64,000 nt of DNA from the human T2T-CHM13v2.0 reference genome, Homo sapiens, in contig CP086569.2 in assembly GCA_009914755.4 (NCBI GenBank), positions 30,880,001 through 30,944,000 of the forward strand. Direction: 5' to 3'. Below are positions 1 through 64,000 of this stretch, one piece after another. Each line of letters opens with the position of its first letter. Within the stretch, counting starts at the first letter, position 1. A model generated the notes under the pieces. That model was not told the origin of the DNA. It searched no databases and saw only the letters and a list, made by a program, of their open reading frames with translations. A program made the translations under genes and the position numbers.

Positions 1-55
1 ATTGATGTGAACGGAACGGAATGGAATGGAATCCAAAGGAATGGAATAGAATGGA
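1..55 (+). repeat. 3' tail of an upstream HOR unit (partial)
   Basis: Bases 1–55 match the last ~55 bp of full units, for example 3561–3613 'attgatgtgaacggaacggaatggaatggaatccaaaggaatggaatagaatggaatgg'. Confidence 0.8.
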
Positions 56-3000
56 ATGGAATCGAATGGAAAGGACTCGAATGGAAATCACTCGAATAGA
101 ATGCAATTTAATAAAATAGGATCAAATGTAATGGAATGGAATGGAAAGGAATCGAAACGAAAGGAATGGAGACAGATGGAATGGAATAGAACAGAGAGCA
201 ATGGTATAGAATGGAATGGAATCATCTGGAATGGAATTGAATGGAATGGAATAATATGAAATGGAATGGAATGGAATGGAATGGAATGCCCTTGAATTAA
301 ATGGACTGGAATGGAATGGACTCGAACAGAGTGGAATGGAAAGTGTTGAGATAGAATGGAATGGACTCCTTTGGAATGGTGTAGAATGCAATGCAATCGA
401 CTGGCAGGGAATCAAAAGGAATGTAATGGAATGGACTGGACTGGAATGCAATGGACTCGAATAGATTGGAAACGGAATGCAAAGGAATGGAATGGAATAG
501 TATGGAATGGAATGGAAAGGAATGGAGTGGAATAGACTAGAGTGGAATGGAATGGACTGGAAAGCAATGGACTGGAATGGATCTTTCTTGAATGGACTGG
601 AATCAATCGGAATGGAATGCAATGCAATCAAATGGCATGGAATAAAATAGAATGAAAGAGAATCAAATGGAATTGAATCGAATGGAATCGAATGGATTGG
701 AAAGGAATAGAATGGAATGGAATGGAATTGACTCAAATGGAATGGACTAGAATGGAATGGATTCGAATGGAAGGCAAAGGAATGGAATCTATTGGAATGG
801 ACTGTAATGGAATGGAATGGAAGGGATTGGAATGGACTCGAATGGAATGGACTGCAATAGAAAGGATTCGAATGGAATGAAAAAGAATTGAATGGAATAG
901 AACAGAATGGAATCAAATCGAATGAAATGGAATGGAATAGAAAGGAATGGAATGAAATGGAATGGAAAGGATTCGAATGGAATGCAATCGAATGGAATGG
1001 AATCGAACGGAATGGAATAAAATGGAAGAAAACTGGCAAGAAATGGAATCGAAATGAATGGAGTGTTATGGAACGGACTCAAAAGGAATTGAATGTAATA
1101 GAATGGAGTGGAGTGGACTCGAATATAATGGACTGGAATGGAATGAAATCACATGGAATGGGAACGAATGGAATGGAATGGAAAGGAATGGAATCGAATG
1201 GAAAGGAATCGAATGGAAGGGAATGAAATTGAATCAACAGGAATGGAAGGGAATAGAATAGACGGTAATGGAATGGACTCGAATAGAATGGACACGAATG
1301 CTCAAATTGAATGGACTCGAATGGAATGGAAACGAAAGGAATGTCATCGAATGGAATTGAATCGATTGGAATGAAATCGCATAGAATGGAGTGGAATCAA
1401 ATGGAATTGAATCGAAAGGAAAGGAAGCGAATGGACTGAAATGAAATGGAATGGAATTGAATGGAAAGTAATGCAATGGAATAGAATGGAACGAAATTTC
1501 ACGGAATGGAATCAAACTGAATGGAATCAAATCAATGGAATCCAATCAAATGGAATGGAGTAGATTGGATTGGATGGGATTGGAATGAAATGTACTGGAA
1601 AGGACTCGAATTTCATGAAACGGAATGGAATGAATTGGAACGGAATGGACTCGAATGGAATGGAATGTCATAGAATGGCATCAAATGGATTGGCATCAAA
1701 TGGAATGGAATAGAATGCAATGGAATGCTATGGAATGGAATGGAATGCATTGGAATGGAATGTCCTCTAATGGAATGGATTCGAGTGGAATGGAATCGAA
1801 TATAATGGAGTCGAATGAAATGGAATTGAAAGGAATGGGATCGAATACAATGGAATATACTGGAATGTAATGTAATGAACTCGAATGTAATTGACTGGAA
1901 TGGAATGTACATGAATGGAATGTAATCGAATGGAAAGTAATCCAATGGAATAGAATCTAATACAATAAAATCGACTCAGATAGAGTAGAATGTAATGGAA
2001 TGGAGTGCAGTGCAATGGAATGGAATGGAATGGAATGCAATGGAATGGAATGGAATGGAATGGAATGGAATGGAATGGAATGGAATGGGATGGGATGGAA
2101 TGGTATGGAATGGATAGTAATGGACTGGAGTGAAATGGACTGGAAAGGAATGGACTCAAATTGAAAGGGCTCGAAAGGAATGGAGTCAAATGGAATGGTC
2201 TGGAATGGAATGAACACGAAAGTAATGCAATCCAATAGAATGGAATCGAATGGCATGGAATATAAAGAAATGGAATCGAAGAGAATGGAAACAAATGGAA
2301 TGGAATTGAATGGAATGGAATTGAATGGAATGGGAACGAATGGAGTGAAATTGTATGCAGTAGAAGGGAATAGAATGGAATGCAAGCGAAAGGAAAGGAA
2401 TGGATTGGAATGGAATGGAATTCATTGGAATGGAAGAGAATGTAGTGTAATGGACAGGCCTGGAATAAAGTGGAATGCTACGGTCTCGAATGGAATAAAA
2501 ATGTATGGAATGGAATGCAATGAAACGGAATCGAATGTCATAGAATGTAATGGAATGCAAAAAAATGGAATCCAAAATCATTTACTGGAAAGGCTGGGTG
2601 TCGAAAGGAATTGACTGCAATGAAATGGAATCGAATGGAATGGAAGTGAATAGAATCGAACTAAATCGAATGGAATGGAATTGATAGGAACGGAATGGAA
2701 AGGAATGCAATGATTTGGCATGGAATGGAATCGAATGGCATCGAATGGAATGGAATGGAATGCAATGGAATGGAATGTATTACAATGTAATGAACATTAA
2801 TGGAATGTACTCGAATGGATTCGACTGGAATGGAATGTTCTGGAAGTGAATGCACTCCAATGGAATGGATTCGAAAGGAATGGAATCGAACGGAATGGAT
2901 TCTAATGGAATGGAATTAAATGGAAATGAATCAAATTGAATAGCACGGAATTGAATTGAATGGAATCGAATGCAATGGAATCTAATGAAACGGAAAGGAA

Positions 3001-3613
3001 AGAATGGAATGGAATAGAATGGGCTGGAATGGAAAGGAATCGAAACGAATGGAATGGAATCGAACTGAAGAGACTGGAATGGAATGCACTGGAATGGAAG
3101 GGAGTGTAATGGAAGGTTCTCGAAAAAAATGGAATCGAATGGAATGGAATTGAATGGAACGGAATAGAGTCGAATGGAATTGAATGGAATGGAATGGACT
3201 AGAGTGAAATGGAATCGAACCACAAGGAATGGACAGGAATAGAATGGTCTCGAATTGAATGGAATCGTATGGAATGGCATCAAACGGAATGGAATGGACA
3301 GCCACGGAATGGAATGCACTCGAATGCAATGGAGTCGAAACTAATGGACTGGAATAGAATGGACTCGACTGGTACGGACTCCAATGGAATGGAATCGAAT
3401 GGAAGGGAATCGAACGGAATGGACTCGAAGGGAAAAGACTGCAATGGAAAGGTCTCGAATGGAATGGAAATTAATGGGATGGAATGGAATCGAATGAAAT
3501 GGAGTCAAAAGGAATGGAATCGAATGGTAAGAAATTGAATGTAATGGAATCGCAAGGAATTGATGTGAACGGAACGGAATGGAATGGAATCCAAAGGAAT
3601 GGAATAGAATGGA
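56..3613 (+). repeat. HOR unit 1 (3558 bp, variant A)
   Basis: Bounded by the landmark motif at 56 and 3614. GGCC site at 2457–2460. Near-identical to unit 17 (60413–): one amino-acid difference across the 305-aa artefactual ORF 122..1039 versus 60479..61396. Confidence 0.85.
2014..2100 (+). repeat. Near-pure (GGAAT)n tract inside unit 1. It is the length-variable core of each unit.
   Basis: 2041–2088 is about 9.5 perfect TGGAA repeats, flanked by 'gcaatgg' and 'gggatgggatggaatggtatgg'. The homologous tract differs in copy number between units, for example shorter at ~5560–5625 and longer at ~28446–28497, ~44650–44715, ~55320–55375 and ~58870–58925. Confidence 0.8.
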
Positions 3614-6600
3614 ATGGAATCGAATGGAAAGGACTCGAATGGAAATCACTCGAATAGAATGCAATTTAATAAAATAGGATCAAATGTAATAGAATGGAAT
3701 GGAAAGGAATCGAAACGGAAGGAATGGAGACAGATGGAATGGAATGGAACAGAGAGCAATGGTATAGAATGGAATGGAATCATCTGGAATGGAATTGAAT
3801 GGAATGGAATAATATGAAATGGAATGGAATGGAATGGAATGGAATGCCCTTGAATTAAATGGACTGGACTCGAACAGAGTGGAATGGAAAGTGTTGAGAT
3901 AGAATGGAATGGACTCCTTTGGAATGGTGTAGTATGCAATGCAATCGACTGGCAGGGAATCAAAAGGAATGTAATGGAATGGATTGGACTGGAATGCAAA
4001 GGACTCGAATAGATTGGAAACGGAATGCAAAGGAATGGAATGGAATTGTATGGAATTCAATGGAAGGGAATGGAGTGGAATAGACTAGAGTGGAATGGAA
4101 TGGACTGGAAAGCAATGGACTGGAATGGAACTTTCTTGGATGGATTGGAATCAAACGGAATGGAATGCAATGCAATCAAATGGCATGGAATAAAATAGAA
4201 TGAAAGAGAATCAAATGGAATTGAATCGAATGGAATCGAATGGATTGGAAAGGAATAGAATGTAATGGAATGGAATTGACTCAAATGGAATGGACTAGAA
4301 TGGAATGGATTCGAATGGAAGGCAAAGGAATGGAATCTATTGGAATGGACTGTAATGGAATGGAATGGAAGGGATTGGAATGGACTCGAATGGAATGGAC
4401 TGCAATAGAAAGGATTCGAATGGAATGAAAAAGAATTGAATGGAATAGAACAGAATGGAATCAAATCGAATGAAATGGAATGGAATAGAAAGGAATGGAA
4501 TGAAATGGAATGGAAAGGATTCGAATGGAATGCAATCGAATGGAATGGAATCGAACGGAATGGAATAAAATGGAAGAAAACTGGCAAGAAATGGAATCGA
4601 AATGAATGGAGTGTTATGGAACGGAGTCAAAAGGAATTGAATGTAATAGAATGGAGTGGAGTGGACTCGAATATAATGGACTGGAATGGAATGAAATCAC
4701 ATGGAATGGGAACGAATGGAATGGAATGGAAAGGAATGGAATCGAATGGAAAGGAATCGAATGGAAGGGAATGAAATTGAATCAACACGAATGGAAGGGA
4801 ATAGAATAGACTGTAATGGAATGGACTCGAATAGAATGGACACGAATGTTCAAATTAAATGGACTCGAATGGAATGGAAACGAAAGGAATGTCATCGAAT
4901 GGAATTGAATCGATTGGAATGAAATCGCATAGAATGGAGTGGAATCAAATGGAATTGAATCGAAAGGAAAGGAAGCGAATGGACTGAAATGAAATGGAAT
5001 GGAATTGAATGGAAAGTAATGCAATGGAATAGAATGGAACGAAATTTCACGGAATGGAATCAAACTGAATGGAATCAAATCAATGGAATCAAATCAAATG
5101 GAATGGAAAGGAATTGAATGGAGTAGATGGGATTGGATGGGATTGGAATGAAATGTACTGGAAAGGACTCGAATTTCATGAAACGGAATGGAATGAATTG
5201 GAACGCAATGGACTCGAATGGAATGGAATGTCATGGGATGGCATCAAATGGAATGGAATCGAATGCAATGGAATGCTATGGAATGGAATGGAATGCATTG
5301 GAATGGAATGTCCTCTAATGGAATGGATTCGAGTGGAATGGAATTGAATATAATGGAGTCGAATGAAATGGAATTGAAAGGAATGGGATCGAATACAATG
5401 GAATATACTGGAATGTAACGTAATGAACTCGAATGTAATTGACTGGAATGGAATGTACATGAATGGAATGTAATCGAATGGAAAGTAATCCAATGGAATA
5501 GAATCTAATGCAATAAAATCGACCCAGATAGAGTAGAATGTAATGGAATGGAGTGCAGTGCAATGGAATGGAATGGAATGGAATGCAATTGAATGGAATG
5601 GAATGGAATGGAATGGGATGGAATGGTATGGAATGGATAGTAATGGACTGGAGTGAAATGGACTGGAAAGGAATGGACTCAAATTGAAAGGGCTCGAAAG
5701 GAATGGAGTCAAATGGAATGGTCTGGAATGGAATGAACACGAATGTAATGCAATCCAATAGAATGGAATCGAATGGCATGGAATATAAAGAAATGGAATC
5801 GAAGAGAATGGATACAAATGGAATGGAATTGAATGGAATGGAATTGAATGGAATGGGAACGAATGGAGTGAAATTGTATGCAGTAGAAGAGAATAGAATG
5901 GAATGCAAGCGAAAGGAAAGGAATGGATAGGAATGGAATGGAATTCATTGGAATGGAAGGGAATGTAGTGTAATGGACAGGCCTGGAATAAAGTGGAATG
6001 CTACGGTCTCGAATGGAATAAAAATGTATGGAATGGAATGCAATGAAACGGAATCGAATGTCATAGAATGTAATGGAATGCAACAAAATGGAATCCAAAA
6101 TCATTGACTGGAAAGGCTGGGTGTCGAAAGGAATTGACTCCAATGGAATGGAATCGAATGGAATGGAAGTGAATAGAATCGAACTAAATCGAATGGAATG
6201 GAATTGATAGGAACGGAATGGAAAGGAATGCAATGATTTGGCATGGAATGGAATCGAATGGCATCGAATGGAATGGAATGGAATGCAATGGAATGGAATG
6301 TATTAGAATGTAATGAACATTAATGGAATGTACTCGAATGGATTCGACTGGAATGGAATGTTCTGGAAGTGAATGGACTCCAATGGAATGGATTCGAAAG
6401 GAATGGAATCGAACGGAATGGAATCTAATGGAATGGAATTAAATGGAAATGAATCAAATTGAATAGCACGGAATTGAATTGAATGGAATCGAATGCAATG
6501 GAATCTATTGAAACGGAAAGGAAAGAATGGAATGGAATAGAATGGGCTGGAATGGAAAGGAATCGAAACGAATGGAATGGAATCGAACTGAAGAGACTGG

Positions 6601-7136
6601 AATGGAATGCACTGGAATGGAAGGGAGTGTAATGGAAGGTTCTCGAAAAAAATGGAATCGAATGGAATGGAATTGATTGGAACGGAATAGAGTCGAATGG
6701 AATTGAATGGAATGGAATGGACTAGAGTGAAATGGAATCGAACCACAAGGAATGGACAGGAATAGAATGGTCTCGAATTGAATGGAATCGTATGGAATGG
6801 CATCAAACGGAATGGAATGGACAGCCACGGAATGGAATGCACTCGAATGCAATGGAGTCGAAACTAATGGACTGGAATAGAATGGACTCGACTGGTACGG
6901 ACTCCAATGGAATGGAATCGAATGGAAGGGAATCGAACGGAATGGACTCGAAGGGAAAAGACTGCAATGGAAAGGTCTCGAATGGAATGGAAATTAATGG
7001 GATGGAATGGAATCGAATGAAATGGAGTCAAAAGGAATGGAATCGAATGGCAAGAAATCGAATGTAATGGAATCGCAAGGAATTGATGTGAACGTAACGG
7101 AATGGAATGGAATCCAAAGGAATGGAATAGAATGGA
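3614..7136 (+). repeat. HOR unit 2 (3523 bp, short variant)
   Basis: Landmarks at 3614 and 7137. GGCC at 5980–5983. It is 35 bp shorter than unit 1, and about 25 bp of that sits in the pure (GGAAT)n tract at ~5560–5625. Confidence 0.85.
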
Positions 7137-10100
7137 ATGGAATCGAATGGAAAGGACTCGAATGGAAATCACTCGAATAGAATGCAATTTAATAAAATAG
7201 GATCAAATGTAATAGAATGGAATGGAAAGGAATCGAAACGGAAGGAATGGAGACAGATGGAATGGAATGGAACAGAGAGCAATGGTATAGAATGGAATGG
7301 AATCATCTGGAATGGAATTGAATGGAATGGAATAATATGAAATGGAATGGAATGGAATGGAATGGAATGCCCTTGAATTAAATGGACTGGAATGGAATGG
7401 ACTCGAACAGAGTGGAATGGAAAGTGTTGAGATAGAATGGAATGGACTCATTTGGAATGGTGTAGTATGCAATGCAATCGACTGGCAGGGAATCAAAAGG
7501 AATGTAATCGAATGGATTGGACTGGAATGCAATGGATTCGAATAGATTGCAAACGGAATGCAAAGGAATGGAATGGAATAGTATGGAATGGAATGGAAAG
7601 GAATGGAGTGGAATAGACTAGAGTGGAATGGAATGGACTGGAAAGCAATGGACTGGAATGGAACTTTCTTGAATGGACAGGAATCAAACGGAATGGAATG
7701 CAATGCAATCAAATGGCATGGAATAAAATAGAATGAAAGAGAATCAAATGGAATTGAATGGAATGGAATGGAATGTAATGGAATGGAATGGAATGGACTA
7801 GAATGGAATGGAATGGAATGGACTAGAATGGAATGGATTCGAATGGAAGGCAAAGGAATGGATTCTATTGGAATGGACTGTAATGGAATGGAATGGAAGG
7901 GATTGGAATGGACTCGAATGGAATTGACTGCAATAGAAAGGATTCGAATGGAATGAAAAAGAATTGAATGGAATAGAACAGAATGGAATCAAATCGAATG
8001 AAATGGAATGGAATAGAAAGGAATGGAATGAAATGGAATGGAAAGGATTCGAATGGAATGCAATCGAATGGAATGGAATCGAACGGAATGGAATAAAATG
8101 GAAGAAAACTGGCAAGAAATGGAATCGAAATGAATGGAGTGTTATGGAACGGACTCAAAAGGAATTGAATGTAATAGAATGGAGTGGAGTGGACTCGAAT
8201 ATAATGGACTGGAATGGAATGAAATCACATGGAATGGGAACGAGTGGAATGGAATGGAAAGGAATGGAATCGAATGGAAAGGAATCGAATGGAAGGGAAT
8301 GAAATTGAATCAACAGGAATGGAAGGGAATAGAATAGACGGTAATGGAATGGACTCGAATAGAATGGACACGAATGCTCAAATTGAATGGACTCGAATGG
8401 AATGGAAACGAAAGGAATGTCATCGAATGGAATTGAATCGATTGGAATGAAATCGCATAGAATGGAGTGGAATCAAATGGAATTGAATCGAAAGGAAAGG
8501 AAGCGAATGGACTGAAATGAAATGGAATGGAATTGAATGGAAAGTAATGCAATGGAATAGAATGGAACGAAATTTCACGGAATGGAATCAAACTGAATGG
8601 AATCAAATCAATGGAATCCAATCAAATGGAATGGAGTAGATTGGATTGGATGGGATTGGAATGAAATGTACTGGAAAGGACTCGAATTTCATGAAACGGA
8701 ATGGAATGAATTGGAACGGAATGGACTCGAATGGAATGGAATGTCATAGAATGGTATCAAATGGAATGGCATCAAATGGAATGGAATCGAATGCAATGGA
8801 ATGCTATGGAATGGAATGGAATGCATTGGAATGGAATGTCCTCTAATGGAATGGATTCGAGTGGAATGGAATCGAATATAATGGAGTCGAATGAAATGGA
8901 ATTGAAAGGAATGGGATGGAATACAATGGAATATACTGGAATGTAATGTAATGAACTCGAATATAATTGACTGGAATGGAATGTACATGAGTGGAATGTA
9001 ATCGAATGGAAAGTAATCCAATGGAATAGAATCTAATGCAATAAAATCGACTCAGATAGAGTAGAATGTAATGGAATGGAGTGCAGTGCAATGGAATGGA
9101 ATGGAATGGAATGCAATGGAATGGAATGGAATGGAATGGAATGGAATGGAATGGAGTGGGATGGAATGGTATGGAATGGATAGTAATGGACTGGAGTGAA
9201 ATGGACTGGAAAGGAATGGACTCAAATTGAAAGGTCTCGAAAGGAATGGAGTCAAATGGAATGGTCTGGAATGGAATGAACACGAAAGTAATGCAATCCA
9301 ATAGAATGGAATCGAATGGCATGGAATATAAAGAAATGGAATCGAAGAGAATGGAAACAAATGGAATGGAATTGAATGGAATGGAATTGAATGGAATGTG
9401 AACGAATGGAGTGAAATTGTATGCAGTAGAAGAGAATAGAATGGAATGCAAGCGAAAGGAAAGGAATGGATTGGAATGGAATGGAATTCATTGGAATGGA
9501 AGGGAATGTAGTGTAATGGACAGGCCTGGAATAAAGTGGAATGCTACGGTCTCGAATGGAATAAAAATGTGTGGAATGGAATGCAATGAAACGGAATCGA
9601 ATGTCATAGAATGTAATGGAATGCAAAAAAATGGAATCCAAAATCATTGAATGCAAAGGCTGGGTGTCGAAAGGAATTGACTCCAATGGAATGGAATCGA
9701 ATGGAATGGAAGTGAATAGAATCGAACTAAATCGAATGGAATGGAATTGATAGGAACGGAATGGAAAGGAATGCAATGATTTGGCATGGAATGGAATCGA
9801 ATGGCATCGAATGGAATGGAATGGAATGCAATGGAATGGAATGTATTAGAATGTAATGAACTTTAATGGAATGTACTCGAATGGATTCGACTGGAATGGA
9901 ATGTTCTGGAAGTGAATGGACTCCAATGGAATGGATTCAAAAGGAATGGAATCGTACGGAATGGAATCCAATGGAATGGAATTAAATGGAAATGAATCAA
10001 ATTGAATAGCACGGAATTGAATTGAATGGAATTGAATGCAATGGAATCTAATGAAACGGAAAGGAAAGGAATGGAATGGAATGGAATGGACTGGAATGGA

Positions 10101-10695
10101 AAGGAATCGAAACGAATGGAATGGAATCGAACTGAAGAGACTGGAATGGAATGCACTGGAATGGAAGGGAGTGTAATGGAAGGTTCTCGAAAAAAATGGA
10201 ATCGAATGGAATGCAATTGAATGGAACGGAATAGAGTCGAATGCAATTGAATGGAATGGAATGGACTAGAGTGAAATGGAATCGAACCACAAGGAATGGA
10301 CAGGAATAGAATGGTCTCGAATTGAATGGAATCGTATGGAATGGCATCAAACGGAATGGAATGGACAGCCACGGAATGGAATGCACTCGAATGCAATGGA
10401 GTCGAAACTAATGGACTGGAATAGAATGGACTCGACTGGTACGGACTCCAATGGAATGGAATCGAATGGAAGGGAATCGAACGGAAGGGAATCGAACGGA
10501 ATGGACTCGAAGGGAAAAGACTGCAATGGAAAGGTCTCGAATGGAATGGAAATTAATGGAATGGAATGGAATCGAATGAAATAGAGTCAAAAGGAATGGA
10601 ATCGAATGGCAAGAAATCGAATGTAATGGAATCGCAAGGAATTGATGTGAACGGAACGGAATGGAATGGAATCCAAAGGAATGGAATAGAATGGA
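7137..10695 (+). repeat. HOR unit 3 (3559 bp)
   Basis: Landmarks at 7137 and 10696. GGCC at 9523–9526. Confidence 0.85.
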
Positions 10696-13600
10696 ATGGA
10701 ATCGAATGGAAAGGACTCGAATGGAAATCACTCGAATAGAATGCAATTTAATAAAATAGGATCAAATGTAATGGAATGGAATGGAAAGGAATTGAAACGA
10801 AAGGAGTGGAGACAGATGGAATGGAATGGAACAGAGAGCAATGGTATAGAACGGAATGGAATAATCTGGAATGGAATTGAATGGAATGGAATAATATGAA
10901 ATGGAAAGGAATGGAATGGAATGCCCTTGAATTAAATGGACTGCAATGGAATGGACTCGAACAGAGTGGAATGGAAAGTGTTGAAATAGAATGGAATTGA
11001 CTCGTTTGGAATGGTCTAGTATGCAATGCAATCGACTGGCAGGGAATCAAAAGGAATGTAATCTAATGGATTGTACTGGAATGCAATGGACTCGAATAGA
11101 TTGGAAACGGAATGCAAAGGAATGGAATGGAATAGTATGGAATGGAATGGAAAGGAATGGAGTGGAATAGACTAGAGTGGAATGGAATGGACTTGAAAGC
11201 AATGGACTGGAATGGAACTTTCTTGAATGGACTGGAACCAAACGGAATGGAATGCAATGCAATCAAATGGCATGGAATAAGATAGAATGAAAGAGAATCA
11301 AATGGAATTGAATCGAATGGAATCGAATGGATTGGAAAGGAATAGAATGGAATGGAATGGAATTGACTCAAATGGAATGGACTAGAATGGAATGGATTCG
11401 AATGGAAGGCAAAGGAATGGAATCTATTGGAATGGACTGTAATGGAATGGAATGGAAGGGATTGGAATGGATTCGAATGGAATGGACTGCAATAGAAAGG
11501 ATTCGAATGGAATGAAAAAGAATTGAATGGAATAGAACAGAATGGAATCAAATCGAATGAAATGGAATGGAATAGAAAGGAATGGAATGAAATGGAATGG
11601 AAACGATTCGAATGGAATGCAATCGAATGGAATGGAATCGAACGGAATGGAATAAAATGGAAGAAAACTGGCAAGAAATGGAATCGAAATGAATGGAGTG
11701 TTATGGAACGGACTCAAAAGGAATTGAATGTAATAGAATGGAGTGGAGTGGACTCGAAAATAATGGACTGGAGTGGAATGAAATCACATGGAATGGGAAC
11801 GAATGGAATGGAATGGAATGTAAAGGAATGGAATCGAATGGAAAGGAATCGAATGGAAGGGAATGAAACTGAATCAACAGGAATGGAAGGGAATAGAATA
11901 GACGGTAATGGAATGGACTCGAATAGAATGGACACGAATGCTCAAATTGAATGGACTCGAATGGAATGGAAACGAAAGGAATGTCATCGAATGGAATTGA
12001 ATCGATTGGAATGAAATCGCATAGAATGGAGTGGAATCAAATGGAATTGAATCGAAAGGAAAGGAAGCGAATGGACTGAAATGAAATGGAATGGAATTGA
12101 ATGGAAAGTAATGCAATGGAATAGAATGGAACGAAATTTCACGGAATGGAATCAAACTGAATGGAATCAAATCAATGGAATCAAATCAAATGGAATGGAA
12201 AGGAATTGAATGGAGTAGATTGGATTGGATGGGATTGGAATGAAATGTACCGGAAAGGACTCGAATTTCATGAAACGGAATGGAATGAATTGGAACGGAA
12301 TGGACTCGAATGGAATGGAATGTCATGGAATGGCATCAAATGGAATGGCATCAAATGGAATGGAATCGAATGCAATGGAATGCTATGGAATGGAATGGAA
12401 TGCATTGGAATGGAATGTCCTCTAATGGAATGGATTCGAGTGGAATGGAATCGAATATAATGGAGTCGAATGAAATGGAATTGAAAGGAATGGGATCGAA
12501 TACAATGGAATATACTGGAATGTAACGTAATGAACTCGAATGTAATTGACTGGAATGGAATGTACATGAATGGAATGTAATCGAATGGAAAGTAATCCAA
12601 TGGAATAGAATCTAATGCAATAAAATCGACTCAGATAGAGTAGAATGTAATGGAATGGAGTGCAGTGTAATGGAATGGAATGGAATGGAATGCAATGGAA
12701 TGGAATGGGATGGAATGGTATGGAATGGATAGTAATGGACTGGAGTGAAATGGACTGGAAAGGAATGGACTCAAATTGAAAGGGCTCGAAAGGAATGGAG
12801 ACAAATGGAATGGTCTGGAATGGAATGAACACGAATGTAATACAATCCAATAGAATGGAGTCGAATGGCATGGAATATAAAGAAATGGAATCGAAGAGAA
12901 TGGAAACAAATGGAATGGAATTGAATGGAATGGAATTGAATGGAATGGGAACGAATGGAGTGAAATTGTATGCAGTAGAAGAGAATAGAATGGAATGCAA
13001 GCGAAAGGAAAGGAATGGATTGGAATGGAATGGAATTCATTGGAATGGAAGGGAATGTAGTGTAATGGACAGGCCTGGAATAAAGTGGAATGCTACGGTC
13101 TCGAATGGAATAAAAATGTATGGAATGGAATGCAATGAAACGGAATCGAATGTCATAGAATGTAATGGAATGCAAAAAAATGGAATCCAAAATCATTGAC
13201 TGGAAAGGCTGGGTGTCGAAAGGAATTGACTCCAATGGAATGGAATCGAATGGAATGGAAGTGAATAGAATCGAACTAAATCGAATGGAATGGAATTGAT
13301 AGGAACGGAATGGAAAGGAATGCAATGATTTGGCATGGAATGGAATCGAATGGCATCGAATGGAATGGAATGGAATGCAATGGAATGGAATGTATTAGAA
13401 TGTAATGAACTTTAATGGAATGTACTCGAATGGATTCGACTGGAATGGAATGTTGTGGAAGTGAATGGACTCCAATGGAATGGATTCAAAAGGAATGGAA
13501 TCGTACGGAATGGAATCTAATGGAATGGAATTAAATGGAAATGAATCAAATTGAATAGCACGGAATTGAATTGAATGGAATCGAATGCAATGGAATCTAA

Positions 13601-14229
13601 TGAAACGGAAAGGAAAGGAATGGAATGGAATAGAATGGGCTGGAATGGAAAGGAATCGAAACGAATGGAATGGAATCGAACTGAAGAGACTGGAATGGAA
13701 TGCACTGGAATGGAAGGGAGTGTAATGGAAGGTTCTCGAAAATAATGGAATCGAATGGAAAGGAATTGAATGGAACGGAATAGAGTCGAATGGAATTGAA
13801 TGGAATGGAATGGACTAGAGTGAAATGGAATCGAACCACAAGGAATGGACAGGAATAGAATGGTCTCGAATTGAATGGAATCGTATGGAATGGCATCAAA
13901 CGGAATGGAATGGACAGCCACGGAATGGAATGCACTCGAATGCAATGGAGTCGAAACTAATGGACTGGAATAGAATGGACTCGACTGGTACGGACTCCAA
14001 TGGAATGGAATCGAATGGAAGGGAATCGAACGGAATGGACTCGAAGGGAAAAGACTGCAATGGAAAGGTCTCGAATGGAATGGAAATTAATGGAATGGAA
14101 TGGAATCGAATGAAATGGAGTCAAAAGGAATGGAATCGAATGGCAAGAAATCGAATGTAATGGAATCGCAAGGAATTGATGTGAACGGAACGGAATGGAA
14201 TGGAATCCAAAGGAATGGAATAGAATGGA
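10696..14229 (+). repeat. HOR unit 4 (3534 bp)
   Basis: Landmarks at 10696 and 14230. GGCC at 13072–13075. Confidence 0.85.
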
Positions 14230-17200
14230 ATGGAATCGAATGGAAAGGACTCGAATGGAAATCACTCGAATAGAATGCAATTTAATAAAATAGGATCAAA
14301 TGTAATGGAATGGAATGGAAAGGAATCGAAACGAAAGGAATGGAGACAGATGGAACGGAATGGAACAGAGAGCAATGGCATAGAATGGAATGGAATCATC
14401 TGGAATGGAATTGAATGGAATGGAATAATATGAAATGGAATGGAATGGAATGGAATGGAATGCCCTTGAATTAAATGGACTGGACTCGAACAGAGTGGAA
14501 TGGAAAGTGTTGAGATAGAATGGAATGGACTCCTTTGGAATGGTCTAGTATGCAATGCAATCGACGGGCAGGGAATCAAAAGGAATGTAATGGAATGGAT
14601 AGGACTGGAATGCAATGGACTCGAATAGATTGGAAAAGGAATGCAAAGGAATGTAATGGAATAATATGGAATGGAAAGAAATGGAATGGAAAGGATTCGA
14701 ATGGAATGCAATCGAATGGAATGGAATCGAACGGAATAGAATAAAATGGAAGAAAACTGCCAAGAAATGGAATCGAAATGAATGGAGTGTTATGGAAGGG
14801 ACTCAAAAGGAATTGAATGTAATAGAATGGAGTGGAGTGGAGTCGAATATAATGGACTGGAATGGAATGAAATCACATGGAATGGGAACGAATGGAATGG
14901 AATGGAAAGGAATGGAATCGAATGGAAAGGAATCGAATAGAAGGGAATGAAATTGAATCAACAGGAATGGAAGGGAATAGAATAGGCTGTAATGGAATGG
15001 ACTCGAATAGAATGGACACGAAGGCTCAAATTAAATGGACTCGAATGGAATGGAAACGAAAGGAATGTCATCGAATGGAATTGAATCGATTGGAATGAAA
15101 TCGCATAGAATGGAGTGGAATCAAATGGAATTGAATCGAAAGGAAAGGAAGCGAATGGACTGAAACGAAATGGAATGGAATTGAATGGAAAGTAATGCAA
15201 TGGAATAGAATGGAACGAAATTTCACGGAATGGAATCAAACTGAATGGAATCAAATCAATGGAATCAAATCAAATGGAATGGAAAGGAATTGAATGGAGT
15301 AGATTGGATTGGATGGGATTGGAATGAAATGTACTGGAAAGGACTCGAATTTCATGAAACGGAATGGAATGAATTGGAACGGAATGGACTCGAATGGAAT
15401 GGAATGTCATGGAATGGCATCAAATGGAATGGCATCAAATGGAATGGAATCGAATGCAATGGAATGCTATGGAATGGAATGGAATGCATTGGAATGGAAT
15501 GTCCTCTAATGGAATGGATTCGAGTGGAATGGAATCGAATATAATGGAGTCGAATGAAATGGAATTGAAAGGAATGGGATCGAATACAATGGAATATACT
15601 GGAATGTAACGTAATGAACTCGAATGTAATTGACTGGAATGGAATGTACATGAATGGAATGTAATTGAATGGAAAGTAATCCAATGGAATAGAATCTAAT
15701 GCAATAAAATCGACTCAGATAGAGTAGAATGTAATGGAATGGAGTGCAGTGCAATGGAATGGAACGGAATGGAATGCAATGGAATGGAATGGAATGGGAT
15801 GGAATGGAATGGAATGGAATGGGATGGAATTGTATGGAATGGATAGTAATGGACTGGAGTGAAATGGACTGGAAAGGAATGGACTCAAATTGAAAGGGCT
15901 CGAAAGGAATGGAGTCAAATGGAATGGTCTGGAATGGAATGAACACGAATGTAATGCAACCCAATAGAATGGAATCGAATGGCATGGAATATAAAGAAAT
16001 GGAATCGAAGAGAATGGAAACAAATGGAATGGAATTGAATGGAATGGAATTGAATGGAATGGGAACGAATGGAGTGAAATTGTATGCAGTAGAAGAGAAT
16101 AGAATGGAATGCAAGCGAAAGGAAAGGAATGGATTGGAATGGAATGGAATTCATTGGAATGGAAGGGAATGTAGTGTAATGGACAGGCCTGGAATAAAGT
16201 GGAATGATACGGTCTCGAATGGAATAAAAATGTATGGAATGGAATGCAATGAAACGGAATCGAATGTCATAGAATGTAATGGAATGCAAAAAAATGGAAT
16301 CCAAAATCATTGACTGGAAAGGCTGGGTGTCGAAAGGAATTGACTCCAATGGAATGGAATCGAATGGAATGGAAGTGAATAGAATCGAACTAAATCGAAT
16401 GGAATGGAATTGATAGGAACGGAATGGAAAGGAATGCAATGATTTGGCATGGAATGGAATCGAATGGCATCGAATGGAATGGAATGGAATGCAATGGAAT
16501 GGAATGTATTAGAATGTAATGAACTTTAATGGAATGTACTCGAATGGATTCGACTGGAATGGAATGTTCTGGAAGTAAATGGACTCCAATGGAATGGATT
16601 CAAAAGGAATGGAATCGTACGGAATGGAATCTAATGGAATGGAATTAAATGGAAATGAATCAAATTGAATAGCACGGAATTGAATTGAATGGAATGGAAT
16701 GCAATGGAATCTAATGAAACGGAAAGGAAAGGAATGGAATGGAATGGAATGGGCTGGAATGGAAAGGAATCGAAACGAATGGAATGGAATCGAACTGAAG
16801 AGACTGGAATGGAATGCACTGGAATGGAAGGGAGTGTAATGGAAGGTTCTCGAAAAAAATGGAATCGAATGGAATGCAATTGAATGGAACGGAATAGAGT
16901 CGAATGCAATTGAATGGAATGGAATGGACTAGAGTGAAATGGAATCGAACCACAAGGAATGGACAGGAATAGAATGGTCTCGAATTGAATGGAATAGTAT
17001 GGAATGGCATCAAACGGAATGGAATGGACAGCCACGGAATGGAATGCACTCGAATGCAATGGAGTCGAAACTAATGGACTGGAATAGAATGGACTCGACT
17101 GGTACGGACTCCAGTGGAATGGAATCGAATGGAAGGGAATCGAACGGAATGGACTCGAAGGGAAAAGACTGCAATGGAAAGGTCTCGAATGGAATGGAAA

Positions 17201-17343
17201 TTAATGGAATGGAATGGAATCGAATGAAATGGAGTCAAAAGGAATGGAATCGAATGGCAAGAAATCGAATGTAAAGGAATCGCAAGGAATTGATGTGAAC
17301 GGAACGGAATGGAATGGAATCCAAAGGAATGGAATAGAATGGA
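14230..17343 (+). repeat. HOR unit 5 (3114 bp; carries a ~450 bp internal deletion)
   Basis: Landmark at 14230. The next, mutated landmark ('atggaatcgaatgCaaaggactcg') is at 17344. GGCC at 16187–16190 lies only ~1957 bp after the landmark, against ~2401 bp in full units. Around 14640–14670 the sequence jumps from unit offset ~435 ('…gactcgaatagattggaaaaggaatgcaaaggaatg') directly to offset ~890 ('…aatggaatggaaaggattcgaatggaatgcaatcg'). Confidence 0.8.
14640..14670. other. Breakpoint of a ~450 bp intra-unit deletion in unit 5
   Basis: Direct comparison of 14581–14700 with 421–500 and 921–990 of unit 1. Sequence from offset ~435 is followed directly by sequence from offset ~890. Confidence 0.65.
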
Positions 17344-19460
17344 ATGGAATCGAATGCAAAGGACTCGAATGGAAATCACTCGAATAGAATGCAATTTAAT
17401 AAAATAGGATCAAATATAATGGAATGGAATGGAAAGGAATCGAAACGAAAGGAATGGAGACAGATGGAATGGAATGGAACAGAGAGCAATGGTATAGAAT
17501 GGAATGGAATCATCTAGAATGTAATTGAATGGAATGGAATAATATGAAATGGAATGGAATGGAATGGAATGCCCTTGAATTAAATGGACTGGAATGGAAT
17601 GGACTCGAACAGAGTGGAATGGAAAGTGTTGAGATAGAATGGAATGGACTCCTTTGGAATGGTGTAGTATGCAATGCAATCGACTGACAGGGAATCAAAA
17701 GGAATGTAATCGAATGGATTGGACTGGAATGCAATGGACTCGAATAGATTGGAAACGGAATGCAAAGGAATGGAATGGAATAGTATGGAATGGAATGGAA
17801 AGGAATGGAGTGGAATAGACTAGAGTGGAATGGAATGGACTCGAAAGCAATGGACTGGAATGGAACTTTCTTGAATGGACTGGAACCAAACGGAATGGAA
17901 TGCAATGCAATCAAATGGCATGGAATAAGATAGAATGAAAGAGAATCAAATGGAATTGAATGGAATGGAATCGAATGGATTGGAAAGGAATAGAATGGAA
18001 TGGAATGGAATTGACTCAAATGGAATGGACTAGAATGGAATGGATTCGAATGGAAGGCAAAGGAATGGAATCTATTGGAATGGACTGTAATGGAATGCAA
18101 TGGAAGGGATTGGAATGGACTCGAATGGAATGGACTGCAATAGAAAGGATTCGAATGGAATGAAAAAGAATTGAATGGAATAGAACAGAATGGAATCAAA
18201 TCGAATGAAATGGAATGGAATAGAAAGGAATGGAATGAAATGGAATGGAAAGGATTCGAATGGAATGCAATCGAATGGAATGGAATCGAACGGAATGGAA
18301 TAAAATGGAAGAAAACTGGCAAGAAATGGAATCGAAATGAATGGAGTGTTATGGAACGGACTCAAAAGGAATTGAATGTAATAGAATGGAGTGGAGTGGA
18401 CTCGAATATAATGGACTGGAATGGAATGAAATCACATGGAAAGGGAAAGAATGGAATGGAATGGAAAGGAATGGAATTGAATGGAAAGCAATCGAACGGA
18501 AGGGAATGAAATTGAATCAACAGGAATGGAAGGGAATAGAATAGACGGTAATGGAATGGACTCTAATAGAATGGACACGAATGCTCAAATTGATTGGACT
18601 CGAATGGAATGGATACGAAAGGAATGTCATCGAATGGAATTGAATCGATTGGAATGAAATTGCATAGAATGGAGTGGAATCAAATGGAATTGAATCGAAA
18701 GGAAAGGAAGCGAATGGACTGAAATGAAATGGAATGGAATTGAATGGAAAGTAATGCAATGGAATAGAATGGAACGAAATTTCACGGAATGGAATCAAAC
18801 TGAATGGAATCAAATCAATGGAATCAAATCAAATGGAATGGAAAGGAATTGAATGGAGTAGATGGGATTGGATGAGATTGGAATGAAATGTACCGGAAAG
18901 GACTCGAATTTCATGAAACGGAATGGAATGAATTGGAACGGAATGGACACGAATGGAATGGAATGTCATGGAATGGCATCAAATGGAATGGCATCAAATG
19001 GAATGGAATCGAATGCAATGGAATGCTATGGAATGGAATGGAATGCATTGGAATGGAATGTCCTCTAATGGAATGGATTCGAGTGGAATGGAATCGAATA
19101 TAATGGAGTCGAATTAAATGGAATTGAAAGGAATGGGACCGAATACAATGGAATATACTGGAATGTAATGTAATGAACTCGAATGTAATTGACTGGAATG
19201 GAATGTACATGAATGGAATGTAATCGAATGGAAAGTAATCCAATGGAATAGAATCTAATGCAATAAAATCGACTCAAATAGAGTAGAATGTAATGGAATG
19301 GAGTGCAGTGCAATGGAATGGAATGGAATGGAATGCAATGGAATGGAATGGAATGGAATGGAATGGGATGGAATGGGATGGAATGGATAGTAATGGACTG
19401 GAGTGAAATGGACTGGAAAGGAATGGACTCAAATGGAAAGGGCTCGAAAGGAATGGAGAC
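17344..19460 (+). repeat. HOR unit 6a: unit truncated at offset ~2.12 kb (left half of composite unit 6)
   Basis: Starts with the variant landmark (atgCaaagg). It runs collinear with full units up to '…aaagggctcgaaaggaatggag' (equivalent to 2160–2180 of unit 1). It lacks the canonical GGCC site, which would fall at offset ~2400. Confidence 0.75.
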
Positions 19461-19480
19461 AAATGGAATGGAATGGAACA
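19440..19480. other. Homology-mediated junction joining unit offset ~2130 to offset ~115. Creates composite unit 6.
   Basis: The junction reads '…aaagggctcgaaaggaatggagACAAatggaatggaatggaacagagagc…'. The left parent has 'ggaatggagTCAAatggaatggtctgg' (about 2180 of unit 1). The right parent has 'ggaatggagACAGatggaatggaatagaacagagagc' (about 165 of unit 1). The hybrid 'gagACAAatgg' sits inside ~20 bp of shared near-identity. Confidence 0.7.
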
Positions 19481-22400
19481 GAGAGCAATGGTATAGAATG
19501 GAATGGAATCATCTGGAATGGAATTGAATGGAATGGAATAATATGAAATGGAATGGAATGGAATGGAATGGAATGCCCTTGAATTAAATGGACTGGAATG
19601 GAATGGACTCGAACAGAGTGGAATGGAAAGTGTTGAGATAGAATGGAATGGACTCTTTTAGAATGGTCTAGTATGCAATGCAATCGACTGGCAGGGAATC
19701 AAAGGAATGTAATCGAATGGATTGGACTGGAATGCAATGGACTCGAATAGATTGGAAACGGAATGCAAAGGAATGGAATGGAATAGTATGGAATGGAATG
19801 GAAAGGAATGGAGTGGAATAGACTAGAGTGGAATGGAATGGCCTGGAAAGCAATGGACTGGAATGGAACTTTCTTGAATGGACTGGAATCAAACGGAATG
19901 GAATGCAATGCAATCAAATGGCATGGAATAAAATAGAATGAAAGAGAATCAAATGGAATTGAATCGAATGGAATCGAATGGATTGGAAAGGAATAGAATG
20001 GAATGGAATGGAATTGACTCAAATGGAATGGACTAGAATGGAATGGATTCGAATGGAAGGCAAAGGAATGGAATCTATTGGAATGGACAGTAATGGAATG
20101 GAATGGAAGGGATTGGAATGGACTCGAATGGAATGGACTGCAATAGAAAGGATTCGAATGGAATGAAAAAGAATTGAATGGAATAGAACAGAATGGAATC
20201 AAATCGAATGAAATGGAATGGAATAGAAAGGAATGGAATGAAATGGAATGGAAAGGATTCGAATGGAATGCAATCGAATGGAATGGAATCGAACGGAATG
20301 GAATAAAATGGAAGAAAACTGGCAAGAAATGGAATCGAAATGAATGGAGTGTTATGGAACGGACTCAAAAGGAATTGAATGTAATAGAATGGAGTGGAGT
20401 GGACTCGAATATAATGGACTGGAATGGAATGAAATCACATGGAATGGGAACGAATGGAATGGAATGGAAAGGAATGGAATCGAATGGAAAGGAATCGAAT
20501 GGAAGGGAATGAAATTGAATCAACAGGAATGGAAGGGAATAGAATAGACGGTAATGGAATGGACTCGAATAGAATGGACACGAATGCTCAAATTAAATGG
20601 ACTCGAATGGAATGGAAACGAAAAGAATGTCATCGAATGGAATTGAATCGATTGGAATGAAATCGCATAGAATGGAGTGGAATCAAATGGAATTGAATCG
20701 AAAGGAAAGGAAGCGAATGGACTGAAATGAAATGGAATGGAATTGAATGGAAAGTAATGCAATGGAATAGAATGGAACGAAATTTCACGGAATGGAATCA
20801 AACTGAATGGAATCAAATCAATGGAATCAAATCAAATGGAATGGAAAGGAATTGAATGGAGTAGATTGGATTGGATGGGATTGGAATGAAATGTACTGGA
20901 AAGGACTCGAATTTCATGAAACGGAATGGAATGAATTGGAACGGAATGGACTCGAATGGAATGGAATGTCATGGAATGGCATCAAATGGAATGGCATCAA
21001 ATGGAATGGAATCGAATGCAATGGAATGCTATGGAATGGAATGGAATGCATTGGAATGGAATGTCCTCTAATGGAATGGATTCGAGTGGAATGGAATCGA
21101 ATATAATGGAGTCGAATGAAATGGAATTGAAAGGAATGGGATCGAATACAATGGAATATACTGGAATGTAATGTAATGAACTCGAATGTAATTGACTGGA
21201 ATGGAATGTACATGAATGGAATGTAATCGAATGGAAAGTAATCCAATGGAATAGAATCTAATGCAATAAAATCGACTCAGATAGAGTAGAATGTAATGGA
21301 ATGGAGTGCAGTGCAATGGAATGGAATGGAATGGAATGCAATGGAATGGAATGGAATGGAATGGAATGGAATGGAATGGAATGGAATGGGATGGAATGGT
21401 ATGGAATGGATAGTAATGGACTGGAGTGAAATGGACTGGAAAGGAATGGACTCAAATTGAAAGGGCTCGAAAGGAATGGAGTCAAATGGAATGGTCTGGA
21501 ATGGAATGAACACGAATGTAATGCAATCCAATAGAATGGAATCGAATGGCATGGAATATAAAGAAATGGAATCGAAGAGAATGGAAACAAATGGAATGGA
21601 ATTGAATGGAATGGAATTGAATGGAATGGGAACGAATGGAGTGAAATTGTATGCAGTAGAAGGGAATAGAATGGAATGCAAGCGAAAGGAAAGGAATGGA
21701 TTGGAATGGAATGGAATTCATTGGAATGGAAGGGAATGTAGTGTAATGGACAGGCCTGGAATAAAGTGGAATGCTACGGTCTCGAATGGAATAAAAATGT
21801 ATGGAATGGAATGCAATGAAACGGAATCGAATGTCATAGAATGTAATGGAATGCAACAAAATGGAATCCAAAATCATTGACTGGAAAGGCTGGGTGTCGA
21901 AAGGAATTGACTCCAATGGAATGGAATCGAATGGAATGGAAGTGAATAGAATCGAACTAAATCGAATGGAATGGAATTGATAGGAACGGAATGGAAAGGA
22001 ATGCAATGATTTGGCATGGAATGGAATCGAATGGCATCGAATGGAATGGAATGGAATGCAATGGAATGGAATGTATTAGAATGGAATGAACTTTAATGGA
22101 ATGTACTCGAATGGATTCGACTGGAATGGAATGTTCTGAAAGTGAATGGACTCCAATGGAATGGATTCAAAAGGAATGGAATCGTACGGAATGGAATCTA
22201 ATGGAATGGAATTAAATGGAATTGAATCAAATTCAATAGCACGGAATTGAATTGAATGGAATGGAATGCAATGGAATCTAATGAAACGGAAAGGAAAGGA
22301 ATGGAATGGAATGGAATGGGCTGGAATGGAAAGGAATCGAAACGAATGGAATGGAATCGAACTGAAGAGACTGGAATGGAATGCACTGGAATGGAAGGGA

Positions 22401-22910
22401 GTGTAATGGAAGGTTCTCGAAAAAAATGGAATCGAATGGAATGGAATTGAATGGAACGGAATAGAGTCGAATGGAATTGAATGGAATGGAATGGACTAGA
22501 GTGAAATGGATTCGAACCACAAGGAATGGACAGGAATAGAATGGTCTCGAATTGAATGGAATCGTATGGAATGGCATCAAACGGAATGGAATGGACAGCC
22601 ACGGAATGGAATGCACTCGAATGCAATGGAGTCGAAACTAATGGACTGGAATAGAATGGACTCGACTGGTACGGACTCCAATGGAATGGAATCGAATGGA
22701 AGGGAATCGAACGGAATGGACTCGAAGGGAAAAGACTGCAATGGAAAGGTCTCGAATGGAATGGAAATTAATGGAATGGAATGGAATCGAATGAAATGGA
22801 GTCAAAAGGAATGGAATCGAATGGCAAGAAATCGAATGTAATGGAATCGCAAGGAATTGATGTGAACGGAACGGAATGGAATGGAATCCAAAGGAATGGA
22901 ATAGAATGGA
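19461..22910 (+). repeat. HOR unit 6b: unit restarting at offset ~115 (right half of composite unit 6). Composite total is 5567 bp.
   Basis: After the junction 'ggaatggagACAaatggaatggaatggaacagagagcaatggtatag', the sequence continues as offsets ~115 to 3558 of a normal unit. It has an extra variant GGCC at 19850–19853 ('aatggCctggaaagc' where other units have 'aatggActggaaagc'). Canonical GGCC at 21753–21756. Confidence 0.75.
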
Positions 22911-25900
22911 ATGGAATCGAATGGAAAGGACTCGAATGGAAATCACTCGAATAGAATGCAATTTAATAAAATAGGATCAAATGTAATGGAATGGAACGGA
23001 AAGGAATCGAAACGAAAGGAATGGAGACAGATGGAATGGAATGGAACAGAGAGCAATGGTATAGAATGGAATGGAATCATCTGGAATGGAATTGAATGGA
23101 ATGGAATAATATGAAATGGAATGGAATGGAATGGAATGGAATGCCCTTGAATTAAATGGACTGGAATGGAATGGACTCGAACAGAGTGGAATGGAAAGTG
23201 TTGAGATAGAATGGAATGGACTCCTTTGGAATGGTGTAGTATGCAATGCAATCGACTGGCAGGGAATCAAAAGGAATGTAATCGAATGGATTGGACTGGA
23301 ATGCAATGGACTCGAATAGATTGGAAACGGAATGCAAAGGAATGGAATGGAATAGTATGGAATGGAATGGAAAGGAATGGAGTGGAATAGACTAGAGTGG
23401 AATGGAATGGACTGGAAAGCAATGGACTGGAATGGAACTTTCTTGAATGGACTGGAATCAAACGGAATGGAATGCAATGCAATCAAATGGCATGGAATAA
23501 AATAGAATGAAAGAGAATCAAATGGAATTGAATCGAATGGAATCGAATGGATTGTAAAGGAATAGAATGGAATGGAATGGAATTGACTCAAATGGAATGG
23601 ATTAGAATGGAATGGATTCGAATGGAAGGCAAAGGAATGGAATCTATTGGAATGGACTGTAATGGAATGGAATGGAAGGGATTGGAATGGACTCGAATGG
23701 AATGGACTGCAATAGAAAGGATTCGAATGGAATGAAAAAGAATTGAATGGAATAGAACAGAATGGAATCAAATCGAATGAAATGGAATGGAATAGAAAGG
23801 AATGGAATGAAATGGAATGGAAAGGATTCGAATGGAATGCAATCGAATGGAATGGAATCGAACGGAATGGAATAAAATGGAAGAAAACTGGCAAGAAATG
23901 GAATCGAAATGAATGGAGTGTTATGGAACGGAGTCAAAAGGAATTGAATGTAATAGAATGGAGTGGAGTGGACTCGAATATAATGGACTGGAATGGAATG
24001 AAATCACATGGAATGGGAACGAATGGAATGGAATGGAAAGGAATGGAATCGAATGGAAAGGAATCGAATGGAAGGGAATGAAATTGAATCAACAGGAATG
24101 GAAGGGAATAGAATAGACTGTAATGGAATGGACTCGAATAGAATGGACACGAATGCTCAAATTGAATGGACTCGAATGGAATGGAAACGAAAGGAATGTC
24201 ATCGAATGGAATTGAATCGATTGGAATGAAATCGCATAGAATGGAGTGGAATCAAATGGAATTGAATCGAAAGGAAAGGAAGCGAATGGACTGAAATGAA
24301 ATGGAATGGAATTGAATGGAAAGTAATGCAATGGAATAGAATGGAACGAAATTTCACGGAATGGAATCAAACTGAATGGAATCAAATCAATGGAATCAAA
24401 TCAAATGGAATGGAAAGGAATTGAATGGAGTAGATTGGATTGGATGGGATTGGAATGAAATGTACTGGAAAGGACTCGAATTTCATGAAACGGAATGGAA
24501 TGAATTGGAACGGAATGGACTCGAATGGAATGGAATGTCATGGAATGGCATCAAATGGAATGGAATCAAATGGAATGGAATCGAATGCAATGGAATGCTA
24601 TGGAATGGAATGGAATGCATTGGAATGGAATGTCCTCTAATGGAATGGATTCGAGTGGAATGGAATCGAATATAATGGAGTCGAATGAAATGGAATTGAA
24701 AGGAATGGGATCGAATACAATGGAATATACTGGAATGTAATGTAATGAACTCGAATGTAATTGACTGGAATGGAATGTACATGAATGGAATGTAATCGAA
24801 TGGAAAGTAATCCAATGGAAGAGAATCTAATGCAATAAAATCGACTCAGATAGAGTAGAATGTAATGGAATGGAGTACAGTGCAATGGAATGGAATGGAA
24901 TGGAATGCAATTGAATGGAATGGAATGGAATGGAATGCAATGGAATGGGATGGAATGGTATGGAATGGATAGTAATGGACTGGAGTGAAATGGACTGGAA
25001 AGGAATGGACTCAAATTCAAAGGGCTCGAAAGGAATGGAGTCAAATGGAATGGTCTGGAATGGAATGAACACGAATGTAATGCAATCCAATAGAATGGAA
25101 TCGAATGGCATGGAATATAAAGAAATGGAATCGAAGAGAATGGAAACAAATGGAATGGAATTGAATGGAATGTAATTGAATGGAATGGGAATGAATGGAG
25201 TGAAATTGTATGCAGTAGAAGGGTATAGAATTGAATGCAAGCGAAAGGAAAGGAATGGATTGGAATGGAATGGAATTCATTGGAATGGAAGGGAATGTAG
25301 TGTAATGGACAGGCCTGGAATAAAGTGGAATGCTACGGTCTCGAATGGAATAAAAATGTATGGAATGGAATGCAATGAAACGGAATCGAATGTCATAGAA
25401 TGTAATGGAATGCAAAAAAATGGAATCCAAAATCATTGACTGGAAAGGCTGGGTGTCGAAAGGAATTGACTCCAATGGAATGGAATCGAATGGAATGGAA
25501 GTGAATAGAATCGAACTAAATCGAATGGAATGGAATTGATAGGAACGGAATGGAAAGGAATGCAATGATTTGGCATGGAATGCAATCGAATGGCATCGAA
25601 TGGAATGGAATGGAATGCAATGGAATGGAATGTATTAGAATGGAATGAACTTTAAAGGAATGTACTCGAATGGATTCGACTGGAATGGAATGTTCTGGAA
25701 GTGAATGGACTCCAATGGAATGGATTCAAAAGGAATGGAATCGTACGGAATGGAATCTAATGGAATGAAATTAAATGGAAATGAATCAAATTGAATAGCA
25801 CGGAATTGAATTGAATGGAATGGAATGCAATGGAATCTAATGAAACGGAAAGGAAAGGAATGGAATGGAATGGAATGGGCTGGAATGGAAAGGAATCGAA

Positions 25901-26469
25901 ACGAATGGAATGGAATCGAACTGAAGAGACTGGAATGGAATGCACTGGAATGGAAGGGAGTGTAATGGAAGGTTCTCGAAAAAAATGGAATCGAATGGAA
26001 TGGAATTGAATGGAACGGAATAGAGTCGAATGGAATGGAATGGAATGGAATGGACTAGAGTGAAATGGAATCGAACCACAAGGAATGGACAGGAATAGAA
26101 TGGTCTCGAATTGAATGGGATCGTATGGAATGGCATCAAACGGAATGGAATGGATAGCCACGGAATGGAATGCACTCGAATGCAATGGAGTCGAAACTAA
26201 TGGACTGGAATAGAATGGACTCGACTGGTACGGACTCCAATGGAATGGAATCGAATGGAAGGGAATCGAACGGAATGGACTCGAAGGGAAAAGACTGCAA
26301 TGGAAAGGTCTCGAATGGAATGGAAATTAATGGAATGGAATGGAATCGAATGAAATGGAGTCAAAAGGAATGGAATCGAATGGCAAGAAATCGAATGTAA
26401 TGGAATCGCAAGGAATTGATGTGAACGGAACGGAATGGAATGGAATCCAAAGGAATGGAATAGAATGGA
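22911..26469 (+). repeat. HOR unit 7 (3559 bp, variant A)
   Basis: Landmarks at 22911 and 26470. GGCC at 25312–25315. Nearly identical to unit 13 at offset +23331. Confidence 0.85.
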
Positions 26470-29400
26470 ATGGAATCGAATGGAAAGGACTCGAATGGAA
26501 ATCACTCGAATAGAATGCAATTTAATAAAATAGGATCAAATGTAATGGAATGGAATGGAAAGGAATCGAAACGAAAGGAATGGAGACAGATGGAATGGAA
26601 TGGAACAGAGAGCAATGGTATAGAATGGAATGGAATCATCTGGAATGGAATTGAATGGAATGGAATAATATGAAATGGAATGGAATGGAATGCCCTTGAA
26701 TTAAATGGACTGGACTCGAACAGAGTGGAATGGAAAGTGTTGAGATAGAATGGAATGGACTCCTTTGGAATGGTGTAGTATGCAATGCAATCGACTGGCA
26801 TGGAATCAAAAGGAATGTAATGGAATGGATTGGACTGGAATGCAATGGACTCGAATAGATTGGAAACGGAATGCAAAGGAATGGAATGGAATAGTACGGA
26901 ATGGAATGGAAGGGAATGGAGTGGAATAGACTAGAGTGGAATGCAATGGACTGGAAAGCAATGGACTGGAATGGAACTTTCTTGAATGGACTGGAACCAA
27001 ACGGAATGGAACGCATTGCAATCAAATGGCATGGAATAAAATAGAATGAAAGAGAATCAAATGGAATTGAATCGAATGGAATCGAATGGATTGGAAAGGA
27101 ATAGAATGGAATGGAATGGAATTGACTCAAATGGAATGGACTAGAATGGAATGGATTCGAATGGAAGGCAAAGGAATGGAATCTATTGGAATGGACTGTA
27201 ATGGAATGGAATGGAAGGGATTGGAATGGACTCGAATGGAATGGACTGCAATAGAAAGGATTCGAATGGAATGAAAAAGAATTGAATGGAATAGAACAGA
27301 ATGGAATCAAATCGAATGAAATGGAATGGAATAGAAAGGAATGGAATGAAATGGAATGGAAAGGATTCGAATGGAATGCAATCGAATGGAATGGAATCGA
27401 ACGGAATGGAATAAAATGGAAGAAAACAGGCAAGAAATGGAATCGAAAGGAATGGAGTGTTATGGAACGGACTCAAAAGGAATTGAATGTAATAGAATGG
27501 AGTGGAGTGGACTCGAATATAATGGACTGGAATGGAATGAAATCACATGGAATGGGAACGAATGGAATGGAATGGAAAGGAATGGAATCGAATGGAAAGG
27601 AATCGAATGGAAGGGAATGAAATTGAATCAACAGGAATGGAAGGGAATAGAATAGACGGTAATGGAATGGACTCGAATAGAATGGACACGAATGCTCAAA
27701 TTGAATGGACTCGAATGGAATGGAAACGAAAGGAATGTCATCGAATGGAATTGAATCGATTGGAATGAAATCGCATAGAATGGAGTGGAATCAAATGGAA
27801 TTGAATCGAAAGGAAAGGAAGCGAATGGACTGAAATGAAATGGAATGGAATTGAATGGAAAGTAATGCAATGGAATAGAAGGGAACGAAATTTCACGGAA
27901 TGGAATCAAACTGAATGGAATCAAATCAATGGAATCAAATCAAATGGAATGGAAAGGAATTGAATGGAGTAGATTGGATTGGATGGGATTGGAATGAAAT
28001 GTACTGGAAAGGACTCGAATTTCATGAAACGGAATGGAATGAATTGGAACGGAATGGACTCGAATGGAATGGAATGTCATGGAATGGCATCAAATGGAAT
28101 GGCATCAAATGGAATGGAATCGAATGCAATGGAATGCTATGGAATGGAATTGAATGCATTGGAATGGAATGTCCTCTAATGGAATGGATTCGAGTGGAAT
28201 GGAATCGAATATAATGGAGTCGAATGAAATGGAATTGAAAGGAATGGGATCGAATACAATGGAATATACTGGAATGTAATGTAATGAACACGAATGTAAC
28301 TGACTGGAATGGAATGTACATGAATGGAATGTAATCGAAAGGAAAGTAATCCAATGGAATAGAATCTAATGCAATAAAATCGACTCAGATAGAGTAGAAT
28401 GTAATGGAATGGAGTGCAGTGCAATGGAATGGAATGGAATGGAATGCAATGGAATGGAATGGAATGGAATGGAATGGAATGGAATGGAATGGAATGGGAT
28501 GGAATGGTATGGAATGGATAGTAATGGACTGGAGTGAAATGGACTGGAAAGGAATGGACTCAAATTGAAAGGGCTCGAAAGGAATGGAGTCAAATGGAAT
28601 GGTCTGGAATGGAATGAACACGAATGTAATGCAATCCAATAGAATGGAATCGAATGGCATGGAATATAAAGAAATGGAATCGAAGAGAATGGAAACAAAT
28701 GGAATGGAATTGAATGGAATGGGAACGAATGGAGTGAAATTGTATGCAGTAGAAGGGAATAGAATGGAATGCAAGCGAAAGGAAAGGAATGGATTGGAAT
28801 GGAATGGAATTCATTGGAATGGAAGGGAATGTAGTGTAATGGACAGGCCTGGAATAAAGTGGAATGCTACGGTCTCGAATGGAATAAAAATGTATGGAAT
28901 GGAATGCAATGAAACGGAATCGAATGTCATAGAATGTAATGGAATGCAAAAAAATGGAATCCAAAATCATTGACTGGAAAGGCTGGGTGTCGAAAGGAAT
29001 TGACTCCAATGGAATGGAATCGAATGGAGTGGAAGTGAATAGAATCGAACTAAATCGAATGGAATGGAATTGATAGGAACGGAATGGAAAGGAATGCAAT
29101 GATTTGGCACGGAATGGAATCGAATGGCATCGAATGGAATGGAATGGAATGCAATGGAATGGAACGTATTAGAATGTAATGAACTTTAATGGAATGTACT
29201 CGAATGGATTCGACTGGAATGGAATGTTCTGGAAGTGAATGGACTCCAATGGAATGGATTCAAAAGGAATGGAATCGTACGGAATGGAATCTAATGGAAT
29301 GGAATTAAATGGAAATGAATCAAATTGAATAGCATGGAATTGAATTGAATGGAATCGAATGCAATGGAATCTAATGAAACGGAAAGGAAAGGAATGGAAT

Positions 29401-30003
29401 GGAATGGAATGGGCTGGAATGGAAAGGAATCGAAACGAATGGAATGGAATCGAACTGAAGAGACTGGAATGGAATGCACTGGAATGGAAGGGAGTGTAAT
29501 GGAAGGTTCTCGAAAAAAATGGAATCGAATGGAATGGAATTGAATGGAACGGAATAGAGTCGAATGGAATTGAATGGAATGGAATGGACTAGAGTGAAAT
29601 GGAATCGAACCACAAGGAATGGACAGGAATAGAATGGTCTCGAATTGAATGGAATCGTATGGAATGGCATCAAACGGAATGGAATGGACAGCCACGGAAT
29701 GGAATGCACTCGAATGCAATGGAGTCGAAACTAATGGACTGGAATAGAATGGACTCGACTGGTACGGACTCCAATGGAATGGAATCGAATGGAAGGGAAT
29801 CGAACGGAATGGACTCGAAGGGAAAAGACTGCAATGGAAAGGTCTCGAATGGAATGGAAATAAATGGAATGGAATGGAATCGAATGAAATGGAGTCAAAA
29901 GGAATGGAATCGAATGGCAAGAAATCGAATGTAATGGAATCGCAAGGAATTGATGTGAACGGAACGGAATGGAATGGAATCCAAAGGAATGGAATAGAAT
30001 GGA
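26470..30003 (+). repeat. HOR unit 8 (3534 bp, variant B)
   Basis: Landmarks at 26470 and 30004. GGCC at 28847–28850. Nearly identical to unit 15 at offset +26880. Confidence 0.85.
28446..28500 (+). repeat. Pure (GGAAT)n tract of about 10 perfect repeats in unit 8
   Basis: Seen directly: an uninterrupted run of 'tggaa' × ~10 after 'ggaatgcaatgg'. Confidence 0.8.
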
Positions 30004-33000
30004 ATGGAATCGAATGGAAAGGACTCGAATGGAAATCACTCGAATAGAATGCAATTTAATAAAATAGGACCAAATGTAATGGAATGGAATGGAAAGGAAT
30101 CGAAACGAAAGGAATGGAGACAGATGGAATGGAATGGAACAGAGAGCAATGGTATAGAATGGAATGGAATCATCTGGAATGGAATTGAATGGAATGGAAT
30201 AATATGAAATGGAATGGAATGGAATGGAATGGAATGCCCTTGAATTAAATGGACTGGAATGGAATGGACTCGAACAGAGTGGAATGGAAAGTGTTGAGAT
30301 AGAATGGAATGGACTCGTTAGGAATGGTCTGGTAGGCAATGCAATCGACTGGCAGGGAATCAAAAGGAATGTAATCGAATGGATTGGACAGGAATGCAAT
30401 GGACTCGAATAGATTGCAAACGGAATGCAAAGGAATGGAATGGAATAGTATGGAATGGAATGGAAAGGAATGGAGTGGAATAGACTAGAGTGGAATGGAA
30501 TGGACTGGAAAGAAATGGACTGGAATGGAACTTTCTTGAATGGACTGGAATCAAACGGAATGGAATGCAATGCAATCAAATGGCATGGAATAAAATAGAA
30601 TGAAAGAGAATCAAATGGAATTGAATCGAATGGAATCGAATGGATTGGAAAGGAATAGAATGGAATGGAATGGAATGGACTAGAATGGAATGGATTCGAA
30701 TGGAAGGCAAAGGAATGGAATCTATTGGAATGGACTGTAATGGAATGGAATGGAAGGGATTGGAATGGACTCGAATGGAATGGACTGCAATAGAAAGGAT
30801 TCGAATGGAATGAAAAAGAATTGAATGGAATAGAACAGAATGGAATCAAATCGAATGAAATGGAATGGAATAGAAAGGAATGGAATGAAATGGAATGGAA
30901 AGGATTCGAATGGAATGCAATCGAATGGAATGGAATCGAACGGAATGGAATAAAATGGAAGAAAACTGGCAAGAAATGGAATCGAAATGAATGGAGTGTT
31001 ATGGAACGGACTCAAAAGGAATTGAATGTAATAGAATGGAGTGGAGTGGACTCGAATATAATGGACTGGAATGGAATGAAATCACATGGAATGGGAACGA
31101 ATGGAATGGAATGGAAAGGAATGGAATTGAATGGAAAGGAATCGAATGGAAGGGAATGAAATTGAATCAACAGGAATGGAAGGGAATAGAATAGACGGTA
31201 ATGGAATGGACTCGAATTGAATGGACACGAATGCTCAAATTGAATGGACTCGAATGGAATGGAAACGAAAGGAATGTCATCGAATGGAATTGAATCGATT
31301 GGAATGAAATCGCATAGAATGGAGTGGAATCAAATGGAATTGAATCGAAAGGAAAGGAAGCGAATGGACTGAAATGAAATGGAATGGAATTGAATGGAAA
31401 GTAATGCAATGGAATAGAATGGAACGAAATTTCACGGAATGGAATCAAACTGAATGGAATCAAATCAATGGAATCTAATCAAATGGAATGGAAAGGAATT
31501 GAATGGAGTAGATTGGATTGGATGGGATTGGAATGAAATGTACTGGAAAGGACTCGAATTTCATGAAACGGAATGGAATGAATTGGAACGGAATGGAATC
31601 GAATGGAATGGAATGTCATGGAATGGCATCAAATGGAATGGCATCAAATGAAATGGAATCGAATGCAATGGAATGCTATGGAATGGAATGGAATGCATTG
31701 GAATGGAATGTCCTCTAATGGAATGGATTCGAGTGGAATGGCATCGAATATAATGGAGTCGAATGAAATGGAATTGAAAAGAATGGGATCGAATACAATG
31801 GAATATACTGGAATGTAATGAAATGAACTCGAATGTAATTGACTGGAATGGAATGTACATGAATGGAATGTAATCGAATGGAAAGTAATCCAATGGAATA
31901 GAATCTAATGCAATAAAATCGACTCAAATAGAGTAGAATGTAATGGAATGGAGTGCAGTGCAATGGAATGGAATGGAATGGAATGCAATGGAATGGAATG
32001 GAATGGAATGGAATGGAATTTAATGGAATGGGATGGAATGGTATGGAATGGATAGTAATGGACTGGAGTGAAATGGACTGGAAAGGAATGGACTCAAATT
32101 GAAAGGGCTCGAAAGGAATGGAGTCAAATGGAATGGTCTGGAATGGAATGAACACGAATGTAATGCAATCCAATAGAATGGAATCGAATGGCATGGAATA
32201 TAAAGAAATGGAATCGAAGAGAATGGAAACAAATGGAATGGAATTGAATGGAATGGAATTGAATGGAATGGGAACGAATGGAGTGAAATTGTATGCAGTA
32301 GTAGGGAATAGAATGGAATGCAAGCGAAAGGAAAGGAATGGATTGGAATGGAATGGAATTCATTGGAATGGAAGGGAATGTAGTGTAATGGACAGGCCTG
32401 GAATAAAGTGGAATGCTACGGTCTCGAATGGAATAAAAATGTATGGAATGGAATGCAATGAAACGGAATCGAATGTCATAGAATGTAATGGAATGCAAAA
32501 AAATGGAATCCAAAATCATTGACTGGAAAGGCTGGGTGTCGAAAGGAATTGACTCCAATGGAATGGAATCGAATGGAATGGAAGTGAATAGAATCGAACT
32601 AAATCGAATGGAATGGAATTGATAGGAACGGAATGGAAAGGAATGCAATGATTTGGCATGGAATGGAATCGAAAGGCATCGAATGGAATGGAATGGAATG
32701 CAATGGAATGGAATGTATTAGAATGTAATGAACTTTAATGGAATGTACTCGAATGGATTCGACTGGAATGGAATGTTCTGGAAGTGAATGGACTCCAATG
32801 GAATGGATTCCAAAGGAATGGAATCGTACGGAATGGAATCTAATGGAATGGAATTAAATGGAAATGAATCAAATTGAATAGCACGGAATTGAATTGAATG
32901 GAATGGAATGCAATGGAATCTAATGAAACGGAAAGGAAAGGAATGGAATGGAATGGAATGGGCTGGAATGGAAAGGAATCGAAACGAATGGAATGGAATC

Positions 33001-33552
33001 GAACTGAAGAGACTGGAATGGAATGCACTGGAATGGAAGGGAGTGTAATGGAAGGTTCTCGAAAAAAATGGAATCGAATGGAATGGAATTGAATGGAACG
33101 GAATAGAGTCGAATGGAATTGAATGGAATGGAATGGACTAGAGTGAAATGGAATCGAACCACAAGGGATGGACAGGAATACAATGGTCTCGAATTGAATG
33201 GAATCGTATGGAATGGCATCAAACGGAATGGAATGGACAGCCACGGAATTGAATGCACTCGAATGCAATGGAGTCGAAACTAATGGACTGGAATAGAATG
33301 GACTCGACTGGTACGGACTCCAATGGAATGGAATCGAATGGAAGGGAATCGAACGGAATGGACTCGAAGGGAAAAGACTGCAATGGAAAGGTCTCGAATG
33401 GAATGGAAATTAATGGAATGGAATGGAATCGAATGAAATGGAGTCAAAAGGAATGGAATCGAATGGCAAGAAATCGAATGTAATGGAATCGCAAGGAATT
33501 GATGTGAACGGAACGGAATGGAATGGAATCCAAAGGAATGGAATAGAATGGA
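30004..33552 (+). repeat. HOR unit 9 (3549 bp, variant C)
   Basis: Landmarks at 30004 and 33553. GGCC at 32396–32399. Nearly identical to unit 16 at offset +26880. The 413-aa artefactual ORFs 29731..30972 and 56611..57852 differ at one residue. Confidence 0.85.
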
Positions 33553-36500
33553 ATGGAATCGAATGGAAAGGACTCGAATGGAAATCACTCGAATAGAATG
33601 CAATTTAATAAAATAGGATCAAATGTAATGGAATGGAATGGAAAGGAATCGAAACGAAAGGAATGGAGACAGATGGAATGGAATGGAACAGAGAGCAATG
33701 GTATAGAATGGAATGGAATCATCTGGAATGGAATTGAATGGAATGGAATAATATGAAATGGAATGGAATGGAATGGAATGGAATGCCCTTGAATTAAATG
33801 GACTGGAATGGAATGGACTCGAACAGAGTGGAATGGAAAGTGTTGAGATAGAATGGAATGGACTCCTTTGGAATGGTGTAGTATGCAATGCAATCGACTG
33901 GCAGGGAATCAAAAGGAATGAAATGGAATGGACTGGACTGGAATGCAATGGACTCGAATAGATTGGAAACGGAATGCAAAGGAATGGAATGGAATAGTAT
34001 GGAATGGAATGGAAAGGAATGGAGTGGAATAGACTAGAGTGGAATGGAATGGACTGGAAAGCAATGGACTGGAATGGAACTTTCTTGAATGGACTGGAAT
34101 CAAACGGAATGGAATGCAATGCAATCAAATGGCATGGAATAAAATTGAATGAAAGAGAATGAAATGGAATTGAATCGAATGGAATCGAATGGATTGGAAA
34201 GGAATAGAATGGAATGGAATGGAATGGACTCAAATGGAATGGACTAGAATGGAATGGATTCGAATGGAAGGCAAAGGAATGGAATCTATTGGAATGGACT
34301 GTAATGGAATGGAATGGAAGGGATTGGAATGGACTCGAATGGAATGGACTGCAATAGAAAGGATTCGAATGGAATGAAAAAGAATTGAATGGAATAGAAC
34401 AGAATGGAATCAAATCGAATGAAATGGAATGGAATAGAAAGGAATGGAATGAAATGAATGGAAAGGATTCGAATGGAATGCAATCGAATGGAATGGAATC
34501 GAACGGAATGGAATAAAATGGAAGAAAACTGGCAAGAAATGGAATCGAAATGAATGGAGTGTTATGGAACGGACTCAAAAGGAATTGAATGTAATAGAAT
34601 GGAGTGGAGTGGACTCGAATATAATGGACTGGAATGGAATGAAATCACATGGAATGGGAACGAATGGAATGGAATGGAAAGGAATGGAATCGAATGGAAA
34701 GGAATCGAATGGAAGGGAATGAAATTGAATCAACAGGAATGGAAGGGAATAGAATAGACGGTAATGGAATGGACTCGAATAGAATGGACACGAATGCTCA
34801 AATTGAATGGACTCGAATGGAATGGAAACGAAAGGAATGTCATCGAATGGAATTGAATCGATTGGAATGAAATCGCATAGAATGGAGTGGAATCAAATGG
34901 AATTGAATCGAAAGGAAAGGAAGCAAATGGACTGAAATGAAATGGAATGGAATTGAATGGAAAGTTATGTAATGGAATACAATGGAACGAAATTTCACGG
35001 AATGGAATCAAACTGAATGGAATCAAATCAATGGAATCAAATCAAATGGAATGGAAAGGAATTGAATGGAGTAGATTGGATGGGATGGGATTGGAATGAA
35101 ATGTACTGGAAAGGACTCGAATTTCATGAAACGGAATGGAATGAATTGGAACGGAATGGACTCGAATGGAATGGAATGTCAGGGAATGGCATCAAATGGA
35201 ATGGCATCAAATGGAATGGAATCGAATGCAATGGAATGCTATGGAATGGAATGGAATGCATTGGAATGGAATGTCCTCTAATGGAATGGATTCGAGTGGA
35301 ATGGAATCGAATATAATGGAGTCGAATGAAATGGAATTGAAAGGAATGGGATCGAATACAATGGAATATACTGGAATGTAATGTAATGAACTCGAATGTA
35401 ATTGACTGGAATGGAATGTACATGAATGGAATGCAATTGAATGGAAAGTAATCCAATGGAATAGAATCTAATGCAATAAAATCGACTCAGATAGAGTAGA
35501 ATGTAATGGAATGGAGTGCAGTGCAATGGAATGGAACGGAATGGAATGCAATGGAATGGAATGGAATGGGATGGAATGGAATGGAATGGAATGGGATGGA
35601 ATTGTATGGAATGGATAGTAATGGACTGGAGTGAAATGGACTGGAAAGGAATGGACTCAAATTGAAAGGGCTCGAAAGGAATGGAATCAAATGGAATGGT
35701 CTGGAATGGAATGAACACGAATGTAATGCAACCCAATAGAATGGAATCGAATGGCATGGAATATAAAGAAATGGAATCGAAGAGAATGGAAACAAATGGA
35801 ATGGAATTGAATGGAATGGAATTGAATGGAATGGGAACGAATGGAGTGAAATTGTATGCAGTAGAAGAGAATAGAATGGAATGCAAGCGAAAGGAAAGGA
35901 ATGGATTGGAATGGAATGGAATTCATTGGAATGGAAGGGAATGTAGTGTAATGGACAGGCCTGGAATAAAGTGGAATGATACGGTCTCGAATGGAATAAA
36001 AATGTATGGAATGGAATGCAATGAAACGGAATCGAATGTCATAGAATGTAATGGAATGCAAAAAAATGGAATCCAAAATCATTGACTGGAAAGGCTGGGT
36101 GTCGAAAGGAATTGACTCCAATGGAATGGAATCGAATGGAATGGAAGTGAATAGAATCGAACTAAATCGAATGGAATGGAATTGATAGGAACGGAATGGA
36201 AAGGAATGCAATGATTTGGCATGGAATGGAATCGAATGGCATCGAATGGAATGGAATGGAATGCAATGGAATGGAATGTATTAGAATGTAATGAACTTTA
36301 ATGGAATGTACTCGAATGGATTCGACTGGAATGGAATGTTCTGTAAGTAAATGGACTCCAATGGAATGGATTCCAAAGGAATGGAATCGTACGGAATGGA
36401 ATCTAATGGAATGGAATTAAATGGAAATGAATCAAATTGAATAGCACGGAATTGAATTGAATGGAATGGAATGCAATGGAATCTAATGAAACGGAAAGGA

Positions 36501-37115
36501 AAGGAATGGAATGGAATGGAATGGGCTGGAATGGAAAGGAATCGAAACGAATGGAATGGAATCGAACTGAAGAGACTGGAATGGAATGCACTGGAATGGA
36601 AGGGAGTGTAATGGAAGGTTCTCGAAAAAAATGGAATCGAATGGAATGCAATTGAATGGAACGGAATAGAGTCGAATGGAATTGAATGGAATGGAATGGA
36701 CTAGAGTGAAATGGAATCGAACCACAAGGAATGGACAGGAATAGAATGGTCTCGAATTGAATGGAATAGTATGGAATGGCATCAAACGGAATGGAATGGA
36801 CAGCCACGGAATGGAATGCACTCGAATGCAATGGAGTCGAAACTAATGGACTGGAATAGAATGGACTCGACTGGTACGGACTCCAGTGGAATGGAATCGA
36901 ATGGAAGGGAATCGAACGGAATAGACTCGAAGGGAAAAGACTGCAATGGAAAGGTCTCGAATGGAATGGAAATTAATGGAATGGAATGGAATCGAATGAA
37001 ATGGAGTCAAAAGGAATGGAATCGAATGGCAAGAAATCGAATGTAAAGGAATCGCAAGGAATTGATGTGAACGGAACGGAATGGAATGGAATCCAAAGGA
37101 ATGGAATAGAATGGA
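33553..37115 (+). repeat. HOR unit 10 (3563 bp). Full-length counterpart of deleted unit 5.
   Basis: Landmark at 33553. Variant landmark (atgCaaagg) at 37116. GGCC at 35959–35962. Its 3' part (about 34.4 kb onward) matches unit 5 at offset 19772. Confidence 0.8.
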
Positions 37116-40100
37116 ATGGAATCGAATGCAAAGGACTCGAATGGAAATCACTCGAATAGAATGCAATTTAATAAAATAGGATCAAATATAATGGAATGGA
37201 ATGGAAAGGAATCGAAACGAAAGGAATGGAGACAGATGGAATGGAATGGAACAGAGAGCAATGGTATAGAATGGAATGGAATCATCTAGAATGTAATTGA
37301 ATGGAATGGAATAATATGAAATGGAATGGAATGGAATGGAATGCCCTTGAATTAAATGGACTGGAATGGAATGGACTCGAACAGAGTGGAATGGAAAGTG
37401 TTGAGATAGAATGGAATGGACTCCTTTGGAATGGTGTAGTATGCAATGCAATCGACTGACAGGGAATCAAAAGGAATGTAATCGAATGGATTGGACTGGA
37501 ATGCAATGGACTCGAATAGATTGGAAACGGAATGCAAAGGAATGGAATGGAATAGTATGGAATGGAATGGAAAGGAATGGAGTGGAATAGACTAGAGTGG
37601 AATGGAATGGACTCGAAAGCAATGGACTGGAATGGAACTTTCTTGAATGGACTGGAACCAAACGGAATGGAATGCAATGCAATCAAATGGCATGGAATAA
37701 GATAGAATGAAAGAGAATCAAATGGAATTGAATGGAATGGAATCGAATGGATTGGAAAGGAATAGAATGGAATGGAATGGAATTGACTCAAATGGAATGG
37801 ACTAGAATGGAATGGATTCGAATGGAAGGCAAAGGAATGGAATCTATTGGAATGGACTGTAATGGAATGCAATGGAAGGTATTGGAATGGACTCGAATGG
37901 AATGGACTGCAATAGAAAGGATTCGAATGGAATGAAAAAGAATTGAATGGAATAGAACAGAATGGAATCAAATCGAATGAAATGGAATGGAATAGAAAGG
38001 AATGGAATGAAATGGAATGGAAAGGATTCCAATGGAATGCAATCGAATGGAATGGAATCGAACGGAATGGAATAAAATGGAAGAAAACTGGCAAGAAATG
38101 GAATCGAAATGAATGGAGTGTTATGGAACGGACTCAAAAGGAATTGAATGTAATAGAATGGAGTGGAGTGGACTCGAATATAATGGACTGGAATGGAATG
38201 AAATCACATGGAAAGGGAAAGAATGGAATGGAATGGAAAGGAATGGAATTGAATGGAAAGCAATCGAACGGAAGGGAATGAAATTGAATCAACAGGAATG
38301 GAAGGGAATAGAATAGACGGTAATGGAATGGACTCTAATAGAATGGACACGAATGCTCAAATTGATTGGACTCGAATGGAATGGATACGAAAGGAATGTC
38401 ATCGAATGGAATTGAATCGATTGGAATGAAATTGCATAGAATGGAGTGGAATCAAATGGAATTGAATCGAAAGGAAAGGAAGCGAATGGACTGAAATGAA
38501 ATGGAATGGAATTGAATGGAAAGTAATGCAATGGAATAGAATGGAACGAAATTTCACGGAATGGAATCAAACTGAATGGAATCAAATCAATGGAATCAAA
38601 TCAAATGGAATGGAAAGGAATTGAATGGAGTAGATGGGATTGGATGAGATTGGAATGAAATGTACTGGAAAGGACTCGAATTTCATGAAACGGAATGGAA
38701 TGAATTGGAACGGAATGGACACGAATGGAATGGAATGTCATGGAATGGCATCAAATGGAATGGCATCAAATGGAATGGAATCGAATGCAATGGAATGCTA
38801 TGGAATGGAATGGAATGCATTGGAATGGAATGTCCTCTAATGGAATGGATTCGAGTGGAATGGAATCGAATATAATGGAGTCGAATTAAATGGAATTGAA
38901 AGGAATGGGACCGAATACAATGGAATATACTGGAATGTAATGTAATGAACTCGAATGTAATTGACTGGAATGGAATGTACATGAATGGAATGTAATCGAA
39001 TGGAAAGTAATCCAATGGAATAGAATCTAATGCAATAAAATCGACTCAAATAGAGTAGAATGTAATGGAATGGAGTGCAGTGCAATGGAATGGAATGGAA
39101 TGGAATGCAATGGAATGGAATGGAATGGAATGGAATGGGATGGAATGGGATGGAATGGATAGTAATGGACTGGAGTGAAATGGACTGGAAAGGAATGGAC
39201 TCAAATGGAAAGGGCTCGAAAGGAATGGAGACAAATGGAATGGAATGGAACAGAGAGCAATGGTATAGAATGGAATGGAATCATCTGGAATGGAATTGAA
39301 TGGAATGGAATAATATGAAATGGAATGGAATGGAATGGAATGGAATGCCCTTGAATTAAATGGACTGGAATGGAATGGACTCGAACAGAGTGGAATGGAA
39401 AGTGTTGAGATAGAATGGAATGGACTCTTTTAGAATGGTCTAGTATGCAATGCAATCGACTGGCAGGGAATCAAAGGAATGTAATCGAATGGATTGGACT
39501 GGAATGCAATGGACTCGAATAGATTGGAAACGGAATGCAAAGGAATGGAATGGAATAGTATGGAATGGAATGGAAAGGAATGGAGTGGAATAGACTAGAG
39601 TGGAATGGAATGGCCTGGAAAGCAATGGACTGGAATGGAACTTTCTTGAATGGACTGGAATCAAACGGAATGGAATGCAATGCAATCAAATGGCATGGAA
39701 TAAAATAGAATGAAAGAGAATCAAATGGAATTGAATCGAATGGAATCGAATGGATTGGAAAGGAATAGAATGGAATGGAATGGAATTGACTCAAATGGAA
39801 TGGACTAGAATGGAATGGATTCGAATGGAAGGCAAAGGAATGGAATCTATTGGAATGGACAGTAATGGAATGGAATGGAAGGGATTGGAATGGACTCGAA
39901 TGGAATGGACTGCAATAGAAAGGATTCGAATGGAATGAAAAAGAATTGAATGGAATAGAACAGAATGGAATCAAATCGAATGAAATGGAATGGAATAGAA
40001 AGGAATGGAATGAAATGGAATGGAAAGGATTCGAATGGAATGCAATCGAATGGAATGGAATCGAACGGAATGGAATAAAATGGAAGAAAACTGGCAAGAA

Positions 40101-42672
40101 ATGGAATCGAAATGAATGGAGTGTTATGGAACGGACTCAAAAGGAATTGAATGTAATAGAATGGAGTGGAGTGGACTCGAATATAATGGACTGGAATGGA
40201 ATGAAATCACATGGAATGGGAACGAATGGAATGGAATGGAAAGGAATGGAATCGAATGGAAAGGAATCGAATGGAAGGGAATGAAATTGAATCAACAGGA
40301 ATGGAAGGGAATAGAATAGACGGTAATGGAATGGACTCGAATAGAATGGACACGAATGCTCAAATTAAATGGACTCGAATGGAATGGAAACGAAAAGAAT
40401 GTCATCGAATGGAATTGAATCGATTGGAATGAAATCGCATAGAATGGAGTGGAATCAAATGGAATTGAATCGAAAGGAAAGGAAGCGAATGGACTGAAAT
40501 GAAATGGAATGGAATTGAATGGAAAGTAATGCAATGGAATAGAATGGAACGAAATTTCACGGAATGGAATCAAACTGAATGGAATCAAATCAATGGAATC
40601 AAATCAAATGGAATGGAAAGGAATTGAATGGAGTAGATTGGATTGGATGGGATTGGAATGAAATGTACTGGAAAGGACTCGAATTTCATGAAACGGAATG
40701 GAATGAATTGGAACGGAATGGACTCGAATGGAATGGAATGTCATGGAATGGCATCAAATGGAATGGCATCAAATGGAATGGAATCGAATGCAATGGAATG
40801 CTATGGAATGGAATGGAATGCATTGGAATGGAATGTCCTCTAATGGAATGGATTCGAGTGGAATGGAATCGAATATAATGGAGTCGAATGAAATGGAATT
40901 GAAAGGAATGGGATCGAATACAATGGAATATACTGGAATGTAATGTAATGAACTCGAATGTAATTGACTGGAATGGAATGTACATGAATGGAATGTAATC
41001 GAATGGAAAGTAATCCAATGGAATAGAATCTAATGCAATAAAATCGACTCAGATAGAGTAGAATGTAATGGAATGGAGTGCAGTGCAATGGAATGGAATG
41101 GAATGGAAAGCAATGGAATGGAATGGAATGGAATGGACTGGAATGGAATGGGATGGAATGGTATGGAATGGATAGTAATGGACTGGAGTGAAATGGACTG
41201 GAAAAGAATGGACTCAAATTGAAAGGGCTCGAAAGGAATGGAGTCAAATGGAATGGTCTGGAATGGAATGAACACGAATGTAATGCAATCCAATAGAATG
41301 GAATCGAATGGCATGGAATATAAAGAAATGGAATCGAAGAGAATGGAAACAAATGGAATGGAATTGAATGGAATGGAATTGAATGGAATGGGAAGGAATG
41401 GAGTGAAATTGTATGCAGTAGAAGAGAATAGAATGGAATGCAAGCGAAAGGAAAGGAATGGATTGCAATGGAATGGAATTCATTGGAATGGAAGGGAATG
41501 TAGTGTAATGGACAGGCCTGGAATAAAGTGGAATGCTACGGTCTCGAATGGAATAAAAATGTATGGAATGGAATGCAATGAAACGGAATCGAATGTCATA
41601 GAATGTAATGGAATGCAACAAAATGGAATCCAAAATCATTGACTGGAAAGGCTGGGTGTCGAAAGGAATTGACTCCAATGGAATGGAATCGAATGGAATG
41701 GAAGTGAATAGAATCGAACTAAATCGAATGGAATGGAATTGATAGGAACGGAATGGAAAGGAATGCAATGATTTGGCATGGAATGGAATCGAATGGCATC
41801 GAATGGAATGGAATGGAATGCAATGTAATGGAATGTATTAGAATGTAATGAACATTAATGGAATGTACTCGAATGGATTCGACTGGAATGGAATGTTCTG
41901 GAAGTGAATGCACTCCAATGGAATGGATTCGAAAGGAATGGAATCGAACGCAATGGAATCTAATGGAATGGAATTAAATGGAAATGAATCAAATTGAATA
42001 GCACGGAATTGAATTGAATGGAATCGAATGCAATGGAATCTAATGAAACGGAAAGGAAAGGAATGGAATGGAATGGAATGGGCTGGAATGGAAAGGAATC
42101 GAAACGAATGGAATGGAATCGAACTGAAGAGACTGGAATGGAATGCACTGGAATGGAAGGGATTGTAATGGAAGGTTCTCGAAAATAATGGAAGCAAATG
42201 GAATGGAATTGAATGGAACGGAATAGAGTCGAATGGAATTGAATGGAATGGAATGGACTAGAGTGAAATGGAATCGAACCACAAGGAATGGACAGGAATA
42301 GAATGGTCTCGAATTGAATGGAATCGTATGGAATGGCATCAAACGGAATGGAATGGACAGCCACGGAATGGAATGCACTCGAATGCAATGGAGTCGAAAC
42401 TTATGGACTGGAATAGAATGGACTCGACTGGTACGGACTCCAATGGAATGGAATCGAATGGAAGGGATTCGAACGGAATGGACTCGAAGGGAAAAGACTG
42501 CAATGGAAAGGTCTCGAATGGAATGGAAATTAATGGAATGGAATGGAATCGAATGAAATGGAGTCAAAAGGAATGGAATCGAATGGCAAGAAATCGAATG
42601 TAATGGAATCGCAAGGAATTGATGTGAACGGAACGGAATGGAATGGAATCCAAAGGAATGGAATAGAATGGA
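37116..42672 (+). repeat. HOR unit 11 (5557 bp composite: 11a is 37116–~39232, truncated; 11b is ~39233–42672). Paralogue of composite unit 6.
   Basis: Same variant landmark as unit 6. Same hybrid junction string 'ggctcgaaaggaatggagacaaatggaatggaatggaacagagagc' at ~39221–39266, i.e. unit 6 junction +19772. Same extra GGCC at 39612–39615. Canonical GGCC at 41515–41518. Confidence 0.75.
39212..39252. other. Second copy of the same junction (unit 11), exactly 19772 bp downstream
   Basis: An identical hybrid string 'ggaatggagacaaatggaatggaatggaacagagagcaatggtatag' is present. Confidence 0.7.
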
Positions 42673-45600
42673 ATGGAATCGAATGGAAAGGACTCGAATG
42701 GAAATCACTCGAATAGAATGAAATTTAATAAAATAGGATCAAATGTAATGGAATGGAATGGAAAGGAATCGAAACGAAAGGAATGGAGACAGATGGAATG
42801 GAATGGAACAGAGAGCAATGGTATAGAATGGAATGGAATCATCTGGAATGGAATTGAATGGAATGGAATAATATGAAATGGAATGGAATGGAATGGAATG
42901 GAATGCCCTTGAATTAAATGGACTGGAATGGAATGGACTCGAACAGAGTGGAATGGAAAGTGTTGAGATAGAATGGAATGGACTCCTTTGGAATGGTGTA
43001 GTATGCAATGCAATCGACTGGCAGGGAATCAAAAGGAATGTAATCGAATGGATTGGACTGGAATGCAATGGACTCGAATCGATTGGAAACGGAATGCAAA
43101 GGAATGGAATGGAATAGTATGGAATGGAATGGAAAGGAATGGAGTGGAATAGACTAGAGTGGAATGGAATGGACTGGAAAGCAATGGACTGGAATGGAAC
43201 TTTCTTGAATGGACTGGAATCAAACGGAATGGAATGCAATGCAATCAAATGGCATGGAATAAAATAGAATGAAAGAGAATCAAATGGAATTGAATCGAAT
43301 GGAATCGAATGGATTGGAAAGGAATAGAATGGAATGGAATGGAATTGACTCAAATGGAATGGACTAGAATGGAATGGATTCGAATGATAGGCAAAGGAAT
43401 GGAATCTATTGGAATGGACTGTAATGGAATGGAATGGAAGGGATTGGAATGGACTCGAATGGAATGGACTGCAATAGAAAGGATTCGAATGGAATGAAAA
43501 AGAATTGAATGGAATAGAACAGAATGGAATCAAATCGAATGAAATGGAATGGAATAGAAAGGAATGGAATGAAATGGAATGGAAAGGATTCGAATGGAAT
43601 GCAATCGAATGGAATGGAATCGAACGGAATGGAATAAAATGGAAGAAAACTGGCAAGAAATGGAATCGAAATGAATGGAGTGTTATGGAACGGACTCAAA
43701 AGGAATTGAATGTAATAGAATGGAGTGGAGTGGACTCGAATATAATGGACTGGAATGGAATGAAATCACATGGAATGGGAACGAATGGAATGGAATGGAA
43801 AGGAATGGAATCGAATGGAAAGGAATCGAATGGAAGGGAATGAAATTGAATCAACAGGAATGGAAGGGAATAGAATAGACGGTAATGGAATGGACTCGAA
43901 TAGAATGGACACGAATGCTCAAATTGAATGGACTCGAATGGAATGGAAACGAAAGGAATGTCATCGAATGGAATTGAATCGATTGGAATGAAATCGCATA
44001 GAATGGAGTGGAATCAAATGGAATTGAATCGAAAGGAAAGGAAGCGAATGGACTGAAATGAAATGGAATGGAATTGAATGGAAAGTAATGCAATGGAATA
44101 GAATGGAACGAAATTTCACGGAATGGAATCAAACTGAATGGAATCAAATCAATGGAATCTAATCAAATGGAATGGAAAGGAATTGAATGGAGTGGATTGG
44201 ATTGGATGGGATTGGAATGATATGTACTGGAAAGGACTCGAATTTCATGAAACGGAATGGAATGAATTGGAACGGAATGGACTCGAATGGAATGGAATGT
44301 CATGGAATGGCATCAAATGGAATGGCATCAAATGGAATGGAATCGAATGCAATGGAATGTTATGGAATGGAATGGAATGCATTGGAATGGAATGTCCTCT
44401 AATGGAATGGATTCGAGTGGAATGGAATCGAATATAATGGAGTCGAATGAAATGGAATTGAAAGGAATGGGATCGAATACAATGGAATATACTGGAATGT
44501 AATGTAATGAACTCGAATGTAATTGACTGGAATGGAATGTACATGAACGGAATGTAATCGAATGGAAAGCAATCCAATGGAATAGAATCTAATGCAATAA
44601 AACCGACTCAGATAGAGTAGAATGTAATGGAATGGAGTGCAGTGCAATGGAATGGAATGGAATGGAATGCAATGGAATGGAATGGAATGGAATGGAATGG
44701 AATGGAATGGAATGGAATGGGATGGAATGGTATGGAATGGATAGTAATGGACTGGAGTGAAATGGACTGGAAAGGAATGGACTCAAATTGAAAGGGCTCG
44801 AAAGGAATGGAGTCAAATGGAATGGTCTGGAATGGAATGAACACGAATGTAATGCAATCCAATAGAATGGAATCGAATGGCATGGAATATAAAGAAATGG
44901 AATCGAAGAGAATGGAAACAAATGGAATGGAATTGAATGGAATGGAATTGAATGGAATGGGAACGAATGGAGTGAAATTGTATGCAGTAGAAGGGAATAG
45001 AATGGAATGCAAGCGAAAGGAAAGGAATGGATTGGAATGGAATGGAATTCATTGGAATGGAAGGGAATGTAGTGTAATGGACAGGCCTGGAATAAAGTGG
45101 AATGCTACGGTCTCGAATGGAATAAAAATGTATGGAATGGAATGCAATGAAACGGAATCGAATGTCATAGAATGTAATGGAATGCAACAAAATGGAATCC
45201 AAAATCATTGACTGGAAAGGCTGGGTGTCGAAAGGAATTGACTCCAATGGAATGGAATCGAATGGAATGGAAGTGAATAGAATCGAACTAAATCGAATGG
45301 AATGGAATTGATAGGAACGGAATGGAAAGGAATGCAATGATTTGGCATGGAATGGAATCGAATGGCATCGAATGGAATGGAATGGAATGCAATGGAATGG
45401 AATGTATTAGAATGGAATGAACTTTAATGGAATGTACTCGAATGGATTCGACTGGAATGGAATGTTCTGAAAGTGAATGGACTCCAATGGAATGGATTCA
45501 AAAGGAATGGAATCGTACGGAATGGAATCTAATGGAATGGAATTAAATGGAAGTGAATCAAATTCAATAGCACGGAATTGAATTGAATGGAATGGAATGC

Positions 45601-46241
45601 AATGGAATCTAATGAAACGGAAAGGAAAGGAATGGAATGGAATGGAATGGGCTGGAATGGAAAGGAATCGAAACGAATGGAATGGAATCGAACTGAAGAG
45701 ACTGGAATGGAATGCACTGGAATGGAAGGGAGTGTAATGGAAGGTTCTCGAAAAAAATGGAATCGAATGGAATGGAATTGAATGGAACGGAATAGAGTCG
45801 AATGGAATTGAATGGAATGGAATGGACTAGAGTGAAATGGATTCGAACCACAAGGAATGGACAGGAATAGAATGGTCTCGAATTGAATGGAATCGTATGG
45901 AATGGCATCAAACGGAATGGAATGGACAGCCACGGAATGGAATGCACTCGAATGCAATGGAGTCGAAACTAATGGACTGGAATAGAATGGACTCGACTGG
46001 TACGGACTCCAATGGAATGGAATCGAATGGAAGGGAATCGAACGGAATGGACTCGAAGGGAAAAGACTGCAATGGAAAGGTCTCGAATGGAATGGAAATT
46101 AATGGAATGGAATGGAATCGAATGAAATGGAGTCAAAAGGAATGGAATCGAATGGCAAGAAATCGAATGTAATGGAATCGCAAGGAATTGATGTGAACGG
46201 AACGGAATGGAATGGAATCCAAAGGAATGGAATAGAATGGA
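42673..46241 (+). repeat. HOR unit 12 (3569 bp, variant A)
   Basis: Landmarks at 42673 and 46242. GGCC at 45084–45087. Its 3' ~1.6 kb matches the 3' end of unit 6b at offset 23331. Confidence 0.85.
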
Positions 46242-49200
46242 ATGGAATCGAATGGAAAGGACTCGAATGGAAATCACTCGAATAGAATGCAATTTAATAA
46301 AATAGGATCAAATGTAATGGAATGGAATGGAAAGGAATCGAAACGAAAGGAATGGAGACAGATGGAATGGAATGGAACAGAGAGCAATGGTATAGAATGG
46401 AATGGAATCATCTGGAATGGAATTGAATGGAATGGAATAATATGAAATGGAATGGAATGGAATGGAATGGAATGCCCTTGAATTAAATGGACTGGAATGG
46501 AATGGACTCGAACAGAGTGGAATGGAAAGTGTTGAGATAGAATGGAATGGACTCCTTTGGAATGGTGTAGTATGCAATGCAATCGACTGGCAGGGAATCA
46601 AAAGGAATGTAATCGAATGGATTGGACTGGAATGCAATGGACTCGAATAGATTGGAAACGGAATGCAAAGGAATGGAATGGAATAGTATGGAATGGAATG
46701 GAAAGGAATGGAGTGGAATAGACTAGAGTGGAATGGAATGGACTGGAAAGCAATGGACTGGAATGGAACTTTCTTGAATGGACTGGAATCAAACGGAATG
46801 GAATGCAATGCAATCAAATGGCATGGAATAAAATAGAATGAAAGAGAATCAAATGGAATTGAATCGAATGGAATCGAATGGATTGGAAAGGAATAGAATG
46901 GAATGGAATGGAATTGACTCAAATGGAATGGACTAGAATGGAATGGATTCGAATGGAAGGCAAAGGAATGGAATCTATTGGAATGGACTGTAATGGAATG
47001 GAATGGAAGGGATTGGAATGGACTCGAATGGAATGGACTGCAATAGAAAGGATTCGAATGGAATGAAAAAGAATTGAATGGAATAGAACAGAATGGAATC
47101 AAATCGAATGAAATGGAATGGAATAGAAAGGAATGGAATGAAATGGAATGGAAAGGATTCGAATGGAATGCAATCGAATGGAATGGAATCGAACGGAATG
47201 GAATAAAATGGAAGAAAACTGGCAAGAAATGGAATCGAAATGAATGGAGTGTTATGGAACGGAGTCAAAAGGAATTGAATGTAATAGAATGGAGTGGAGT
47301 GGACTCGAATATAATGGACTGGAATGGAATGAAATCACATGGAATGGGAACGAATGGAATGGAATGGAAAGGAATGGAATCGAATGGAAAGGAATCGAAT
47401 GGAAGGGAATGAAATTGAATCAACAGGAATGGAAGGGAATAGAATAGACTGTAATGGAATGGACTCGAATAGAATGGACACGAATGCTCAAATTGAATGG
47501 ACTCGAATGGAATGGAAACGAAAGGAATGTCATCGAATGGAATTGAATCGATTGGAATGAAATCGCATAGAATGGAGTGGAATCAAATGGAATTGAATCG
47601 AAAGGAAAGGAAGCGAATGGACTGAAATGAAATGGAATGGAATTGAATGGAAAGTAATGCAATGGAATAGAATGGAACGAAATTTCACGGAATGGAATCA
47701 AACTGAATGGAATCAAATCAATGGAATCAAATCAAATGGAATGGAAAGGAATTGAATGGAGTAGATTGGATTGGATGGGATTGGAATGAAATGTACTGGA
47801 AAGGACTCGAATTTCATGAAACGGAATGGAATGAATTGGAACGGAATGGACTCGAATGGAATGGAATGTCATGGAATGGCATCAAATGGAATGGAATCAA
47901 ATGGAATGGAATCGAATGCAATGGAATGCTATGGAATGGAATGGAATGCATTGGAATGGAATGTCCTCTAATGGAATGGATTCGAGTGGAATGGAATCGA
48001 ATATAATGGAGTCGAATGAAATGGAATTGAAAGGAATGGGATCGAATACAATGGAATATACTGGAATGTAATGTAATGAACTCGAATGTAATTGACTGGA
48101 ATGGAATGTACATGAATGGAATGTAATCGAATGGAAAGTAATCCAATGGAATAGAATCTAATGCAATAAAATCGACTCAGATAGAGTAGAATGTAATGGA
48201 ATGGAGTACAGTGCAATGGAATGGAATGGAATGGAATGCAATTGAATGGAATGGAATGGAATGGAATGCAATGGAATGGGATGGAATGGTATGGAATGGA
48301 TAGTAATGGACTGGAGTGAAATGGACTGGAAAGGAATGGACTCAAATTCAAAGGGCTCGAAAGGAATGGAGTCAAATGGAATGGTCTGGAATGGAATGAA
48401 CACGAATGTAATGCAATCCAATAGAATGGAATCGAATGGCATGGAATATAAAGAAATGGAATCGAAGAGAATGGAAACAAATGGAATGGAATTGAATGGA
48501 ATGTAATTGAATGGAATGGGAATGAATGGAGTGAAATTGTATGCAGTAGAAGGGAATAGAATGGAATGCAAGCGAAAGGAAAGGAATGGATTGGAATGGA
48601 ATGGAATTCATTGGAATGGAAGGGAATGTAGTGTAATGGACAGGCCTGGAATAAAGTGGAATGCTACGGTCTCGAATGGAATAAAAATGTATGGAATGGA
48701 ATGCAATGAAACGGAATCGAATGTCATAGAATGTAATGGAATGCAAAAAAATGGAATCCAAAATCATTGACTGGAAAGGCTGGGTGTCGAAAGGAATTGA
48801 CTCCAATGGAATGGAATCGAATGGAATGGAAGTGAATAGAATCGAACTAAATCGAATGGAATGGAATTGATAGGAACGGAATGGAAAGGAATGCAATGAT
48901 TTGGCATGGAATGGAATCGAATGGCATCGAATGGAATGGAATGGAATGCAATGGAATGGAATGTATTAGAATGGAATGAACTTTAATGGAATGTACTCGA
49001 ATGGATTCGACTGGAATGGAATGTTCTGGAAGTGAATGGACTCCAATGGAATGGATTCAAAAGGAATGGAATCGTACGGAATGGAATCTAATGGAATGAA
49101 ATTAAATGGAAATGAATCAAATTGAATAGCACGGAATTGAATTGAATGGAATGGAATGCAATGGAATCTAATGAAACGGAAAGGAAAGGAATGGAATGGA

Positions 49201-49800
49201 ATGGAATGGGCTGGAATGGAAAGGAATCGAAACGAATGGAATGGAATCGAACTGAAGAGACTGGAATGGAATGCACTGGAATGGAAGGGAGTGTAATGGA
49301 AGGTTCTCGAAAAAAATGGAATCGAATGGAATGGAATTGAATGGAACGGAATAGAGTCGAATGGAATGGAATGGAATGGAATGGACTAGAGTGAAATGGA
49401 ATCGAACCACAAGGAATGGACAGGAATAGAATGGTCTCGAATTGAATGGGATCGTATGGAATGGCATCAAACGGAATGGAATGGACAGCCACGGAATGGA
49501 ATGCACTCGAATGCAATGGAGTCGAAACTAATGGACTGGAATAGAATGGACTCGACTGGTACGGACTCCAATGGAATGGAATCGAATGGAAGGGAATCGA
49601 ACGGAATGGACTCGAAGGGAAAAGACTGCAATGGAAAGGTCTCGAATGGAATGGAAATTAATGGAATGGAATGGAATCGAATGAAATGGAGTCAAAAGGA
49701 ATGGAATCGAATGGCAAGAAATCGAATGTAATGGAATCGCAAGGAATTGATGTGAACGGAACGGAATGGAATGGAATCCAAAGGAATGGAATAGAATGGA
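46242..49800 (+). repeat. HOR unit 13 (3559 bp, variant A)
   Basis: Landmarks at 46242 and 49801. GGCC at 48643–48646. Matches unit 7 (offset 23331). Confidence 0.85.
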
Positions 49801-52800
49801 ATGGAATCGAATGGAAAGGACTCGAATGGAAATCACTCGAATAGAATGCAATTTAATAAAATAGGATCAAATGTAATGGAATGGAATGGAAAGGAATCGA
49901 AACGAAAGGAATGGAGACAGATGGAATGGAATGGAACAGAGAGCAATGGTATAGAATGGAATGGAATCATCTGGAATGGAATTGAATGGAATGGAATAAT
50001 ATGAAATGGAATGGAATGGAATGGAATGGAATGCCCTTGAATTAAATGGACTGGACTCGAACAGAGTGGAATGGAAAGTGTTGAGATAGAATGGAATGGA
50101 CTCCTTTGGAATGGTGTAGTATGTAATGCAATCGACTGGCAGGGAATCAAAAGGAATGTAATCGAATGGATTGGACTGGAATGCAATGGACTCGAATAGA
50201 TTGGAAACGGAATGCAAAGGAATGGAATGGAATAGTATGGAATGCAATGGAAAGGAATGGAGTGGAATAGACTAGAGTGGAATGGAATGGACTGGAAAGC
50301 AATGGACTGGAATGGAACTTTCTTGAATGGACTGGAATCAAACGGAATGGAATGCAATGCAATCAAATGGCATGGAATAAAATAGAATGAAAGAGAATCA
50401 AATGGAATTGAATCGAATGGAATCGAATGGATTGGAAAGGAATAGAATGGAATGGAATGGAATTGACTCAAATGGAATGGACTAGAATGGAATGGATTCG
50501 AATGGAAGGCAAAGGAATGGAATCTATTGGAATGGACTGTAATGGAATGGAATGGAAGGGATTGGAATGGACTCGAATGGAATGGACTGCAATAGAAAGG
50601 ATTCGAATGGAATGAAAAAGAATTGAATGGAATAGAACAGAATGGAATCAAATCGAATGAAATGGAATGGAATAGAAAGGAATGGAATGAAATGGAATGG
50701 AAAGGATTCGAATGGAATGCAATCGAATGGAATGGAATCGAACGGAATGGAATAAAATGGAAGAAAACTGGCAAGAAATGGAATCGAAATGAATGGAGTG
50801 TTATGGAACGGAGTCAAAAGGAATTGAATGTAATAGAATGGAGTGGAGTGGACTCGAATATAATGGACTGGAATGGAATGAAATCACATGGAATGGGAAC
50901 GAATGGAATGGAATGGAAAGGAATGGAATCGAATGGAAAGGAATCGAATGGAAGGGAATGAAATTGAATCAACAGGAATGGAAGGGAATAGAATAGATGG
51001 TAATGGAATGGACTCGAATAGAATGGACACGAATGCTCAAATTGAATGGACTCGAATGGAATGGAAACGAAAGGAATGTCATCGAATGGAATTGAATCGA
51101 TTGGAATGAAATCGCATAGAATGGAGTGGAATCAAATGGAATTGAATCGAAAGGAAAGGAAGCGAATGGACTGAAATGAAATGGAATGGAATTGAATGGA
51201 AAGTAATGCAATGGAATAGAATGGAACGAAATTTCACGGAATGGAATCAAACTGAATGGAATCAAATCAATGGAATCAAATCAAATGGAATGGAAAGGAA
51301 TTGAATGGAGTAGATTGGATTGGATGGGATTGGAATGAAATGTACTGGAAAGGACTCGAATTTCATGAAACGGAATGGAATGAATTGGAACGGAATGGAC
51401 TCGAATGGAATGGAATGTCATGGAATGGCATCAAATGGAATGGAATCAAATGGAATGGAATCGAATGCAATGGAATGCTATGGAATGGAATGGAATGCAT
51501 TGGAATGGAATGTCCTCTAATGGAATGGATTCGAGTGGAATGGAATCGAATATAATGGAGTCGAATGAAATGGAATTGAAAGGAATGGGATCGAATACAA
51601 TGGAATATACTGGAATGTAATGTAATGAACTCGAATGTAATTGACTGGAATGGAATGTACATGAATGGAATGTAATCGAATGGAAAGTAATCCAATGGAA
51701 TAGAATCTAATGCAATAAAATCGACTCAGATAGAGTAGAATGTAATGGAATGGAGTGCAGTGCAATGGAATGGAATGGAATGGAATGCAATGAAATGGAA
51801 TGGAATGGAATGGAATGGAATGGAATGGGATGGAATGGTATGGAATGGATAGTAATGGACTGGAGTGAAATGGACTGGAAAGGAATGGACTCAAATTGAA
51901 AGGGCTCGAAAGGAATGGAGTCAAATGGAATGGTCTGGAATGGAATGAACACGAATGTAATGCAATCCAATAGAATGGAATCGAATGGCATGGAATATAA
52001 AGAAATGGAATCGAAGAGAATGGAAACAAATGGAATGGAATTGAATGGAATGGAATTGAATGGAATGGGAATGAATGGAGTGAAATTGTATGCAGTAGAA
52101 GGGAATAGAATGGAATGCAAGCGAAAGGAAAGGAATGGATTGGAATGGAATGGAATTCATTGGAATGGAAGGGAATGTAGTGTAATGGACAGGCCTGGAA
52201 TAAAGTGGAATGCTACGGTCTCGAATGGAATAAAAATGTATGGAATGGAATGCAATGAAACGGAATCGAATGTCATAGAATGTAATGGAATGCAAAAAAA
52301 TGGAATCCAAAATCATTGACTGGAAAGGCTGGGTGTCGAAAGGAATTGACTCCAATGGAATGGAATCGAATGGAATGGAAGTGAATAGAATCGAACTAAA
52401 TCGAATGGAATGGAATTGATAGGAACGGAATGGAAAGGAATGCAATGATTTGGCATGGAATGGAATCGAATGGCATCGAATGGAATGGAATGGAATGCAA
52501 TGGAATGGAATGTATTAGAATGTAATGAACTTTAATGGAATGTACTCGAATGGATTCGACTGGAATGGAATGTTCTGGAAGTGAATGGACTCCAATGGAA
52601 TGGATTCAAAAGGAATGGAATCGTACGGAATGGAATCTAATGGAATGGAATTAAATGGAAATGAATCAAATTGAATAGCACGGAATTGAATTGAATGGAA
52701 TGGAATGCAATGGAATCTAATGAAATGGAAAGGAAAGGAATGGAATGGAATGGAATGGGCTGGAATGGAAAGGAATCGAAACGAATGGAATGGAATCGAA

Positions 52801-53349
52801 CTGAAGAGACTGGAATGGAATGCACTGGAATGGAAGGGAGTGTAATGGAAGGTTCTCGACAAAAATGGAATCGAATGGAATGGAATTGAATGGAACGGAA
52901 TAGAGTCGAATGGAATTGAATGGAATGGAATGGACTAGAGTGAAATGGAATCGAACCACAAGGAATGGACAGGAATAGAATGGTCTCGAATTGAATGGAA
53001 TCGTATGGAATGGCATCAAACGGAATGGAATGGACAGCCACGGAATGGAATGCACTCGAATGCAATGGAGTCGAAACTAATGGACTGGAATAGAATGGAC
53101 TCGACTGGTACGGACTCCAATGGAATGGAATCGAATGGAAGGGAATCGAACAGAATGGACTCGAAGGGAAAAGACTGCAATGGAAAGGTCTCGAATGGAA
53201 TGGAAATTAATGGAATGGAATGGAATCGAATGAAATGGAGTCAAAAGGAATGGAATCGAATGGCAAGAAATCGAATGTAATGGAATCGCAAGGAATTGAT
53301 GTGAACGGAACGGAATGGAATGGAATCCAAAGGAATGGAATAGAATGGA
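49801..53349 (+). repeat. HOR unit 14 (3549 bp, variant A')
   Basis: Landmarks at 49801 and 53350. GGCC at 52192–52195. Confidence 0.85.
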
Positions 53350-56300
53350 ATGGAATCGAATGGAAAGGACTCGAATGGAAATCACTCGAATAGAATGCAA
53401 TTTAATAAAATAGGATCAAATGTAATGGAATGGAATGGAAAGGAATCGAAACGAAAGGAATGGAGACAGATGGAATGGAATGGAACAGAGAGCAATGGTA
53501 TAGAATGGAATGGAATCATCTGGAATGGAATTGAATGGAATGGAATAATATGAAATGGAATGGAATGGAATGCCCTTGAATTAAATGGACTGGACTCGAA
53601 TAGAGTGGAATGGAAAGTTTTGAGATAGAATGGAATGGACCCCTTTGGAATGGTCTAGTATGCAATGCAATCGACTGGCAGGGAATCAAAAGGAATGTAA
53701 TCGAATGGATTGGACTGGAAAGCAATGGACTCGAATAGATTGGAAACGGAATGCAAAGGAATGGAATGGAATAGTATGGAATGGAATGGAAGGGAATGGA
53801 GTGGAATAGACTAGAGTGGAATGGAATGGACTGGAAAGCAATGGACTGGAATCGAACATTCTTGAATGGACTGGAATCAAACGGAATGGAATGCAATGCA
53901 ATCAAATGGCATGGAATAAAATAGAATGAAAGAGAATCAAATGGAATTGAATCGAATGGAATCGAATGGATTGGAAAGGAATAGAATGGAATGGAATGGA
54001 ATTGACTCAAATGGAATGGACTAGAATGGAATGGATTCGAATGGAAGGCAAAGGAATGGAATCTATTGGAATGGACTGTAATGGAATGGAATGGAAGGGA
54101 TTGGAATGGACTCGAATGGAATGGACTGCAATAGAAAGGATTCGAATGGAATGAAAAAGAATTGAATGGAATAGAACAGAATGGAATCAAATCGAATGAA
54201 ATGGAATGGAATAGAAAGGAATGGAATGAAATGGAATGGAAAGGATTCGAATGGAATGCAATCGAATGGAATGGAATCGAACGGAATGGAATAAAATGGA
54301 AGAAAACAGGCAAGAAATGGAATCGAAAGGAATGGAGTGTTATGGAACGGACTCAAAAGGAATTGAATGTAATAGAATGGAGTGGAGTGGACTCGAATAT
54401 AATGGACTGGAATGGAATGAAATCACATGGAATGGGAACGAATGGAATGGAATGGAAAGGAATGGAATCGAATGGAAAGGAATCGAATGGAAGGGAATGA
54501 AATTGAATCAACAGGAATGGAAGGGAATAGAATAGACGGTAATGGAATGGACTCGAATAGAATGGACACGAATGCTCAAATTGAATGGACTCGAATGGAA
54601 TGGAAACGAAAGGAATGTCATCGAATGGAATTGAATCGATTGGAATGAAATCGCATAGAATGGAGTGGAATCAAATGGAATTGAATCGAAAGGAAAGGAA
54701 GCGAATGGACTGAAATGAAATGGAATGGAATTGAATGGAAAGTAATGCAATGGAATAGAAGGGAACGAAATTTCACGGAATGGAATCAAACTGAATGGAA
54801 TCAAATCAATGGAATCAAATCAAATGGAATGGAAAGGAATTGAATGGAGTAGATTGGATTGCATGGGATTGGAATGAAATGTACTGGAAAGGACTCGAAT
54901 TTCATGAAACGGAATGGAATGAATTGGAACGGAATGGACTCGAATGGAATGGAATGTCATGGAATGGCATCAAATGGAATGGCATCAAATGGAATGGAAT
55001 CGAATGCAATGGAATGCTATGGAATGGAATTGAATGCATTGGAATGGAATGTCCTCTAATGGAATGGATTCGAGTGGAATGGAATCGAATATAATGGAGT
55101 CGAATGAAATGGAATTGAAAGGAATGGGATCGAATACAATGGAATATACTGGAATGTAATGTAATGAACACGAATGTAACTGACTGGAATGGAATGTACA
55201 TGAATGGAATGTAATCGAAAGGAAAGTAATCCAATGGAATAGAATCTAATGCAATAAAATCGACTCAGATAGAGTAGAATGTAATGGAATGGAGTGCAGT
55301 GCAATGCAATGGAATGGAATGGAATGCAATGGAATGGAATGGAATGGAATGGAATGGAATGGAATGGAATGGAATGGGATGGAATGGTATGGAATGGATA
55401 GTAATGGACTGGAGTGAAATGGACTGGAAAGGAATGGACTCAAATTGAAAGGGCTCGAAAGGAATGGAGTCAAATGGAATGGTCTGGAATGGAATGAACA
55501 CGAATGTAATGCAATCCAATAGAATGGAATCGAATGGCATGGAATATAAAGAAATGGAATCGAAGAGAATGGAAACAAATGGAATGGAATTGAATGGAAT
55601 GGGAACGAATGGAGTGAAATTGTATGCAGTAGAAGGGAATAGAATGGAATGCAAGCGAAAGGAAAGGAATGGATTGGAATGGAATGGAATTCATTGGAAT
55701 GGAAGGGAATGTAGTGTAATGGACAGGCCTGGAATAAAGTGGAATGCTACGGTCTCGAATGGAATAAAAATGTATGGAATGGAATGCAATGAAACGGAAT
55801 CGAATGTCATAGAATGTAATGGAATGCAAAAAAATGGAATCCAAAATCATTGACTGGAAAGGCTGGGTGTCGAAAGGAATTGACTCCAATGGAATGGAAT
55901 CGAATGGAGTGGAAGTGAATAGAATCGAACTAAATCGAATGGAATGGAATTGATAGGAACGGAATGGAAAGGAATGCAATGATTTGGCACGGAATGGAAT
56001 CGAATGGCATCGAATGGAATGGAATGGAATGCAATGGAATGGAACGTATTAGAATGTAATGAACTTTAATGGAATGTACTCGAATGGATTCGACTGGAAT
56101 GGAATGTTCTGGAAGTGAATGGACTCCAATGGAATGGATTCAAAAGGAATGGAATCGTACGGAATGGAATCTAATGGAATGGAATTAAATGGAAATGAAT
56201 CAAATTGAATAGCATGGAATTGAATTGAATGGAATCGAATGCAATGGAATCTAATGAAACGGAAAGGAAAGGAATGGAATGGAATGGAATGGGCTGGAAT

Positions 56301-56883
56301 GGAAAGGAATCGAAACGAATGGAATGGAATCGAACTGAAGAGACTGGAATGGAATGCACTGGAATGGAAGGGAGTGTAATGGAAGGTTCTCGAAAAAAAT
56401 GGAATCGAATGGAATGGAATTGAATGGAACGGAATAGAGTCGAATGGAATTGAATGGAATGGAATGGACTAGAGTGAAATGGAATCGAACCACAAGGAAT
56501 GGACAGGAATAGAATGGTCTCGAATTGAATGGAATCGTATGGAATGGCATCAAACGGAATGGAATGGACAGCCACGGAATGGAATGCACTCGAATGCAAT
56601 GGAGTCGAAACTAATGGACTGGAATAGAATGGACTCGACTGGTACGGACTCCAATGGAATGGAATCGAATGGAAGGGAATCGAACGGAATGGACTCGAAG
56701 GGAAAAGACTGCAATGGAAAGGTCTCGAATGGAATGGAAATAAATGGAATGGAATGGAATCGAATGAAATGGAGTCAAAAGGAATGGAATCGAATGGCAA
56801 GAAATCGAATGTAATGGAATCGCAAGGAATTGATGTGAACGGAACGGAATGGAATGGAATCCAAAGGAATGGAATAGAATGGA
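53350..56883 (+). repeat. HOR unit 15 (3534 bp, variant B)
   Basis: Landmarks at 53350 and 56884. GGCC at 55726–55729. Matches unit 8 (offset 26880). Confidence 0.85.
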
Positions 56884-59800
56884 ATGGAATCGAATGGAAA
56901 GGACTCGAATGGAAATCACTCGAATAGAATGCAATTTAATAAAATAGGACCAAATGTAATGGAATGGAATGGAAAGGAATCGAAACGAAAGGAATGGAGA
57001 CAGATGGAATGGAATGGAACAGAGAGCAATGGTATAGAATGGAATGGAATCATCTGGAATGGAATTGAATGGAATGGAATAATATGAAATGGAATGGAAT
57101 GGAATGGAATGGAATGCCCTTGAATTAAATGGACTGGAATGGAATGGACTCGAACAGAGTGGAATGGAAAGTGTTGAGATAGAATGGAATGGACTCGTTA
57201 GGAATGGTCTAGTAGGCAATGCAATCGACTGGCAGGGAATCAAAAGGAATGTAATCGAATGGATTGGACAGGAATGCAATGGACTCGAATAGATTGCAAA
57301 CGGAATGCAAAGGAATGGAATGGAATAGTATGGAATGGAATGGAAAGGAATGGAGTAGAATAGACTAGAGTGGAATGGAATGGACTGGAAAGAAATGGAC
57401 TGGAATGGAACTTTCTTGAATGGACTGGAATCAAACGGAATGGAATGCAATGCAATCAAATGGCATGGAATAAAATAGAATGAAAGAGAATCAAATGGAA
57501 TTGAATCGAATGGAATCGAATGGATTGGAAAGGAATAGAATGGAATGGAATGGAATGGACTAGAATGGAATGGATTCGAATGGAAGGCAAAGGAATGGAA
57601 TCTATTGGAATGGACTGTAATGGAATGGAATGGAAGGGATTGGAATGGACTCGAATGGAATGGACTGCAATAGAAAGGATTCGAATGGAATGAAAAAGAA
57701 TTGAATGGAATAGAACAGAATGGAATCAAATCGAATGAAATGGAATGGAATAGAAAGGAATGGAATGAAATGGAATGGAAAGGATTCGAATGGAATGCAA
57801 TCGAATGGAATGGAATCGAACGGAATGGAATAAAATGGAAGAAAACTGGCAAGAAATGGAATCGAAATGAATGGAGTGTTATGGAACGGACTCAAAAGGA
57901 ATTGAATGTAATAGAATGGAGTGGAGTGGACTCGAATATAATGGACTGGAATGGAATGAAATCACATGGAATGGGAACGAATGGAATGGAATGGAAAGGA
58001 ATGGAATCGAATGGAAAGGAATCGAATGGAAGGGAATGAAATTGAATCAACAGGAATGGAAGGGAATAGAATAGACGGTAATGGAATGGACTCGAATAGA
58101 ATGGACACGAATGCTCAAATTGAATGGACTCGAATGGAATGGAAACGAAAGGAATGTCATCGAATGGAATTGAATCGATTGGAATGAAATCGCATAGAAT
58201 GGAGTGGAATCAAATGGAATTGAATCGAAAGCAAAGGAAGCGAATGGACTGAAATGAAATGGAATGGAATTGAATGGAAAGTAATGCAATGGAATAGAAT
58301 GGAACGAAATTTCACGGAATGGAATCAAACTGAATGGAATCAAATCAATGGAATCAAATCAAATGGAATGGAAAGGAATTGAATGGAGTAGATTGGATTG
58401 GATGGGATTGGAATGAAATGTACTGGAAAGGACTCGAATTTCATGAAACGGAATGGAATGAATTGGAACGGAATGGACTCGAATGGAATGGAATGTCATG
58501 GAATGGCATCAAATGGAATGGCATCAAATGGAATGGAATCGAATGCAATGGAATGCTATGGAATGGAATGGAATGCATTGGAATGGAATGTCCTCTAATG
58601 GAATGGATTCGAGTGGAATGGAATCGAATATAATGGAGTCGAATGAAATGGAATTGAAAGGAATGGGATCGAATACAATGGAATATACTGGAATGTAATG
58701 TAATGAACTCGAATGTAATTGACTGGAATGGAATGTACATGAATGGAATGTAATCGAATGGAAAGTAATCCAATGGAATAGAATCTAATGCAATAAAATC
58801 GACTCAGATAGAGTAGAATGTAATGGAATGGAGTGCAGTGCAATGGAATGGAATGGAATGGAATGCAATTGAATGGAATGGAATGGAATGGAATGGAATG
58901 GAATGGAATGGAATGGAATGGGATGGAATGGTATGGAATGGATAGTAATGGACTGGAGTGAAATGGACTGGAAAGGAATGGACTCAAATTGAAAGGGCTC
59001 GAAAGGAATGGAGTCAAATGGAATGGTCTGGAATGGAATGAACACGAATGTAATGCAATCCAATAGAATGGAATCGAATGGCATGGAATATAAAGAAATG
59101 GAATCGGAGAGAATGGAAACAAATGGAATGGAATTGAATGGAATGGGAACGAATGGAGTGAAATTGTATGCAGTAGAAGGGAATAGAATGGAATGCAAGC
59201 GAAAGGAAAGGAATGGATTGGAATGGAATGGAATTCATTGGAATGGAAGGGAATGTAGTGTAATGGACAGGCCTGGAATAAAGTGGAATGCTACGGTCTC
59301 GAATGGAATAAAAATGTATGGAATGGAATGCAATGAAACGGAATCGAATGTCATAGAATGTAATGGAATGCAAAAAAATGGAATCCAAAATCATTGACTG
59401 GAAAGGCTGGGTGTCGAAAGGAATTGACTCCAATGGAATGGAATCGAATGGAATGGAAGTGAATAGAATCGAACTAAATCGAATGGAATTTAATTGATAG
59501 GAACGGAATGGAAAGGAATGCAATGATTTGGCATGGAATGGAATCGAATGACATCGAATGGAATGGAATGGAATGCAATGGAATGGAACGTATTAGAATG
59601 TAATGAACTTTAATGGAATGTACTTGAATGGATTCGACTGGAATGGAATGTTCTGGAAGTGAATGGACTCCAATGGAATGGATTCAAAAGGAATGGAATC
59701 GTACGGAATGGAATCTAATGGAATGGAATTAAATGGAAATGAATCAAATTGAATAGCACGGAATTGAATTGAATGGAATGGAATGCAATGGAATCTAATG

Positions 59801-60412
59801 AAACGGAAAGGAAAGGAATGGAATGGAATGGAATGGGCTGGAATGGAAAGGAATCGAAACGAATGGAATGGAATCGAACTGAAGAGACTGGAATGGAATG
59901 CACTGGAATGGAAGGGAGTGTAATGGAAGGTTCTCGAAAAAAATGAAATGGAATGGAATAGAATTGAATGGAACGGAATAGAGTCGAATGGAATTGAATG
60001 GAATGGAATGGACTAGAGTGAAATGGAATCGAACCACAAGGAATGGACAGGAATAGAATGGTCTCGAATTGAATGGAATCGTATGGAATGGCATCAAACG
60101 GAATGGAATGGACAGCCACTGAATGGAATGCACTCGAATGCAATGGAGTCGAAACTAATGGACTGGAATAGAATGGACTCGACTGGTACGGACTCCAATG
60201 GAATGGAATCGAACGGAATGGACTCGAAGGGAAAAGACTGCAATGGAAAGGTCTCGAATGGAATGGAAATTAATGGAATGGAATGGAATCGAATGAAATG
60301 GAGTCAAAAGGAATGGAATCGAATGGCAAGAAATCGAATGTAATGGAATCGCAAGGAATTGATGTGAACAGAACGGAATGGAATGGAATCCAAAGGAATG
60401 GAATAGAATGGA
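56884..60412 (+). repeat. HOR unit 16 (3529 bp, variant C)
   Basis: Landmarks at 56884 and 60413. GGCC at 59270–59273. Matches unit 9 (offset 26880). Confidence 0.85.
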
Positions 60413-63400
60413 ATGGAATCGAATGGAAAGGACTCGAATGGAAATCACTCGAATAGAATGCAATTTAATAAAATAGGATCAAATGTAATGGAATGGAATG
60501 GAAAGGAATTGAAACGAAAGGAATGGAGACAGATGGAATGGAATGGAACAGAGAGCAATGGTATAGAATGGAATGGAATCATCTGGAATGGAATTGAATG
60601 GAATGGAATAATATGAAATGGAATGGAATGGAATGGAATGGAATGCCCTTGAATTAAATGGACTGGAATGGAATGGACTCGAACAGAGTGGAATGGAAAG
60701 TGTTGAGATAGAATGGAATGGACTCCTTTGGAATGGTGTAGTATGCAATGCAATCGACTGGCAGGGAATCAAAAGGAATGTAATGGAATGGACTGGACTG
60801 GAATGCAATGGACTCGAATAGATTGGAAACGGAATGCAAAGGAATGGAATGGAATAGTATGGAATGGAATGGAAAGGAATGGAGTGGAATAGACTAGAGT
60901 GGAATGGAATGGACTGGAAAGCAATGGACTGGAATGGATCTTTCTTGAATGGACTGGAATCAAACGGAATGGAATGCAATGCAATCAAATGGCATGGAAT
61001 AAAATAGAATGAAAGAGAATCAAATGGAATTGAATCGAATGGAATCGAATGGATTGGAAAGGAATAGAATGGAATGGAATGGAATTGACTCAAATGGAAT
61101 GGACTAGAATGGAATGGATTCGAATGGAAGGCAAAGGAATGGAATCTATTGGAATGGACTGTAATGGAATGGAATGGAAGGGATTGGAATGGACTCGAAT
61201 GGAATGGACTGCAATAGAAAGGATTCGAATGGAATGAAAAAGAATTGAATGGAATAGAACAGAATGGAATCAAATCGAATGAAATGGAATGGAATAGAAA
61301 GGAATGGAATGAAATGGAATGGAAAGGATTCGAATGGAATGCAATCGAATGGAATGGAATCGAACGGAATGGAATAAAATGGAAGAAAACTGGCAAGAAA
61401 TGGAATCGAAATGAATGGAGTGTTATGGAATGGACTCAAAAGGAATTGAATGTAATAGATTGGAGTGGAGTGGACTCGAATATAATGGACTGGAATGGAA
61501 TGAAATCACATGGAATGGGAACGAATGGAATGGAATGGAAAGGAATGGAATCGAATGGAAAGGAATCGAATGGAAGGGAATGAAATTGAATCAACAGGAA
61601 TGGAAGGGAATAGAATAGACGGCAATGGAATGGACTCGAATAGAATGGACACGAATGCTCAAATTGAATGGACTCGAATGGAATGGAAACGAAAGGAATG
61701 TCATCGAATGGAATTGAATCGATTGGAATGAAATCGCATAGAATGGAGTGGAATCAAATGGAATTGAATCGAAAGGAAAGGAAGCGAATGGACTGAAATG
61801 AAATGGAATGGAATTGAATGGAAATTAATGCAATGGAATAGAATGGAACGAAATTTCACGGAATGGAATCAAACTGAATGGAATCAAATCAATGGAATCT
61901 AATCAAATGGAATGGAAAGGAATTGAATGGAGTAGATTGGATTGGATGGGATTGGAATGAAATGTACTGGAAAGGACTCGAATTTCATGAAACGGAATGG
62001 AATGAATTGGAACGGAATGGACTCGAATGGAATGGAATGTCATGAAATGGCATCAAATGGAATGGCATCAAATGGAATGGAATCGAATGCAATGGAATGG
62101 TATGGAATGGAATGGAATGCATTGGAATGGAATGTCCTCTAATGGAATGGATTCGAGTGGAATGGAATCGAATATAATGGAGTCGAATGAAATGGAATTG
62201 AAAGGAATGGGATCGAATACAATGGAATATACTGGAATGTAATGTAATGAACTCGAATGTAATTGACTGGAATGGAATGTACACGAATGGAATGTAATCG
62301 AATGGAAAGTAATCCAATGGAATAGAATCTAATGCAATAAAACCGACTCAGATAGAGTAGAATGTAATGGAATGGAGTGCAGTGCAATGGAATGGAATTG
62401 AATTGAATGCAATGGAATGGAATCGAATGGAATGGAATGGAATGGAATGGAATGGAATGGAATGGGATGGAATGGTATGGAATGGATAGTAATGGACTGG
62501 AGTGAAATGGACTGGAAAGGAATGGACTCAAATTGAAAGGGCTCGAAAGGAATGGAGTCAAATGGAATGGTCTGGAATGGAATGAACACGAATGTAATGC
62601 AATCCAATAGAATGGAATCGAATGGCATGAAATATAAAGAAATGGAATCGAAGAGAATGGAAACAAATGGAATGGAATTGAATGGAATGGAATTGAATGG
62701 AATGGGAACGAATGGAGTGAAATTGTATGCAGTAGAAGGGAATAGAATGGAATGCAAGCGAAAGGAAAGGAATGGATTGGAATGGAATGGAATTCATTGG
62801 AATGGAAGGGAATGTAGTGTAATGGACAGGCCTGGAATAAAGTGGAATGCTACGGTCTCGAATGGAATAAAAATGTATGGAATGGAATGCAATGAAACGG
62901 AATCGAATGTCATAGAATGTAATGGAATGCAAAAAAATGGAATCCAAAATCATTGACTGGAAAGGCTGGGTGTCGAAAGGAATTGACTCCAATGGAATGG
63001 AATCGAATGGAATGGAAGTGAATAGAATCGAACTAAATCGAATGGAATGGAATTGATAGGAACGGAATGGAAAGGAATGCAATGATTTGGCATGGAATGC
63101 AATCGAATGGCATCGAATGGAATGGAATGGAATGCAATGGAATGGAATGTATTAGAATGTAATGAACTTTAAAGGAATGTACTCGAATGGATTCGACTGG
63201 AATGGAATGTTCTGGAAGTGAATGGACTCCAATGGAATGGATTCAAAAGGAATGGAATCGTACGGAATGGAATCTAATGGAATGGAATTAAATGGAAATG
63301 AATCAAATTGAATAGCACGGAATTGAATTGAATGGAATGGAATGCAATGGAATCTAATGAAACGGAAAGGAAAGGAATGGAATGGAATGGAATGGACTGG

Positions 63401-63558
63401 AATGGAAAGGAATCGAAACGAATGGAATGGAATCGAACTGAAGAGACTGGAATGGAATGCACTGGAATGGAAGGGAGTGTAATGGAAGGTTCTCGAAAAA
63501 AATGGAATCGAATGGAATGGAATTGAATGGAACGGAATAGAGTCGAATGGAATTGAAT
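60413..63558 (+). repeat. HOR unit 17 (variant A), truncated at offset ~3140 by a deletion that removes the unit boundary
   Basis: Landmark at 60413. GGCC at 62829–62832. Collinear with unit 1 until 'ggaatagagtcgaatggaattgaatggaatggaat' (~63530–63566). It then continues as 'aatatgaaatggaatggaatggaatggaatgcccttgaattaaatgg', which is offset ~190 of a unit. Confidence 0.75.
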
Positions 63559-63570
63559 GGAATGGAATAA
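63545..63570. other. Junction of a ~0.6 kb deletion spanning a unit boundary (offset ~3140 joined to offset ~190 of the next unit)
   Basis: The breakpoint lies within the 20-mer 'ggaattgaatggaatggaat', which occurs at both parental positions (about 3178 and about 227 of unit 1). Confidence 0.65.
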
Positions 63571-64000
63571 TATGAAATGGAATGGAATGGAATGGAATGG
63601 AATGCCCTTGAATTAAATGGACTGGAATGGAATGGACTCGAACAGAGTGGAATGGAAAGTGTTGAGATAGAATGGAATGGACTCCTTTGGAATGGTGTAG
63701 TATGCAATGCAATCGACTGGCAGGGAATCAAAAGGAATGTAATGGAATGGACTGGACTGGAATGCAATGGACTCGAATAGATTGGAAACGGAATGCAAAG
63801 GAATGGAATGGAATAGTATGGAATGGAATGGAAAGGAATGGAGTGGAATAGACTAGAGTGGAATGGAATGGACTGGAAAGCAATGGACTGGAATGGATCT
63901 TTCTTGAATGGACTGGAATCAAACGGAATGGAATGCAATGCAATCAAATGGCATGGAATAAAATAGAATGAAAGAGAATCAAATGGAATTGAATCGAATG
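63559..64000 (+). repeat. HOR unit 18 (partial; starts at unit offset ~190 and runs to the window end)
   Basis: 63570–64000 is collinear with 246–690 of unit 1. The landmark motif that should precede it is absent. Confidence 0.7.

What the first reader, a model, noticed from the sequence alone, without database searches (positions are those of the whole stretch)
1..64000. Whole window is HSat3 (GGAAT)n satellite in a ~3.56 kb HOR, consistent with human DYZ1 (Yq12), not a gene-bearing region
Seen in the sequence: pentamer GGAAT with derivatives, and about 18 units of 3.52–3.57 kb sharing long landmark strings. Established knowledge: HSat3 is based on ATTCC. DYZ1 on the human Y long arm is a 3.4–3.56 kb pentamer-based HOR released by HaeIII, which has one site per unit. 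Both properties hold here. Other HSat3 HORs (chr9, chr15, acrocentric short arms) have different unit lengths, so chromosome Y is the best guess but is not proven from sequence alone.
Basis: partly seen in the sequence, partly recalled or inferred. Interest (0 to 1): 0.5.

Follow-up and report, generated by a model that had tools for sequence, protein, structure and literature searches.

The report
Human Y-chromosome DYZ1 satellite array

Summary
All 64 kb are GGAAT-derived satellite on one strand (4,263 GGAAT against 3 ATTCC), arranged in a higher-order repeat of about 3.56 kb. The 13 canonical units are 98.1-99.7% identical to one another.

The interpretation (human DYZ1 / HSat3A6, Yq12) is supported by published markers:
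- Of the 14 subfamily-marker 24-mers in Altemose 2014, only the HSat3A6 one is present (29 exact copies).
- All 8 DYZ1 primers from PMC2923088 match about once per unit. The five short amplicons have exactly the published size as their commonest value (266, 242, 773, 275, 329 bp), and the five long ones span it.
- The Yq12 ChIP primers from PMC7889540 match once per unit.
- GC content (38.7%), CpG density (1 per 36 bp) and consensus length (3,564 bp) equal the published DYZ1 values.
- Contaminant contigs in "bacterial" assemblies and human-gut metagenomes are up to 99.9% identical to the window consensus.

- Only 13 units are canonical. One carries a deletion (3,114 bp), two are 5.56-kb partial-duplication hybrids with a second HaeIII site, and the last unit ends in an out-of-register junction.
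- Unit length alone does not exclude chr15, whose HSat3A5 repeat is 1.8/3.6 kb. The marker 24-mers and the absence of KpnI sites exclude it.
- Chromosome placement could not be tested directly, because no human assembly is held.

Verdict: already known, low interest.

The parts
1..64000 (+). Uninterrupted DYZ1 (HSat3A6) satellite array. The GGAAT-rich strand is the + strand, which is the reverse complement of the published DYZ1 (TTCCA) orientation.
1..3558 (+). canonical unit u01 (3,558 bp)
   Evidence: 99.24% to local consensus
3559..7081 (+). canonical unit u02 (3,523 bp)
7082..10640 (+). canonical unit u03 (3,559 bp)
10641..14174 (+). canonical unit u04 (3,534 bp)
14175..17288 (+). deletion-variant unit u05 (3,114 bp), missing about 400-445 bp near unit positions 527-925; junction near 14650-14690
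   Evidence: in-silico amplicons 2928, 1650 and 333 bp
17289..22855 (+). hybrid long unit u06 (5,567 bp): unit positions 1-2198 followed by 158-3559. The junction at 19445-19471 lies in about 27 bp of shared sequence. An extra HaeIII site sits at 19840.
22856..26414 (+). canonical unit u07 (3,559 bp), used as the reference unit; 99.7% identical to u13
26415..29948 (+). canonical unit u08 (3,534 bp); 99.5% identical to u15 with the same indel pattern
29949..33497 (+). canonical unit u09 (3,549 bp); 99.1% identical to u16
33498..37060 (+). canonical unit u10 (3,563 bp)
37061..42617 (+). hybrid long unit u11 (5,557 bp) with the same junction as u06 (39217-39243) and an extra HaeIII site at 39612; 99.5% identical to u06
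42618..46186 (+). canonical unit u12 (3,569 bp)
46187..49745 (+). canonical unit u13 (3,559 bp)
49746..53294 (+). canonical unit u14 (3,549 bp)
53295..56828 (+). canonical unit u15 (3,534 bp)
56829..60357 (+). canonical unit u16 (3,529 bp)
60358..63568 (+). unit u17, unit positions 1-3196, ending in an out-of-register junction (3196 -> 229) at 63545-63568
63545..64000 (+). tail that is 456/456 identical to 60586-61041, the start of a 2,959-bp repeat of u17
2451..2617 (+). most diverged, DYZ1-diagnostic segment of the unit (example copy in u01). It holds the StuI/HaeIII site at 2456-2461 and the binding sites of the published Yq12 ChIP primers. It recurs 17 times.
25688..25700 (+). perfect trimeric heat-shock element GAATGTTCTGGAA (example copy). 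It is one of three conserved HSE positions per unit, at about 580, 2833 and 3113; the window holds 44 in all.
   Evidence: HSF1 binding to Yq12 SATIII reported in PMC7889540

Best explanation
The window is an internal piece of one DYZ1 block of the human Y-chromosome long-arm heterochromatin (Yq12). DYZ1 is the Y-specific HSat3 subfamily A6, a non-coding array of roughly 3.56-kb higher-order units, each built from about 712 degenerate GGAAT pentamers.

How it is maintained:
- Shown in the sequence: pentamer-scale slippage, seen as unit-length differences that are mostly multiples of 5 bp.
- Shown in the sequence: out-of-register exchange between units. Three kinds of hybrid or deleted unit are present, and the two junctions I inspected closely lie in about 25 bp of shared sequence.
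- Shown in the sequence: duplication of multi-unit blocks.
- Inferred: these rearrangements arise by unequal sister-chromatid or intrachromatid exchange and gene conversion, as proposed for Yq12 in the T2T-Y and Y-pangenome papers.

What it does, beyond being constitutive heterochromatin, is taken from the literature and was not tested here:
- It offers dense transcription-factor sites. The window has 2,916 TEAD-core GGAATG motifs and three perfect heat-shock elements per unit.
- On heat shock, HSF1 binds Yq12 SATIII DNA. GGAAU-rich SATIII RNA accumulates there and nucleates nuclear stress bodies.
For: - Composition and periodicity.
- Subfamily marker: only the HSat3A6-specific 24-mer of Altemose 2014 Table 1 occurs (29 exact copies, 2 positions per unit). 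The 13 other subfamily markers have 0 exact matches (markers).
- Colinearity with the published DYZ1 clone: all 8 primers of PMC2923088 match about once per unit in the expected orientation. Commonest amplicons are 266, 242, 773, 275 and 329 bp, against published 266, 242, 773, 275 and 329. The long amplicons are 1529-1569, 2060-2100, 2041-2071, 1597-1627 and 3337-3383 bp, against published 1564, 2095, 2056, 1612 and 3378.
- Yq12 ChIP primers designed on GenBank X06228.1: the reverse primer is exact in 16 of 17 units; the forward primer has 1 mismatch in all 17.
- The consensus of the 13 canonical units is 3,564 bp, the published DYZ1 clone length.
- GC is 38.7% and CpG density 1 per 35.9 bp, against published 38% and 1 per 35 bp.
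- Units are 98.9-99.7% identical to the local consensus, against '>98%' in T2T-Y.
- Independent copies: a scan with a 23-mer found 6 contigs in 'bacterial' assemblies and 33 metagenome contigs, one named 'human gut metagenome'. They match the window consensus at up to 99.92% over 3,604 bp. Collapsed contigs imply units of 3,569 bp, the modal HaeIII fragment reported by Hallast et al.. T2T-Y documents exactly this Y-HSat3 contamination of bacterial databases.
- No genes: no Rfam family, no tRNA, and ORFs with only sub-threshold low-complexity Pfam hits.
- Rearrangement junctions and block duplication.
- HSE count: 44 against 1.1 in shuffles. HSF1 and Yq12: PMC7889540. TEAD and HSat3: 10.1101/2024.10.22.616524.
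Against: - No human or ape genome assembly is held, so the decisive alignment to chrY was not done. Y linkage rests on the published specificity of the markers.
- Altemose 2014 Text S1 mentions a model-predicted minor (~94 kb) HSat3A6 signal on chr7.
- The commonest HaeIII fragments here are 3,559 and 3,549 bp (three each), with 3,569 bp occurring once. Hallast et al. report 3,569 bp as the mode in 6 of 7 genomes.
- One primer (DYZ1D) has at least 2 mismatches in every copy.
- The span between the Penin primers is 167 bp, not the stated 154 bp.
- No DYZ2 block is seen in the window. That is expected, since published DYZ1 blocks run from 50 kb to 3.6 Mb.
- The functional statements (HSF1, TEAD, stress bodies) come from the literature and were not tested.
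Confidence: 0.96

Rival explanations
1. The window is an autosomal HSat3 array of similar period, in particular chr15 D15Z1 (HSat3A5, 1.8/3.6-kb KpnI repeat), or 9q12 (HSat3B5), or an acrocentric short-arm array.
For: It is GGAAT-based like all HSat3. HSat3A5 on chr15 is listed with a 1800/3600-bp unit, so the period alone does not exclude it.
Against: The marker 24-mers of HSat3A5, HSat3B5, HSat3A1-A4 and HSat3B1-B4 are all absent at 0 mismatches, and the HSat3A5 marker is also absent at 1 mismatch. The window has no KpnI site. No 1.8-kb half-period stands out in the autocorrelation, whose only long lags among the top 30 cluster at about 3.53-3.57 kb. All eight DYZ1 primers and both Yq12 primers match with the right spacing.
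Confidence: 0.01
2. The window is HSat3A6-like sequence elsewhere in the human genome. Candidates are the 2.7-kb DYZ1/DYZ18 hybrid array at the Yq11/Yq12 border, DYZ17 near the Y centromere, or the putative small chr7 HSat3A6 array.
For: Hallast et al. describe a 2.7-kb repeat of which 77% is 97% identical to DYZ1. Altemose Text S1 reports a predicted ~94-kb chr7 signal.
Against: The period is 3.56 kb, not 2.7 kb. The unit contains all eight primer sites spread along the full DYZ1 clone, with no foreign (DYZ18-derived) segment. Contaminant contigs that carry the modal 3,569-bp unit length published for Yq12 match the window consensus at 99.7-99.9%, not about 97%. By size alone, more than 20 Mb of DYZ1 against at most 0.1 Mb on chr7 gives prior odds above 200:1.
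Confidence: 0.02
3. The window is a DYZ1-like satellite from a non-human great ape Y chromosome, for example gorilla, whose Yq is also heterochromatic.
For: (AATGG)n is male-biased and present on the Y in chimpanzee, bonobo, gorilla and orangutan.
Against: The markers used derive from human DNA (HuRef reads; human DYZ1 clones) and match exactly in most units. Contaminant copies in bacterial isolate assemblies and a human-gut metagenome are 98.6-99.9% identical over whole units, which points to human laboratory or host DNA. The ape sex-chromosome paper reports lineage-specific satellite expansions, not a shared DYZ1 repeat.
Confidence: 0.01

Closest known systems
DYZ1 (HSat3 subfamily A6) of human Yq12; reference clone GenBank X06228.1, Nakahori et al. 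1986, 3,564 bp
   Same: - Pentamer basis and 3.56-kb higher-order unit.
- Consensus length of 3,564 bp.
- One HaeIII/StuI site per canonical unit.
- HSat3A6 marker 24-mer present.
- Eight clone-spanning primers give the published amplicon sizes.
- Yq12 ChIP primer sites present once per unit.
- GC 38.7% and one CpG per 36 bp.
- Units more than 98.9% identical to the local consensus.

   Different: Nothing categorical. Local structural variants are present: a 3,114-bp unit, two 5.56-kb units and a 2,959-bp junction repeat. The modal HaeIII fragment here is 3,549/3,559 bp, not 3,569 bp. Primer DYZ1D and the Penin forward primer carry fixed mismatches of at least 2 and of 1 respectively.
D15Z1 (HSat3A5) of chromosome 15
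   Same: It is a GGAAT-derived HSat3 of the A clade, with a published repeat of 1.8/3.6 kb.
   Different: The HSat3A5 marker 24-mer is absent even at 1 mismatch. The window has no KpnI sites and no 1.8-kb sub-period.
2.7-kb DYZ1/DYZ18 hybrid repeat at the Yq11-Yq12 border (Hallast et al. 2023)
   Same: It is derived from DYZ1 sequence, with 77% of the unit about 97% identical to DYZ1.
   Different: The window has a 3.56-kb period, full-length DYZ1 units and no DYZ18-derived segment.

Membership tests
HSat3 (human satellite 3) | Array derived from the pentamer GGAAT/ATTCC | tested here: met
   4,263 GGAAT on one strand. The consensus parses into 712 pentamers: 243 exact and 274 with one substitution. 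TRF reports a 15-bp unit, GAATGGAATGGAATC.
HSat3A6 / DYZ1 | Presence of HSat3A6-specific 24-mers and absence of those of other subfamilies (Altemose 2014) | tested here: met
   TCGTTTCGATTCCTTTCCATTCCA occurs 29 times exactly; the 13 other subfamily markers have 0 exact matches. Only the top marker of each subfamily could be tested, because the held copy of the full list is cut off within subfamily 2A1.
HSat3A6 / DYZ1 | Higher-order unit of about 3.56 kb (published clone 3,564 bp) | tested here: met
   13 units of 3,523-3,569 bp; consensus 3,564 bp. Four further units are rearranged variants.
HSat3A6 / DYZ1 | HaeIII releases the unit (one GGCC per unit) | tested here: met
   17 GGCC sites at the same unit position, and 14 of the 18 fragments are 3,523-3,569 bp. 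The two long units each have a second site.
HSat3A6 / DYZ1 | Colinearity with the cloned DYZ1 unit along its whole length | tested here: met
   In-silico PCR with the 8 primers and 10 combinations of PMC2923088 reproduces the published amplicon sizes.
HSat3A6 / DYZ1 | Published Yq12-specific primer sites (PMC7889540) | tested here: met
   The reverse primer is exact in 16 of 17 units. The forward primer has 1 mismatch in all 17.
HSat3A6 / DYZ1 | Base composition: about 38% GC, about 1 CpG per 35 bp | tested here: met
   38.7% GC and 1 CpG per 35.9 bp, compared with the figures quoted.
HSat3A6 / DYZ1 | Male-specific location on Yq12 | not testable with these tools
   No human assembly or sex-stratified read set is held. 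The location is inferred from the published specificity of the markers.
HSat3A6 / DYZ1 | DYZ1 blocks alternate with DYZ2 (HSat1B, 2.4 kb, AT-rich with an Alu fragment) | tested here: inconclusive
   The window contains no AT-rich or Alu-containing segment; GC is flat at 0.38-0.40. At 64 kb, the window fits inside a single DYZ1 block, which published figures put at 50 kb to 3.6 Mb.
HSat3A5 / D15Z1 (chr15) | HSat3A5-specific 24-mer; KpnI 1.8/3.6-kb unit | tested here: not met
   0 matches at up to 1 mismatch; 0 KpnI sites.
HSat3B5 (9q12) | HSat3B5-specific 24-mer | tested here: not met
   0 matches at up to 1 mismatch.
Protein-coding or structured-RNA genes | ORF with a domain above the curated threshold, conserved between units; an Rfam family; a tRNA | tested here: not met
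   89 ORFs of at least 130 aa, nearly all with TTG starts on the stop-poor ATTCC strand, and with lengths that differ between units. Pfam gives only Extensin_1 at 27-41 bits (cut-off 105) and Pentapeptide_4 below its cut-off of 38. Rfam found 0 families and the tRNA scan found 0.

The most novel reading that the evidence does not exclude
The local architecture might mark a sub-array or Y-haplogroup-specific supra-repeat that is currently being amplified. That architecture is a 5.56-kb hybrid unit present twice with an identical junction and a private extra HaeIII site, embedded in a duplicated block of roughly 20-27 kb, plus a perfectly identical 2,959-bp junction repeat at the window end. If so, it would give a datable record of unequal exchange inside Yq12. 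Equally, the perfect 456-bp repeat could flag an assembly error.
Probability: 0.3. Interest if true: 0.12.

Novelty: already known. Interest (0 to 1): 0.05.

Why it matters
It matters little for discovery. DYZ1 was described in 1976-1986 and has been fully resolved in T2T-Y and in dozens of later Y assemblies.

The practical value is in annotation. The window should be masked as HSat3A6/DYZ1 satellite. Its many stop-free ORFs must not be called as genes. The same sequence is a recurrent human-male contaminant in "bacterial" genome assemblies and metagenomes; six GTDB species-representative assemblies carry it.

The variant units illustrate the unequal-exchange dynamics already proposed for Yq12.

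Tried and rejected
1. Literature search for the classic 154-bp Y-repeat primers that I recalled from memory (TCCACTTTATTCCAGGCCTGTCC and TTGAATGGAATGGGAACGAATGG). Neither string was found in the library. A keyword search on DYZ1, primer and "154 bp" led only to an irrelevant paper. The primers do match the window: 17 exact sites and 12 exact sites, with a 154-bp span. I use this only as a memory-based lead, not as evidence.
2. The original Nakahori 1986 paper (PMC311781) is not held, so the reference sequence itself could not be aligned.
3. The full list of 2,696 HSat3A6-specific 24-mers (Altemose Dataset S2) is held only up to subfamily 2A1.
4. The T2T-Y text contains no probe or primer sequences.
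5. The padlock-probe paper PMC12561931 gives no DYZ1 target sequence in its main text.
6. Gene content was checked and rejected: Rfam, tRNA and Pfam searches were all negative or sub-threshold.
7. The expensive protein-homology searches and structure prediction were not used, because nothing here is coding. The phage, plasmid and E. coli collections were not searched, because they cannot inform a human satellite.
Full report
**1. What is in the sequence**

The window is one uninterrupted satellite. The + strand carries 4,263 GGAAT and only 3 ATTCC. Exact GGAAT covers 33% of the bases, and identity at lag 5 is 0.64 (0.69 at lag 15). GC (0.38-0.40) and GC skew (+0.54 to +0.61) are flat from end to end. 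TRF calls a single array with the 15-bp unit GAATGGAATGGAATC at 68% matches.

A higher-order period sits on top of this. The landmark ATTGATGTGAACGGAACGG recurs 17 times. BLAST of one unit (22856-26414) tiles the whole window at 95.6-100% identity.

Thirteen landmark-to-landmark intervals are canonical, at 3,523-3,569 bp. Their length differences are mostly multiples of 5 bp. Their pairwise substitution identity is 98.1-99.7% (mean 98.7%), and their consensus is 3,564 bp long. Each unit is 98.9-99.7% identical to that consensus. The consensus parses into 712 pentamers:
- 243 exact GGAAT
- 274 with one substitution
- 143 with two
- 40 with three
- 6 with four
- 6 with an indel

Divergence from GGAAT is spread evenly along the unit.

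**2.

Four units are not canonical.
- u05 (14175-17288) is 3,114 bp. It lacks about 400-445 bp near unit positions 527-925.
- u06 (17289-22855, 5,567 bp) and u11 (37061-42617, 5,557 bp) are hybrids. Unit positions 1-2198 are followed by 158-3559. The junction is identical in both and lies in about 27 bp of near-identical sequence shared by the two positions. The two units are 99.5% identical to each other.
- u17 runs to unit position 3196 and then jumps back to position 229 at 63545-63568. The remaining 456 bp of the window are 456/456 identical to 60586-61041.

HaeIII (GGCC) cuts 19 times. Seventeen sites are at the same unit position, inside a StuI site. The two long units each have an extra site created by GGACT->GGCCT.

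So "about 18 units of 3.52-3.57 kb, one HaeIII site each" is right in substance but idealised.

**3. Identification**

No human assembly is held, so I tested published DYZ1/HSat3A6 markers against the window.

(a) Altemose et al. [quoted passage not shown] Only the HSat3A6 marker occurs: 29 exact copies at two positions per unit. The other 13 have no exact match, and the chr15 (HSat3A5) and chr9 (HSat3B5) markers have none even at one mismatch. The same paper equates HSat3A6 with DYZ1 and with the 3,564-bp clone of Nakahori et al. 1986.

- All eight match about once per unit. Forward primers match the window's - strand and reverse primers the + strand.
- Seven of the eight are exact in most units.
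- The commonest in-silico products are 266, 242, 773, 275 and 329 bp, exactly as published.
- The long products bracket the published values:

| Published (bp) | Observed range (bp) |
|---|---|
| 1564 | 1529-1569 |
| 2095 | 2060-2100 |
| 2056 | 2041-2071 |
| 1612 | 1597-1627 |
| 3378 | 3337-3383 |

- The outlying products come from the rearranged units described in section 2.

(c) The Yq12 ChIP primers of Penin et al. 2021 (PMC7889540) were designed on X06228.1. Each matches 17 times, once per HaeIII-bearing unit. The reverse primer is exact in 16 copies, and the forward primer has one mismatch in all 17.

(d) Bulk properties agree. GC is 38.7% and CpG density is 1 per 35.9 bp, against 38% and 1 per 35 bp for DYZ1 in Hallast et al.. 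Units more than 98% identical to consensus are what T2T-Y reports.

(e) Independent copies exist in public data.
- A 23-mer from the HaeIII region retrieved six contigs filed under bacterial genomes (Actinomadura cremea JCM 3308, Streptomyces spp., a Polyangiaceae MAG and others). It also retrieved 33 metagenome contigs, one explicitly from a human gut metagenome.
- They match the window consensus at up to 99.92% over 3,604 bp and 99.82% over 5,669 bp. The human-gut contig matches at 98.6% over 3,700 bp.
- Contigs with identical ends imply collapsed units of 3,569, 3,574, 3,544 and 2 x 3,569 bp. A unit of 3,569 bp is the modal HaeIII fragment reported for DYZ1.
- T2T-Y describes exactly this contamination of bacterial databases by Y-chromosome HSat3.
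- This makes a human origin far more likely than an ape origin, although (AATGG)n also occurs on ape Y chromosomes.

**4. Rivals**

- chr15 D15Z1 (HSat3A5). It is excluded by the marker 24-mer and by the absence of KpnI sites or a 1.8-kb sub-period.
- The 2.7-kb DYZ1/DYZ18 hybrid array. It is excluded by the period and by full-length colinearity with DYZ1.
- A predicted ~94-kb HSat3A6 signal on chr7. It cannot be excluded by sequence, but it is more than 200-fold smaller than DYZ1, which exceeds 20 Mb.

**5. No genes**

Rfam (gathering thresholds) and tRNA scans are empty. The 89 ORFs of at least 130 aa lie almost entirely on the stop-poor ATTCC strand. They start with TTG and differ in length from unit to unit. 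The longest give only sub-threshold low-complexity Pfam hits: Extensin_1 at 27-41 bits against a cut-off of 105, and Pentapeptide_4 below its cut-off of 38.

**6. How it works**

Shown by the sequence:
- The array changes by pentamer-scale slippage, seen as indels in multiples of 5 bp.
- It changes by out-of-register exchange at short shared stretches, which produced the three junction types.
- It changes by duplication of multi-unit blocks. u06~u11 (99.5%), u07~u13 (99.7%), u08~u15 (99.5%, identical indel pattern) and u09~u16 (99.1%) stand out against a background of 98.1-99.0%. In the second copy, u12 and u14 have no counterpart among these pairs.

This is the unequal-exchange and gene-conversion behaviour described for Yq12.

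Inferred from the literature, not tested here:
- The array is constitutive heterochromatin.
- It presents 2,916 TEAD-core GGAATG motifs, all on the + strand (TEAD-HSat3 binding in 10.1101/2024.10.22.616524).
- It presents three perfect heat-shock elements per unit at conserved positions. The window has 44, against 1.1 in shuffles. Because these are copies of three sites, the independent count is three per 3.56 kb.
- Penin et al. showed that HSF1 binds Yq12 SATIII DNA on heat shock and that nuclear stress bodies recruiting SRSF1 form there.

**7. Verdict**

The object is already known, so interest is low. The only direct test that I could not run is alignment to a Y-chromosome assembly.

Noticed in passing
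window 17289-22855 and 37061-42617: Two 5.56-kb hybrid units (unit positions 1-2198 followed by 158-3559). They share an identical junction and a private extra HaeIII site (GGACT->GGCCT at 19840 and 39612), and are 99.5% identical to each other. Virtual HaeIII digestion gives 3,654 + 1,913/1,903 bp fragments in place of one ~3.56-kb fragment.
   Followed up: yes
window 14175-17288: A 3,114-bp unit with an internal deletion of about 400-445 bp near unit positions 527-925. The junction lies in pentamer sequence shared by both sides.
   Followed up: partly
window 63545-64000 vs 60586-61041: 456 bp of perfect identity follow an out-of-register junction (unit 3196 -> 229). About 6 differences would be expected at the typical 98.7% unit identity. 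This is either a very recent 2,959-bp duplication or an assembly artefact, and the window ends before it can be judged.
   Followed up: partly
window 17289-60357: Supra-unit duplication. Unit pairs u06~u11, u07~u13, u08~u15 and u09~u16 are 99.1-99.7% identical against a 98.1-99.0% background. This implies a duplicated block of about 5 units, with u12 and u14 lacking a counterpart among the pairs.
   Followed up: partly
L001-L006 (genome contigs): DYZ1 units are filed inside 'bacterial' species-representative assemblies: Actinomadura cremea JCM 3308 BMRF01000076.1, Streptosporangium violaceochromogenes JCM 3281, Streptomyces kurssanovii JCM 4388, Streptomyces sp. NPDC050549, Senimuribacter sp. 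DSM 106208 and a Polyangiaceae MAG. They are 98.8-99.9% identical to the window consensus and represent human male DNA contamination.
   Followed up: yes
L008, L015, L025, L028, L030 (metagenome contigs): Several contigs match the DYZ1 consensus at only about 96.6-97.1%, some over only part of their length. They could be diverged peripheral DYZ1 units or the 2.7-kb DYZ1/DYZ18 hybrid repeat, which is reported to be 97% identical to DYZ1. L035 has 49% GC and looks chimeric.
   Followed up: no
window, every unit (e.g. 619-640 and 2451-2474): Two published primers differ from every copy in this window. DYZ1D (PMC2923088) has at least 2 mismatches in all copies. The Penin Yq12 forward primer has 1 mismatch (…AAAGTGAA against …AAAGTGGA) in all 17 copies. 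The Penin primer pair spans 167 bp here, not the stated 154 bp.
   Followed up: partly
window, whole: Identity at lag 15 (0.687) exceeds that at lag 5 (0.644) and lag 10 (0.641). TRF also picks a 15-bp unit, GAATGGAATGGAATC. So roughly every third pentamer tends to be a CGAAT/TCGAA-type variant, giving a 15-bp sub-period within the unit.
   Followed up: no
window - strand, e.g. 29731-30972, 22977-23894: Long stop-free ORFs of up to 413 aa on the ATTCC strand translate to pentapeptide-periodic sequence. They give weak Extensin_1 and Pentapeptide_4 hits, a ready source of spurious protein predictions if the sequence is run through a prokaryotic gene caller.
   Followed up: yes

What the first reader, a model, noticed from the sequence alone, without database searches (positions are those of the whole stretch)
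14230..59300. Mosaic of long intra-array segmental duplications: distant multi-unit blocks are more alike than adjacent units
Using the artefactual ORF translations as sequence fingerprints, three block pairs emerge. Block 14.65–21.25 kb matches 34.42–41.0 kb at offset 19,772 bp; for example, ORFs 17510..18322 and 37282..38094 differ at 2 of 270 residues, and both blocks contain the composite junction. Block 21.25–26.6 kb matches 44.6–50.0 kb at offset 23,331 bp; the 134-aa ORFs 21277..21681 and 44608..45012 are identical. Block 26.5–32 kb matches 53.4–59 kb at offset 26,880 bp; the 413-aa ORFs differ at one residue. The offsets step up by one unit length each time (3559 and 3549 bp). So a ~17.5 kb ancestral segment appears as a ~24.6 kb copy carrying two extra single units at ~41.0–44.6 kb and ~50.0–53.5 kb. 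Copies are about 99.7–99.9% identical, while neighbouring units differ noticeably more. This is the signature of recent unequal-exchange amplification with unit-number change. The drift of the offset by 10 or 20 bp (19772, 19762, 19792) reflects pentamer-tract length differences.
Basis: seen in the sequence. Interest (0 to 1): 0.6.

Follow-up and report, generated by a model that had tools for sequence, protein, structure and literature searches.

The report
Local block duplication in Y-chromosome satellite
The window is a stretch of the human Y-chromosome DYZ1 satellite in which a 16–23 kb block of several repeat units is present twice at about 99.8% identity, the ordinary footprint of unequal exchange in satellite DNA.

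Summary
All 64 kb is GGAAT-pentamer satellite arranged in about 3.55-kb units. It carries the markers of DYZ1/HSat3A6, the human Yq12 satellite.

Three off-diagonal stripes at +19,772, +23,331 and +26,880 bp dominate the self-comparison. Refined blocks are:
- 15209-21336 matching 34981-41108
- 21273-26692 matching 44604-50023
- 27017-31127 matching 53897-58007

Together they show 26 mismatches in 15,595 bp (99.83% identity). In-phase unit pairs elsewhere differ by about 1.5% at every distance. Both copies share a rare 2,003-bp intra-unit duplication, with identical junctions found only at 19440 and 39212.

- The blocks are shorter than stated: 15.9 kb versus 23.0 kb.
- A 3.85-kb spacer with no close partner separates the copies, so one simple tandem duplication does not explain the structure.
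- The first "extra" unit (41109-44603) does not resemble its neighbours. That favours loss from the proximal copy over gain in the distal copy.

Gene-conversion patches are also present.

Multi-unit duplication by unequal exchange in Yq12 has already been published (T2T-Y and 43-Y assemblies; pedigree studies). This is an ordinary, known feature of low interest.

The parts
1..64000 (+). DYZ1 / HSat3A6 satellite array. The + strand reads GGAAT, which is antisense to the published TTCCA unit. It holds 17 units of about 3.52-3.57 kb plus partial units. Unit starts: 70, 3628, 7151, 10710, 14244, 17358, 22925, 26484, 30018, 33567, 37130, 42687, 46256, 49815, 53364, 56898, 60427.
   Evidence: TRF finds a pentamer-derived array over 9-64000. 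GC is 0.38-0.40 with constant skew. Anchor k-mer spacing defines the units. The HSat3A6-specific 24-mer occurs 29 times while the 13 other HSat2/3 subfamily 24-mers occur 0 times; DYZ1 primers match once per unit; HaeIII fragments are 3523-3569 bp.
15209..31127 (+). Proximal copy (copy 1) of the duplicated segment, 15.9 kb: 3' part of U5, composite U6, U7, U8 and 5' part of U9.
   Evidence: Mismatch density against the partner falls from about 3% to about 0.2% at 15209 and rises to about 1.2% after 31127.
34981..58007 (+). Distal copy (copy 2), 23.0 kb: 3' part of U10, composite U11, U12-U15 and 5' part of U16.
   Evidence: Copy 1 coordinates plus offsets 19772, 23331 and 26880.
15209..21336 (+). 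Block A, matching 34981-41108 (offset 19772). 12 mismatches in 6128 bp, including a 2442-bp exact run at 18895-21336.
21273..26692 (+). Block B, matching 44604-50023 (offset 23331). 10 mismatches in 5420 bp. It overlaps block A by 64 bp (21273-21336), which is identical to both partners and marks the exchange interval.
27017..31127 (+). Block C, matching 53897-58007 (offset 26880). 4 mismatches in 4111 bp.
41109..44603 (+). Unit-length segment present only in copy 2 (3' part of U11b plus 5' part of U12). It is not closely related to its neighbours.
   Evidence: The nearest relatives are 1.40% away for 41109-42686 and 0.73% away for 42687-44603. The haplotype table shows variants not shared with U6b, U7 or U13.
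50024..53572 (+). Second unit-length segment present only in copy 2 (essentially U14). Its placement is ambiguous by 420 bp, because 26273-26692 is identical to both partners. U14 is a mosaic: 50246-51756 is 0.13% from U13, whereas 51757-53363 is 0.68% or more from every unit.
31128..34980 (+). Spacer between the two copies (one unit plus about 300 bp) with no high-identity partner.
   Evidence: The nearest relatives are 0.99% away (31128-33566) and 0.85% away (33567-34980). Divergence at offset 26880 is about 1.1%.
19440..19486 (+). Junction of the 2003-bp intra-unit partial duplication that makes U6 a 5567-bp composite. The sequence runs from unit position about 2105 back to about 105, across roughly 30 bp of similarity (CGAAAGGAATGGAG.CA.ATGGAATGG).
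   Evidence: Self-match at offset 2003 over 17690-19389. Phase map. Junction sequences. The 47-mer occurs only twice in the window.
39212..39258 (+). Identical composite junction in copy 2 (U11, 5557 bp). It is a shared derived structural marker showing that the two A blocks are paralogous.
26721..27016 (+). Patch where the copies (partner 53601-53896) differ at 14 of 296 sites (4.7%), each carrying its own private variants. It is most simply a gene-conversion tract from an unsampled donor in one copy.
   Evidence: The variant haplotypes are not seen in 39 external DYZ1 loci.

Best explanation
The window is part of a DYZ1 (HSat3A6) array of the human Yq12 heterochromatin.

Within it, a block of several 3.55-kb units was duplicated in direct, in-phase orientation. 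The block already contained a rare 5.56-kb composite unit. The duplication most likely arose by unequal exchange between misaligned sister chromatids, because the male-specific Y has no homologue.

Later events of the same kind then modified the two copies:
- One-unit exchanges inside stretches identical between neighbouring units (64 bp at 21273-21336 and 420 bp at 26273-26692) left the proximal copy two units shorter than the distal copy. At least the first of these was probably a loss from the proximal copy.
- A further exchange or replacement removed the partner of the 3.85-kb spacer.
- Short gene-conversion tracts and point mutations produced the 0.17% divergence.

Using the pedigree-measured Yq12 mutation rate, the duplication is roughly 2,000 generations old (tens of thousands of years).

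Shown here: the identity of the satellite, the paralogy of the blocks, the breakpoints and the mismatch pattern. Inferred: the mechanism, the order of events, the direction of unit change and the age.
For: Identity of the satellite:
- The array is derived from the GGAAT pentamer.
- Units are 3.52-3.57 kb.
- GC is 38-39%, against 38% reported for DYZ1 (10.1101/2022.12.01.518658).
- Only the HSat3A6-specific 24-mer of PMC4022460 Table 1 is present: 29 exact matches, against 0 for each of the 13 other subfamilies.
- DYZ1 primers C, D, E and F of PMC3925983 match exactly once per unit.
- There is one HaeIII site per unit.
- A full unit is 98.9-99.4% identical to contigs from metagenome assemblies, and 98.9% identical over 2360 bp to a contaminant contig in a bacterial genome assembly.

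Paralogy of the blocks:
- Offset peaks and long exact runs lie on the three diagonals.
- There are 26 mismatches in 15,595 bp, against a background of about 1.5% that is flat with distance.
- The composite junction is shared and occurs only twice.
- Private haplotypes are shared between U5/U10, U6a/U11a, U6b/U11b, U6b/U12, U7/U13, U8/U15 and U9/U16.

Loss from copy 1: the first extra unit is 0.73-1.4% from all other units, so it is not a recent local duplicate.

Conversion:
- The two U7 variants 25583C and 25656A are shared only with U17.
- There is a 296-bp patch at 4.7% divergence.

Literature:
- Tandem duplications consistent with unequal exchange, and sister-chromatid exchanges, are reported in Yq12 (10.1101/2022.12.01.518724).
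- The Yq12 SNV rate is 3.86e-7 per bp per generation.
- 29% of Yq12 de novo changes look like conversion.
- About one whole-unit structural variant arises per transmission (PMC12240836).
Against: - The copies are not adjacent, as a single unequal crossover would leave them. A 3.85-kb spacer lacks a partner, so at least one further event must be assumed.
- Mismatch density is uneven: 0.42% in 15209-17357 against 0.075% in 17358-21336.
- Derived alleles are lopsided. All 9 differences in U7/U13 are derived in U7, and 9 of 12 in block A are derived in copy 2. A single clock-like divergence does not predict this.
- The direction of the second unit difference is ambiguous.
- Chromosomal origin and read support could not be checked with these tools.
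Confidence: 0.7

Rival explanations
1. One reading: one tandem duplication of a 17.5-kb segment by unequal exchange, after which the distal copy gained two single units by further unequal exchange.
For: The offsets step by one unit, 3559 and 3549 bp. The 5' 1.5 kb of U14 is 0.13% from its neighbour U13, as expected if U14 began as a local duplicate of U13.
Against: A one-unit gain by local unequal exchange should produce a unit built from its neighbours. The first extra unit (41109-44603) is 1.4% and 0.73% from the nearest units and lacks the private variants of U6b, U7 and U13. The 3' 1.6 kb of U14 is 0.81% from U13. The copies are separated by an unmatched 3.85-kb spacer.
Confidence: 0.2
2. 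Non-reciprocal copying: a long-tract gene conversion or break-induced replication event copied a multi-unit tract onto an in-phase position about 20-27 kb away. Template switches at pentamer tracts skipped one unit twice. Array length need not change.
For: The copies are not adjacent, and both outer boundaries are sharp and in phase. Both register shifts sit in stretches identical between neighbouring units. Derived differences cluster in one copy per block, as error-prone repair synthesis might produce. Interlocus conversion is documented in Yq12 (PMC12240836).
Against: A conversion tract of 16-23 kb is far longer than the short patches seen here. The copy carrying the derived alleles switches between blocks A and B, which a single synthesis event does not predict. 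No direct evidence separates this model from reciprocal exchange followed by a later deletion.
Confidence: 0.2
3. Assembly artefact: a false duplication or mis-join produced by the assembler in a near-identical satellite.
For: Satellite arrays of more than 98% identity are the hardest regions to assemble, and error flags are concentrated there (10.64898/2026.06.03.729890).
Against: The copies differ by 26 substitutions, a 296-bp divergent patch, a 10-bp indel and two whole units. They lie in different flanking contexts. A duplicated read path would give identical sequence.
Confidence: 0.05
4. A regular higher-order repeat: the DYZ1 array here is built from a recurring 5-7-unit super-unit, and the window happens to show two periods.
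For: Two consecutive blocks have the same unit order.
Against: U1-U4 and U17 have no partner closer than 1.08%. Mean divergence is flat at about 1.5% for every other separation. The two blocks differ in unit number. The composite junction is absent from the metagenome contig collection, in which 33 stretches carry the DYZ1 HaeIII-site marker.
Confidence: 0.03

Closest known systems
DYZ1 (HSat3A6) arrays of human Yq12, as described in the T2T-Y assembly and the 43-Y-chromosome study (10.1101/2022.12.01.518724; 10.1101/2022.12.01.518658)
   Same: - Pentamer-derived nested repeat of about 3.5-3.6 kb.
- About 38% GC.
- HaeIII unit of about 3.56 kb.
- Units mostly more than 98% identical.
- Recent tandem duplications attributed to unequal exchange.
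- Frequent conversion and whole-unit structural changes.
   Different: The published descriptions stress duplications at the 100-kb to 5-Mb scale that span DYZ1/DYZ2 blocks, and centre-versus-edge homogenisation. This window shows the same process at the 16-23 kb scale inside a single array, resolved to breakpoints. The 2003-bp composite unit was not found described in the papers read.
Local multi-unit expansions in alpha-satellite higher-order-repeat arrays and other long tandem arrays evolving by unequal crossover and conversion (the classical unequal-crossover model of satellite evolution, recalled from general knowledge)
   Same: Distant blocks are more alike than adjacent repeats. Junctions are in phase. 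Unit number changes by whole repeats. Homogenisation is patchy.
   Different: The basic unit here is a 3.55-kb nested pentamer repeat, not a 171-bp monomer HOR. There is no centromere function. Exchange must be between sister chromatids or within one chromatid.
The 2.7-kb repeat of the DYZ18 region, which is partly derived from DYZ1 (10.1101/2022.12.01.518658)
   Same: About 77% of that unit is 97% identical to DYZ1.
   Different: The unit length here is 3.52-3.57 kb over the full DYZ1 unit. There is no 2.7-kb periodicity.

Membership tests
DYZ1 / HSat3A6 (human Yq12 satellite) | Derived from the pentamer GGAAT/CATTC (TTCCA) | tested here: met
   TRF reports consensus units GAATGGAATGGAATC and (GAATG)9 over 9-64000.
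DYZ1 / HSat3A6 (human Yq12 satellite) | Nested tandem unit of about 3.5-3.6 kb | tested here: met
   Anchor spacings are 3523-3569 bp. Offset peaks lie at 3534-3569 bp. The phase map agrees.
DYZ1 / HSat3A6 (human Yq12 satellite) | One HaeIII (GGCC) site per unit, giving the classical fragment of about 3.56 kb (3,569 bp is the most common length in assemblies) | tested here: met
   There are 19 GGCC sites. Fragments are 3523-3569 bp, except in the deleted unit (3114 bp) and the composite units (3654+1913 and 3654+1903 bp).
DYZ1 / HSat3A6 (human Yq12 satellite) | Subfamily-specific 24-mer TCGTTTCGATTCCTTTCCATTCCA (PMC4022460 Table 1), with the marker 24-mers of the other subfamilies absent | tested here: met
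   29 exact matches, and 0 exact matches for all 13 other HSat2/HSat3 subfamily 24-mers.
DYZ1 / HSat3A6 (human Yq12 satellite) | Published DYZ1 PCR primers anneal once per unit (PMC3925983 Table 5) | tested here: met
   Primers C, D, E and F match exactly 15-17 times. Primers A, B and G match with 1-2 mismatches 15-18 times. Primer H fails only because it differs by one base in length at the GGCC site. The Y1.1 and Y1.2 primers, recalled from memory and not found in the paper library, match exactly and span 154 bp.
DYZ1 / HSat3A6 (human Yq12 satellite) | Located on Yq12, male-specific, alternating with DYZ2 blocks | not testable with these tools
   No human reference is available here and no DYZ2 lies in the window. 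The small non-Y share of HSat3A6 listed in PMC4022460 (chromosome 7) cannot be formally excluded.
Regular higher-order repeat (super-unit periodicity) | The same multi-unit block recurs throughout the array at a fixed period | tested here: not met
   Only one pair of blocks exists. U1-U4 and U17 have no close partner. Divergence is flat at about 1.5% at other separations.
Simple tandem duplication by one unequal crossover | Two copies in direct orientation, in phase | tested here: met
   GC skew is constant and all matches are on the + strand. Offsets are whole numbers of units, plus the 2003-bp insert for the block A offset.
Simple tandem duplication by one unequal crossover | The copies abut, and every base of the period has a partner | tested here: not met
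   Positions 31128-34980 have no partner closer than 0.85-0.99%.

The most novel reading that the evidence does not exclude
The differences between the two copies are not clock-like. All nine differences in U7/U13 are derived in the proximal copy, while most differences in block A are derived in the distal copy. A 296-bp patch differs by 4.7%, and transversions outnumber transitions 16 to 10. The most novel reading not excluded is that multi-unit duplication in Yq12 proceeds by error-prone repair synthesis (break-induced replication with template switching), which leaves one-sided mutation clusters. In that case a share of the high Yq12 'mutation rate' would be a by-product of the duplication process itself.
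Probability: 0.07. Interest if true: 0.45.

Novelty: already known. Interest (0 to 1): 0.12.

Why it matters
It matters little on its own. The window is a clear, base-resolved example of how the largest human heterochromatic block changes:
- multi-unit duplication;
- whole-unit gain or loss at stretches identical between neighbouring units;
- short conversion tracts.

The rare 2003-bp composite junction and the two block copies could serve as markers. They could be used to trace this array segment across Y haplogroups, or to check assemblies. The phenomenon and its mechanism are already described for Yq12.

Tried and rejected
- A blastn tile search with word size 11 timed out. It was replaced by megablast tiles and direct diagonal mismatch counts.
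- The paper library was searched for the recalled Y1.1 and Y1.2 primer sequences and gave no hits. Two papers opened for them were irrelevant. Membership therefore rests on the published 24-mers and primers of PMC4022460 and PMC3925983.
- The composite-junction 47-mer was scanned in metagenome contigs and gave 0 hits. A DYZ1 marker finds 33 stretches there and 6 in bacterial genome assemblies. The junction is therefore not a common DYZ1 variant, although most of those contigs are collapsed consensus units.
- Donors for the 26721-27016 patch haplotypes were sought among the 39 external loci. None was found: the best matches still carry 7-8 mismatches.
- Coding or RNA function was rejected. The Rfam scan gave no hits. 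The long minus-strand ORFs give only sub-threshold low-complexity Pfam matches (27-37 bits against a cut-off of 105).
- A simple local-duplication origin for the first extra unit was rejected on distances and haplotypes.
- A regular higher-order repeat was rejected.
- Block B seemed at first to end at 26693. That break is only a 10-bp pentamer indel. Apparent U8-U14 similarity beyond it reflects U14 being close to the consensus, not a special relationship.

Full report
WHAT THE SEQUENCE IS

The whole window is one tandem array derived from the pentamer GGAAT (TRF, 9-64000). GC is 38-40% and GC and AT skew are constant, so there are no inversions. Anchor k-mers recur every 3523-3569 bp, and a phase map against one reference unit gives 17 units plus partial units.

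Three published criteria identify it as DYZ1, also called HSat3A6, the Y-specific HSat3 subfamily of Yq12:
- Of the 14 subfamily-specific 24-mers in Table 1 of Altemose et al. 2014 (PMC4022460), only the HSat3A6 one is present. It matches exactly 29 times, and the other 13 match 0 times.
- DYZ1 primers C, D, E and F of Yadav et al. 2014 (PMC3925983, Table 5) match exactly once per unit. Primers A, B and G match with 1-2 mismatches.
- There is one HaeIII site per unit, with fragments of 3523-3569 bp. This fits the classical 3.56-kb HaeIII unit and the modal 3,569-bp fragment in assembled Y chromosomes (10.1101/2022.12.01.518658).

Two primers recalled from memory (Y1.1 and Y1.2) also match exactly and lie 154 bp apart. 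I could not confirm them in the paper library.

A full unit is 98.9-99.4% identical to contigs in metagenome assemblies. It is also 98.9% identical over 2360 bp to a contig filed under a bacterial genome. This matches the HSat3 contamination of microbial databases reported with T2T-Y (10.1101/2022.12.01.518724). Chromosomal location itself cannot be tested with these tools.

CHECKING THE OBSERVATION

A 40-mer offset histogram has its three largest peaks at 23331, 26880 and 19772 bp. These exceed even the adjacent-unit peaks. The six longest exact self-matches (2442, 1903, 1218, 965, 956 and 949 bp) all lie on these diagonals, and every other diagonal stops at 771 bp or less.

Direct mismatch maps refine the blocks:
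- Block A: 15209-21336 matches 34981-41108, with 12 mismatches in 6128 bp.
- Block B: 21273-26692 matches 44604-50023, with 10 mismatches in 5420 bp. It continues to about 26800 after a 10-bp pentamer indel.
- Block C: 27017-31127 matches 53897-58007, with 4 mismatches in 4111 bp.

Overall there are 26 mismatches in 15,595 bp, or 99.83% identity.

A MAFFT alignment of all units gives background substitution divergence of 0.9-2.9%. The mean is about 1.5% at every unit separation, with no decay with distance. The minima fall only at the three predicted separations. Of 869 one-kb comparisons, 18 are at or below 0.3% divergence, and 15 of those belong to the predicted pairs.

Its outer edges (14.65-15.2 kb and 31.13-32 kb) are in register but only at background identity.

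INDEPENDENT PROOF OF PARALOGY

U6 (17358-22924, 5567 bp) and U11 (37130-42686, 5557 bp) are composite units. The sequence runs from unit position 0 to about 2105 and then restarts at about 105, adding 2003 bp. The junction lies in about 30 bp of similarity between the two positions.

The 47-nt junction sequence occurs exactly twice in the window, at 19440 and 39212. It is absent from the metagenome contig collection, in which 33 stretches carry the DYZ1 HaeIII-site marker.

A table of parsimony-informative sites shows that each unit of copy 1 shares its private variants with the predicted unit of copy 2:
- the 3' part of U5 with U10;
- U6a with U11a;
- the 5' part of U6b with U11b;
- the 3' part of U6b with U12;
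- U7 with U13;
- U8 with U15;
- the 5' part of U9 with U16.

WHERE THE SIMPLE STORY FAILS

Four points depart from a simple tandem duplication followed by unit gain.

1. The copies are not adjacent. Positions 31128-34980 (one unit plus about 300 bp) have no partner closer than 0.85-0.99%. One unequal crossover would leave abutting copies, so a second event is needed. Candidates are a deletion truncating the distal copy's tail, a replacement, or a non-reciprocal copying mechanism.

2. The first extra unit does not look like a gain.
   - The A-to-B register shift lies in a 64-bp stretch (21273-21336) identical to both 41045-41108 and 44604-44667, next to a (GGAAT)9 tract.
   - The unit present only in copy 2 (41109-44603) is 1.40% from its nearest relative in one half and 0.73% in the other. 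It lacks the private variants of its neighbours.
   - A one-unit gain by local unequal exchange would build the new unit from its neighbours. Loss from copy 1 is therefore the more parsimonious reading.

3. The second extra unit is ambiguous.
   - The second shift lies in a 420-bp stretch (26273-26692) identical to both partners.
   - The extra unit (U14) is a mosaic. Positions 50246-51756 are 0.13% from U13, while 51757-53363 are 0.68% or more from every unit. Direction cannot be decided.

4. Conversion has modified the copies.
   - At 26721-27016 the two copies differ at 14 of 296 sites, and each has private variants. One conversion tract from a donor outside the window is the simplest explanation, but no donor was found among 39 external loci.
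   - The two U7 variants at 25583 and 25656 are shared only with U17, which indicates a short conversion tract.

MECHANISM AND AGE (INFERENCE)

Unequal sister-chromatid exchange, unit-scale exchange and interlocus conversion are the processes reported for Yq12:
- A four-generation pedigree gives 3.86e-7 SNVs per bp per generation in Yq12.
- In that pedigree, 29% of the changes matched non-orthologous sites.
- The pedigree also shows about one whole-unit structural variant per transmission (PMC12240836).

With that rate, 0.167% divergence corresponds to about 2,200 generations. The Poisson range is about 1,400-3,200 generations, or tens of thousands of years. With a euchromatic Y rate the age would be about ten times greater. 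Two unit-number changes in that time are unremarkable.

UNEXPLAINED DETAILS

- Derived alleles are balanced overall (13 in copy 1, 12 in copy 2) but lopsided by block. All 9 differences in U7/U13 are derived in U7, and 9 of 12 in block A are derived in copy 2.
- Mismatch density is uneven: 0.42% in 15209-17357 against 0.075% in 17358-21336.
- Transversions outnumber transitions, 16 to 10.

These may reflect conversion, unsampled further copies, or assembly noise. They leave a small chance of an error-prone copying mechanism.

NO OTHER FUNCTION

There are no Rfam matches. The long minus-strand ORFs, up to 426 codons, give only sub-threshold low-complexity Pfam matches.

VERDICT

The finding is real and well observed. 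It is an instance of a known process in a known satellite, with modest corrections to its extent, adjacency and the direction of unit change. Novelty: already known. Interest: low.

Noticed in passing
window 17358-22924 and 37130-42686 (junctions 19440-19486 and 39212-39258): Two composite DYZ1 units of 5.56 kb carry a 2003-bp partial internal duplication. The sequence runs from unit position about 2105 back to about 105 across roughly 30 bp of similarity. The 5' part (U6a and U11a) is the most divergent unit type in the window, 1.6-2.9% from all others. The junction is absent from the metagenome contig collection, where 33 stretches carry a DYZ1 marker.
   Followed up: yes
window 19840 and 39612: Each composite unit has an extra HaeIII (GGCC) site. 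It splits the unit into fragments of 3654 and 1913 bp (U6) or 3654 and 1903 bp (U11), and the variant is shared by both copies.
   Followed up: partly
window 14673/14674 (unit U5): A deletion of about 430-441 bp relative to other units makes U5 3114 bp long. It lies just outside the left edge of the duplicated block and is not shared by U10.
   Followed up: partly
window 63544/63545: A 600-bp deletion spans a unit boundary. Its junction lies within a 24-bp direct repeat (GAATGGAATTGAATGGAATGGAAT) that is present at both breakpoints in intact units.
   Followed up: partly
window 26721-27016 and 53601-53896: A 296-bp patch differs at 14 sites (4.7%) between copies that are otherwise 99.9% identical. 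Each copy carries its own private variants. This part of the unit is also about twice as variable as average among all units.
   Followed up: partly
window 22925-26483 versus 46256-49814, and 15209-19405 versus 34981-39177: The polarity of differences is lopsided. All 9 differences between U7 and U13 are derived in U7. In block A, 9 of 12 are derived in the distal copy. Transitions to transversions are 10 to 16 over the 26 differences.
   Followed up: partly
window 25583 and 25656 (U7), and the matching positions in U17: Two neighbouring variants, 73 bp apart, are shared only by U7 and U17. This suggests a short gene-conversion tract between units 37 kb apart.
   Followed up: partly
unit positions about 100-210 and about 1920-2105, for example window 21273-21387, 19440-19486 and 51757: Rearrangement breakpoints cluster at two places in the unit. 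Those involved are the A/B register shift, the composite junction, the U14 mosaic boundary, the B/C exchange interval and the end of the 600-bp deletion. Both places lie next to pentamer tracts that also carry most of the 5-25-bp length variation.
   Followed up: partly
loci L034-L039 (genome contigs): DYZ1 sequence occurs in contigs filed under bacterial genome assemblies, including Actinomadura cremea, Streptomyces spp., Streptosporangium and a Polyangiaceae MAG. For example, L036 is 98.9% identical to a window unit over its whole 2360 bp. This is human contamination of microbial records.
   Followed up: partly
window 29731-31011 (-), 56611-57891 (-) and 33619-34644 (-): Open reading frames of 341-426 codons lie on the CATTC strand. 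They give only sub-threshold Extensin-like and pentapeptide-repeat Pfam matches, and are artefacts of the repeat periodicity.
   Followed up: yes
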